Shown one piece after another: positions 1-64,000 of a stretch of 64,000 nucleotides of DNA. Under the pieces are notes generated by a model. The model was given only the letters and a program-made list of their open reading frames with translations. It had not been told where the DNA came from and did not search any database. Positions within the stretch are counted from its first letter, which is position 1, and every line of letters starts with the position of its first letter. The stretch comes from Schmidtea polychroa (Eukaryota). The stretch lies in assembly GCA_044892525.1 (NCBI GenBank), contig CM097886.1, forward strand, positions 44,516,001-44,580,000, read 5' to 3'. The position numbers and the translations under genes were made by a program.

Positions 1-497
1 TAATTGTCAGAATTATTTAACTAATGATAGCATAAATCCTAATGACACCATAATGATAAATGAAATGAATAGATTAATACTAGAAAACAGAAAACTATGC
101 ACTATATCTTGGCCAAAACAGGGGTAAAAGGGATCAAACGGATGTCAATAATAAGAAGGGGGAAAGCGACTTCCAAAATAGTAGAGCGTGTGACAGTAGA
201 GTCCCAAACCTAACAGACTCTGACAGGGTATATCTTCTTCCAAACCCATCCACACCCCCATTTGATGATCTCCCCTCACGTAATAATAGAGATATGTTGA
301 ACTATTGCCAAAATATTGATTGCCTGAATCAATATGATAAATATAATTTGCCTATAAAGTATGCCTGCAATAATTATAGAATATATGAAAATAATAATAC
401 AAACCAGACTGACTCCGATAGGGTTTACTCTCCTCCTAACTAATCTAGAATCCACCACGCTGATCCTCCATCCTATAGAGATAAATTAATAAATAAT

Positions 498-1127
498 ATG
501 AAGAAAACTAATGTCCCTGAAGACAAAATTAATGGAGACTATATTAAAAAATATAGTATGCAAAATAATAACTGGAGAAATAATAACAAATGTAGTAGCC
601 AAGTTGATAGCAACACAAAATGTTGTTATCCATTTGGCTACGATTCTGTAGGCGATGATCGCCATAAGAGTGCTCACTATAGTAATATGCCTATCTATGA
701 AATTAATAAAAATAGCTCATTATATAAACAAAATAAAAATGGTGGAAACTACTATAATTATAGTAATGAATTTAATTATAATAATACTCAAAATGAAACC
801 AATTTTAATCCTGAAAATTATAATAGTACAAACTATTTAAATAATAAAGTAAAAAACGACAATAACAAAAATTTTTATATTAAAGGATTTAATAGTAATT
901 ATAATTATAATAAAAATTACAATAATGCTGAATTTAATTATAATAATTCTAACAATAGTAATTATAATTATAATAAAAATTACAATAATGCTGAATTTAA
1001 CTATAATAATTCTAACAATAAAAAAAATACTAATCCTGAAAATTATAATGAAAAAGATAGAAACGAATTCGATATTGATCTTCTAAAAATAAGAAAAAAG
1101 AAATTAATGAAACTAACAATATATTAA
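498..1127 (+). CDS. Asn-rich low-complexity ORF (209 aa), unknown function; may belong to the 5' region of the adjacent retroelement
   Basis: ATG-initiated 209-aa ORF dominated by N/Y with an in-frame 21-aa duplication; no recognisable domain. Upstream 1-320 also reads as broken ORF segments. Confidence 0.3.
   Translation: MKKTNVPEDKINGDYIKKYSMQNNNWRNNNKCSSQVDSNTKCCYPFGYDSVGDDRHKSAHYSNMPIYEINKNSSLYKQNKNGGNYYNYSNEFNYNNTQNETNFNPENYNSTNYLNNKVKNDNNKNFYIKGFNSNYNYNKNYNNAEFNYNNSNNSNYNYNKNYNNAEFNYNNSNNKKNTNPENYNEKDRNEFDIDLLKIRKKKLMKLTIY
891..1016 (+). repeat. 63-bp tandem duplication (2 copies, 1 mismatch)
   Basis: aatagtaattataattataataaaaattacaataatgctgaatttaa(t/c)tataataattctaac at 891-953 and 954-1016; encodes NSNYNYNKNYNNAEFNYNNSN twice. 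Confidence 0.95.
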
Positions 1128-2619
1128 AAGAAAAAATTAATTGCTTGTTTAAAATTACTAAACAAATTCCTTTTTTAAAAATGTCGAAAAAAATTTTTCT
1201 TGCCCTTGGCGCAAGAAAAAAGAGCCCCTACGCAGCTCATCGGCCTGAGGCCGATTCGCCGGCCCCACCAAACAGATGATGACAGTGATACTACTCACAT
1301 TGACCTCACCAACGATATACTGACAACCACTGCCACTAAACAAAGTCAAACTCCCACCAACAATACTAATACAGTTCCACCCCACACTGCCAAAACAAAA
1401 ATATCCAATAATTCTTTTCGGAGAGAAGAGAACTATCTAAACACTTTTGGACCATGTTCCACAAAGACCCCTCCTACATAAATACTATAAAAGAATATAA
1501 TAGTAAGATATACAGCAACAACAGCAACCAACCACACCCAATTAATGCTACTGATTCCCACAACAATATAACCGACGCAAACCCACCTGCACCGTCCAAC
1601 AACAACCTTTCTACATCCACCACTAACATTACCACTAGCGTCCCACAACCTCATTTCATCCCCTCCCCTACCAAACCCACAGAAACTCAATCTTCCCCAA
1701 TCAAAGCTAGTCAATCAAACACAATACAATCAACAACTAAACCGCCCACTTACACTACTACATTAAATACATGCAATAATAATATCAAAACCCCAATACA
1801 CTCATCCCCAAATAAGGATGCAAATATCTCCTACAATAAAAGAGATAAGCATCTCATACAAGAAATCCACAGAATAATCAACTGTAACAATCAAGAAACC
1901 TCCAAAAAACATGAAACAACCACAAAAAACCTGCAACAAAGCATAATACAACAACAACATGAACAAGCTAATACACACAAAACATTAACGCTCCTAATCA
2001 CACAAATGACAAAATTGCAACAACAAATACTCACACACAATACAGTAGTATCCTCCCAGCTCCCTCACGACATTGATGATGTACACTTAACTCTCACACC
2101 CAGGGATGATGACTTAAGCATACCTCCACAATTCCATCAACCTGAACCCTCAGACAATGAATCAAATGAATCCCAATCGGACGATGACAATGACGGATAT
2201 ATCACAGAAATAGAACAACAAGTCCATGTGAATAACAAAGTCGACATCGATGAGACCTCAACTCAACAAACACCATCACAATATGAAAAAAATAACACAA
2301 CCCAACAAGAACCAACAATAAAAAGAACAACATCTTCCAGCGGTTCCCTTTTTCACCAATGGAAAACATAACTCCAGTTGACCTCAACGACCCCTTTAAC
2401 ATGTATCATGCACTAGATGTCCTCCACATAAAAGACTTTGCAATCATTAAAGACATAATGAAAACGCCACCAGCACCTGATACACAAACCTCTGAATCAT
2501 CCACCAATACACCCAATCCACTATATAACCTGCTCAACACCAACGAACAACCAGTGACACAAAACCTCACTACGATCGGCTCCCAATTCACTCTCAAAAA
2601 ACAGGCACTATTTAAACTA

Positions 2620-3125
2620 GGTAGTGAGGGCTACCTAAAATGTAGGATGAAAAACTGCAAACACGGCAAAATTGGCCCACTGATGGAAGACAAACTACAT
2701 GAACACATGAAAAGCATGCACGACCGAATTATCAAAGACACAGACACATTTGAATGCCTAATATGCCAAAGACAAAGGAAAAAAGGACAGAACCAAACCA
2801 AATTCCTTCTCACAAATATTGAAAAACACTGGCTTGATTATCATCCCGAAAAACAAATCCCTGGTACTAGAGAACAATATAACGACAAAAGGAGAATCCT
2901 CACACTAGAGCTCAACGAAGAGGGAACACTATTATGCACATACATATGCAAGAAAAACCCCTGTGATATACATCTGACTGTGAAGACACCGCCACGGACA
3001 TACTCAAACACATCTCTACAAAACACAAGAGTAAAGTATTTGACCAGACCACAAACATCAAATGCCACTGCGGTGAAACAATAAGCTTTGATAATATAAA
3101 ACAACACCACCAATCACACATGGGA
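2620..3125 (+). pseudogene. N-terminal C2H2 zinc-finger region of the NeSL-like element
   Basis: CRMKNC..HEHMKSMH and CLIC..KHWLDYH in ORF 2359-3084; after a frameshift, KCHCGETISFDNIKQHHQSH (about 3063-3122). Confidence 0.75.
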
Positions 3126-3230
3126 ATACTTGAACCCACTGAAATAAACAATGAGCCCCCCACAAACATTCCAGTAACCTCCAAAGACATAGACTCTGAC
3201 TGACTAAACCAGCACCAGATCTCCGCATAC

Positions 3231-3660
3231 ATGCTAACACATGCAACTACTGAAAACACTATATACATAGATAGCTTTATAGGTCTTGCATGCATTGAAA
3301 AACACTACCAAACCTTTTTTTCTGCCTTCCCATTTCATAAATATCCTGCATGGATAGACCTAATATGGCCCATGAACATTGAAAAGAACCTCTGGATACT
3401 CTTCTACATTAATAAAAAACGCAACCTTGCTACAATTATTGACCCCACTTGCCAAATTAGCACCATGAAACATTACAACACAGCAACAACAATACTCAAC
3501 ATACTGACCAACCTACAAAACATAATAACCACAAATGAATTCACCTTACAAGAACTAACATATCCCAGATGCAATGAAACAAAGCAATCAGGATACTATA
3601 TATGCCACTTTGCCAAATGCCTAGCCTCCAACAGATGCATCACACTCCCCAACATAAAAA
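3231..3660 (+). pseudogene. Ulp1/SENP (peptidase C48)-like domain with substituted catalytic residues
   Basis: IDLIWPMNIEKN-L-WILFYINKKRNLATIID-P puts Asp exactly 17 residues after the His position. YPR-C-NETKQ-S-GYYICHFAKCL keeps the Q-x5-C-G spacing with Q>C and C>S. Confidence 0.7.
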
Positions 3661-4089
3661 ACATACGCACAGACCTTAACAAAATAATAAACCTAATAAT
3701 ATGTAGAAGGAAAGCAACTGATGATGTGACCAGATATACCGCATTCATTGATGACATAATTACTCAGCTTGACACTAATACTATTGATGTTGATGAGAGC
3801 CTCCAAGAAATAGCCAAGATACATGAAGCTATATACCCTAACAAATACAAAAATAAAACAATGCCAACAAATATCCTCAACACAAAAGACAATAAGCGCT
3901 TAGTATTCGAACTACGACTAGACTTTGATAGAAGACCAAAAGCAACAATCGAAAAAATACTCAACAAAAATGAAAACACAACGACCACACCGACAGACGA
4001 TGACATCTACAAAAACTTCCAAACCACAACAAAACACATAACTAAATATAGTACACCAGATACACAACCCTCATACATTGACCTTATAT

Positions 4090-4727
4090 CAGATAAACCC
4101 ATAACAGACACAGAACTCAACGAATCCATACTCAAACTTGACAGCACATCAGCCCCTGGTAGTGACAAAATCACATACAAAGAATGGAAAAAGATAGACC
4201 CAAAAAACAAATTTAGACTTGCACTTTTTAACAACATACTACGCAATGGACATAGCCCCAAAACCTGGAAAACCTTTAGAACGAAACTCATCCTTAAACC
4301 AGGCAAAGAGCAATCACCGCACGAAGTATCATCCTGGAGACCACTTGCAATACTGGACTCAGCCTATCGCACCTTTGCCTCTATCATGAATGATAGACTT
4401 CTCTCATGGATTCAGATAGGACACCTGTTGAGCACTAACCAGAAAGCGGTGGGTACTCCGGATGGATGCGCTGAACATAACACAGTTATCAGTCTCGCCA
4501 AGGAATGTGCAGTGAGAAATGGGACGGATATTAATATCATCTGGCTGGACCTTGCAGATGCTTTTTGTAGCCTTCCGCATGACCTTATTTGGCATACCCT
4601 GTCGAGACTGAAACTGAAGGCAAAAACAATCAACCTTATTAAAGAAATGTATACTGACTGCTACTCAATATACGAATGCGAGGACCGACGATCAAGGGAG
4701 ATACGGATAAACAATGGAGTCAAATAG
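4090..4727 (+). pseudogene. Reverse transcriptase N-terminal half (truncated at GVK, before the YADD motif)
   Basis: SAPGSDKITY, TKLILKPGK, SSWRPLAI, LSTNQKA, DGCAEH, WLDLADAFCSLPH, NNGVK. Confidence 0.92.
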
Positions 4728-5410
4728 GCGCAAATAGACAATCAGCACACCTAATCAAATCACATACCCTGACAGATAAACAATACATTTTTCTCATAAA
4801 AGCAAGAAACAACATGATAAGTCTCAACTATAATGCATACAGAATGAAAGAAAATATGAATACAAAATGTAGGCTCTGTAATGCTGAACCAGAAACACAA
4901 GCGCCCTTCTTCAATCACTGCCTCAAAACAACAAATGCTAGGAGAAACAAACACAATAAGGTCATGGATAAAGTTAGCGGGTATATCATTTCAAAAGGTT
5001 TCCAAGTTGATATAGAACGCCCACCTCCTGGAATAGACACTAGGCTAAGACCTGACCTCATCATCAAAACAAAAAGAAATAACAAAATCCACATACTTGA
5101 CATTAAGGTACCCTATGACCGTGAGGAAAACTTCAAAATTGCCAGAGAAGACAACTACAAAAAATACAGAACATTAGCAATTGAAACTGGGAAAAAGAAC
5201 GACTGCAAAACTACACTGGATGCACTAGTTGTCGGCACTCTGGGCTCTTGGGACAAAAATAATGACACAGCACTTACCAAGATAGGACTAAACAACAGTG
5301 AAATCAAAGCAATAGCCAAGCTATGTATGAAAACAGCAGTGGCTGCCAGCTTTGCAATATACATGGATCACATAACAAATATAGGTAAACCAATATCAAA
5401 CACACAATAA
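4723..5410 (+). pseudogene. C-terminal Zn-knuckle plus restriction-like endonuclease (REL) domain
   Basis: FLIKARNN, CRLCNAEPETQAPFFNHC, RNKHNKV, LRPDLII, ILDIKVPYD, VVGTLGSW. Confidence 0.9.
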
Positions 5411-5466
5411 GATACATACCAACATAAACCCATTCTAACCACCATGATCTCAGTGGAGCAGAGTAT

Positions 5467-5805
5467 NNNNNNNNNNNNNNNNNNNNNNNNNNNNNNNNNN
5501 NNNNNNNNNNNNNNNNNNNNNNNNNNNNNNNNNNNNNNNNNNNNNNNNNNNNNNNNNNNNNNNNNNNNNNNNNNNNNNNNNNNNNNNNNNNNNNNNNNNN
5601 NNNNNNNNNNNNNNNNNNNNNNNNNNNNNNNNNNNNNNNNNNNNNNNNNNNNNNNNNNNNNNNNNNNNNNNNNNNNNNNNNNNNNNNNNNNNNNNNNNNN
5701 NNNNNNNNNNNNNNNNNNNNNNNNNNNNNNNNNNNNNNNNNNNNNNNNNNNNNNNNNNNNNNNNNNNNNNNNNNNNNNNNNNNNNNNNNNNNNNNNNNNN
5801 NNNNN
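5467..5805. other. Assembly gap (339 N)
   Basis: Run of N; the ORFs spanning it in the track are artefacts. Confidence 1.
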
Positions 5806-6540
5806 AACATACTATCTGCGACACAGGAGAATGGCTTAGGACCAGGGAACAAAAATATTAAACCTTATTGCATCTAGTGGCACAAAGTGCTTATTAGTGC
5901 AAGTACCCTAACGGACCCCGGATCAGAAATGGGTCTTTTAGGGTAGACTAAAAAATCAAGAATAAATGTAGTCAGAGGCATAAATAACCAACTGACACAT
6001 AACAAACATGTAAGTGATATGATAACTCGCCAATATCAAATCATTGAGCGGTTTTATCTCTGATATTTCCGTGAAGCACTGCATAATAGTGCTCAAATCC
6101 TCGGCCACCAGCGTAGTGATGACTGATGATCCCTCATGGGAACACAGAAGAAATTATTTCGTATAAAAACTAAACCAGTTATGCTATGACCGCTTTGAGG
6201 TTGAAGCTCATCCGCCAGGATCCAACCTTCTCTTTGGAGCGGTAGGTAAAACCAAGCTTTACATCGCAAGGCGATTGTCCATTGGGTTGTCTACCTCAGC
6301 GAGCGATATTTGATCAGAGAGAAATGTGCAAATCTAGTGACAAATTGTAATTTTGATTTAAGTCTAATAGCTATTCTGTGTTGGTTTTCGATTCATTTGT
6401 TTAAATAAGAACACGAGGAGTTAGAGAAAACCAACTTGAAAAATAATAACCCAAACGAATTTTAGAACAATACAACCTCGGAATACCGAGATTAGAATAA
6501 TAGAACAAGATCAGATCATTGTTAAATAGAAAACTAGTGA
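5806..6540 (+). mobile_element. LTR-like non-coding repeat remnant
   Basis: 6268-6437 is similar to the reverse complement of 24717-24868, which lies in a PPT-anchored LTR; contains several short hairpins. Confidence 0.45.
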
Positions 6541-6595
6541 ATAAATTTGGTAAAACAGTTATGCTAGATTTGTTAATTTATGTTTAGATGACAAC

Positions 6596-7394
6596 TAGGG
6601 TTGTTAATATCGGTTTTTCGAGCAATCCGATTATCGTTTGTATAAATCCGATTTTAAACCGATTATCGTTTGCACTTTGCATAACCAAAGCTACTTACAT
6701 TATTACTATTCACGCACGTGTATAGTATAATTAGTTTTATTCAAAGTTTATACCACACACAAGGAGAATATGAACTGACTGTTTATGTAAAAAGTTAAAG
6801 CATATAAGTAAATTTGTTTTCAATTTCTTCGGTAATTTTCCCTGTATATACTAAAGTATAAATCAAAATAAAACTTTCCGGTGCTGCGGCGGCCTTATTT
6901 TAAAATTAAACATAAACATATCGAAACCATAGATATCAAAAACAAAGATTCCAAGTGTAAACATTTAAAAGTAAGTACTAAATTCGATTTTATTTTTAAA
7001 TATCAGACAAGTCCTGGTTCATATTCAAAAAGACCAAAGATTCTGCATGATCTGGAAGGAGCCGGTTACGAAGCTTGGTTATCAGACGTCCAGTGGCCGA
7101 AAATAATCGTTCCGATTGCACTGAGGTTGCAGGAATGGAATAATTGAAAAGATTGACTCATGTACAAACACGTTGTAAGGAGTTTTGACGAGTTGAAAAA
7201 AACTGCCCCTTTCTGTCGGTAAAATTGAATGGATACAGTAGTAAACAATGAACAAAATTAAATTCCCGGCATTCAATTTATCTGTATAATATGTAAAAGA
7301 CAAACAAAACCGATTATCGTTTTGTGAAATAAAGAAACCGATAATCGTTTTCAAAATCGAAAATCGGATTTCCGATTTTCGTTTAACAACCCTA
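6596..7394. mobile_element. Non-autonomous hAT element (MITE), 799 bp
   Basis: 12-bp perfect TIR TAGGGTTGTTAA / TTAACAACCCTA; perfect 8-bp TSD ATGACAAC (6588-6595, 7395-7402); subterminal ccgattatcgttt repeats at both ends. Confidence 0.93.
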
Positions 7395-7601
7395 ATGACA
7401 ACCGGACAGAACGCTATCATATTTAAAAAATTTCTCTTATTTCAAAATTGATTATTGTGATTCTCAATTATTGACTGTTGCTAAATACACTAAAAGTAAA
7501 CAATTATACAACAATTTATACATCAATTATTAGACTTCAATTAAATCAATGTTAATTAAAAAATATATTTTTATGGCACTGCCATGAAATAAAGTGAAAA
7601 A

Positions 7602-7697
7602 TCAATCGTCATCAGGAATGCAACCAGTTTTACAAGTTGGATGGCATGGTTTCTCGTTCACGCCACATCGACAACCTCCGGAAATATCTCCTTTTCC
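7602..7697 (-). CDS. RBCK1: Paralogue 1 terminal exon 8 (HOIL-1 C-terminal Zn-binding tail)
   Basis: ttaag|GGA...; GKGDISGGCRCGVNEKPCHPTCKTGCIPDDD*; 96 nt, phase 0. Confidence 0.92.
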   Translation of the reverse strand, partial: GKGDISGGCRCGVNEKPCHPTCKTGCIPDDD

Positions 7698-10600
7698 CTT
7701 AACAGAAATATAATTAACATAATCACTAAAAAGTAATTCGAATCGTATAAGATTTTTGAACAAATTAAAAGTACAAATAAAATAGTTCAGAAATATAAAT
7801 AATATAAATAGAGTATTGTTAAGATATTAACAAATTGTCGATAGGAATTCTGTCTCGATCTGATTCCTCGCGTTCAGTTAAAGTCAACAATCTAATCCAA
7901 ACAAAATAACTTTTATTCCAGCAAAAATTGAATACATACTGAAAGATCATTAAAAATTGTTAAAAATAATTAATTTTGATTAGACCTACATAAAACTTAA
8001 AAATCTACTATAAAGCGACTATTCATAATTATAAATCATTTATTCAATATTCTAAATCATTTATTCAATATTCTAAATCATTTATTCAAAATTATAAATT
8101 AATTATTCTAAATTATAAATTAAACAAAATAAAATAAATTATTATTTATTCTAAAAATTAATTTTGTCCCAGAAGAAACATAAGAAAGCTACGACGACAG
8201 TGTATAACTTTTATGTATTAATAGCAAACAAATAACCACATAATCATAGTTATGTAAAGTTTTGTTTGAATAATATTCGTTTTAGTGTGTTTTTGAAAAA
8301 TATATTTTATTGAATTATTATTGATTTATTTTATGAATTTAGAAGTTGAGGACATCATAACTGGCGACCACGCCAAGGAAATCAATGCGATAGGAAAAAA
8401 GAAAGGAACTAAGAATATGTTAGATTCCTTGTCAAAACAAGCACGTGAGATGCTAAATTTTAATGTCAGAAAGTTTGACGGAAAAGTTGGATCTGAAGCC
8501 GAACTTTGGCTAAAGGATATTATGGAATGGCTGAGAATAGAAGATCAAAGTCTAGTAGACGCATTGGATCTTTTGTTGACAGATGCGGCATCGATGTTAT
8601 GGGAAGCGGCGAAAATAGCGAAGATGACCGATGAAATGGCAAAAGAGTGGTTTATGGAAACTTTTACAGTAAGGAAAACCATTACTAACAAGATTGTGGA
8701 ACTAGCTCAAATTCAGCAAGAGAGAGATGAAAGATTCCAAGTCTTCGAAATACGAGTAAGAAGTTTAGTTAAAAGTGTATTTAGCTCTGGAATGTCTGAT
8801 GAACAGATTGTTCGAGACATTATCTCAAACAGAGCGAAAGACGATAGAGTAAAAGAAATATTCTTATCAGGGAAAGTGACAAGTTTTGAAGATGCCAGGG
8901 ATATGGCAAAAATTCAGGAGAAGATCGAGATGACGAATGACAATAAATTCAATATTGATGCCATAAGAAGAGACTCCTACGCATCAGTGATGAAAAATGG
9001 TAAATTCGAGGGTAGACGAGACCAAAGAACAATTGTGAAGACAACTGCACATCAACGCGACGAACACCGAGAGATTAATCATGAGAGGAATAGACCTGGT
9101 AATGGTCGGTTTGTACCAATTGTAAATGAAGACAAGAATGAAAATGAGCGGTATAGAGGACGATATGAGACAGTAGAACCAGAGAGAAGAATACCTACAG
9201 TATCGCTTAAAGATATTGCAAGAAGGTTATTTAATGACAGCAAAGGAAGAGATTCGCCTCATCCAGTGAAACTGACACCAGGTCAGTGTTTTTGTTGTGG
9301 AGAAAAAGGGCACCGGCGTTTTGAATGTCCAATGAAAGACAAATGTCTAATCTGTGGAAAAGAAGGTCATGGATTCAGAGATTGTTTTTTGCTTAAAAAT
9401 AGAAATGGATATCAGAAGAGAGTGGCATGTATTTACGAAGAAGATCACGAAAGAAATAATGGTGATTTAACAGAAGATTTATACAGTAATTACGAAGAAA
9501 CGATAAAAAAATCAATGGATAAACCAAAAAACAAGGACGATCCCATTGCTTTCATTTCGTCAGTGGGGTCGACACAATAATCAGTAGAAAGAAGCGAAAT
9601 GAAGACATGATGCAGAAGATGTATGAGACGACAGACAGAAGAAAGTGGAGTAAGATTGTAATAAACATGACGGCGATTGACATGCTTTGGGACTCTGGAG
9701 CGTCAGTATCAGTTATGAGTGAAAAAAGTTGGACAAAGATCGGGAAACCGAGGTTGAAGCAGAGCACAATTTCTCTTTGTGGAGTATTTTCGACGGGAAT
9801 GGAAAGACCGTTAGGAGCAATGACGATAGAAGCTGATTGGAATGGGAAAAAAAGAATTATTAATGTTATAGTTGTCAAAGATATACGTCCAGATTTCATT
9901 GGGGGTGTAGATACAATGGAGAGATTTGGTATTCAACTGGTAGAGGTAGACAATATTGAAGCGTCACAAGTAGGGAGGACATATGTGGACTCACAACGAG
10001 AAGAGAAAGCATTATTAATGCTTGGAGACAGGAAGAATGAACAGTTAGACATATTGCTACGGAAGTTCAAAGGTATTTTTATGGCTTCAACTTTTGATCT
10101 CGGGTTTACGAAAGTTGTTCAGCATGAAATGAATATAGTAGGTGGGCCTGTAATGTTACAGCCAAGAAGACAACCAATGCATTTAGAACAAAAGCTTGAC
10201 GAACTTGTCACAAACTTATTAGAAGCGAGAGTTATTAGAAAATGTAAAAGTGCATGGAACGCGCCACTAGTGATTGTGGCTAAGAAAGATGGATCAATAA
10301 GGATGTGTGTCGACTATAGAGGGTTGAATGCGATCACTGAAAAGATATCTTTTCCAATGCCAGATACACGATTTCTACTGGATTGTCTGGCAGATTCAAA
10401 ATATTTCACATCCATCGATCTAGGTCAAGCATATTATCAAGTTGGAATGGCGAAGGAAATTCAAGAGGTCACGGCTTTCAGTACAAGGCAAGGACAGTTT
10501 TGTTTTAACCGACTTCCTTTTGGACTAGCAACAGCCCCTGCGACGTTTCAAAGAATGATGCACTCAATGTTGGATGGAATATTATTTAAGGGTGTTGTTG

Positions 10601-13600
10601 TCTACCTCGACGACATTCTTGTCTATGGAAAAGACATAGAGGAACACAATAACCGATTAGAGGAAGTATTCAGAAGAATTCAACTAGCGGGGTTGAGAAT
10701 TAACCCAGAAAAATGTAATCTGTATAAAGAAGAATTGACATTCCTAGGGCACACTGTAAGTGCAAGTGGGATAAAAACGAACGACAAGAAGATTAAAGAG
10801 ATTCAAGATGCAGAAATACCAGTATGCGCCAAACAATTAAGATCCTTTTTAGGTATGACCAATTACTATAGGAAGTTTATAAAAGACTATGCGAAAATTG
10901 CGGAACCTCTACATGCAGCTACGTCCGGCTGTGAGAAAAAGATTAATTGGTCAGAAGATTGCAACAATAGTTTTGAATTACTTAAAACAAAGTTGTGTGA
11001 AGCTCCAATTCTAGATTACCCAAGAATGGATAGAAACTTTATTCTGGATACAGACGCTAGTTTTGGGGCCATCGGAGCAGTTTTATGTCAAGCTAAAGAA
11101 GATGGTACTGAAGTAGTAATTGCATATGGGTCGAGACACTTGACCGCACATGAAAAAGGTTATTGTGTGACTAGGAAGGAGTTACTTGCTATACACGAAT
11201 ATGTAATGTATTTTAAACAATATCTATACGGAAAGTCATTTGTAGTACGAACGGATCACAAGGCGTTGGTTTTCATGAGATACACAAAAAAACCGATAAG
11301 CCCGCAATTTCAAACCTGGCTAGCCAACCTTTCCGGATATGATTTCGATCTTCAATATAGGAAAGGAGAAGAACATGGAAATGCGGACGGAATATCAAGG
11401 ATTAAAGGGATGCTATGTGCACAATGCCAGACTAGACATGAAGACGCAAAAGAAGAAAAAGCCAGAGTAAGACATATCAGCTCATTACAGAAGACTGAGT
11501 CAATGACAATACTCTTAGAAAAGCAACAAGATGATGTAGATTTCATTCACATGACAAGAGTGTTACAGGGAGAAGAGAAAAAAGATGACTTGAATAAAAA
11601 GAAATTTCCTTTCAATTTGCATAACAACATAAAATTAGAAGATGGGTTTTTATTATTAGAGAAGAATGGTAAAGATGTCATCCTGGTGCCGATAGACTAC
11701 TCAAATACGTTAGTTAAAGGAATACATACTGAAATGTGTCACATTGGAGTAAAGAAATTAATTAGCTATATGAGCAACATATTTTTTTGGCCAAACATGC
11801 AAGAAACTATACAAAACTGTTTGAGAGTATGTGAGATATGCTGCAGAAGGAAAATAGTGCAGGAGAAGACAAAGGAACGATTGTTGCCGATAATAAGTTC
11901 AGAATTTTTAGAACAGTTGGTCATTGATATAGCACACATGAAGAATGGTGGAGTGTACAAGTATATGCTAGTTATCATTGATCGTTTTAGCAAAATGGAC
12001 AGACTGACCGCACTGGAGAGACAAGACGAGAGATCGATTTTCAAAGCCATATTGGAGAAGTGGATATATCGTTTCGGAAAACCGCGAAATTGTCTGTCAG
12101 ACAGAGGGAAGAACTTCGATAGTGGTTTTATGAAAACAAATCTAGGAAGACTGGTTATTACGCAACAGTTCAGTTCACCCTATCAGCATCAATCTAACGG
12201 TTTAGTTGAGAGAACAATACGGACAGTCAGAGACTTGCTGGCGACATCATTAGCAGGTGGACTAGGAGAGCGAAATTGGGCGGAGTTACTTCCTCGAGTA
12301 GAATTTTGTATCAACGTGACACAACAGAGCGCGACGGGATTTTCTCCATTTGAAATTGTTTTTGGGAGGAAGATTAACCTTCATTCAACATTGCCTCAGA
12401 CGACATTGGATACAGTTGAGATACATAGATTGGTAAGAGAGAACAGTGAGAAAGCAGCTAAACGAATGAAAGAGATGGAAACAGCGAAGAGAACGAATCG
12501 ATGTTTCACGGTGGGGGAGAAAGTATTAGTTCGGAAAGAACCACAAAATCGCGACAAAGATGGACTACAGTATGAAGGTCCGTTTGTCATATCAAAGTTT
12601 TTGTCAGAACACCAGGTGGAATTGAGTGACGGGACGACAAAGAAACTCAGACGAATTGAATGGCTTAAGAGATGGGCAGTTCCTTAAAGAAGGGGAGAGT
12701 TATGTAAAGTTTTGTTTGAATAATATTCGTTTTAGTGTGTTTTTGAAAAATATATTTTATTGAATTATTATTGATTTATTTTATGAATTTAGAAGTTGAG
12801 GACATCATAACTATCATGTCACAGATTTCATTGTAATACGCAGAGACGCAAGCAGTAGGTAAAAAAACCCTTCGAGATTTGTCTTTTTCAAGGATAATAT
12901 TTAAAAAAGTATTAAAGTTAATTAAATATATTTATAAAAAAATATTAAACACCAACATATTTAATAAAAAAACATCAAAATGTTGAAAGAATTCCCGGTT
13001 GTATGCAAAAACAAGGTATTCCCGCATTCTCTCATAATACAAACCATATAATATAAACGGATCCACATTCATTTCAGCAATAACCCTAGCTACATTCTCC
13101 TTTACAATTACAGATGTCGTTGGTTCGGGTCTAATTGCTGAATATCTACTTTGAATTATTGAGAATATGTTTTCAATTCGATTTAGACCCGGACTATAAG
13201 GGGGTAAATATTTTATGATAATGCTTTTACAATATCACTATGGTGAAATCTTACATTATCCGTAACTAATATATCATTTGCTTTTATTTGTAGTATATTA
13301 TAAGCTTCATTTAAAAATTCCAACAATTTCTCAGCATTATATGTAAAATCGTTAAAATAAAATAATTTTTATTTGACCTACATGATCCAATGGTGGCCTG
13401 TTTTTAAAGTCGATTTGACCTATATTAAACTGAAAAAAATCGTTAAAAATAATAAAAAATCTGAAAAATTTGTGAAAAAACATTGAAAATTAATAAAAAT
13501 GAAAAAATTTATTTGACCAACATAAAAATACTAGGAATTTTAGAAAATAATTTGTTATCCCTTGGGGTACTTGATCCAGCGGAGGCGAATCCAACAACTC

Positions 13601-16600
13601 AATGTCATATATTTAATATAAATAACATTACATTTATTTTAACTTTCATTGTTATTTGCGAATATAATTAAAATGTTGACGAATAAAATATATAATTTAA
13701 TACAATTAATACAATAGTATAATATACTAATACTTTTCGAGTGGTTTCGTTTGGTCACCATCAGATCTTACATAAGATAAATGTAATATGAAATATTAAA
13801 AATAATATTTAGTTACGTATTCACGAGTTTTGAACATTAAAATTACTTTTGGTCCCCAACGCGGAATTTTCAATATCCAGCATAATTCCAATTTACATTG
13901 AGGGCATTTGATCCAATTACATCCACCAGCTTTTTTAATGAGACAACCACAAGTCGTACATTTCATGCACTTTCCGTCTTTAATTTCTTTCTAGAAAAAT
14001 TGTTGCACTCATTGAAATAAAAAATAATTTACTTCAATATATTTAATGCTCATGTCATCAACGAAGGATGCATCTCCTTTAGAATGCTGAAATTCTGCAC
14101 AGGTTTGATTATCTTTATGAATGACATTGCACATTATACAATTTAACGAATGACAAATCGGACAAACAAAATTTTCCAAATCTGGATCACAAATACCGAA
14201 ATATTTGCAATCCGGCGTTTTACAATGAAATATATTTTCCAATTTTGATTTGGCCACTATTAAACACTTTTCTTGGAAAACCTCGATGTCTCGTTCATTC
14301 AAAATCTTGTAATATTAATTTAAATTAATGAATTTATAAAAATTCAGTAAAGTTATATTATTCAAAAGAATTAAAAAGATTATAAAAGAAATAAAGATTA
14401 TATTTATTATCTTTTAAGATATTGGAAGTAAAAATAATACAAGTCACAAAATTCCCATACTAATAATTTGAGATGTTTGTGAACGACCTAGACATTAAAA
14501 TTTTTTTATCATGGCTTAGAGTACACTTATCTCAATATATTCATTTGGATAAGCAATAAGGATTTGCGAGGCTACACTGGAATGTCCCGATTAAAATTTA
14601 TTATAAAAACCAAATTAGATTTATGAAATACATAATCAAATAATTTTTGAAGGGAAACAAACTTAAAAATCTGCATGAACCCTGCTGAAATATGAAAAAA
14701 AGGTTTTAATTTTTAATATCATAGAAGTTGTGTCGGTTAGGTGTTTGTTTGGTTAACAGTTCGGATATTTAAATTAAATTGTTTATAGTTTACGTAGTAA
14801 GTATAATTTAAAATTTTGATATTATTTAACTAATTATGCCATACCTTTAACTATAGTTTGAAAATGCCAAAAAGATCTTGCCAGTATTTGTTATATAAAG
14901 ATATATATAAAGATATATATAAAAGTTATATATAAAGATATACTGAAGAGTATCCGTTTATAAAGAAAGAAAAAACAAACACCGAAGTAAGCCATGGTGG
15001 TATTTCGGACATTAAAAAGCATATATTTCATCAAAAACAAATATCTGCTGTACGTCCATCCAGCAATTGTAATAATTTAAGGTCTTATTTTGTGAATCCA
15101 CAAAACGATCAGAACGAAAAAATTATAAAGAAAAATATAAAGTTAATGAAATGAATTTGAATTTTTATGTTCATATTAAATTTAGTTTATTTTTATAAGC
15201 ATAATAAATTAATATATTAAATATAAAAAAAATGTTTTGAACTGTCCCGATTTAAGTTTTGAAAATTCTGGCAAGCATATTATTACAACGCTATGGTGAA
15301 GAATACGACACGCGTATAACCTTGATTTGACAAATCTCTCCCAACTGAGAAGTGTAATAATTGGTAATTTTAACTGGTTGTTTCCTGATTTGACTTGGAT
15401 TTGTTCGTCGAACTTTACTCTATTATCACTAAATAAACTCTTGCTGCTTCTTTTTATTTCCGTTTTCTCTTTAATTTCTCCGCATCAATTTTATTCAAAT
15501 TCTCCAAATAAATTAAATATTATATCTCCAAATTATTCCCCAAATTTCCTTTAACTGGTCCTTCCCAAATTGTTCTCTCGACTGTTCCTTCTAATTCTTC
15601 TTCTAAATTGTTCTCTCTATAGTTCTTCCTGCTTCTGCTGAGCTACTTCCTTTTATACCTCGTCAATTTGTGGCACTTTAGTTTATCTTCAATTTCCCAA
15701 TTTTTCCTGCGACCGAGTTATCTTTGACAGCTGTCGAGATATTTTCTAATATTTCCTTTTTACGGCTCCGGCCTGTTTTTGTTTTGATCCCGTTATCTCT
15801 GACAAGCTGTCGAGATAAGAATATTGTTTTTCTATTTTTCCGATTTCGAAATTCGTTTTCCTTTCTGTACTAATTAATTAGCACTGACCTTTGTTTTTGC
15901 TTTCATGCCTGATTTCTTTTGTTTCATTTCTCTTTCCCATTTCTTTTTACTTCCGTTTTCTTTTCTGAGTTCCCATACATCGTCCCGTTTGTCATGACAA
16001 TCTTCCCCAAGTAATTTTATTTATTTATAAATTTGTTATTTAGGTATCCTCAACATTTGCATGATCTTATTGTATTAATCTCTTCATCACAAAACAATTC
16101 ACTTCTACCTTCTGCTAAAGTACTATTTTCCATTTTTTATGAAAATCTATTAGTTCAGTTTTCGTTTACCGATTAATTTTATTATTTCAATTATTCTTTC
16201 GAATATTTGTCAATTTATGACATTTACTTGGTTCTGTTTATTAAATATACTATAAATGTCTTTGTCGTTAGTTTTAAAATGTATGCTTCGGTACATGCAG
16301 TATGAAGTAAAAACATTTTATGTTCTGCAATTCTATGATAAACATGTGTAGCATTCCTAATGTCATAACCATTTGTAAATAGAGAGTTATCGAAATTTGT
16401 ACAAAAACCTAAACAAAACGAATAATAAAGCCTATCGCTTTTAACATTTGGTGGGTTACAGATGGTCGAATATTTACTCTTCCGTGCTGTTACCAGCGTA
16501 GCCCAAAATACAACATTGTTTTCCGCTTGGTACCCGTTGAGTAATCAACGTTGGTACTGTACCAAGGGGTTGAGTACTCGCAAAAAGTGAGCGCACCAAG

Positions 16601-19600
16601 GGCACTATATTTGTCGAGTACTCTATGGGTCTACGGACTACTGTTAGAAGGTATGTGTCCGATTTACTCAGGTCCCTTACCGAAATTGTTTTCCCAAACC
16701 TCCACACGCAAATTTTCAGTCACCAAGCAATTATAAAACAAAATACCTCATATACCAATTTAATAAAATTTGAAAATATACACCAATTTAATAAAATTTA
16801 AAGAATCATTTGCATAGCTAGTTAGTCACATCGCAGACGTTTGCGTCGGTGTTGATTTATCTTGACGTTCATGTTCGGCTAACCTGGCTTTCTTTAGTTT
16901 CTCGCGGATATTGCGTCCTAACCGCTTTCGTTTGGGTTTGTTTACCGCAGTTCTATCCCTGACAGTTCTACGGTCAGCGGCCGGATTTGTCTCATTGCGG
17001 CTTCGTGTACGGTTTGCTCGTTTCGCTTGGTTTCTAGCGAGCGCACTTGTAATTGTAATGCGCGGATCTCCATCTGGTCCTGTGTGGCTTGGGTCTGTAA
17101 TTGGAGAAATTGTGCGGTCTTTTTCTCATTACTGCGGGGCTGAACCAAGTGCCCTCGAATTCCCTTGAGTTTGTCGACCCGGACTCGGTCTTCGGCCTGC
17201 TTTTGGGCCTGTTCCCGGTCTTTGCGCAGATTTTCGAACAGTTTAAACTTTAAAAAGGAAAAATATACTAATAGAATTCGTCACTGTTATTCATGTGACT
17301 AACTAGAAAAATTCATTTAGTTAAATAGTTAAAATTGTTAATGGCGCATTGACCTAAAATACAAATTTTATTAGTTATCACGGAAATAATTTATTACACT
17401 AAAATTCATGCATAAACAAAACCAAGTACAATTTAGAAAATGTAATTTAATCAGTATGAGACACAGTTAACGACTTCGTCACCAGTCGTAGTCAGTAGTA
17501 GGTTCACAGTGGGTGCTTTCTGGGTCTTCCTCGTTTTCGTGGGGGCGCTTCTGCGTCCTCCAACTCCTCTAGGGGGACTCCTTCATTTGCGGCCCGGAGT
17601 TGGAGCTCCAACCGCTTTAATCGAATCTGGGCGGCCTCAACTTCCATGGCCGCTCGGTCGCGGGCCTCCTAGAGCAGATTATTCTGCGGCTCGGTTTTTA
17701 CCCACGCCGGGGCATCAGGCTCGGGGCCACTCCATATGACTGGGCCGAAATTGTCCAGGTCCAGTCCTCGGTTCCAGATGTACCGGGACCGGAGTCGCGT
17801 GATCATTTGAATATCTGTCTCTTCCCCACTATGGTTGCTAGATTGTGACATATCTGCGATTATCCAAAATATAAGACCGTCGATTATTACATAGTGAAAA
17901 GTTTAAACTCCAGGCTTAAGATTAAATTTCTATCAGCAATTCGTAATCAGGGAATTCACCTAAGGAGTTTGAAAATTATGTCTACCTTATTAAAGGCATA
18001 ACCCGTTGATATCCAACTCAGTGGTGACTTAACAGACACAAAAAAAAATCTAAAATTTATATTTTCGCCCGTGGTTTCTATATACTCGTTATAATGCTAG
18101 GGCCTGTCAACTTAGTTTTTCCAAAATGGAAATAAGAAAAACAAATTTGATTGTTTTAATGGTTTAAAATCATTAAATAATTATTTACATCATAGTAAAT
18201 TATTTAATTTTTAAATTATTTAATTTAGATTATTTTAATTTATTATTAGTATCCTTGGTCTCAGAGAAAGTCTTCGTCGACGAAAAGACTTATTGTTGAA
18301 TTATATTCCAATACCTCTTCGTCGGCGAAGCCGTTCATAATGGCTTAATCTACTTTTATATATATATTAATTCTCTTTTACAGCTTGTTCAGAATCTGCT
18401 AAATTAACCACATTTCCGTAGGAAATGATCGCCCTATCTGTGACTGGCTCCTCGTTACTGATGAAGATTCTGTCGCTGGTCGTTACGATGAATGAACGAT
18501 TATGGGTATCTCCCTTTACGGTAGTTTATTTTAAAATATTTAGTAACTCAAGTTCAGTTTAAAATTATAACATTCTATGTTGCTTAGTTTTAGTGGATTC
18601 AATAGTAAGAGTAGTGGATGTTATAGTGAGAATCTTATTGAGCAAAGCATGATAACGGTATTTAGGATCTTCTTGCTTTATTTTATATGGATAATTTGAT
18701 TTCCGTTTTCATGAAGTAAGATAATTTTTATTATGTTGATCCGATGCATACTGGGGATTATTACGACTAATTCATCGATGTAAAAATAGGATCAGGGGAA
18801 TACTAACAATAATAATGATCACAGGGGGAATACAATAGTAGCAACCATGATAATAAGGATAACACAACTAGCAATCATAACGACAGTAATAATACTCATA
18901 GTAATAACAATGATGAGCAGGATAACGAGTGATAATAATTACGTAGGGAAGTAATAAGTATAACAACAGTGATTATAATAATGGTATTCATGATTAGTAA
19001 TAATTGTAAGTGCATGTTTTCCAAGATTAAACTAATATACCTAAGGGGGGGGGTCATAGCAATTTCATTTATAAATTATATTCTTGGTCACAGTATATAG
19101 TCCTGCTGTGTAATTATATATTATATTTTTAAACCCCAAAAAATTTAGTTATACTTTGTGAATAGATATTTTCAAATTGTATTTTGAACTTAAGAAATTA
19201 ATTATACTTTATAAGTAGGTATTTATAGATTATATTGCGGAATTAGAAATAGTTATACTTTATATTTGTACATTTATAAATTATGTTTTTATGTTTAATA
19301 GATGATTATATATTTATAAATTATATTTTTAACTTAAAAATAGTTGTACTTTATAGTTATATATTTATAAATTATATTTTTAACTTTTTAAGAATTTTTA
19401 TTTTTATGACTAATTAATTTATTTATGATAACTTTTATTGCTCCATATGGCTTTTGTGATGGTTATCACCATTTTTATGAAATGTTCTGGGATTCTCTAG
19501 AATTTTTTACGGTTTTTACCATCTTCTAAGTTATTCAAGTCTGTTTTTTGTAATTCTATGTTTCTTTGCTATTTTTAAGTTAGATTCTTGCATTTGTATT

Positions 19601-22600
19601 ATTTTATTTAATTTCTGGGTTTATATTTTTTGTTGTTTTCCCTCTTAATTAATATTGTTTACTTGATGTATTTTTTATATTTAACTGTACTTTTTGCTTT
19701 TTGCGTGCTATGTACCTACGCATTCTAGTCACATATTAGAGTTTTGGGTCTAGAAATCAGTTCTAGCCCAACACATTTAAAGTTAACCAATTACGTCGAA
19801 GACTGTCTTTCCGAAAATATACTTTTTGATCATTTAAGTTATATTTAAATAATTAAGGTTGAATAGGATGAAATTTCAAAAACTGAGTTAATTTTTCATT
19901 TGTCGGTTTAATAAAGTACGTAATCGTCTCTACACCTTTTCCTTCCATTTCTTCACCACTGCCATTTTTTCTTGATATATCTGTTTGATTTGTATTTTTC
20001 AAAAGGAACTTTTTCTTGAACTCTTTATCATCTTGCTATATACCTGGACCGTCTGCAATTTCCTGCTTATCAATTAATTTTGTTGTTATGTGACAATACA
20101 AGAGTTGAAACTGTTTGATCAGTATCATGACTCTGGGAAGTATTTGGCAAAGCTTCCAAAGTATCTTTAGAACTTTGAATTCCAAACATGTCTGATACTT
20201 TGTAACATTTTTGTACTTCAATTTTCATTAGATTTTGGCTTTTAATTTTTATCTTATCCCAACTACTTTTTCATTTTGCTAACATTCTGGATAAAGAGTA
20301 TGGTATATTACTATATTTTATTTATTATTTGATTAATGATTTTCAGCCCACGAATAATAACCAAGTATCAGCTATGAGCAAATAATCTACACATTCCGTT
20401 CCAATACCTATGCACATAAACTAAACAAGAATGAGATCAAAATTCTGTTGATCACTGAATACTGAAAAGTTGATAACGTTTGTTCTGATAATTAGATAAA
20501 TAGAATGCTGTGCTTATGTTTAAAGGTTCTAATTTAAATCGCAATGATTTGAAATATTAATGATTTTAGTTCGCGTAAATTAAATCCAATTAATACTTGA
20601 GCGTGTAGGGACCCATAAATCTAGGGCCTCCGCCGTAACAAGTAAAAAAACGAATATGTACAAACCTTAAAAATAGTTGAATAGCATCTAAACAGATTAT
20701 AAAATATGTTTTCTTAGTCTGAGAACTCAGAAGGGTTCAAGGGTAAACGATTTACAATCATATATCTCCACTCTACCGTTGAAACTTGAATGGGCTGTGA
20801 TATCATAAATCCCGTGTGACCAGCGCTGCCACATAATATGGAAACACATACACACGCCAGCTTCAAGGTCAATGGAAAATTTTTTGAATGAGAATTATGT
20901 ATTATGTATTACTGCGACGAACGATTCAATTCTTCTACACACGTCATCTGCATTTTTATTTTGTTGTCTCGTTAATCAACCATTCAGTAAAATATAAATA
21001 GAAAGAAGTAACAATTGTAAAAATTTAATTTCATTTCATTAAAAAAATAAAAAAACTTGACTATATTTGTGAGCCATAAGGCCCACGGGGATATTGGACA
21101 CGTAGACCCAACGGGATATTCCCGATATCCCGATGGGCCAGTCCAGCACTGAAGATATGGGTCATGAATTTGATGAAAATATTTTAAGGCCATAACTGGA
21201 ATTAGATAAAAATTAATTATAGTGATGATTTTGAGGAATTAGACCACAAAAATAGTAATAAATCCAGTTAAAATCGAAAAAAGATAAAAATCCAAAGTTA
21301 ACAGTAATACATTGAGAAAACAGTTATATAAAATCATAAACATAAAAATAATATTAAAATAATAACATATTAAACAAGTTCAGAAATAAAAAGATTAAAA
21401 CAAATTCAAAGAGAAGGCGATAATAACAAATAAAATTTTAGCAAAAAACAATTAAAAAATAGAGTGGTAAATATAAATAAATACATTTATAATAAGTAAA
21501 ATTGTCAAAATGGATGAAAAGTTGCGAATAAGGTAAATTAAATAAATTAGAAATTATAAGAAGTAAAGTAATAAAAAAAAGATTCGAAAAAACATAAAAA
21601 TAATGAATTAAAAAGGAACAAAAACGAATAAATATTGCGAAATCCAAAATGAAATTGCAAATAAGAAAAATTAAATAAATTATAAAATTTTAAAAATTAA
21701 TTTATTACAAATTAATAAAAACATCGCTTTCAAAAAAGGATAAAAATTACTGCAATAAATGAAATAACACTAATGCACACACACACTAACTCACACATTC
21801 AAAATCAGGTATAAAAGTCGACTCTATTTTCGAAAATTTTAATTCTATGCGAATGCCAACATTTTATTTTTAAATTTTATGCACGATAAATTTTATTAAG
21901 AATCATTGGTGAGTAAATCTAATGTTATTTCAATGTAATTTCTATGCAATTCTTATATAACTTCATTAAATATTTTTATATTAATATTATCTTCATTATG
22001 TTACATTTTTTTTACTTCAATGACTTCATGAATCGAAATTTTTCGAACCTGCAGCCCAATACACATTACAAGCAAGATAATCAAATCAATCAACTTTATG
22101 GACCATCGAAATGTCAGGACAGTTTACCTGTCGTATGCAGTTAATCCTATAGGGTCCTGTGCCACCGTGGGCAAAGGTTTTGTGGAGGATGTAACGCATC
22201 CGAATAAATCTACTGTTGGTGTGCCCTCATGATACGCAATGACACTCGCAACAACTGAATAGGCCAATTTCGTAGAATAACAGGCAGGATAAAATCTCTT
22301 ATAGTAAAATTTTGGAATCCTGCCAAACATTTAGTATGATGTGAAATCTTCTATCATAATTACAATACGCTAGGGTGCGACTTGGTTAAGTCAAAGCGCA
22401 GCGAGGGGAAAAATTAAAATACGATCAATAGTAAGTACGATAATAATGACAAGACATCATATTTACAATAAAGTAATTGGTGTCTCAATAGAGAATGACA
22501 ACAGTAATAAGAAGCAACAAAGCACGAATTCAATTATAATTGAAATCAGTCGATTAATTCGTCTTAATGGAAGATGGTTGCTGTCGCAATTAAAATCTTA

Positions 22601-25600
22601 ACAATTAATGAGGAACTATTTTCATAACGCAATTTTGTCGGAGATTTTACGAAGAGTTTACAATTTATAAATATGATTATTGTATACTGCCAACAAAGTA
22701 ATTTACTTTCTTGAATAAAGCGCAAACATTATTTGTAAAATTTGTAAACTTGATAATAATTTACAGTTAACAAATAGATGAGAACTTTAATGAAATTGTT
22801 AAGCCTGTTTAACTGATTAGTTTGAAACATTTGGTTGACGTTAATATTAAGAGTTTTTAGTTTGAAAGAGAGAACGATGGAGATCGATTGGCAATTTGAT
22901 TAAAAAATAGCCTCTTTTTGTGTCTGATGAAATTTAACTGATTTAGGAAGATATAATTTTCTTACATTTCTTATTTATTCCGTTGAGTTCCAAACGACAG
23001 TGGGAACTGTGAAGGAATTGAGACAAATCTTCCCTCAATAGTCCATGGACCCATGGGAATGTTAGCTAATTATAGTTTACAAGAGTGAAATCTCTTATTA
23101 ACATTCGCAAACTCCACACATTATCGACGTTGTCCATTCACGGGTGTCGAGTGGTAGTAAGGTGTTGTATTCTGGGTTACGCAGGAAAAGACACTAAAAA
23201 TAAGGTTTCCAAAACGAATATATTCGTATCCGGTATCCGCGGTTATTTATGCTCTTAACCGTATCCGATTTCCGCGAAAATGGTCACGGTTACAAATTTT
23301 AAATTTTTACATTAAATATGTTAATTTTGTAACAATATTTCATAAATTTGAATGTATCTACTAAGATGTAGCAAGCTATGCATTTTCCTGTCATAATAAT
23401 ATTTTATAAATTTGAATATTTCTACTAATAAGTAAAACAGTAAGCTATAATAAATTTTTTATTTTAATTCATGTAAACCATTCATGCAGTCATTTGTTTA
23501 ATAATTTTTATAAAGTTATTTTGGAAGGTTGTGCTTTAAATAGTTAAAAAATTTGTAAGCTATCTTTTATTTTTCGAATTAGAATATTTTTATTATCCTT
23601 AGAAATGTCATTAAAAGGATCAATATCATCAGTTTGGGATTATTTTAAAAAACAGGTAAAGAGAAAAAAGCAGAATGTCTGAAATGCAAATCTAACGTAT
23701 CAAATGCCAGTCGGTCAACGGAAGCAATAATAAATCATCTTAAACTTGTTTACAGGATTTTCATGAAGAAAAACGTTGACAATGAACAATTTAGGATAAA
23801 CATTTAAAGAGCTTCAACTTAAATATTTGATTTTGTTAAGCGAGACAGTTTGGAAAAAATAGCATCAAAGATGGCAGCGGCTGATATTATTTCAATTCGT
23901 ATTATAATAGTGTGTTACTTCCGGGATTTCCCTGGAAATTACTTGATTTTACATTTCCCGAATCCCGGGATTTTCTTTGTGATAACAAATATTCAAATCT
24001 GACAAGAATCTAAGTTAAATTTACTACTTTCACACAAAATTCTGATAAGAAATAAATTGGCATCACTGACTTTGATATTTTTCTATTGACAAATGACAAT
24101 TAACATTTTACTCTTGAGAATTTCAGTTTAAATATTTTGTGGGATTGTAGCTACATTTCAAAATATGTAGCTACAAATAATAAAATATCGCATTCATTTT
24201 AAACTTTTCAAATATCAATGTGTTGAGCTAAGTCCAAAAAATAGCAAAACTCTTTAGCCTGTTTTCTTTTTGTTTTGTTGTTTAAATCAACATAATTAAG
24301 TAAATAAAATTAAAGTGGCTATTGAAATAACCCATATAGCATTAAAAATAGCAATCAAAATAATTTTTTGTAATTGGGATTCAGGTCCACCAAATTATAT
24401 ATTTTTGTGATTATCAAAATTTAGTCGATCAGGAACCTCTTTCTGTCAGCAAATCAGGGAACGTTTCACATATCCCTACCTCCCTGGCATAAGGTTTCAA
24501 TCCTACAGCAGATGATCGTGCCGGAGTACTCTCAGTAGAGACTACACGCGACAACTCTCTGACCTTTCTATCTAGTATATTTTTCATTTTTCACAAAATC
24601 CTGTGCAATAATTTAATTGCCTTATTCAGAAAACAGCATTTATTTTTAAATGAAATGAAAATATTTATATTCAGCGTATTGTACATATTTGATGATGATA
24701 TAGGGTTTTTATTTGAAAGTCGGTTCTCTCTCTGACTCCTCGTGTTCTTATTCAGCCAAATAACTCAAACCAAACACAAATTAATTTTTATTTAATCTTT
24801 ATCGCAATTACACTTTGCCACTATTTGCACCACTCGATAAGGTAGAAAACCCAAGGGGCAATCACCTTTTCTTGTACGAGTCTTACCTTGTTTGAATTAC
24901 TATATTTCTCATTCAAATCACTGATCACCGGATTTCTGCTTCTCTGCTTTCTTTTTCTCTTCGACCAAATGACGGTTTGTTTACTTCTTAGCTCTCTTTT
25001 TATACTGTTCATGAGAGACCAATTATATAGAAAATTGCGCTAAATGATCTCCTCAGAATCCTAAATCAATATTTGAGGGTTTTTTGATTACTTTAATTTG
25101 TTTGCCCTTGATTAGGGCTTAAAATTATTTCTCCTTTTATCTCATTGCGCATCGGGTTTCCAATGGGCCGGGCTTCCCATTGGCTCGGGTTTTCCATTAC
25201 CGATTAATTAATTTTAATTAATTTGCTTTTTCGCATTAACTTTTCCTGTGAACATCTTATTAAATTTTCATTATAATTTCTGAATTTGTCAATCAATTTG
25301 GCGTTCAATCATACCCGAAATTGATTTTTGATTCTTAGTAAATTTTAATTAATTTTGCACTTTTATTGATTTACCATTATTTGTTATGCTTCCTTTTCTA
25401 TATGAATTTTTTTGGTTTTTGCACTAACCCCAACATATCTCCCTTTAATTAAGATTCGTTCTCGAATCTATTCATTTATTAATTATTCATTTAAAAGGGT
25501 AGAGTAATCTCGATACTATAATGATAATTTATAATAATAATAATAATTTGCCTTCTTTGCCTCAAAAGCTATCATAATAATAATTCATTAATCGGCGCTT

Positions 25601-25661
25601 TTGCCTTATACTAATAATAGTGATAATAATGATGAAGTAATAATATTAATAATGATAAAAC

Positions 25662-25737
<76 letters not shown>

Positions 25738-28700
25738 TAATATTACAATTAAATATTAATTAATAAATTTTTGAACAAAAGTTTCAAAAAAAACTGTTAT
25801 AATTTATAATAATCTATAATCATATATGTTTCATTTGGGTAAAAATTTCTCTGCTTATTCCTTTTCCTCCAATGAAAACAGGGAATCGAAAATTTGTCCT
25901 TATTGGAGAAGAGGAATCAATCCATAAATACAATTGTCTTTAATTAAAAATAATTGAAAATATTAATTTATATTTAATATGAAAATTAATGTCCCCTTTT
26001 ATAAGTGAGTATTTTTTTTCACATTTAAAATTTTCAAATCTATTGTTGGCAATTGGACAAAATATTTCAGTAAATCTATGAATTTTTCTTTTTACATTTA
26101 ATTTTACAAAAGAGATATTTTCCGATGCCAAAAAGTTGATCTTCTTTACTGAATTTTGGACCTTGAAGCAAAATTAAAGACAGACAAACACATATGAAAA
26201 ACAGATGAAAATATTAAACAAGTAAGAAGTTATTATAATTATCAACCTATGTATCAAAATACTGAAATTCAACCCGGCCAGGAAACGAAGCGAAAAGGAC
26301 ACTCATCGCTAGTGTCTATGATTTTATCAACATAAATGTTTTCCAAGATGCGACAGAACCCGAAACCCACAATCACTATTCCTCACCACAGAACCATGTC
26401 AATGGCAAAACTTTGTTACTACAAAAAAAGGAAAAGTGCAATGCAGTTTTTAATTCAATGATAAGTTTTAACTTATTTCGCGTAAAATTTAATAAATTTT
26501 TCTTATTTGGTTACTGTGTTTCATATTTATATAATTTTTCTTTTAAAAATTTACCACAATTTATTCGTATACTAGATCAGGGCTGTCCAACTGGCGGCCC
26601 GCGAGTACCTTTTACTATGAATAAATTTATTTTACTAAATTATTATTATTAATATTAAAATTATTTTACTATGTGAAAATTTACATCTAATTTGAATTTA
26701 AAATAGGTACTATTTAGTTTACGTAACTTCACTTAACCTGGCTGAATACAGATGATAGTTGGCTCAACTTTGGTGCAACATATTATATTTGTGGTCGGTT
26801 GGTTTATCTATGGTTGGTGTATGTGATGCGCAAACTACCCTGCGCTATTTAGTTGATTCATGCAATCGTGCGAGTGCAGTCTTGTCTAGAATTTGCTGAG
26901 GGGTGACTGTGTTATAATATTATTAACTTAATTTCATAATTATTTATTATTTAAAATAATTATTGAATATGAGTGCTAATAATAAAAGAAAAATAGACCT
27001 CGAAAATCTAGAATTTCAAGATCGCTGGGAGATAGATTATTTATTTATTCTGAACAAGAATAGTAAACCACAGTGTTTGGAATGTTTACAAATCATAGCT
27101 GTGGTAAAAATATAACTTGAAGCGCTATTATCTTTCGATGCATGAAAAGTATCAACCGTACACGCGAGACATGAAAATACCACTAGTAAAAGAAGTAAAA
27201 AACAGCTGGATCATCAAACAAACTATTTTAATCAAGAATAAAAATTTCTAGAAGCATATGCAGCTGCATCGTTTGAAGTTTGTTTAGAAATAGTAAAGGC
27301 AAAGAAGCCATTTTTAAATGGAGAATTAATTAAAAAATGTACAATAAAAATGGCTCAAGCATTTAATGACAACGAAATGATAAGAAAATTTCAAACAGTA
27401 TCACTTTCTCACCAGACTGTAAGCCGACATGTAAATGAGATTAGCATGTATGTCACTAATAAATTAGAAAACTTAATCAATAGTTGCTGCTATTTTTCGG
27501 TAGCATTGGATGAAAACCCAGAGATTTCTGATACAAGTCAAATGCTTATCTTTATAAGAACTGTATATGAAAACTATAATTATTCAGAAGAACTTTTAAA
27601 ATTACAATCATTACACGGAACAACAAAAGGTGAAGATATTTACAAATAATTAAAATGTGCAGTAGAGCAGTATGGCGGATTTGACAAGTGCACTGCTATT
27701 GTAACCGACGATGCTACAGCTATGACGGGCAAAAACATTGGGCTTGCGGGACTTTTGCAAAAAGAAGGAATAACATGTCGTATGTTTCACTGTATTATCC
27801 ATCAAGAGGCATTATGTGGTTTACCCCTACAACTAAAAGACGTAATGGACAAGGTTTGCAAAATTACTAATTTAATTCGCGGTGGAAATCGTTCTCTTAC
27901 ACACCGAAAATTTAAAAAATTTTTTGGATGAATTGGAAACTAAGTATGGAGTAACACAGTAACGTTTATTGGTTAAGTGCTTGAGGAGATTCTTCACACT
28001 TCGAAAAGAAGTTCATCTTTTTCTCACAGAAATTGCCGTCGATGAAAGTTTGACAGCAAATTTAGTCGATAAAAATTTTATTTATTCACTTGCTTTCCTA
28101 ACGGACATTACAAATTATTTAAATATTTTGAATAAATCATTGCAAGGACAAGATCAAAATTTGTGTTGCCTTTATAAATATATTACGGGATTTAGAAACA
28201 AATTAAAATGTTCCTGAAAGTTATTTGAAAATATTATTATATCATCAATATAAACTAGTTCGTTTGGGATGTTCCGTAACACAAAATTCATACCTCGCTG
28301 GTATTGATTTACCATTAATTGTTATGCTTCCCTTTATATATGATTTTTTTTTGGTTTTTGCGCTAACCCCAACAATGAAATGAAAACAAAATTGTACATG
28401 TTTGAATAGACTAATTTATTCTTATCAAAAATTAAGTGGGAAACTTGAGCGTGGTGTTCCTTGCACAACTCTTTAAGATTCGGTCGTGTTTTTGACAGAC
28501 ACATATGAAGTTCATCTTCCAGACAGCTGTTGGAATTTTCTAATAGAGTAATCCGGCTCACCAGCACAAAGGTGTTTTCGATTACAGAGACTCCTGATAG
28601 TTCATGTGCTCTGGCTGGGTCAGAAGGGTTATGTGGTTTTTGTTTTAGTAATAAATTTCGTATTAATGTTTTATGTAGTTTTTCAACTTAATTATTTTAA

Positions 28701-31700
28701 ATGTTAAAAAAATCTTCTTGCTAAATTTAAATAAATTAGTATATAATAATTCACCATCAGTATGTATACGTAATAGAATCCTATTGATTAGATTAGTTTA
28801 ATAGAAATCAAATCTAGGAGTTACTTTAATGGATACAATGTTTTTTTCTTGCATATAAATAGATTTTGAAGTACTCTATTTAAATATAAGGGTTTGTTAT
28901 CGTTTTTTGTATGGAAGATTTTGTGGAAATATACCATATTTATGCACTGATGCAGTAAAACAAGTTCGAATTATTTTAATTCTAGTACATTCGATTCATA
29001 ATTTTTTATCAATTTTTATGGCGATTTTTGTGCAATATATTTTATTTTTGAATTATCTTTTTATTAAATTTACCTTTTCCAGGGCATTTCCAGAACAGTC
29101 CATGCTATTTTAACCTAATTCTTGTTTTTAATTGCTTTTTTCTTAATTCTTTTTATGAATTTTGTTATTTTAAAATTTAAATATTTATTTTATAAATTTT
29201 ATTTGATCGTTTGGCGGTCATGATGGATTTCGCCATTTTGATGGGTTATTCAGGTTTTTTCAAATTTTTGCACAATTTTTTCTTTAAACTACGTTTCGTT
29301 GTGATTTTATGGAAATTTATGGAAATTAGTTTATTGTTGTAATGTGTTTTTAGGTTATATCTGAGTATGTTTCATGTAAATACTTCTTGCTCGAGTTTTC
29401 ATTTTATTTTTAATTCGGATGCTTTATTATTGTGTATTGTATTTCTCTATTATATCTGTTTTTTATATTTTTTATAAATACTCTTACTGCTGAGTATGAG
29501 TAGGCTTGCCAGAATTTTTAAAACTTAAATCGGGACAGTACAAAACATTTTTTTATATTTAATATGTTAATTTATTATGCTTATAAAAAAATTAACTAAA
29601 TTTAATAGGAACATAAAAATTCAAATTCATTTCATTAACTTATACATACATATTATACATACATTTTAAACAAACAAAACCCAAATTTATAATTCTTATA
29701 ATGATGAACCAGGGAAAATATAACAATTTTTTAACAGCTGAAACTAGTAAGGGAAATTGTGTCATGTAGATATTCTCCTGTACGATATTCTATATCTATT
29801 AAATAGATATTCTCCTATTCAATAGAATTCTGCAAAATCATGTTAAAAATGATGTCCAATGTGCGTATGAACTATTGCTAGACATAATACATTGATGGAA
29901 CTCAATTGCGTCTTTGATAGAAAGATTTTTGAAGTTAGAAAAACCAATTTCTCAAAAGATTTAAATTCTTATTATTAGACGGATAAAATTAACTTGGGGC
30001 TTATGAAAAATATGAGTCTTTCTCTACAGCCTTATCAGTGGAATCATTAAATCGAAAAGACGTTTTATATTTCTTAAGAAACAAAATAGAAGTAGTCGAT
30101 TCGGAAATAAGTTGGGATATGTTCCAATCAATTTAAAATCGCATTGAATCTCGAAAAAACGACAACATTACGGCTTTAATAAAATGGGTTTTTGACCAAA
30201 ATTCAATAAATGGTCCATCAAATTGATTCATTTTCCATGATGAGACTATACATCAATCGGAAGATGAATAAGAAATTCTGCGTGAAGAATCCTCGAGTTG
30301 AATCAGAATTAAAATTAATTGAAAAGAACTAAATTCATACATGTCGAATGCGTCCAACATCAAACAGGTAAGAATATCAAATAATAGTACTTTAGAATAG
30401 AATTTAAAATGTTCAAAAATTCCAAGAGAACACAAAATCTTGAACTGCAATTTCCGCACCAAAATTAGATCTCACTTTTCTTGTACATCACTTAATGCAT
30501 TAGAGTTCCTGAAATACTACTATTTACATAAAAAAGAACAAGTAAAAAGAGCTTAGTTATTTTAAATTTCATTAAAAAAAATAAAAATATTAATAAATTA
30601 TGAAATTCAATATAATTTTTTATGCGGTTATCCACTATACGTGTATAATTATAAAACTTCTATCCAATAACCACGGTTACAGGAAATCCGGATATTAGGA
30701 AACTCTAACAAAAAATTATAATTTCATTCAGTGACAAACTATTTTAAATTGTCAAGGACACGTAAGAATCTTTTATTTCAGAGGATCCTAGTTTGCTCAC
30801 TTGCTAAAAACACATGTTGCCATGTCTTTGGGTTTTTACATTCGAAATTTAGGTTCTGGAAATTCAACCCCTAATAACATCGCAGATATCGTAATAATAA
30901 TAGGAATACCAGTTTGATCTGAACTTCAAAAATATGCACAAGGAAAGAGACATGTTGGGATTATTGGCTGATTGACGTTTGAAAATCACAAGCTGGTTAG
31001 AGTAAAAAGAACGTCGAGAAAAAAATAGGTGAGCGAGATAACCCACAGAAGATTGAATAAAACTACACCCTTCTCATCTCTATGAAAGTAAAGAGATTTT
31101 CGATGCGGATAATACAGCATCAGATTATATTGTAAAATATCATGGATTTTGAGGTTTACTACTCTAACTCAGAAGCGGTACCATGTTTCAAATGATATTA
31201 ATTCCGTTATTTGGTGAATTATTGGATCGTATATAAATGAACTTTACTAAACACCAAGTCAAGTGTTTAACAAGTATGAGTATATTGTGTTAAAATTATT
31301 GCATAAATTGCATGGTCATGTTTGATTTTTATGTGTCATTAACTATGGGAATCAGAGGATAAACAGCTCATGAAAATTATATTTAAAAAATTTAAATGTC
31401 AGTTGATCCCAAAATTGTAGACAGTCCGATATCGAGTGTTACAGGAGTGATATGGTTCGTGGCTTAGTGGATGATTTCAGGATCTATAATGATGAAGCCC
31501 CAAAGAAACATTCGACCTACCTTTGGGTGAAGTAAGACAAAAAGCAATGGTGGACTGATGACTTGCTGATTATCGTTAACAAGTATTTTTGAATGAACGA
31601 ATTCACGTTCAAGATATTGGGTTGTCGAATGAGAGAAAAATTACATATCCTCCATTTTCATCTTTAATGCTTCTCTGAAGACCTGGGTGCGTACAGCGAT

Positions 31701-33625
31701 GAACACAAAGAAAGATTCCATCAAGACGTTTCTGAAATGGAAAGAAAATATCAAGGCCTCTAGAACGTATATATAATGGCTGATTACTATTAGTGTTTGG
31801 AGCGGCACAAGCCTGTTTCACATAAAAAGAAATCGCGTAGCTCCTGCATAGCTCATCCATTTAAATATATGAGGGATCACGTTTTTATTGTTTTTTATAA
31901 ATATATGTATATATAACTTAAATGTAGGATCTTCAAAATTACACGTGATCTCTAGTTAGCTGCTTAAAATCATTTATTGACATGAAATTCTTTACGGAAC
32001 TTTGCTTAGAAAAATGAATGTGCTGTTGTTTAAAATCTGAACATGATAGAGAAAAATGAACTTCAGATTAATAATCAACATGCACATATGCAAAGGAAAC
32101 ACCTGTTGAAATGAAAACAAGCACAAAAGTTTTCAAATGAAGACCAGTGTAATACGCAATTCAATAGAAAATCGATATTCAGATAAAACTGAATAAAATT
32201 CCAGGTTATCAATAAAAATTAAATGTTATTTCAAAGGAATAAATAAAAAGGAATAAAAAAGGAATAAAATTTCTCTTCTATTGTATGTCCAATTAGGAAG
32301 TGTTTATTTGAACGTGTGAATGTTTATTTGTTTTTTTTAATTTTGTATTTTCGGCTATCGAAGTGTTTGATTAGGTGTACGAAATTTAAAATTTTTAAGT
32401 TAAATTCTATCCTAATTCAGTAAATGTGTATTTTCCAAAACTGTAAGATTAAATATATAATAAACTTTATATGAAGTACATTTGTTTATAAAAGCTATTT
32501 ATTGATTTTTCCAATTTAACCACTGATTTTTTTTCATTGAATTTATTTAAAAGAGCTTTGACACTATAAATCAATAAATATATCGATATTTTTGATATTC
32601 ACGAATTTTTGGCACTGCCTTTTTATATTTATATTTTTATATCGATATATTTACTGATTTATAGTCTCCAAACTCTTTTTAATATATTTATTGATTGTTT
32701 ATATCAACAATCAATAAATATATTAACATTGATTAAATAAGTAATATCTTTTGACCATTTACAATTTTTGGTTTCTGACTTTTTGACTTTACGCACATTA
32801 TCAATTTAACCGGAAAATTCGTTTATCCGGTCTTTTTTTTCAAAATTCCCGGTCCCGCTCCATCCCGATAAACGGGGTTTTAATGTAAACAGAAAACACA
32901 TTTTGTGATTATAAAGAAAATATACCGACGCATAATTAACTGAAAATTGTGTGCTGGATGTATTTCGAATTCATCCTGACTGCATGATTCTAAAAAGGAT
33001 ATACTTGTATGCAACGAACGATGTACACATTTTCCTGCTTACAGTAGATTGAATTTGTAAATGGCCCGCAGAATTTCTTGAGTTATTTTAGAAATAATTG
33101 CATTTTGTTTGAACATTCGTTTATAGGCTTTAACTCATTGTGCAAAGAAAGGACTATATTGAGAGTTTCGCACCTAAAGAATAGGAAGATTTTTTTGTGT
33201 AATTAAAACTGTTGAAAGTTCCCTGAGTTCAAGTCCAAATAATGAAGATGCAAAATGTGAATGATATCTCCAGAAACATTGTCGATGTAATAAAAAAAAA
33301 GCTAAATCCGTTGATATTTTAAATGGTAATGAAATGAATGCTACTTCAAATAAATTAACACAAGAATTTATGAAAACCCTTTCGAAAATTACTAGTTATT
33401 GCAAAATTAAAAAACTCCACATTTTAATTGATTATTCAAAAGTATTCATTTACACAATTATATTTATTAATGAATTATAAATAATTTTATAAAATTAATT
33501 CTATATAGCAAATGCAAAATCTCACCTCGCGTATTTCTCTATCTTGAATTTTAGAATTGCAGTTGCCATGTAAACACTGGACTGGTATATTTACAGAATT
33601 CTTGATATTGTCATTCAAGCAATTT

Positions 33626-33683
<58 letters not shown>

Positions 33684-36600
33684 GATGGTTTTTAATTTTT
33701 TTTTAATGCAATCCTGACTAAACTAAATTTTTCTTTACTGATATTGTGGAATATGTTAGTTTACAATCATTTCCCGACAGGGTAGCATAGGGTAGCAACC
33801 CAAAAAGTGGGTTATAAAATAAGAGAATATATACTATCTTAAATGAAAAGAAAACTTTATAAAGCAACCTAAATTTTACGAACTCTTTAATAAATCGAAG
33901 AGGTGCAGAAAACTATTATCCTTAAATAGTTAAAAAACAAAACGGTTTCAAAAATCCTTTAATCATCGGTTTTTGGATTCCATTCTCATTCAAAAGATCT
34001 GCGTATGTGTGCCTTTAGTAGTATCAATGAAATTGAGCCTCTATTTGAATATATTTTGGGTGTAGTTGCATGAACGTTGAGTATATACAGGTCATTCATC
34101 ATTATAGAATGAATAATAGAAAGTAGGGAACTCGCATTTCTGTTTTAAGGACATAAATTTGATTATTTAACTTCCTACATCAATATTAAAATAAGCCCTC
34201 CAGGAACCTTAATATATAATTGATACAAGAATTCTAAAAATGCTTTTAACATGTAATTTCTTGCATTCTTTGTCTATGATGAGGTAGATAACGTTTTTAA
34301 AGAAACCAATTTTTTCGTAACTGCAATTTTTAATTGGGAAATAATTTTTTCTTATTATTTGAGTTAACAGGACGTATTTTATTGCTAAAAATAAGTGTGG
34401 TACACAAATTGGAAAGCCAGTTAATATAACTGTCATTTTAATTTGTTAAAGAACTAAAACTATTTAACCAAAATATAAATTAATTTTTATAAATTTTCTA
34501 GATATGGAAAAATTTTTTCTAACTTTTTATGCAATATCAGGATAGAGTAGGGGTGGGGACCCTTTTTATTTCCGTAGGCCACATTGAAATTTGTCGCCTC
34601 CATATGTGCACCTGTTTCTCCTAGTACAGACAATGTTCTTGAAAGATTTAGTCGCACAATAAAATCACGGTTTGTAGAACATGAAACGTCCTCGATGAAG
34701 AATTTCATCAAAATTTGTCAAATCGAAGAACTTAATAGTGCGTGTTTAGACAGACCGCTATACGATACGTTCGAGTTGTGTGAGAATATTCAGTTTTTTT
34801 TTCAATTTTTGTGTGAAATCGGTAATAAAAATGTCATAATAGTCTCTAAACATTCATTAGATTCCAGCGAAATTGACTTACTATGTTTTTAATACTTGAA
34901 TTTGGATTTTGAGAGATTTTATATTTAAACATGTGTTTATTGTGACTAATAAGTTGATAACTAGCTATTTGGGTCTCCAGTGCTCGTGTTTTGGTTTCGT
35001 TAAAAATAGAAGATGTAATCATATCTATAACTTTCTAAAAAGTATTAATAAGTTGAATATCCTTTATTGTTCGATTGTTAAGAGGAGAAAACGAAAAGGA
35101 AGACCAACTGCTAAAATTGCAAAAAATCCAGCTCTGAAAAAACTATCAGTCCATACCAAGGGTGGGGAACCTTTTTATTTCCATTATTTGAAATTTGTCG
35201 CCTCCAAATGGGGCCGCAGTCAGAAAGTATTTTAATATTAATTAATTTCATTTTAAATCTTTTGTTTGTATACAGTTAGTAATTAAAACAATGTTTATAA
35301 TCAGTCTGCTGATTTGAATAATGCAGCTGTACGAAATATTCTGGAAAATGTTTATTATTTCTGAATCGAATAATTGATGCAAATAAGTCATCGTTTCACA
35401 AATGAGTGCTCAATAATCTCATTTATTCGTCTACGTAAGTTTTGTATTTATGGGTGTGAATGATTGAATTTTATATTTCGTTCTTTGTACTCGGTGGGAT
35501 GCTTGTACAGTACGATATATACAGTTCAGTAGTTACAAGTATTTTTATTTGTGAATCATCACAATTCATGGTTTTTATATAAATTAAGATTTATTTCGAT
35601 AAGGCTTCGAAGGTCGCATGAGGCCTAAAGGCCGCAGGTTCCCCATTCCTGGTATAGAGTGTGCAATATGGTACAGCTTATATTTTGATGATTTTCTACT
35701 TACTACACTAAACTAAATGTTGCCTATACTAAATACGATATATTCTTTTCTATGCAAGAAATGACGAAAAAAAAATGGAGAAATATTTCAATGCCAATAC
35801 ACCAAGATATAGAATCTTAACAAAATATATTTCGATTACTTGCCGATGTATGGGAAATTCAGTTAAGGCTTATGCATTTATATGTATTCATATTGTTAGG
35901 ATTGCCAGTTTAATTAAATATTAACAATTATTGATCTAACTCCGAAGCGTGCCTTGTTTAACAAAAATAATGAGTTTCAGACAATATAACTTTTATTGAT
36001 CTGTATAGTTGATTACCAATTTACCGCGACACAATTAATTGAATATTACAACTAGGCTTCTTAGGTGCTTATTGTGACCCTCAGGGAATATTGATATTGA
36101 CTTTCGTTTATATTCCCTATGGTCAAGATATGTAATTTTTAGAAGACACCATTTCTCAGCTACCTCAGTGATCTCTTTCCGTAATCTCGTAAAGACATAA
36201 CTTAAAGATATAACTTAATTATTATGTTGAATCGTAATTAATCGATTCTCGCTACCACAGCAATTAATATAAATGGCAATATTCCCGGATGGGATAATGA
36301 TTCTAAATTTCGCATAAATTATAAACCTCACCTGCAAAACACATGACAACAATTCCTCAATTTTACTCCCAATCCTTTCGGTATAATTTTACAGCAAATT
36401 AAACATGTAAAAGTTTCATCATTCGGTAAAATGCCATGCGATTCGAGTTCTTGATCATTAGAAACGGTCTGTTGATGTTTTACTTGCAATAATACTTCAT
36501 TAGCCCTTTTCCTTTCATTTTTCTGAAATATCTTTAAAGATTTCAAATTAATATTAACGGTTTACATCCATAGTTTCTAAATATTCTTTATCTCTTTGAT

Positions 36601-37132
36601 TTGTCAAAGCCGAGATTTTCATATTTTGATACTGTTTACAGCTAATAAGTGGATGGGTAGCTTCACATGATATACAATTAAACATTGAACATATTGTACA
36701 TTCAAATTGAATTTCTTTCGCTGTATAAAAAACTATGTTATCACAATTAGTTAATAGGCACTTGTAAATTTGTTCTATTTTCGAAAAGCTTTTTAATTCA
36801 TAATCATAAATTCTATTATTTGGTAGAGCCTTGAGAAAATTAAGATTTTATAAAAAGATTTAAATAAAAACAAACCTTTCTAATGATAGCGTCATTAATA
36901 TTTGTATTGCAATCATTAATTGGACAACGAATTTTCGAATCTAAATTCGAATCAATATAATTCGCTAAACAACTCCTTTAATGAAATTAATTAGAAAATT
37001 ATTCAAAAATTATTAACAACCAACCAGCAAATTATGTGACCACACTTTAAAATTTCAACTTCAATTCTTTCTAAATCAGAAGACTGACAAAATTTACATT
37101 TAATACTATTATCAGACATTGATGCACAAATC
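7602..37132 (-). CDS. RBCK1: HOIL-1/RBCK1-like RBR E3 ubiquitin ligase, paralogue 1 (gene span, 8 coding exons, about 423 aa from ATG at 37119), with duplicated RING1-IBR module
   Basis: Exons 37132-37025, 36975-36876, 36829-36566, 36531-36332, 33625-33526, 14305-14033, 13990-13847 and 7697-7602 join in frame through GT-AG introns of matching phase. HOIL-1 signatures: FHCKTPDC, GCNWIKC, RWGP, GDISGGCRC..PCHPTC. Confidence 0.9.
8032..8094 (+). repeat. 21-bp tandem repeat x3
   Basis: taaatcatttattcaatattc at 8032, 8053 and 8074 (last copy diverged). Confidence 0.9.
8248..8362 (+). repeat. 5' LTR (AGTTA...TAACT)
   Basis: Identical by eye to 12698-12812; 5-bp terminal inverted repeat. Confidence 0.97.
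8333..9580 (+). CDS. gag: Gag (two CCHC zinc knuckles); first ATG lies inside the 5' LTR
   Basis: Open frame from ATG 8333; RKFDG..WL capsid-like N-terminus; CFCCGEKGHRRFEC and CLICGKEGHGFRDC. Confidence 0.92.
   Translation: MNLEVEDIITGDHAKEINAIGKKKGTKNMLDSLSKQAREMLNFNVRKFDGKVGSEAELWLKDIMEWLRIEDQSLVDALDLLLTDAASMLWEAAKIAKMTDEMAKEWFMETFTVRKTITNKIVELAQIQQERDERFQVFEIRVRSLVKSVFSSGMSDEQIVRDIISNRAKDDRVKEIFLSGKVTSFEDARDMAKIQEKIEMTNDNKFNIDAIRRDSYASVMKNGKFEGRRDQRTIVKTTAHQRDEHREINHERNRPGNGRFVPIVNEDKNENERYRGRYETVEPERRIPTVSLKDIARRLFNDSKGRDSPHPVKLTPGQCFCCGEKGHRRFECPMKDKCLICGKEGHGFRDCFLLKNRNGYQKRVACIYEEDHERNNGDLTEDLYSNYEETIKKSMDKPKNKDDPIAFISSVGSTQ
8362..8374 (+). promoter_or_regulatory. Primer-binding site, probably tRNA-Arg; overlaps the LTR by 1 nt
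   Basis: TGGCGACCACGCC directly at the LTR end. TGGCGACC(A/G) PBSs are complementary to the tRNA-Arg 3' end, as in 412/mdg1-type elements. Confidence 0.7.
9523..12687 (+). CDS. pol: Pol polyprotein (protease, RT, RNase H, integrase), in the -1 frame
   Basis: LWDSGAS; MCVDYRGLN; YLDDILVY; LDTDAS..ELLA..TDH; H-x4-H..CEIC; IDIAH, SDRG, VERTIRT; YEGPF. Confidence 0.97.
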   Translation, partial: TKKQGRSHCFHFVSGVDTIISRKKRNEDMMQKMYETTDRRKWSKIVINMTAIDMLWDSGASVSVMSEKSWTKIGKPRLKQSTISLCGVFSTGMERPLGAMTIEADWNGKKRIINVIVVKDIRPDFIGGVDTMERFGIQLVEVDNIEASQVGRTYVDSQREEKALLMLGDRKNEQLDILLRKFKGIFMASTFDLGFTKVVQHEMNIVGGPVMLQPRRQPMHLEQKLDELVTNLLEARVIRKCKSAWNAPLVIVAKKDGSIRMCVDYRGLNAITEKISFPMPDTRFLLDCLADSKYFTSIDLGQAYYQVGMAKEIQEVTAFSTRQGQFCFNRLPFGLATAPATFQRMMHSMLDGILFKGVVVYLDDILVYGKDIEEHNNRLEEVFRRIQLAGLRINPEKCNLYKEELTFLGHTVSASGIKTNDKKIKEIQDAEIPVCAKQLRSFLGMTNYYRKFIKDYAKIAEPLHAATSGCEKKINWSEDCNNSFELLKTKLCEAPILDYPRMDRNFILDTDASFGAIGAVLCQAKEDGTEVVIAYGSRHLTAHEKGYCVTRKELLAIHEYVMYFKQYLYGKSFVVRTDHKALVFMRYTKKPISPQFQTWLANLSGYDFDLQYRKGEEHGNADGISRIKGMLCAQCQTRHEDAKEEKARVRHISSLQKTESMTILLEKQQDDVDFIHMTRVLQGEEKKDDLNKKKFPFNLHNNIKLEDGFLLLEKNGKDVILVPIDYSNTLVKGIHTEMCHIGVKKLISYMSNIFFWPNMQETIQNCLRVCEICCRRKIVQEKTKERLLPIISSEFLEQLVIDIAHMKNGGVYKYMLVIIDRFSKMDRLTALERQDERSIFKAILEKWIYRFGKPRNCLSDRGKNFDSGFMKTNLGRLVITQQFSSPYQHQSNGLVERTIRTVRDLLATSLAGGLGERNWAELLPRVEFCINVTQQSATGFSPFEIVFGRKINLHSTLPQTTLDTVEIHRLVRENSEKAAKRMKEMETAKRTNRCFTVGEKVLVRKEPQNRDKDGLQYEGPFVISKFLSEHQVELSDGTTKKLRRIEWLKRWAVP
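9526..9604 (+). promoter_or_regulatory. -1 programmed ribosomal frameshift signal (A_AAA_AAC plus H-type pseudoknot)
   Basis: Heptamer 9526-9532 in gag phase; pol frame opens at 9523; stem 1 9539-9547/9562-9570; stem 2 9550-9559/9595-9604. Confidence 0.8.
12686..12697 (+). promoter_or_regulatory. Polypurine tract
   Basis: AAAGAAGGGGAG immediately 5' of the 3' LTR. Confidence 0.9.
12698..12812 (+). repeat. 3' LTR
   Basis: Identical to the 5' LTR; followed by TSD ATCAT. Confidence 0.97.
12975..13355 (-). pseudogene. IS630/Tc1-superfamily transposase C-terminal fragment
   Basis: Manual translation gives LVTDNVRFHHS and, after a disruption, YLPPYSPGLNRIENIFS (D34E-type motifs). Confidence 0.75.
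13847..13990 (-). CDS. RBCK1: Paralogue 1 exon 7 (RING2 with catalytic Cys)
   Basis: ttctag|AAA...AAA|gtaatt; KEIKDGKCMKCTTCGCLIKKAGGCNWIKCPQCKLELCWILKIPRWGPK; 144 nt. Confidence 0.93.
14033..14305 (-). CDS. RBCK1: Paralogue 1 exon 6 (IBR #2)
   Basis: acaag|ATT...GAA|gtaaat; FHCKTPDC..CPIC..NCIMC..H..TC; 273 nt. Confidence 0.93.
15141..15279 (-). mobile_element. hAT-type terminal fragment (TA(T/G)GCTTGCCAG end); inverted partner at 29501-29642
   Basis: About 140 bp near-identical to the reverse complement of 29501-29642. Confidence 0.75.
16474..17851 (-). other. GC-elevated island with three short ORF remnants (one ending in an AT-hook, one coiled-coil-like)
   Basis: 17851-17504 reads through one TAG to ...APPRKRGRPRKHPL*; about 17230-16850 is Q/R/E-rich and helical; 16707-16474 is a third ORF. 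Confidence 0.4.
24400..25435 (-). mobile_element. Long LTR remnant beginning TGTTGGGG after a PPT (left boundary approximate)
   Basis: Minus strand AAAGGGGAGATA|TGTTGGGGTTAGTGC at 25435; its first about 72 bp recur at 28302-28374. Confidence 0.6.
25662..25736 (+). repeat. (AAT)25 microsatellite
   Basis: Perfect trinucleotide run. Confidence 0.98.
26578..28215 (+). mobile_element. Buster/Charlie-type hAT transposon (GTF2IRD2/SCAND3-like transposase pseudogene), 3'-truncated
   Basis: Left TIR CAGGGCTGTCCAACTGGCGGCCCGCG; KPFLNGELIK, SLSHQTVSR, FSVALDE, TTKGEDI, TDDATAM, HCIIHQEALC, LAFLTDI. Confidence 0.9.
28302..28374 (-). repeat. Second copy of the TGTTGGGG LTR 5' end
   Basis: Direct repeat of 25364-25435 with few mismatches. 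Confidence 0.85.
29501..29642 (+). mobile_element. hAT-type terminal fragment (TAGGCTTGCCAG)
   Basis: Inverted copy of 15141-15279. Confidence 0.75.
30850..31130 (+). pseudogene. Possible pogo/Tigger transposase fragment
   Basis: Degenerate Y..KEIFDADNT resembling the pogo IFNADET motif; multiple stops. Confidence 0.35.
31430..32149 (+). mobile_element. Chapaev3-like (CMC) DNA transposon 3' remnant
   Basis: LGCRM..KLHILHFHL..SEDLGAYSDEHKERFHQDVSEMERKYQG..MADYY; ends in ...GACCAGTG followed by TAA. Family assignment is from recalled motifs only. Confidence 0.55.
32549..32679. repeat. Imperfect foldback (about 40-bp arms)
   Basis: aaaagagctttgacactataaatcaataaatatatcgatat pairs with atatcgatatatttactgatttatagtctccaaactctttt. 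Confidence 0.8.
32800..32888 (+). mobile_element. pogo/Tigger-type terminal remnant
   Basis: ...ccgataaacggggttttaatg|ta resembles a Tigger TIR end with TA TSD. Confidence 0.45.
33526..33625 (-). CDS. RBCK1: Paralogue 1 exon 5 (RING1 #2, C-half)
   Basis: tatag|A AAT TGC...GAG|gtgaga; (R)NCLNDNIKNSVNIPVQCLHGNCNSKIQDREIRE; 100 nt, phase 2 to 0. Confidence 0.9.
33631..33680. repeat. (AT)25 microsatellite abutting the exon 5 acceptor
   Basis: Perfect dinucleotide run ending a few nt from the AG at 33627-33626. Confidence 0.98.
34548..35651 (+). mobile_element. Composite Charlie-type hAT MITE with duplicated left end enclosing a MULE transposase 3' fragment
   Basis: Left ends at 34548 and 35157 (.A.GGGTGGGGA.CCTTTTTATTTCC...TTGAAATTTGTCGCCTCCA); right end GGTTCCCCATTCCTG; TSD GGATAGAG / GTATAGAG; internal STDNVLERFSRTIK and SWIM-like CSC-x7-CNH, RKRKGRP. 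Confidence 0.7.
36332..36531 (-). CDS. RBCK1: Paralogue 1 exon 4 (linker plus RING1 #2 N-half)
   Basis: ttaaag|ATA...TGC AG|gtgagg; ILPNDETFTCLIC..VKLRNCCHVFCR; 200 nt. Confidence 0.92.
36566..36829 (-). CDS. RBCK1: Paralogue 1 exon 3 (IBR #1)
   Basis: ctcaag|GCT...GAT|gtaaac; YKCLLTNC..FECTIC..NCISC..H..SC; 264 nt; not in the ORF track. Confidence 0.88.
36876..36975 (-). CDS. RBCK1: Paralogue 1 exon 2 (RING1 #1 C-half)
   Basis: ttaaag|G AGT TGT...AAG|gtttgt; SCLANYIDSNLDSKIRCPINDCNTNINDAIIRK; 100 nt. Confidence 0.88.
37025..37132 (-). CDS. RBCK1: Paralogue 1 exon 1 (RING1 #1 N-half); candidate ATG at 37119, further upstream exons not excluded
   Basis: tatag|G ATT...TGC TG|gttggt; MSDNSIKCKFCQSSDLERIEVEILKCGHIICW. 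Confidence 0.82.
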
Positions 37133-37440
37133 CTATATAATAATTAGTAAAATTACAAAATCAGATATAGGATCCAATTCAAATTAAGCAAACGGTGAAT
37201 CTAAATATTAAAACGAACAATGAAATATCAAAGTCTGTGAATTTTCTAAATGTAAATTATTTATGTAAAATTGACTTTATTTTCATAATTAAAACTTAAA
37301 TTTGGTCATCAAATAAATTTTGGACTTCGATTCACAATATAACTAATTGTGATAAATTAAATAAAATAAAAATTTATTGTAATAATCTTGCCAGTGGAAT
37401 AGAATTTTAAATTGTATGTCTCATTTTTCGTTATTTAGGT

Positions 37441-37850
37441 GAACTGTACAAGCTAGCCATCAATAAAAGGGTTGAGATCTATGATGCATTAACAAATATT
37501 CAGCAAAAGATCATGAAGATGGAATTAATTTTGGAAGTTCAGAAATTGGCTAAAATTTTGCCGTTATTTTAGAAGGTCCGGCATTTGTGGTCTATAAGAA
37601 TTTGGATCTTATCAACAGAAGGAATACAGAAGTGCAATAAAACCAGCCCTCTATGATGCATTTGCGATGAACAAAAATCAGGCTTAAAAGTTATCGATAG
37701 CAAGAAAATGGCAGAATTTGTCCGATGTTCGAAACTTAACCGTTTTAGATGGATTTAGGAAAGTCTCATGTTGAAATGTGCCTTTATTATAGGACTACCT
37801 CATGATATTTCTTATCAGTTAAGAGGCAAGAGGAGAATTGAATCGATGTC
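37441..37850 (+). pseudogene. Degenerate LTR-retrotransposon gag remnant
   Basis: Broken frames contain LEGPAFVVYK, ALYDAFA and LKCAFIIGLP..ISYQLR, typical of Gypsy gag N-terminal domains. Confidence 0.5.
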
Positions 37851-38517
37851 ATTTGTTGTACTTCAAGTACTTCAGAAGTTGTACTTCAAACCAACGATTT
37901 TGTAAGAGACTTACTAAAAAGTGTTTGGCTTTATCCAGGGAAGTTTCACAAGAAGAAGACGAATTCATATGAAAAGCAACAAATTGAGGGCATTTTAAAC
38001 AAGTATGAACGGAGCATATATTCAATTCCTTTACAACAAAAATCGCTCGAAAATGTTACAGCTGCGGAAAGACAGGACATATTTATAAATTTTGTTAGGT
38101 GAATGAACAGGGAAATCAAAAAGAGGAATTATTTGCACTGACGGTTCCTCAATAATGGTGAAAATGGTGTGTAACATGGTTGTCGAAAAAATGTGTAATT
38201 TTGATATCCGATCTATGAAGTGTAGTATCAAAAACACGAAATTGAGGCTGTTGATAGGCAGATAATACGATACAGTGGTGAGACACAAGTTATAATTGGC
38301 ATAAGAGAGTTATAATATGAGATAAGATCATTGTTAATGGATAAAATGTTTTAGAGGTTAGTGAGATAAATTACTGCTTCACTCCTCGTAAGTCAAAGTA
38401 TGTTTTATTTTGCTATTTTGAGCGTGTTGTGGTGGATGTGTGCGGGAAAAATATATCTCGTTTAAAAACAAACAAAGAAAAATCAAAATGTTTGACTCTA
38501 TAATATCATAACTAGTA

Positions 38518-41073
38518 CAGTCGCGCAGCCAGGGGGAAAATCCCCCCACCGAAAGAAATAGTAGGAAATTTTTTGATTTCGATCTGAACGTAATTATTTT
38601 AAAATTTAATCAATGAAATTTTATTTCATTTGTTTTAATTGAGTAACGATCAAAATATTTTTCAATTTTTCAAAATTTTCGAACAAGTTTGAAATTTTTT
38701 GAAATTATGACTTCTTCCATCAAAAACTTTAATTTTTTACACTGGTTTTTAGATAAAAATTCAATAATAATTTAAAGTAAGTATCTAGTTTAATTATAAT
38801 TTACTTATTTCGATTCATAAAGTTTTTTGCTTTTGTTAGGTTCGATGGGTATGTATTCGAACTAACACAAAAAACGTCTTATCTGACTCCAAATAATTTA
38901 AAATGCGTGTAGGTAAATAAAATAACGAATATGATTTAAATATTTATTAACAATAAATAATTTGTTACACAATTGTTTATATTACACAATTAATCACGCT
39001 GCTTTCTAAAGAACAGAAAACGGTTATACAAACCGCCCTAAAGAGTATTACTAAGAATCAAGGCTGGCCCTAAATGCGCCAACAGCCCGATATAGGTGAA
39101 CGGAAAAGAGATAGGGAAGTTTACCAAATTTTAACGCGATAGTGTTAACCAAGAAAATGGTTAACACTTTATATTTTGTTTGAAACGAAACAGCTACAAA
39201 AAAATATGTGCTGACGTTGCAATCCCCTTTAATATTAATTTAAATAAATGAATGTATATATTTCAAAGCAAAATTACTAACTAATTAGAAATCCAAAAGA
39301 GATAAAACCACAGATGGGTTATTCGAGCTTAATTTCTTGTGGATAGAATTTAGATTATTGCTCCAAAAGAGATTGGAGATGAGTTCTTGGAACTTTGAAT
39401 AAATAATACCAAATCCCAAATTGTTAAAATTAATTTTCGATCAATAAATAATAAGTGTGAAATTCTAAATGTCTACTGTAAAATTTGCAATAAGATATGA
39501 GATGTGAAATTGCAAAATTAGTTTCGATAAATGTCAATTGACACAAATTTGTTTCTAATTATATCGATTTCTTCTTCAATAAATTAACTACTGCGTCTCA
39601 AATGTTTCTTTCTGTTCTTCATGTCTTAACTTTCTCCGTCCCCCTTCAATAGAATTTTACTGGTATTTATATAAATTTTTTTATTTTAAATCTATTAATA
39701 GTAATTATTTAATTACTATTTTTATTATATATTTTTAAACAATTACTATTTTTGTTACGAATCTATTTTTAGTAATTATTTATTACTATTTATATTTTAA
39801 TTCCAATTTTAGTAATTTTTAAATACTATTTATATTTTAATCCTAATTTTAGTAATTAATTATTATTTAATTCCAAAACTTTTGATTCCGGTTCCTACTG
39901 AACCCCAACACTTTAACTTCTAGCCATGAATGATCGTCACCAGTCTTCCATATCAAATTATTTTGCAAAAGTTCAAAAATGTGATGACGAACACAACAAT
40001 TTAAATAATTGGATGGATCTTGAAAGCGCTGGATTGAACGTCATGAAGCCATCACCACATTCTTTGAACTATTTGAGCCAACTGTTGATGTATTGAATGA
40101 AATGATAGGATGGCAAAACAATGAAGATTCAATGAAGGCTCATGGATTTTTAAACACTACAATGACATTCGACTTAATAATAAAACAAAATTTATGTTTT
40201 GCTACACTTGGCCATTTTTTTTCTTTTCCTTCAGACAACATCAATGGATTATAGTAAAGCAATATCTTCGGCAAATAATGTGATCAATACTTTGGATACG
40301 ATAAACCAAAATAGCTAAGAACATATCAAGGAACTAATGATGGAAGCTTCCGGTATTGCATTGCGTTATGAATTAGAAATTTCTCTTCCTAAAAATAGTG
40401 GACGGCCAAGAAATGAAGGAGAATACGAAAGACTAGAAGAATATTATGAAACTTTCCTTTTTATGCCGCTGATAAATTCGATGGTTATAGAATTGAAGGA
40501 AATATTTCATGAGAATTCAGTTTTAGCAAGCTTTAAACATATAATATTTATTCCCAACTGGAAATTAAGTGAAAATGTCCATAAAAATCTCAAAGATCTC
40601 TTCAACGTCTACTCAATATATATATAAATGGATCACTTAAAAAAATTTTAGCAGAAATCGAAATGTGGCAAAAAAAGCTGGAAAATTTATTTGAAAAGCC
40701 AAAAACGGCAATAGATCATCTTAAAGTTTGTTCATCTGATATGTTTCCGAATATTTTTACGTTCTTAAAAATCTTTAATGTAATACCTGTCACAACAGCT
40801 GATATTGAACGTTCATTCAGCAAAATGAAACAATTCAAAATCGATGATAGAAATACAACTGGCGAAGAACCATTAAACGGATTGATATTTTTAAGCATAC
40901 ATCGTGATATTGAAGTAACTTTTGATGAATTTATGATTAAGTTTCGTGATAGAAAACGACGATTAGACGTTTAAACACCAATTTCAATAAAATTAAATAA
41001 AGAACCTCTATTTTTTGACACAAAAAGTTTTTAAAATATAACTCCCCCCTTCAAAATTCCTGGCTACGCCCTG
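38518..41073 (+). mobile_element. Decayed hAT (Tip100 / ZMYM1-P52rIPK-like) element with internal insertions
   Basis: Ends CAGTCGCGCAGCCAG / CTGGCTACGCCCTG; flanks AACTAGTA / ACATAGTA; dimerisation domain MFPNIFTFLKIFNVIPVTTADIERSFSKMK..LNGLIFLSIHRDI (40663-40974). Confidence 0.82.
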
Positions 41074-41789
41074 ACATAGTACAAGCAATTAAAGTTATTA
41101 CCCTTTCAACAATTTTCAGGCTTTACATTTTTTCATAACTTTGCTTTACAAATTGAATTCCCAGGTTGAATTTTAAAAATTTGGTTAAAAACTTTGATAT
41201 TTTTTGTGAGTGAAATGACTGGCGGTTGGGTCTTTTACCCTGAAGCCCATATGGATTATATACTCACTACTTGGAGCCTCGGAAAATTCATAGAAAATAA
41301 TTCTTGGAAAATTCTCGGACATGTAAAATTTATAGACTTGGAATTTGGGAATTCTTGGTATTTTTGTGAACCTTGTAATAAAGTGAAACATGTAAAATAA
41401 AAAGTGAAAATAAAAATCGAGATAAATAATCATTATAAATTTCCAAAAATTCTTTTCTTGTATAATTATTATTAAATCATTTCTATGGGGAAGCGTTTTT
41501 ATTAAATTAGATAAAATACATCTTTTATCATCATAGTTTTCCAAAGAAAATTTGTATGATTTTTGTAATAACATGTCATGATTTTTAGAATTTAAAATAT
41601 TTCGGTTTTAAGCAATTTAAATAATCTTGATAAAATATTTTCTTGCTTACACATTTTTTATTCCTTTATGTCTATTCTCTTCTCTTTTAAAACATTTGAG
41701 AGAATATTGTTTTGCTCAAATAATAGCAAAATCCATTATGGGATTATTGGGTTTTTCATCTTTAAAAGTTAAAAGTACTAAAGTTTATT

Positions 41790-43260
41790 AATTAAAAATG
41801 AATCAGCATAATAAATATGCCAGGCCAAATACAGTAGGCGAGCTATAATCTTCATTTAAGCCTTTTTAGGGATACGGGCATAATCATCCATTTTCTTTTA
41901 ACTTGTGCTATTGATAGAAGCCCCGATTATTTTCATATGTTTTTCTAGAGCCTTTAATCACTCTGTCTATCATTTTGTTCTTTATGGGCATGTACTCTTC
42001 ATATCTGAATCCGAGTTTTCTAAATATATCGTTATTGCGTTTGTCCCATGTTCCGAGGGAGCATACCACGAATGTTTCTACTGTTGTGTATGTGTTTGTT
42101 GCTTCTTGGATGTCTTGTGCCAATTTTCTGTATTTGTTCTGGTTTTTTGTTCTTGATGCATTTATGGTTGGATATTCATCAAATAAGCATTTTACATCTA
42201 TTATCATGATGTAATCCTTTAGTCTGGCTACAATGTCTGGTTTTAACATTTCCTTTGCTTCTTTTGGTTTTTTCTTTATTTCAAAGCTGATTCCTTTGTT
42301 TCTTAGTATTTCTTCCCGTGCTTTTTGCATTTCATTGTGCTTGTTGGTCCTCATCCGGGCTCCTATCACACACATGTTAAGGACGTGTATAGATGACTCG
42401 TGAGAATTTTCACAGTTTCTGTACTTTGTGCTGCCCAATCTGCCTCCCTGGTTAGACTGTTTCATGTTTATGTCTAACATGTTGGCTCGAGCCTTAATTA
42501 TGAATCTCCATTCGTAGTCTTTCAGGTTTTCGGCATTTTCCATTCTGTGTATTCGGACTGCGGAAATCTAAGAATATGGCCTTGGCAATTGGCTTGTGTC
42601 CATTTTTGAAAGTATGACTCACGAATCATCCAGTGTAGTTTTTTCGAGGCTTCATCTAGAAAGGGTGGAAAATATTCTTCGGGTTTTTCTTGTGAATTGC
42701 ATTTCAAATTGCATCCTGTACCTATATTTCTCATTAGAAAGGTTATCTTTATATCGTGGTCCTTGTGCAGCTGTGTGATTGCGTTTTTGATTCTATCAAG
42801 TCAGGATCTTTTGGCTGAGCTTGATCTTTTATGTGCATATGTTCCATCCAACAATTTTAGTGCTTCTGGTATTGAATTGATAGGAGTTTCAGTTCTTGTT
42901 TCGGCTACATCGATCAGTTCTTCTGTTATAATTTTTACTTTAGCCGTGTGGTTGCTGTTTATTAGTTTTAGGAATCTTGCTATTGTTTGTATCATCTGCT
43001 CTTCCACGATTTTGGTTATGCCTATTCCTACTTTTTCTGTAGGGGAGTAGAAGATGGCATCCATTAGTGGGCTCTTCTGTTGCAGATCCAGCACCTCTTT
43101 ATCTTTTATCATCATTCTTATTTTATCATCGAATTTTTCTGCTTGTGTTTTTGATATCTCGTCAGCTTGCAAGATGAATATGAATTTCGAGTGACAGAAG
43201 GTGTTGTAGGCTTCTATCTTTTGTTGAGCTCTTAGGAGTGATTTGAAAATGCTTATTGTT
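41790..43260 (-). mobile_element. Second REL-type (NeSL-like) non-LTR retrotransposon, 5'-truncated and frameshifted
   Basis: Thumb-region remnants, then WRFIIKARAN, YRNCENSHESSIHVLNMC, RTNKHN, KPDIVA..IIDVKC, VVCSLGTWD; short 3' UTR below 41908. Confidence 0.88.
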
Positions 43261-43494
43261 TTGTTTCACCACTAGTATTTATTAATGATTTTAATTTTTG
43301 AGTTTTTCTTTATTTGCCAGATTTTCTTTTAATACTATCTGGATAACCAAAATCGACTTCCAAAAAATATTCTATGTCAGAATCATCAACAGTTTATATT
43401 ACTTCCAAAGGTTTATCATGAATACGTTCTATCCAATGAGAATATGGAAGATATTGATGCATTATTCCAGAATATAATGCTATTGCATATATAT

Positions 43495-46400
43495 AGTGAC
43501 GATATTTAAATTGATTTATTGTTTAAATATTCAGATTTTATAATAAATAGATATGTGAAAATAACGTGTTAGTTTTAATGATTTTGAGTGAAAATGTTAC
43601 TGGGGACCACGCCGAAATCACAGGTCTGACGAGATCACAGCAAAGGCAGAAAATTGTGGAATCTTTGCCAAAGAATATTTAAGATTCAATTTATCCAGTG
43701 ATAAAGAAGTTTTTTGTAGGAAATGAAAAAAATTCAAAGGACATGCTTGTATCTATTGAAGAATCTGTGACGATAAATTCGCTCAATTTAGGAGCAACAT
43801 TCGATTTGTTATTGCATGGAGACGCAAAAGAGTTATGGATGGCCTTTAAGGAAGCACAAAAGACTCCGGCCTCAGATCAAGAGATAAAAAGTTGCTTTAT
43901 TTTAAAATATTTAAAATTCAAAAGTTTTTTGCAAAATATTGAAGATATGAGTCTGATAAAGCAGAGATCGAACGAAAGGTTTGAAAATTTTGTAATCAGA
44001 GTGAGGAAATTAGTGCGCGATGTTCTTTCCGCAAATCAAACAGAAGACAATATTGTCAAGGATATTGTAACAAGACGCATGTATTCAGAAAAAGTTAAGG
44101 ATGCAATTGCAATGAACCCAGAAGTATCTCTTATAGAAATAGAGAAATTGAATGTAAATTTTGAAAATATTTTACATACAGAAGACACCAGAGAGATATT
44201 TGTATTGGCAGATGATAAGTGAAAATCGTTGTATGCATCGGTAACAAGGAATAAAATTCCAGTAAGGCAGAATGTTCAACCATTGATTAGACCATCAGTT
44301 CCTGAGTCTAACCGCTGTCAGTAAAAATAGAAGTTACGAAAATTATGACAATAGACGACATGGTACTGAAAGAAGACGAAGCTCAGAAAGTTTATTTGTT
44401 AATGAGAGACCCAACAGGCCTACGGTTTCTTTGAAACATAATGCAAGACGAGTTTACAACAAAGCGAAAGGATTACCGGAACCAGAATTGCGACCTTTAC
44501 AACCCTGTCAATGTTACTGTTGTGGTGTATCAGGTCATATTCGGAACAATTGTCCTTTAAGCAAGTGCTGTTTAATATACGTAAAAAAATGATCATTTTT
44601 TTACTAACTTCCCTCTATTAATGAGTAATAATACAAGAAGAATTCACTGTATTCAAGAAGAAAATAATTTAGGAAATCTGACTTATTCGTTTGAAGACCT
44701 TAAGAATGATGTCACATCAGAATCTGTAGTAAATGAAATAGGATCGAATACAGGAAGTAATAGGAAAAATGACAAAGACCGTCCTTTAAACGAGATACGC
44801 TCCATGGCAAACATTTCGTCTGTAGAGTCGTTGAATTGAATGTGCAGAATACAGAAAACCAAAATGTTATGATGTTCAAGAAGACGGATAGAAGATGGTG
44901 GAGTTTTGTTCAGTGTTGTGGAATAGTGATTGTGATGTTGTGGGATACAGGTGTCTCAGTTACTGTGATATCAGAGGCCATATGGAGGAAGTGTGGCAGT
45001 CCAGTTTTAAAACCGGTAGATATGGCGCTCAGAGGGGCGTTTGGAAATAAGCCGATATCATGCTTAGGTGACTTTACAACTTCGATTGTTTGGAATGAAT
45101 TGTGTCAGAAAGTGAATGTAATTGTGGTTAGGGATATAAGTCCAAGTTTTGTGGGTGGAATGAATTTGATTTTAACTTTTAAAATAAAACTTGTGCCAGA
45201 TACATCAATTCCATTAATATAGATTTAGATACGGTTGGTGTTAGCTACAGTGATACCGAACGATGGAAAAAAGCGTTGGATGTTTTTGAACCAAATTCAG
45301 ACCCAAAACTGGGGGATTTACTAACCATGTATAGTACGATCTTCATGGCATCAGATTTTGATCTAGGTTGTACTAGTTTGGTTACACTTATTATAAAAAC
45401 GTCTGGAAATTCAATTATTCAAAATCATAGGCGCATGGCAATGCAGATGGAATCAAAAGTGGAAGATATGATTTTGAAATTATTAAAAATGGGCATTATC
45501 AGGAAATACAATAACCCGTGGAACTCGTAGATTGTAAGAAAGACGGATCAATCAGGACGTGTCAAGATTTTAGGAAGATTAATGAAGTTACTGAAAAATT
45601 CAGTTTTCCAATGGCAGATCATCAAACAATATTTGATTCTTTGTCCAGATCTTCAGAGTTTTCGTCCCTAGACTTGAGACGTCATATTATCAGGTACATG
45701 TGGATGAAGCGTCTCAGTTAAAAACAGCGTTTTTTACAAAGAAAGGACAGTTTTGCTACAATCGAATGCCATCTGGATTATCCCTAGCTCCAGCAACTTT
45801 CCAAAGATGTATGCACATATTATTTGATGATATTTTGTATAACGGTGTTGCAGCATATTTAGATAATGTTCTGATATATGGAAAAACTATCGAAGAACAC
45901 GACAGAAATTTGGAGGAAGTTTTCAAGCGAATTAAATTAACAGGATTAAGGATCAATCCTAAGAAGTGTAGTTTTTTAAAGAGTGAATTGATATTCTTGA
46001 GCCATAAAATTTCAGCAGAAGGAATATCTACGAATAGCAATATGATAAAGAGAATTATTGAGGTTGAAATACCGAAATGCAACAAACAACTACGTTCATT
46101 TTTGTAATTAGCAAATTATTATCGCAAATTTGTTCCGAATTTGGCTGAAATAGCCAAACCGTTGTATGGAGCTGAAACATGAAAAAGACATTAAATGGAA
46201 TGACAAGTGTGAAGAAAGTTTCCGAAAACTTAAACAGGTATTATCGAGTGCGCCAATCTTGGCGTATTTAATTAAGGTCGAATACTTTATTTTGGATACT
46301 GACGCGTGTTTTAGTGGAATTGGTACTATTCTAAGTCAAGTTCAAAATGGTTGTGAAAAAGTCATAATATATGATTCAAGACTTTTAAGTGCTCACGAGA

Positions 46401-47982
46401 AAGGATACTGTGTAACTAGAAAAGAACTATTAGCAATGTACGTCCTATATTTTCGGCATTATTTATATGAAAAAACCTTGATATACGTACGGATCATAAG
46501 GCTTTAAAGTTCTTAAAATCAACTTCAAAACCAATAAGTCCACAATTCCAAACATGGTTGAGTGAGTTGTCAGGTTATGATTTTGATTTAAAATATAGGA
46601 AGGGTGAAAATCATAACAACGTTGATGGACTATCGAAGATATTGTTAAGTTATTGCTCACAATGTCAAACTGAACACGAAGAAGGAAAACTTGAGAAGAG
46701 CCTAATAAGATTTTTAAACGTGATTACTTCAAGTAATTTAAATATGCAGTTATATATTGAGAATCAGGAAGCAGATAATTTGTTGTCTAAAATAAAGAAA
46801 TATGTACTAAACCCGAGTCCCGAGATACCTCACTTGATTCGGGATTCGCCTTATTTCAAAAGATTGAATCAGATATTAGTAAAAAACAATATGTTTTTAA
46901 TAGTAAATAATGATAAGCAGAAGATAATAATTTCGCAGAAGATAGCGTCACAAGTCGTACAGCATATGCACAAAGAACTCTGTCATTTAGGAGTTAATAA
47001 AAATACAAATTATATGAACGATTATTTTTTTGTACACACATGATAACCGATATACGAGATATTATAGAAAAATGTGATATATGCACGAGAAGGAAAGTTT
47101 TGACAAGTAAAACAGCTGAATATTTAATTCCTAGGGTAATAATGAACTCGATGGAACAAATCGGAATCGATATTGCTCATATGAAGGAAACCAGAAACCG
47201 TAACCGTTATTTGGTAGTAATAATTGATCAGTTCAGCAAGATGGTTAGTTTAACGCCTACTCCAAACCAAGATGAAAAGACTGTATATCGTGTACTTTTA
47301 CACAATTGGATATACAAATTCGGTGAACCAGCTTACATTGTTTCGGATAGAGGTAAGGTTTTCGAGGGAAGTCAAATCAAAGGGTTAGTTGATAATTTTA
47401 ACATAGAATGGATATTTACTTCGCCTTATGATCATAAGTCTAATGGTTTAGCAGAACGGGTAATACGAACAGTTCGTGATATGATTGTGACATTTTTGAG
47501 TGATGGTCAAATTGGAGGGTGTTACGACAACATTATGCCGAAAATTGAATATTCCCATAACTCAACAACACAGAATTCTACGGGATTTTCGCCAATGGAA
47601 ATACTATTTGGAAGAAAGGTTAATATACATGGAAAGAATTCATTCATAGATATTAATCGAGAACAAGTATTACTGACAGCACAGAATAATGTTATGGTAG
47701 CGGCAGATAAAATGAGATCAAAAGATGCATATAAGAAAAGTCATCGGCATTTCTAGATTTCTAGTAAAAATGGATCCACATAAGAGATCAAAACATGGCA
47801 ATTTGTTCGAAGGTCCTGTAAAGATTCTTGGTTTTCCAACGGAACACCAAGTTGAACTCGAATATCCAGATGGAAAAAGATGCAGAAGAATTGAATGGCT
47901 GAACGAGTATCACAGTTCTTAAAGAAGGGGAGAGTGACGATATTTAAATTGATATATTGTTTAAATTTTCAGATTTTATAAT
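43495..47982 (+). mobile_element. Decayed Ty3/Gypsy element related to the 8248-12812 element
   Basis: 5' LTR 43495-43601 (AGTGA...TTACT); PBS TGGGGACCACGCC; fragmented gag, PR (LWDTG), RT (YLDN), RH, IN; PPT AAAGAAGGGGAG; 3' LTR from 47933 truncated after about 50 bp (2 mismatches to the 5' LTR). Confidence 0.93.
44785..44868 (+). promoter_or_regulatory. Relic -1 frameshift signal (T_TTA_AAC plus pseudoknot)
   Basis: Heptamer 44785-44791 in gag phase; stem 1 44799-44807/44820-44828 and stem 2 44810-44818/44860-44868, each with one mismatch. Confidence 0.65.
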
Positions 47983-48034
47983 TATGAAGAAGAATATGAA
48001 AAGTTTTTGACATGTGTTGATAGTCCTTCAAATT

Positions 48035-48096
<62 letters not shown>

Positions 48097-48116
48097 TTTT
48101 CATATTCTTCTTCATA
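47983..48116. mobile_element. Miniature inverted-repeat element with internal (TA)n, at the break point of the 3' LTR
   Basis: 22-bp perfect IR tatgaagaagaatatgaaaagt (47983-48004 / 48095-48116), including flanking TA; (TA)n at 48038-48095. Confidence 0.75.
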
Positions 48117-48179
48117 TTTAATTTCAAAATTGTACTGATGATTCGCTAAGACCAAGCACATCTAAAATACCTAAAGTTA

Positions 48180-49255
48180 GTGACATGTTATCGTTCATCA
48201 GTAGAGAAGGAGTATCACTTGAGGAAATTATATCGAAATGCGCAGCAAAAGATGATATTCCATTTTGTACAATTATTAAATGTGACGAAATTCGGTGCTT
48301 TGTAAACAGTCGTAATTATAAAATGCCAACCAGCGTATCGACTGTTTGAAAACACGTTTTAACATTTTTCAAAGAAAAAAAGCTGAAACTAAGCACAATT
48401 TAGAAGACCAAATTAAATCATGACAAAAATTTACAATTACGATCGATTAATGGACTGATATCCCTTTAATAAGATATCCTAATGTCACACTGCAATCTAT
48501 TTCGAGTCAAATTGTTTTTGGTTTGGTTCCAATTATAGAAAGCTGCACATGCGAAAAAACCAAAGAATTAGTTTTGAATCGATTGAAATAATTCGGAGTA
48601 GATTTTGATTCTGACATAGTTGCTTCCGCTCACGATGGCGCTAACGTAATGGTAAAATACGGCAAAATCATATCAGCTGAAAGCCAATTATGCTATAACC
48701 ACTCTTTTCATTTAGACGTCATTGAAACCTTTTACTCAAAACATAATGAACTTGGTAATATCGATGCTATCAAAGATGTCATAGAAATTTTAAACTCGAT
48801 GAAGATCAAGCGGAATCTAATGAAATAATAGATGAACTGGAAAACGACGATTTTTACATTCAGAACCAGAAACGGTAGAGCTTCTAAAAACACCTAAAAT
48901 CGCGATAGATGAATTCAGAAAAATTATAAAATTCTTTAGAAAATCATCTTTAAGAAGCGAAATTTTAAAAAAATATACTAGCCAAAATGAGGGAAATTGT
49001 TTGAGTTTGCTCTTAGATATAAAGACTAGATGGAGTAGTTTAGTATTGGCAACTGAGCATGTTTTAAAATTAATAAACTCAGTTAATCGTGCATTGGTCG
49101 AGCTAGGAGTTGTGCCTTATAATAATGATAATATTGAATTGTTAAAAGAAATTGTCTCAATTTTAGAACCCGCAAAAATAGCTGTTTTGGAATTGATTAA
49201 ACAAAATTCAAATTTATTGACTGGAGATGGAACATTAATATTCATATATTCATAA
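48180..49255 (+). pseudogene. hAT transposase pseudogene (same subfamily as 62393-64000)
   Basis: SLEEIISKCAAKDDIPF, AHDGANVMVKYGK..QLCYNH, LDIKTRWSSL. Confidence 0.82.
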
Positions 49256-51971
49256 TATTCATACAATTATGTCGCTTGAAAATAATATTGCTTATATATA
49301 ATTTAATAAAACAATTGGTATCATAATCATTGACAGGACAATTATCATCGCACCGCTATACGAGCTAAATTAAATTGACTATTATGATTTTCAGTGGATG
49401 AAAAGTTCCGTCAGGACGTGATGCACCCAAGGAAGTAGAGTGAACAAAGCGTATGTGCGCAATGTAGTCGGATGGAATCGACATTGTTCCATTCGGATTA
49501 CGTAAAGAAACGACACCGGCAGACTGATGCGTAGGAGAATTTGAGAACTGAGCACTCAGGTGTGATCAAGACCCCAAAAACCACAATTTGGGAACAGGCT
49601 CAATGACTAATTATTACGAAGATTATTAAACGGAAGATCTCAAATGTCAGTTTAATGAAAGTTTACCGCTTCTTTCTTCTCTGAAATAACGAACAAGCTC
49701 GATCTTTGGCCTAATTGATGGTAGGAATACAATCATCAATCTATTAGTGCATTTGACCTCCTTTTTAAATATATACTAATAATACATATAATATGTAAAT
49801 TTACTACTAATAGGAGATGACTTCGGTGAACTTCAACGCTGGTAATATTAAATGGGCTTTTCTACACTAGATCTTAGATCTATTTGACATATGGATATTG
49901 TAAAATAAATATAATAAATATAAATGTAAATATAGCATTGCAAGCAAAAGGAATAAGGTTGATATAGAAATAAATCAGGAGACATCTTAATTGCTTTACC
50001 AGTTTGGAAATTTCAAAGGTGTGACCAACACGTATTGGTACAACCAACCATGTGTATGTTGACACACACCCACTTTCAACTCCAAAACATTTTGATAAAT
50101 TTTACACAATTTATGTGTTTCATTAAAATTTTCTGATTTTGCTCTTAATTATTTACTCTAACACACATACACGCACACAGTCATTTTTCCTACCCCCACT
50201 GTGACTTATATTTAATTAAACTATATAGACTTGTATATTAATTATACTATATAGAATTTGTGTGTGTAATTAATTAAACTATATCATCGTGACCTACTTA
50301 TTTTAAAATCTATAGTCATGATCTACATATTTATAGAACTATATAGTCTTGACTCACTTATTTTATAGTGTCCTGGAGGTGACAAATGTTTTTAGTTGAT
50401 TGACCTACTTTTTTAAACTATATAGTGTGTGTGTGTTTGACGTATATATTTTATATAGTGTCCTGGAAGTGAAAAATGTTAAAAGTTGACTTTACCTGCA
50501 AAAAAACTTAGAAAAAAGCAATCTAATTTCATAAAAAATATTTCGTAAAAACCAAGGGCATATCATGAAAATTCAAAATATTTGATTTGACCTATGTATT
50601 TTTAACTTGACCTACATAAAATTTTAGCTAAATATTTTCAGGGGGAAACTGGTATGGGGAGTGCCGAACAATGAGACGAGTTTAAATATAATAAAAATAA
50701 AGTTGATAGGGTTCATAGAAGGAAATAATTAAAAAAATTAAATTGAGGGCCGACTGTCGAAAAAATAAATAAATTGCCCAAACAAATGGGAACTCCTGAA
50801 GAAAGTTAACAAAAGTAATTTGATGAGGAAATAATATAATTACGAGATGGGTATAAAACCCACCGGCAAGTAAACAGAATTGCCAGTTGGTCGAAGAAAG
50901 AAGATTGAAATTGCCTTGAAAGGGAGTTAGGGGGAATTTAAATTTAATGCTAACCAAATCATTTTGAATCTAATGCACCAGAAAGGGAAATCTCCAGTTA
51001 GAAAATTTATCCCTGCTCAAGATTCAGGTTGAGATTGAAAATTGTGCAAAGTAAAAATATTTATTTAAAGTGGTGCAAACTAAAATTGTTTCATTGAAGT
51101 GTGCAATAAATAAAAGTGTAATTGTTATAATTTCGAATAAATAATATTGTGTTGTTCGATTTGCTTAATAAAATGACACCAAGAAGTCAGACATTGATAC
51201 CGACTTTCACAGAAAATCCAACACTATTATGTAATAGTCTTCAAGTTTTGTCAAAATCCTCCTCAATAGTTAGGGTCCCAGATGAAACCTTAAAGAATAC
51301 CGGGCAAGTAGTTGAATTAACGGACTGTCCGATTCAAAACCGGATACCTGGCAACCGTAACAATAGTACATGTAAAATCAATATTAATTAGAATAAAAAA
51401 ATAATAACTAATAAAGAATTATTATGCAAGAGAATGATGATTCACAGAGCTTGCATAACTAAAGTTTTGCATCATAAACCACAAGTCATAATAACGGAAT
51501 TGTTAAATGAGTATATGTAACGTTTGGTATTTGTAGATCCTAATAAGTTAGGATTTCCTTATGCGACTAATTTGTTGAAAATCTTTCAGCTCATCCCTGG
51601 TGAAGAGTTAGAAAGGGTCAAATTTTAAGGGTTCTGTTGAAATATGATCATTTTATCGTAAGTTTAGAAGTTTTAAAGTGTGGCTTAGGATTTAATTTCG
51701 GTAAACTGTCGACAAGATGCGTTTAAAAAATGTTTTAATTGTCAACAATTTACTTATAAAATCCTCGAGGAATGTGACTATATATACTTGTACATATTGT
51801 GTTATTTTGTTGTTAGGCCTCCCAATTTTAAAGTTTCATTGTCACGGTGTCTCAAAAGACGTTCACGTGAAGCTCATTAGTCCCGATTTAATGGTTTTGA
51901 AAACAATTAACGAAATTCAAAAAAGTTAGATCCGTGTGTTTTCTTTCGTTTTATTAGCTTTTCTTTTACAA

Positions 51972-53734
51972 TGTTGGGCTAGAACCGAGAATCGGGAGCT
52001 TGTTTTAATGAATCAAAAATATATAACAAAAAAAATCGCACCAAGTTAAATTAAGTCACCAACCAATACAAATTAAAGTACATAACACATTGATGATAAA
52101 TAAGATAAATAAAAGAACGCGTAAAAAGGTTGCAATCACTAACACCATTAGGAGAAATATCGCATTCGGAATATCTAACAACTAAAAATCATAATAATAA
52201 TAAATAAAATAATGGGTAATAAATTAATTAATAATATGAAAAATTGTTAAATTAATAAATTTGAAATTTAAAATAAAATATCTAGTAAACTGATAAAATG
52301 ATAAAGGTAGAATAAAAGTAGTAAAATTAGATGAATTATAAAATTTATAAAACCAAATTGTTTAAATCAACGAAACTAAAATAAAACTAACTAAACTCGC
52401 ATTCTAATTGGATATAGTAGCAGAGAATGTGTAGTCGTACAATTCAATCAGTATAAATACTGAGTGAAATTTCAGTTTTAAGAACTTGTTCAACTTGTTC
52501 AATCAGAAATTTACAATTTCACCAGACGTTATCAGGAGCTCTCAATTTTCGGTGTATGCCATCGCGGTAAGGTAAATTTGATTTTTTGTATGTTAAATGT
52601 AATTTTTGTTAAGTTTAATGTTATCAAATTTCTTGAAATAATAAAATTTTTAAATTGAAGTTGTTTTGTATTAATATGGGTATTTTATTTATTTTTCTTT
52701 TGTTGTTTGTTAAGGCTAATGTTAGGTAATTTTATAAATTAATAAAATTTTGAATAGAAGTTATTTTCGTTAATATTTTAATAATAAATATTTTATTTAT
52801 TTTGACTCGGTTATAATTTATGATAATTGTAGTTGGATTTGATTTATAATAAATTTATGTGTCGATGCTCTAGATTCAGTGGAATAGTTGTGAACTGATG
52901 ACATTCATGTCGTTGGTCAGCAGATGTTTCGTCAGTTTGGTCCATCTGATTAGAGGATATAGATATGGATAAGAACGAATGGAGAGTGTAAAGTCATTTT
53001 AAGATAGTTTATGGCCTTGTTTAGGTTTAGATAGTATAGGATGGCTCAGTCACTTTTAATTTCATAGATATCAATGAGTTAGGAGAAATAATAGGATAGT
53101 TATGAACTGTTGTCGGTAGATGAAGTAGGTTTAGGCAATCTTATAGAAACCACCAATAGTTAAGATACCCGATAGTTCAGGATTAGAAATACGGGCAGAT
53201 CCCTGCTCAAATTTTTATGGGGAGTGTGGAAACATGTTTATCAACTTGGGAATAAGGGCAGACCCCTACTCAAATTTTTGAAGAATTAAGCTACATTTTT
53301 CACAAGAACCGCCGAAAATATGGAACGACGTATATCGACAAATATTATAGAAAACCCATAATGATTTACGACAGAAAAATAAGTACGCATCCCTGCACAA
53401 AATTTTGAAGAACGATAGAAAACATCCAGGGATGAGGACCATAGCTGAATAAAATAGAAAAGTAGAAATAGAAAATGATTAATGACGTAAGACCTTCTAT
53501 CGGCCGCCTAGAACCCGAAGAGAAAATACAATGGGGAGTAGTTTTAGCAATAGAGCTCACCTGCTCATTGTTTTTCGCCTTTGTGTACAGTACAAACATG
53601 GTCGTCGCCATGGGTACACAAATGGTTTAAATGACAATAGTCATGGAGGAGCTTAGGAAAGAGTCGAGTGAATACCCATAATTACCCCTAACGTATTTAA
53701 AATTTAAAAATGACACACCCCTAAGTAACCAACA
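51972..53734 (+). mobile_element. Possible long solo-LTR-like sequence (TGTTGG...CCAACA)
   Basis: 6-bp terminal IR, AT-rich U3-like first half and structured GC-richer second half; no TSD found. Confidence 0.35.
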
Positions 53735-53757
53735 TGATTGTTGGGGGCTCAGCCGGG

Positions 53758-53760
<3 letters not shown>

Positions 53761-53825
<65 letters not shown>
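53761..53825. repeat. (TA)n microsatellite
   Basis: Perfect 65-bp dinucleotide run. Confidence 0.98.
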
Positions 53826-53827
<2 letters not shown>

Positions 53828-54528
53828 AATTGCGTTTGTCGGAAAAACACGAACAAATAATAATCGCTCTTACTCGGAAATTTTATGAATTCTAGAACAA
53901 AAAACTAAAAAATAACATAAGCAATGATGAAATAATATAAAGGAGACTTAAAAATGTCAGACGTACCAACCACCCGAAACAAGGACAATTATGAGACAAT
54001 GCATAAAGAAACGAAATCTTAAATCAAACTTCATCGGTACAAGGCAGGCTAGGTAAGAAACAACAGAGTGAATAATAAATAATAGAACATAATAAATATA
54101 TAATTTGAATTAAAAGGTAAATAACAGAATATTAAATAAATAACAAAAGTACTAACAATTAAAGACCAATCAATATAAAATATATATAATGAAAATCAAT
54201 GCACATGGGAAAATTATATACCTCACAAGGGGAAAATAAATTCGAACACGATAAGAAATCAACAACAACTTTTTTTGATTGACGGTTTTACACTTTTGAA
54301 TTTCAATCGAGATGTATTGAGTGAAGTTGACAGTACAATATCAAATAATTGTCTTTTTAAATAATAAATATTCATGTTTTTTCTAGTTTATAAAAAATTT
54401 ATGGTTGCTTATTTATGTTACGATTCGTGTGGTAAAAATTGACAACCCAACGTTGAGATACCTAATAAAGTATAAAATAAAAATAATTACAATTATTTAA
54501 TTAATTAACATCATAATTACAAAATAGA

Positions 54529-54618
54529 TTAATGTGGCTGGCAAGAACTAAAACAACGAGGGTCACATCGTTTACCGTTCACGCCGCATTTACATCCACC
54601 AGAGATATCTCCCCTTCC
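54529..54618 (-). CDS. RBCK1: Paralogue 2 terminal exon
   Basis: attaag|GGA; GRGDISGGCKCGVNGKRCDPRCFSSCQPH*; 90 nt. Confidence 0.9.
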   Translation of the reverse strand, partial: GRGDISGGCKCGVNGKRCDPRCFSSCQPH

Positions 54619-57600
54619 CTTAATAATATTAAAATAAAATAATGTAAAATATAATTTTGAATTAAAATTTGCAAAAATAATGTTTGATGATATGATTAAC
54701 GCTACATTCAGTTAGCATTGCATTGAAAAATATAAAAAAAAATTTCAAAAATTTCAAATCAAAATAAAAATAAGGTGTTAATTATTTTAAAATATAGAGA
54801 AGAGAATTGATGAGCAATTTAATGTAAATTTACCAAATATGTCCAAAGCGCTTAAAGATCCGAAATTTATACCTACGAAATAGTCACACAATTATTAAAG
54901 ACTTTGCCAAAACGAAGATAATAATAAATCGATTGAAATTTCTCAAGAACAAAAATTAATAATGGTTGAAAATCAAAAACATTTGACAACTTGCTTTATT
55001 TTTAAAAAACACCGCTTGAACTTCCAAAAGAATCTGAGATTTATAACCAAGAATTTTTGCCTTTTCAGCAATATTTTCATTTTCTAAATCTTTTTATTTA
55101 TTTCATTGAATTTGATAATTTTATCTTTCATTTCTTCGAAAGATTTCACGCCTTGTAACTTTAAATCTTGTTTCGTTTCTTTATTTTCAATGGCATTTTG
55201 AATTAAAAATACTTTCAAATCGTCTTTTTTTCAGGTTGTGCGGAACTATTATTTTTGTTAACTTTTTGATTTTTAAAAATTTCGTAATCGGATCACAACT
55301 TCTTTGATAAAAAAACAACATTGAGATCACTTGCCAAATTTGATGTTTTTATAAAAGCATTTTGAATTGTCATTTTTGTAATCCATTTCAGGATGTTTGG
55401 TCACATTTCCCAGTTGCTTCCAATGCCAAAAACGCCTTGATAAAAAGGTCTGATAAGTTCAAAAAATTTGTCGGTTTCTTATATAAATTTTTTCACATCA
55501 TCACAAACTTCAAAATTTTCAGGTTGTCAAATAGATTACACCATTGATGTGGTTGCCATATATAAAGATTTTACTTATTCATAAGTAGTTTCAAAAAATA
55601 TATAATTAAAACAAAATAAATTATTCAATGTAATATATGTGGAGAATTTAACTAAATATAAATAATATTTTTAAATACATCTTACAATGAACATTATCAC
55701 TAAGAAAATAATAACAACCAACAACCTTATAAGGCCTATAAAATATATTCCATTATGCATATTTGCAAATTGAAAAATTTTGTCAATAATTTTTGTTTAT
55801 TGATTGAGCAGCAAGTGGAATCGAGCAATTAATTCTTCCGTAGTTCGACAATTTCCTCGATTTTATATTGTTTTACAACTTTGAAAAAAATTCCTCAGAA
55901 AGATTTCTTGATTCTTACCTTTTTTCTTGGTGTTGACCCCACAAGACTCCTTCGATACATAACTCTTGATGAACAACTTATACCAAATTCATCAAGAAAA
56001 ATAATTGTATGGGGTCATTGCATAATTACCTCACGTCAAATATGACCATTTTGGTCACATTTCTGTTGATCCACCCACCCCCATAGTGACGTCATTTTAT
56101 TTTTCACAAAATGAGGGTAGGGATCCATTGCATAATTATTGCATAAAATGACCATTTTTGACACACCCAACCACCCTGTCACTTTTGGTCACATTTCTGT
56201 TGATCCACCCATAATGATGTCATTTTATTGTTCACGAAATTAGGGTAACCTAGTGGTACCATACGGTCATCTAGACTGCTTGGGGGCTTGCTGTAGCAGC
56301 AATAATTGTTAGTCCTCGTTGTCTAGTCAAAGTATCAGAATCACTGTAGCATAGTAGCAGAGTTAGATTTTTGCAATAATAATTCTTGTGGTCCATAAAA
56401 TACAACTAACATGACGTCACATTCAGCTCAACTCATCCACCCACGTTAGGGAGCATCCATTAAGGACGTCCCCCAAAATAAGCACTTTTTGACCCCCTGT
56501 CTCTTGTCCCTTTTCTGGAGACCCCCCGGTGACATTCCTCCGAAAACAGAACTCCCTTATTTTCAGATGAAATTTAGAACATAAAATTATAATATTAGGC
56601 AGATTATTTTGTTGATAGCAATACATAATATTGTTTAAGCTTTAGTAAAAATTGTCCAAATTTAAAAAGAGAATCCATTTTTTAAAACAAAATTAATAAA
56701 GCTAAATTAGGCATCTGTCTTTTAATTAGTAGCCTAAATTATTTCAGTCTAATGTTTACTCGTCCTCCCATGGTGATTGGATAGGTATTAGGCTTAGTCT
56801 GAGGATGTCCTAAGCACTTGGACCCCCTCCCCCATTGTCCACTCTGTAGAGACCCCTCCCCTCCCTCTTAGGGGACGTCCTTAATGGATGCTCCCTTACG
56901 TTTCGTCATGTTTTCAAGGAAATCGAGCGTGATGTAATTATGCAATGACCCATATTTTCATTTTTTAAAACGTAATCTGAACAATACTCTGCTCTTCTTA
57001 TTATCATTTACTCGGTGTTCCGAGCTTCAGGAACTAAAAAATTCGTTTGAATGAAAAATTTAAATTTTCAACTGAATTATTAATCGTGGAATTTGCAACA
57101 ATGATTGAAAAATTTTCAAAAAATCTTATTCTTTAGATCATTTAAAGTAATACTCACATCTTCTTCAATAAACTCTTAAGAATTCATACCCCTACACTCC
57201 AATTTTTGCAACAGATTCAATTCTTTCTTCTTTCTGATAAAGCCTAATAACTGATGTGTTTACATTCAGTTCCAGTTCATTACTTATCTGTTTTGGATTT
57301 TTTGAGTTATTAAATTTGTTTATAATAGTTTGTCTAACATTATTATTAGAATTGAATAATATGCAATTAAATTTATTCCTTTTTTAAAATTAATTATATC
57401 TTAATATCGATGGACTACCTCAGAAATTAAAATTAATTATATCTTTATACCTTAACTTGTGGTATGTGCTTCGATGGACTACCTCAGAAATTTAAATTTT
57501 AAATGTTTTAAATATTAAAAGAAAATTTACTTTTGGTCCCCAGCGGGGAATTTTTAAAATCCAACATAATTCCAATTTGCAATTAGGGCATTTGACCCAA

Positions 57601-57988
57601 TTGCATCCTCTAATTTTTTCCAAAATACTACTACATGCTGTACATTTCATATATTTTCCGTTTTTAATTTGTTCCTACAAAAATAAATAAGCTAATTAAA
57701 ATAAAAAAAACAATTCACTTCTATATGTGTCATAGTTTTTAGGTCAATATCAGAATTTCTTTTATCAAGCAGATATGTTTCACATGTTTCAGAGTTTTTA
57801 TGAATGACTTTGCATGTTATACAATTCAATGATTTACAAACTGGACAGACAAAACTTTTCAAATTTGGATCACAAATTCCAAAATATTTACAATCCGGAG
57901 TTTTGCAATGAAAAATATTTCCAATTTCCGCTTTGGCCAATGCTAAACTTTTTTCATGGAAAATTCCATAATCTTGCTCATTTAAAAT
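54529..57988 (-). CDS. RBCK1: HOIL-1/RBCK1-like RBR E3 ligase, paralogue 2 (last three exons; 5' exons not found in the window)
   Basis: Exons 57988-57719, 57674-57531 and 54618-54529 join in frame; intron positions identical to paralogue 1. Confidence 0.9.
56011..56951. mobile_element. PIF/Harbinger-type MITE (outer), with an internal second left end near 56118
   Basis: GGGGTCATTGCATAATTAC / GTAATTATGCAATGACCC; internal duplication ggtcacatttctgttgatccaccc. Confidence 0.75.
56449..56895. mobile_element. PIF/Harbinger (Tourist) MITE, 447 bp, nested
   Basis: 25-bp perfect TIR GGGAGCATCCATTAAGGACGTCCCC; TTA TSD on both sides. Confidence 0.93.
57407..57492 (+). repeat. 22-bp direct repeat, 64 bp apart
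   Basis: tcgatggactacctcagaaatt at 57407-57428 and 57471-57492. Confidence 0.9.
57531..57674 (-). CDS. RBCK1: Paralogue 2 RING2 exon
   Basis: ttgtag|GAA...AAA|gtaaat; EQIKNGKYMKCTACSSILEKIRGCNWVKCPNCKLELCWILKIPRWGPK; 144 nt. Confidence 0.93.
57719..57988 (-). CDS. RBCK1: Paralogue 2 IBR exon
   Basis: tttaaag|ATT...GAA|gtgaat; ILNEQDY..FHCKTPDC..CPVC..NCITC..H..TC; 270 nt. Confidence 0.93.
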
Positions 57989-58699
57989 CTTTAAAAAATA
58001 AGTAGAATATCCTTTATTTTATATTATAAATTATTTATTTTATATTATAAATTAATGAATAATCAATGAAATCATATTTATTTAATCCTTTTTCAAAGCT
58101 ATACACCAGAGGACAATTGAAGATGGTTAAAAGATTAATAATATAAATAAAACCTACCTATAATAAATGTTTGTATGTCTGTCTGTCATAGCCAAGTGAT
58201 TTTAATAATGGATTTAATAATAGATTTTCTGCAATACTTCAGTTAGTTAATGTAGAACTCTAAAAACCAGATTAGAGTAATTTGAGAAATTACTATCATC
58301 ACATTATTGGTTGTTTTTACTAGGATGTTTATCGGTAAACATCTTGTGGACGGAAGCTAGTGAAAGGTGGTAACGTATTGAACGCCCCGTTGTCTACGTT
58401 TGACATTCCTCTGCATGTATGCGCCATTCTTGCAACAGGTAAGTCAAGTAACCACTACGGGCAAAAGTAAAATCGATATAAGAAGACCGGAAGCTGCGTC
58501 AACTGTTTTGATTTGTTCATAGTTCCAAACTTTTAATACCAAATGTAAAAAATAAAGTTACGGATATTCATGATGCAATTATTTTAAATATGCCGAATGA
58601 AAACAATTTTAAAAAAATAAAAATTGATGACGATAAAAAGAATACGAAAATAATTGTACTCAGATTTTATCGATCGATGACGTGAAAAATTAAAAATGC

Positions 58700-61600
58700 A
58701 GAAAATATGATATATGCACATAATGAAAAGAATAGAATATTTGATACATGTGACTGTAGAATACAAAATAGAAGTGGGTGGACGTCCAAGTGTAATAATA
58801 GGCATAAATAATTACTTTAAGAATTGTTTGGTGGATACAGGAGCTAGAATGAATGTGATTGATAGTTCGATTATAAAAAAGATCGAAAATCCAGCTTTAA
58901 ACGAACACTGAGAAAAAATTTGGTGCGCAAATGGTCCATTAAAAACTTTGGGAAGAATCAAGCTTAGAATAAATATAGGAAGTGGAGAAGAATATATTGT
59001 TTTTGTAGTAGTTGAAAATGTATCTCCATAGATAATTGGAGGAATCGATTTATTAAGTAGGTTTGACATAAAACTAATGAAATTTTTCGAAAATATATGC
59101 GTAAATGCAACCAAATATAATAATATAGAAATATGCAACATTGAAGCCAAATTTGGGAGAAGAGCGAGCGATGAACTTCGATTTAAAAGAGCAATAGAAT
59201 TAATAAGATTAAGGTGTGACAATAAGCTTTATGGAGTAATAAAAAATGCCGCAGTATTTATGATAGATTAGTGGGATATAGGCAAAACCAATCTATTAAA
59301 GCATGATATTAAAACTGTTGAAGGGCCAATCCATTTGAACTCAAGAAGACAACCAGCCCACTTAGAAGAAAGATTGAAGAAGCTATTAAAAATTTGGAAG
59401 AAAACGGCATAATTAGGATGTGCGGCTCACCATGGAATACGCCGTTAGTATGTGCCTGGAAGAAGGAAATAAAATGACAGTTTAAATAAAATGACAGAAA
59501 GACAAATCTTCCCAATGCCTAATATCGAACAGATGCTAGATTCATTAAATGGATCAATGTACTTTAGCACCATTGATCTGGAAAGCGCGTATTATCAGGT
59601 TGAAATGACAGTAAATTCGCAAGAAAAGACAGCGTTCTCAACAAGATCTGGGCAGTTTTACTTTAATAGGATGCCATTCGGGATTGCTGCTGCTCCAGCT
59701 ACATTCCAAAATTTAATGAATATGGTTTTAGGAAATTTATTATGGAAAATTGCTATAGTGTATTTAGATGATATTTTAATATTCTCAAAACACAAAGAAT
59801 ATCATATAAAAAGAATAAATGAAGTACCGTATTTTAGCGCATATAACGCGCACGGTATCTGATTACAATAAACAATAAAACCGATGGTAGGGTTACTGTC
59901 ACATCATAAAAATATTTCCACTGGCAATGCCGCCACGTGTAAAATATAAATCATAAAGCGCGCATCCACAGATACCGCGCATGGGGGGTGCACGGTTTGT
60001 AAAAATGCGTATAACGTGCGCGTTATATGCGCTAAAATACGGTATTAGAAAAAATACAAGCTGGATTGAGAATAAATCCTGAAAAATGCAAATTGTTGGT
60101 GAAGGAGACAAAATTTCTTGGTCACATTATAACTTGTGATGGTGTTAAAGTCGATGAAGCTAAAATAGAAGCAATAAAAGAGTTTTAAAGACCAAAATGT
60201 TTAAAACAATTGAGGAGTTTCTTAGGACTGTAATTATTACAGAAAATTTATAAAGAATTATTCGAAATTCGCAAGAATATTAGAATCAATGTGCGGAAAC
60301 AATAAATTTATGTCAATAAAGTTTTTGAGGAATTGAAGAAAGCACTATCACTACACCAGTTCTAATATATTCTGATTATGAGAAAGAATTTATTTTGGAT
60401 ACGGATGCTAGTTTCGACACCATAGGAGCTTTTGTCACAGATTGATGATCTAGGTAATGAACGTGTTATTGGCAATGGTTCAAATACGATGAGTAAATAT
60501 GAAATAGGATACTGTATCACGAGAAAGGAACTTTCAGCAATTTATTACTTTGCACAGGATTTTAAGCACTATCTTTACGGCAAGCGATTCCAGCTAAGAA
60601 AGGACCACAAGGCTATAACATTTATGACGACAACTAAAAAACCTATAACGACACAATTTCAGACATGGATAAACTTGTTAAATAGTTTAGATATGGATAT
60701 TAAATATCGAAAAGGAATTGACCATTCGAACGCTTACGCGTTATCGAGAGATAAATGTGGAAGAAGTACACAGTGTATGGAAATTCATGAAGATGCAAAG
60801 AATCAGAAAGTAAAAGTCAGAATGTTGGCAATGACAGCTACTAAACATGGATTGCAATAGCAAAAAGGTAATGAAGAGATAGAACATATGAGAAAAGCAA
60901 TTGATAAAATTGAGATTACAAGATTTAAAATCAACGAAGATTTAATTTTAATAAGAGAAAATAAAATTTGGATTCCAAAAGAAAATAGGATAGAATTTGT
61001 CAAAGACATGCAGAAAATGCTGTGTCACTCTGGATGTAAGAAGGTAATCGATTATATAAAAGTTAATTACGATATGGAGGAATTAAATACAATCGCGACG
61101 CAATAAATGTCAGAAACGAAAAACTTTGACAACAAAAACAAAAGAAATAATTGTAAAAGTGGCGGAACCGTTTGAGGTTATAGCGATAGATGTTTGTGGA
61201 CCTTTGCAGGCAAACATTCATGGAAAGAAATATATTTTGGGAATTATAGATATGTGTAGTCGATACATTACGTTGACAGCAGTAGCAAAGCAAGACGAAA
61301 AAACTACAGCGGATACTATTGTGAAATTCTGGATATTAAAATACGGGCACCGAGAATTATTCATGTTGATTGTGGAAAATCATTTGAGTCTATTGATTCT
61401 TTGAAAATACAGCTACAATTTTCTAGCCCTTATCGTCATAACACTAATGGTTTGATTGAAAGACAATTTCGAACAATACGAGATTTTATCAGTACATAAT
61501 TGAAAGATAAACTTAAGAGGAATTGGGTTAAAATGTTACCTGAAATTGAGTTTACTTTAAATGCTACTATTCAAAGAATCCACCTGAAGCAGTATTTGGT

Positions 61601-62151
61601 TTCCGGATATCTAGAGAATGGAAAAATAATAAAAGAATATACAACGATAGAAGTAAAATAGTGGAGGAAGTGCAATCAAAACAAAGAAATTTAAATTATA
61701 AAAATGAGAACCGGATACACCGAGATTTTGATATAAATGAAGAAGTTTTAGTTAAAGTAGATTTGAGAAAAAAAGAAGAAGACCGATATACATGATCTTT
61801 TGTCGTTGTTAGAAAGATCTATGCAAATAGTTAGAGATGGAATAATAAAAAAAATTAAAGGAGATGGAAAAATTATAATTCGCAACATTGAATGGCTAAA
61901 ATCTTTTAAACAGGGGAGATGTTAGGGATATTTAAATAATTAATTTATAAATAAAATATATATTGTATTATAAGTATCAAATACTATTATATAGTAAAAG
62001 TATAATAAGTATAAATGTTGGCACGCATAATTATCATTATTATTAAATTAATTAATTCACCATTTAAATCAGTTGTTTTAATAATACCAGATTTAGGCAA
62101 TCGATTTGTATTTAAATATATTTTTAGATAATTAAACTTCAATTATTAACA
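58700..62151 (+). mobile_element. Heavily decayed Ty3/Gypsy pol plus 232-bp LTR (TGTTA...TAACA, 61920-62151)
   Basis: LVDTGA, YLDD, TDAS, RKELSAI, IDVCGP remnants with many stops; PPT AAACAGGGGAGA before the LTR. Confidence 0.88.
59827..60042. mobile_element. Tc2/pogo-type MITE (216 bp) inserted in the Gypsy RT
   Basis: 27-bp perfect TIR CCGTATTTTAGCGCATATAACGCGCAC; TA TSD; removal restores INEV|LEKIQ.AGLRINPEKC. Confidence 0.94.
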
Positions 62152-62392
62152 ATGGTTACAAGAAGGGCTATTATAGATTAAGTAAAACTGCAAGACAGTG
62201 GGAATTCCTACTTAAAGGGTTTGAGTGTAATATGGATTATGATTAAGAGCTAAAATAAATCGTTAAAATCGAGAAATCAGGTCGAATCCATGCTCAAATT
62301 TTTAAGGTTGACTTCAAACGACTTCAATATTATAGAAAACTTAAAACTCAAATCAGCGAGAAAAGGCGGATCCCTGTTCAAAACTTTCAAAG

Positions 62393-64000
62393 TAGGGTTT
62401 GCAATCCCGGGATTTCGGAATTATATTATCGGAATCCTTGGACCAATCGCGAGATTGGAATTCGAGTATTATCATATTTTAAATTACTTAATAAAAATGA
62501 AAACATAAATAAAAATTCGTTTAATATTAATATTTATTGATACAATTACAAATATGAAATACTACTTAATGAAAAAAAAATTATTTTTTGTGTTTCTTAA
62601 GAGGCTTTTAAAAAACACAGCTCGTCCAGCGTTGTATCTTTCAAACGACTTCTTATTTTTGTTACAAATTGGCCTGTCGAAGAAAATGCTCGTTCAGACT
62701 CTACACTAATATGTTCTTTCCAGATAGTCACCACGTCTTCCTCCGTTTTCAAACAGATACATTTCTTTTTGAATTTTTGATGACAGTGACTCAAATCTAA
62801 CTGACTGCATTGGTACATATTCTTCTTTAATAATTTTATCTAGTTCTTCTGCTAAACTTAATGAATTTTGTGCACAAATTTATTCGGTTATTTTATCAGG
62901 AATTCGAACATTTTATTATTTCAAGCAACTCCGCTATTAATTTACATCTATTTGCAGAAGGAACTGCGACAAAATCTTTCCCTGGGACATTGTAAGTACT
63001 GTAGTAACACGCTTAGATCTCTGCGTCGTTCTTCCATACGAAGAATGCAAAATTCATAAAATTTGTTACTTATAGTACTGTTTGCATCTCTAAGCTTCTT
63101 TAGCATAAAATTTATGGCTATATCTCGGCGACAGAGTGCTTCAACAGTTGCTTTTACTGGTAGAAGAGATGTAATTATATCAAATATCAATTGGATATAA
63201 TCATGAGATAAATCTAGTGACTTATCTGTATTTCTTATGTCCATTAATACTTTCTGTAAGAAATATTTCAGAAAATAGAAACGATTCACCATTAGAAAAA
63301 GACTGCTCCATCTAGTCTTGCAGTCTTTTAATAAGACAATATCCTTAACAAATTCTGTTTGAACATGTTGTAATAAATCATACATTGTTGGATATATTCT
63401 GAATATTGTTGTGATTTTTCGCACCTTATGCGGCAGTGGACCAATTCTTGTTTCGCTTATCTCATTTCTTCCATGATTCTGACTACTGGCAAAGCAGCCT
63501 TCGTTGTTAAAAATATCTGACTCTTGGTACGAGTCACTCTCAGCACCTGTGATATAAATTTCTTCTTCATTATATGGCTGATCTGATTCAATTTGTAGCT
63601 TAGTATAAATTACACCATGTGCGAAACACAACTGTTGATCTACAGATAATATTCTGCCCACTTTTCTCATCACACTTGCTCCATTTGTTATAATAGCTAC
63701 AACGTCAGTATGTAAATTAAGTTTATGTGTTTCAAGTTTTTCTTCCAATAATTCAATACAATTTCAGCTGATAATGATCCACATATCCACAATAGTACCT
63801 AAGCTCAAAAAATTGGATATTCCTCCATGTACAATAACATTTAAATATGTCGATTTCGTAGCAACGTCCATTCATCAAAGGATAAAGAAAATCTTTTTCC
63901 TACATGTCCATAAACTTTTTTATCAGAGATTTCATTAATGATAGAGTTTCTTAATTTATTACTATAATCTATAACAATTTTCCGCACTGTGTTAGCTGTT
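62393..64000 (-). mobile_element. Decayed Ac-like hAT transposon running off the window end
   Basis: TIR TAGGGTTTGCAATCCCGGGATTTCGG at 62393; ITNGASVMRKVG..QLCFAHG, DCKTRWSSL, SVESERAFS..KIRSRL. Confidence 0.9.

Follow-up and report, generated by a model that had tools for sequence, protein, structure and literature searches.

HOIL-1 (RBCK1) is actively studied as an enzyme that ubiquitinates Ser/Thr and sugars through ester linkages and that is activated by ubiquitin chains. In the canonical protein, the N-terminal UBL binds HOIP and the NZF binds linear ubiquitin. The RING1-IBR of human HOIL-1 is itself a di-ubiquitin site (PMC10575588). The motif references of its catalytic part are W462, which lies two residues after the catalytic Cys at a position occupied by His in other RBRs, and E471; they are followed by a Zn2/Cys6 binuclear cluster with the spacing C-x19-C-x-C-x6-C-x3-C-x2-C and by the C-terminal H510, the general base for the transfer to hydroxyl groups (PMC9834252).

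Among the HOIL-1-type proteins of other animals, a comparable layout is found in an RBCK1-like protein of Culex (XP_039438340.1; UniProt B0W023, annotated as "ubiquitin conjugating enzyme 7 interacting protein"), which has the order RING1-IBR-RING1-IBR-RING2 and neither UBL nor NZF in approximately 407 aa. The Culex protein has a long Zn-loop II of 9-10 residues, and its 407-aa form stops soon past RING2 without a Zn2/Cys6 tail. The mite Halotydeus has a HOIL-1-type protein made of two whole RBRs in tandem (KAI1285162.1), and the HOIL-1-type cluster of the tick Dermacentor (XP_037579011.2) carries arrays of lone IBR-like fingers and a further RING1-IBR ahead of a canonical RBR. The preliminary description of the locus studied here had left undecided whether a double RING1-IBR was already catalogued. 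As a sequence it is, since the Culex protein is present in both NCBI and UniProt, but the architecture is rare and, as far as could be found, undescribed.

The locus lies in a 64,000-nt stretch of Schmidtea polychroa DNA (the window). It is a genuine gene, it is transcribed, and it encodes a ubiquitin ligase of the HOIL-1 type with a second RING1-IBR. Our main reading, to which we assign a probability of about 0.6, is that the product of this gene (gene A) is a 420-aa RBR of the HOIL-1/RBCK1 family, from a divergent subfamily carrying a second RING1-IBR (module a) instead of the UBL-NZF front; this module would serve in ubiquitin docking or regulation.

The coding sequence of gene A runs from 37119 to 7602 on the minus strand in eight exons with GT-AG borders and one continuous frame (Table 1), as had been proposed from the sequence. 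The encoded domains follow in the order RING1a-IBRa-helix-RING1b-IBRb-RING2-HOIL-1 tail. The exon pattern common to the two modules had also been read correctly: in both, RING1 is split in phase 2, its C-half is encoded by a 100-nt exon, and the IBR is encoded by a phase-0 exon (264 nt in module a and 273 nt in module b).

Table 1. Features of gene A and its tandem paralogue, in window positions.
Feature	Position	Strand	Length	Content	Matches and RNA evidence
Exon 1	37025..37119	-	95 nt	ATG at 37119; RING1a N-half (C-x2-C ... C-x-H-x2-C); ends in phase 2	X1 record 6 spans 37124-37024, spliced onto exon 2
Introns 1 and 2			49 nt and 46 nt		Skipped in RNA runs; skips absent in DNA run X5
Exon 2	36876..36975	-	100 nt	RING1a C-half, Zn-loop II of 4 residues	
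Exon 3	36566..36829	-	264 nt	Phase 0; RING1a-IBRa linker helix, IBRa, subsequent helix	Pfam IBR E=1.2e-3; best solved structure HOIL-1 IBR, E=7e-6; 91% identity to paralogue
Intron 3	36523..36565	-	43 nt	GT..AG	Spliced out in RNA; X3 records 17 and 18 join 36522 to 36566; X1/X2 loose ends agree
Exon 4	36332..36522	-	191 nt	Pre-RING1 helix, RING1b N-half	79% identity to paralogue exon; RNA loose end at 36332 is the exon 5 start
Exon 5	33526..33625	-	100 nt	RING1b C-half	606-nt RNA contigs span it into the exon 6 start
Exon 6	14033..14305	-	273 nt	Phase 0; RING1b-IBRb helix, IBRb	Best solved structure HOIL-1, E=2e-12, human residues ~345-417; 30-nt RNA loose end at 33526 agrees with the sequence running down from 14305
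Exon 7	13847..13990	-	144 nt	RING2: catalytic Cys in G-C-N-W, Glu, first cluster Cys	Pfam IBR_1 E=3e-6, exceeds cut-off
Exon 8	7602..7697	-	96 nt	HOIL-1-type Zn2/Cys6 tail C-x-C-x6-C-x3-C-x3-C; ends IPDDD, then TGA; no terminal His	
Probable conversion tract	36289..37122	-	834 bp	Gapless, introns included	91.5% identity to paralogue B
Paralogue B, last three exons	54529..57988	-		IBRb 57719-57988, RING2 57531-57674, tail 54529-54618	

The RNA evidence consists of contigs from three exon-only runs (X1-X3, two studies), with the continuous, DNA-like run X5 as a control. The contigs link exons 1-2-3, 3-4, 4-5 and 5-6 by the joints 37025/36975, 36876/36829, 36566/36522, 36332/33625 and 33526/14305, and X5 contains no such joint. 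The last of these is exactly the one predicted. The third had been placed at 36566/36531; its acceptor is in fact at 36523/36522, and the protein is therefore 420 aa long instead of the approximately 423 aa given before. The RNA joints cover junctions 1-5; junctions 6-7 and 7-8 are based on the GT-AG sites, the frame and the mRNA-derived homologues P0007 and P0050, which are continuous across the same points. The 5'-most RNA contig begins 5 nt ahead of the ATG, and an additional upstream exon may be joined at the AG at 37134-37133.

Since the gene belongs to a tandem array with apparently active gene conversion, the joined frame could be an artefact or a decaying fusion in which exons 1-3 are non-functional leftovers of a third tandem copy and are read through. 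We consider this extremely improbable. The joint between exons 3 and 4 was present in three RNA runs, which upholds the claim of a single gene in which exons 1-3 are joined to exon 4. The tandem paralogue B has the identical architecture in an intact frame, and mRNA-derived relatives retain it at only 37-40% identity. Retention of intron 3 would stop the frame 4 codons further on. Finally, no Met is found in frame in exons 4-5, and with no start codon in exon 4 the translation of the catalytic core requires exons 1-3.

The assignment to the HOIL-1 type was confirmed: both IBR exons match human RBCK1/HOIL-1 best, and the structural model of P0007 matches HOIL-1 8eaz_A with E=1.6e-23, its RING2 superposing on 9egv_A at a TM of 0.82 and an rmsd of 1.1 A. 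Module b and RING2 together form an RBR, as indicated by the Pfam IBR and IBR_1 matches, the Cys in G-C-N-W and the fold of P0007, which matches RBR structures. Human HOIL-1 (8EAZ, 7YUI, 7YUJ, 8BVL, 9EGV) is the best match in both sequence and fold. Gene A has in common with it the core of helix, RING1, IBR and RING2, the Trp after the catalytic Cys and the Glu ahead of the cluster; exon 7 carries G-C-N-W-I-K-C and K-L-E-L-C. None of the six Cys of the predicted Zn2/Cys6 cluster is missing, and its first four spacings match exactly (C-x19-C-x-C-x6-C-x3-C), whereas the last is x3 in gene A, paralogue B and P0007 and x2 in P0050, as in human HOIL-1. The working enzyme would be the helix-RING1b-IBRb-RING2 part, in which RING1b would accept E2~Ub, the Cys of G-C-N-W would form the thioester and the Zn2/Cys6 tail would shape the acceptor site.

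The end of the tail differs from that of human HOIL-1. No C-terminal His equivalent to H510 is present in gene A, which ends in C-I-P-D-D-D. Paralogue B and P0001 have C-Q-P-H there and P0050 has C-I-P-H, and these may hold a shifted equivalent of H510. Because human HOIL-1 needs its terminal His for hydroxyl transfer, the acceptor chemistry of gene A may differ.

The front of the protein differs as well: unlike human HOIL-1, gene A has an extra N-terminal RING1-IBR and neither UBL nor NZF. None of the latter two was found upstream of gene A, in agreement with the proposal that an intact second RING1-IBR occupies their position, and in the homologue mRNA L009 an in-frame stop precedes the ATG. 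A search for NZF-like exons in the genome gave matches only at canonical loci (C2, 155.22 and 156.61 Mb). With no UBL, the gene A protein should act outside LUBAC.

A canonical HOIL-1 gene is found on the same chromosome (L007; G000 C2, ~155.21 Mb). It shares with gene A the 100-nt exon for the RING1 C-half, the phase-2 split and the 4-residue Zn-loop II, but has a single RING1-IBR, an NZF-like exon 4 kb upstream, the IBR and RING2 in one exon and a tail ending in C-G-N-C-H as in human. It is nearer to a Branchiostoma RBCK1-like protein (53% over IBR-RING2). Zn-loop II, the stretch from the 7th to the 8th ligand of RING1, has 4 residues in both RING1a and RING1b of gene A and 8 in human HOIL-1; since the canonical gene of this genome also has the short form, it looks like a trait of the lineage.

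Module a is built from a RING1 of the C3HC4 type and an IBR of the C6HC type, joined by a linker helix, in an RBR fold, as seen from its ligands, the IBR match and an AlphaFold model with pLDDT 86. The model of P0007 residues 1-144 aligns with HOIL-1L 277-424 (Z 11.2, 143 residues) and with ARIH2 134-262 (Z 12.2). The ligands had been described as complete, and all Cys and His of RING1a and IBRa are indeed present and kept in relatives of 35-57% identity. Gene A, paralogue B, P0007 and P0050 each retain every Zn ligand, and one is altered in the fragment P0010. Module a has been maintained across deep divergence.

The hydrophobic V284, after the first RING1 Cys of human HOIL-1, contacts F63 of the E2. 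If module a were a second E2~Ub docking site, two E2~Ub could be held together, or RING1a could supply RING2, either in cis or in trans. RING1a does retain the eight Zn ligands and the RBR-type RING1 fold, and gene A has Phe at the V284 equivalent. Nevertheless, module a varies at the positions where human HOIL-1 RING1 touches E2 and ubiquitin: in alignments of four to six sequences, the V284 equivalent is F/S/N/L in RING1a but always hydrophobic (I/I/L/L) in RING1b, and the L301 equivalent is G/K/N in RING1a versus C/Y/Y/F in RING1b. Module a also lacks the pre-RING1 helix, and between its RING1 and IBR lies a spacer of 34 residues, 4 residues shorter than that of module b and human HOIL-1 (38 in both). 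The residue comparison counts weakly against an E2 site, and we consider such a role quite unlikely; module a would not load E2.

We favor instead the reading of module a as an accessory unit, possibly ubiquitin-binding. It would be an extra docking or regulatory unit for ubiquitin or poly-ubiquitin, taking over part of the job of the canonical HOIL-1 NZF. The predicted complex of P0007 1-145 with the ubiquitin of this genome scored 0.35, against 0.01 for the best control, which is a weak signal and may echo memorised RBR-ubiquitin structures. Of 78 solved complexes, 51 passed the mark set for this score, as did 2 of 108 mismatched pairs. A pass at a score of 0.60 or lower occurred in only 5 of the 78, and all 4 passing mismatches were of this kind. 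Repeat predictions of the P0007-ubiquitin complex agreed in at least 92% of contacts, with a partner pLDDT of at least 84.

Many RBR ligases are autoinhibited by additional domains, and the Ariadne domain and the REP and RING0 elements of parkin would be analogues if module a were a decoy, a pseudo RING1-IBR that packs against either RING2 or the E2 face of module b and is freed by a signal. A predicted long helix (P0007 residues 145-183) joins the modules and could be a hinge. However, the P0007 model has a pTM of only 0.50, at which inter-module contacts are not readable, and the sequence indicates no release signal; we therefore hold autoinhibition to be unlikely.

Gene A belongs to a family. 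Paralogue B, its tandem neighbour upstream, has its first five exons just beyond the window end (L001) and an intact frame of 417 aa in exons of 95, 100, 264, 191, 100, 270, 144 and 90 nt. On another chromosome, C1, a cluster of three genes was found, each with at least IBRa-RING1b-IBRb-RING2, and public data contain two full-length 417-aa relatives from mRNA contigs (P0007 and P0050). In the module tree, the module-a clade (100/99) and the module-b clade (97/98) are each supported, which indicates that one old RING1-IBR duplication is ancestral to gene A, paralogue B, the C1 cluster and the mRNAs of other species. The shared exon pattern fits the three-exon duplication suggested earlier, but the event is older than gene A and, being shared by all of these, is not specific to it. 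The two modules of the Culex protein are nearest to each other (93/85), so the mosquito duplication was independent.

Genes A and B are unusually alike over module a. Within the 834-bp tract the exons are 91.1% and the introns 92.8% identical, whereas exons outside it are ~75% identical; dS falls from ~0.9 in exons 6-8 to 0.13 in module a. The tract probably arose by gene conversion. Since module a lies within it, the comparison of these two genes cannot reveal selection on the module, and the dN/dS of 0.51 is based on 34 changes only. The same comparison bears on the suggestion that module a recruits a substrate or partner, or dimerises, independently of ubiquitin and E2. Once duplicated, the module went through a long branch, of 2.54 changes per column, and was then conserved; this suggests a new function, and the family has grown to at least five genes in the Schmidtea polychroa genome. 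Genes A and B, however, show no sign of diversifying selection, exons of the converted tract are no better kept than its introns, and there is no known partner. We regard this role as very unlikely.

Independent RING1-IBR duplications in this family and in Culex, together with the tandem RBRs of a mite and the IBR arrays of ticks, suggest that the arrangement is useful and not accidental. A broader view, which we offer tentatively and consider doubtful, is that the tandem RING1-IBR may be a recurrent poly-ubiquitin reader of HOIL-1-type ligases, which would have arisen separately in a flatworm-like lineage and in Culex, with related forms in mites and ticks, and would be chain-activated and LUBAC-independent; in gene A, the loss of the terminal His would have changed the acceptor chemistry as well. 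If this is true, the extra module would dock further ubiquitins of the chain beside the known allosteric site and substitute for the NZF. Gene A is a domain-architecture variant from an expanded family of a non-model animal, and similar sequences lie unremarked in public databases. Natural variants with no UBL or NZF but with a double RING1-IBR, the allosteric di-ubiquitin unit in human, would offer a ready test of this unit alone, and the members without the catalytic His, gene A among them, a natural probe of acceptor specificity.

The exons of gene A, the minus-strand HOIL-1-like RBR ligase gene of the window, were read from the minus strand of the window DNA and spliced at GT-AG sites. Cys-rich, stop-free stretches were found on this strand exactly at the exon positions of the preliminary description, and the eight exons listed in the table run, as claimed there, in one frame.

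Exons of gene A (positions in the window)
Feature	Position	Strand	Length	Content
Exon 1	37119-37025	minus	95 nt	ATG, RING1a N-half
Exon 2	36975-36876	minus	100 nt	RING1a C-half
Exon 3	36829-36566	minus	264 nt	linker helix, IBRa, following helix
Exon 4	36522-36332	minus	191 nt	pre-RING1 helix, RING1b N-half
Exon 5	33625-33526	minus	100 nt	RING1b C-half
Exon 6	14305-14033	minus	273 nt	linker helix, IBRb
Exon 7	13990-13847	minus	144 nt	RING2
Exon 8	7697-7602	minus	96 nt	Zn2/Cys6 tail, TGA

The spliced frame of 1263 nt contains 420 codons, and not the codons for about 423 aa described before, as the RNA data corrected the acceptor between exons 3 and 4. The introns 1-7 measure 49, 46, 43, 2706, 19220, 42, and 6149 nt. 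Since other introns of the gene are 49, 46, and 42 nt long, a length of 43 nt is usual for this genome and gives no cause for doubt. An in-frame Met is absent from exons 4 and 5, and therefore the catalytic half is unable to start alone.

The RNA evidence was obtained from the runs X1-X3, which come from two studies and show exon-only coverage; the coverage of the run X5 is continuous and DNA-like. In the RNA contigs, introns 1 and 2 are skipped, 36566 is joined straight to 36522 (explicitly in records 17 and 18 of X3, and through loose ends that agree with it in X1 and X2), 36332 is followed by the opening bases of exon 5, and 33526 by the opening 30 bases of exon 6 inside 606-nt contigs. None of these joints is present in X5. 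The predicted junction 33526/14305 thus proved correct, while 36566/36531 had to be replaced by 36566/36522. The acceptor 36532/36531, although likewise in frame and giving a product of 423 aa, is ruled out in favour of 36523/36522. Junctions 6-7 and 7-8 are based on the GT-AG sites, the frame, and the mRNA-derived homologous proteins, which are continuous at those points. The RNA contig that reaches furthest 5' has its first base at 37124, which is 5 nt ahead of the ATG, and the RNA depth is zero across 37232 to 37480. As exons 1-3 are joined to exon 4 in X1-X3 and this joint is absent from X5, they belong to one gene. We conclude that the architecture of gene A is real and expressed; its reading as a pseudogene or a chimera is ruled out.

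The absence of UBL and NZF domains from gene A was also borne out: the RNA begins at the position just named, the genome search returned no NZF-like matches near the window, and the contig of P0007, a full-length homologue, has an in-frame stop ahead of its ATG. A canonical HOIL-1 gene, whose tail ends C-G-N-C-H, lies on scaffold C2 at about 155.21 Mb and is preceded at a distance of 4 kb by an NZF-like exon; a second such locus is located at C2 156.6 Mb. Two weak matches to PF18091, the HOIP C-terminal domain (26 bits, just above the cut-off; G000:C4:69669302-69669403 and 69726961-69727047), may indicate a HOIP-like gene in the genome.

The best solved structure for both IBR domains is human RBCK1/HOIL-1 (E=2e-12 for IBRb and E=7e-6 for IBRa), and exon 7 scores above the Pfam IBR_1 cut-off. 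Gene A was checked against the HOIL-1 features described in PMC9834252. It retains the catalytic Cys with a Trp after it, the Glu, and the spacing C-x19-C-x-C-x6-C-x3-C of the cluster, but differs from the human protein in the last cluster spacing (x3), in a tail that ends IPDDD and so has no terminal His, and in Zn-loop II of RING1, which has 4 residues instead of the 8 of HOIL-1 (PMC9834252). The 4-residue loop is also found in the canonical HOIL-1 gene of the same genome and therefore looks like a lineage trait. It should be noted that the tails of the tandem copies differ, gene A (7602-7697) having C-I-P-D-D-D without His and its upstream paralogue, gene B (54529-54618), C-Q-P-H; the canonical gene ends in C-H, the same as human.

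In module b (RING1b-IBRb), the RING1-IBR spacing is 38 residues, the same as in human, the pre-RING1 helix is present, and hydrophobic residues occupy the positions V284, I358, W379, and F381 (human HOIL-1 numbering). P0007, about 40% identical to the 420-aa protein and of the same architecture, was used as its stand-in for folding and for a complex test. The P0007 model (pLDDT 83.6) matches HOIL-1 8eaz_A with E=1.6e-23 and its RING2 fits 9egv_A with an rmsd of 1.1 A; the ESM Atlas look-up with P0007 returned generic IBR clusters only. Module b together with RING2 is likely the working RBR.

The RING1-IBR duplication proposed in the preliminary description is real but belongs to a whole family rather than to gene A alone. 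Gene B has eight exons of 95, 100, 264, 191, 100, 270, 144, and 90 nt in an intact 417-aa frame, the last three inside the window and the first five in L001, the stretch just past its end. At C1 207.09-207.18 Mb lie three genes in which exons for IBRa, RING1b, IBRb, and RING2 follow one another as in gene A; their RING1a exons were not found in the 0.6-3 kb upstream, and for these genes this four-exon order alone is shown. A full HMMER scan with IBRa as the query gave only 49 proteins at E<=1e-3. Among these were P0007 and P0050 (both full-length, 417 aa, from mRNA-like contigs), a UniParc protein with IBRa joined to RING1b at the same residues, and the fragment P0010. Comparable sequences are present in databases, though rare. 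Searches of word-indexed proteins, with P0007 or the family alignment as the query, returned 3 and 5 proteins, numbers that have little bearing on the family's spread.

Among the look-alikes, a Culex RBCK1-like protein is likewise RING1-IBR-RING1-IBR-RING2, a mite protein contains two whole RBRs, and tick proteins carry IBR arrays. In the tree of RING1-IBR modules, the a-modules of the gene A family form one clade (100/99) and the b-modules a second one (97/98), the Culex pair groups together as sisters (93/85), and a single clade (92/97) holds both mite modules along with a long-branch tick module. These clades indicate a single duplication before the gene A family diversified and an independent one in Culex.

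Genes A and B share an 834-bp ungapped tract of 91.5% identity (window 36289-37122; partner G000:C2:44583941-44584774, L001 3941-4774), which extends from 3 nt upstream of the gene A ATG to the 43rd nt of intron 4. Inside it, the introns are 92.8% and the exons 91.1% identical, the remaining exons being about 75% identical; dS is 0.13 for module a (RING1a-IBRa) and about 0.9 for the 3' exons. This pattern probably reflects gene conversion between the tandem paralogues. As the introns of the tract are as similar as its exons, the A/B likeness of module a is no evidence of selection, and the A/B dN/dS is uninformative as a selection test because exons 1-4 lie inside the tract. Constraint on module a is instead supported by deep sequence comparisons: across sequences that share only 35-57% identity, every RING1a and IBRa ligand is retained, apart from one that is altered in the fragment P0010.

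When P0007 residues 1-190 were modelled by themselves (pLDDT 86), they aligned to HOIL-1L 277-424 (Z 11.2, 143 residues) as well as to ARIH2 (Z 12.2) and further RING1-IBR units. In module a, the V284 and L301 positions are variable, the pre-RING1 helix is absent, and the spacer has 34 residues; that this module provides a second E2 site appears quite unlikely. Since the human HOIL-1 RING1-IBR is a di-ubiquitin site acting jointly with NZF (PMC10575588), the simplest reading is that module a would be an extra unit for ubiquitin docking or for regulation. Modelled as a complex with ubiquitin, P0007 module a scored 0.35, while the best control scored 0.01. A pass at this level is more often wrong unless the guess is already likely; it may stem from solved complexes that the model had memorised and lends weak backing to ubiquitin docking. 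An autoinhibitory action of module a is unlikely, and its use as a partner-recruiting unit quite unlikely.

The window is AT-rich (26-40% GC), contains transposon ORFs, and has a 339-N run (gap or masked) at 5467-5805. Antisense within intron 7 of gene A (8321-12687, plus strand) lie two long ORFs, a 419-aa gag-like one with CCHC knuckles and a 1026-aa pol-like one with motifs of a protease, a reverse transcriptase, and an integrase, which identify a Gypsy-type LTR retrotransposon. Transposase-like ORF fragments at 27350-28217 (plus strand, intron 5) and 62951-63763 (minus strand, upstream of the gene B IBR exon) gave the impression of being hAT-like, and a 219-aa open frame between genes A and B (41911-42567, minus strand) may be a transposon remnant. 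Of 1240 candidates for a ubiquitin domain in the genome, at least 150 matched strongly, many of them as tandem pairs in 400-1400-aa open frames at scattered loci; these units look like passengers of a repeated element and not ordinary ubiquitin genes.

The open-access literature yielded no description of a tandem or duplicated RBR or RING1-IBR, nor of an RBR or RBCK1 in planarians. The doubled RING1-IBR architecture, for which databases hold comparable sequences, is a trait of the family.
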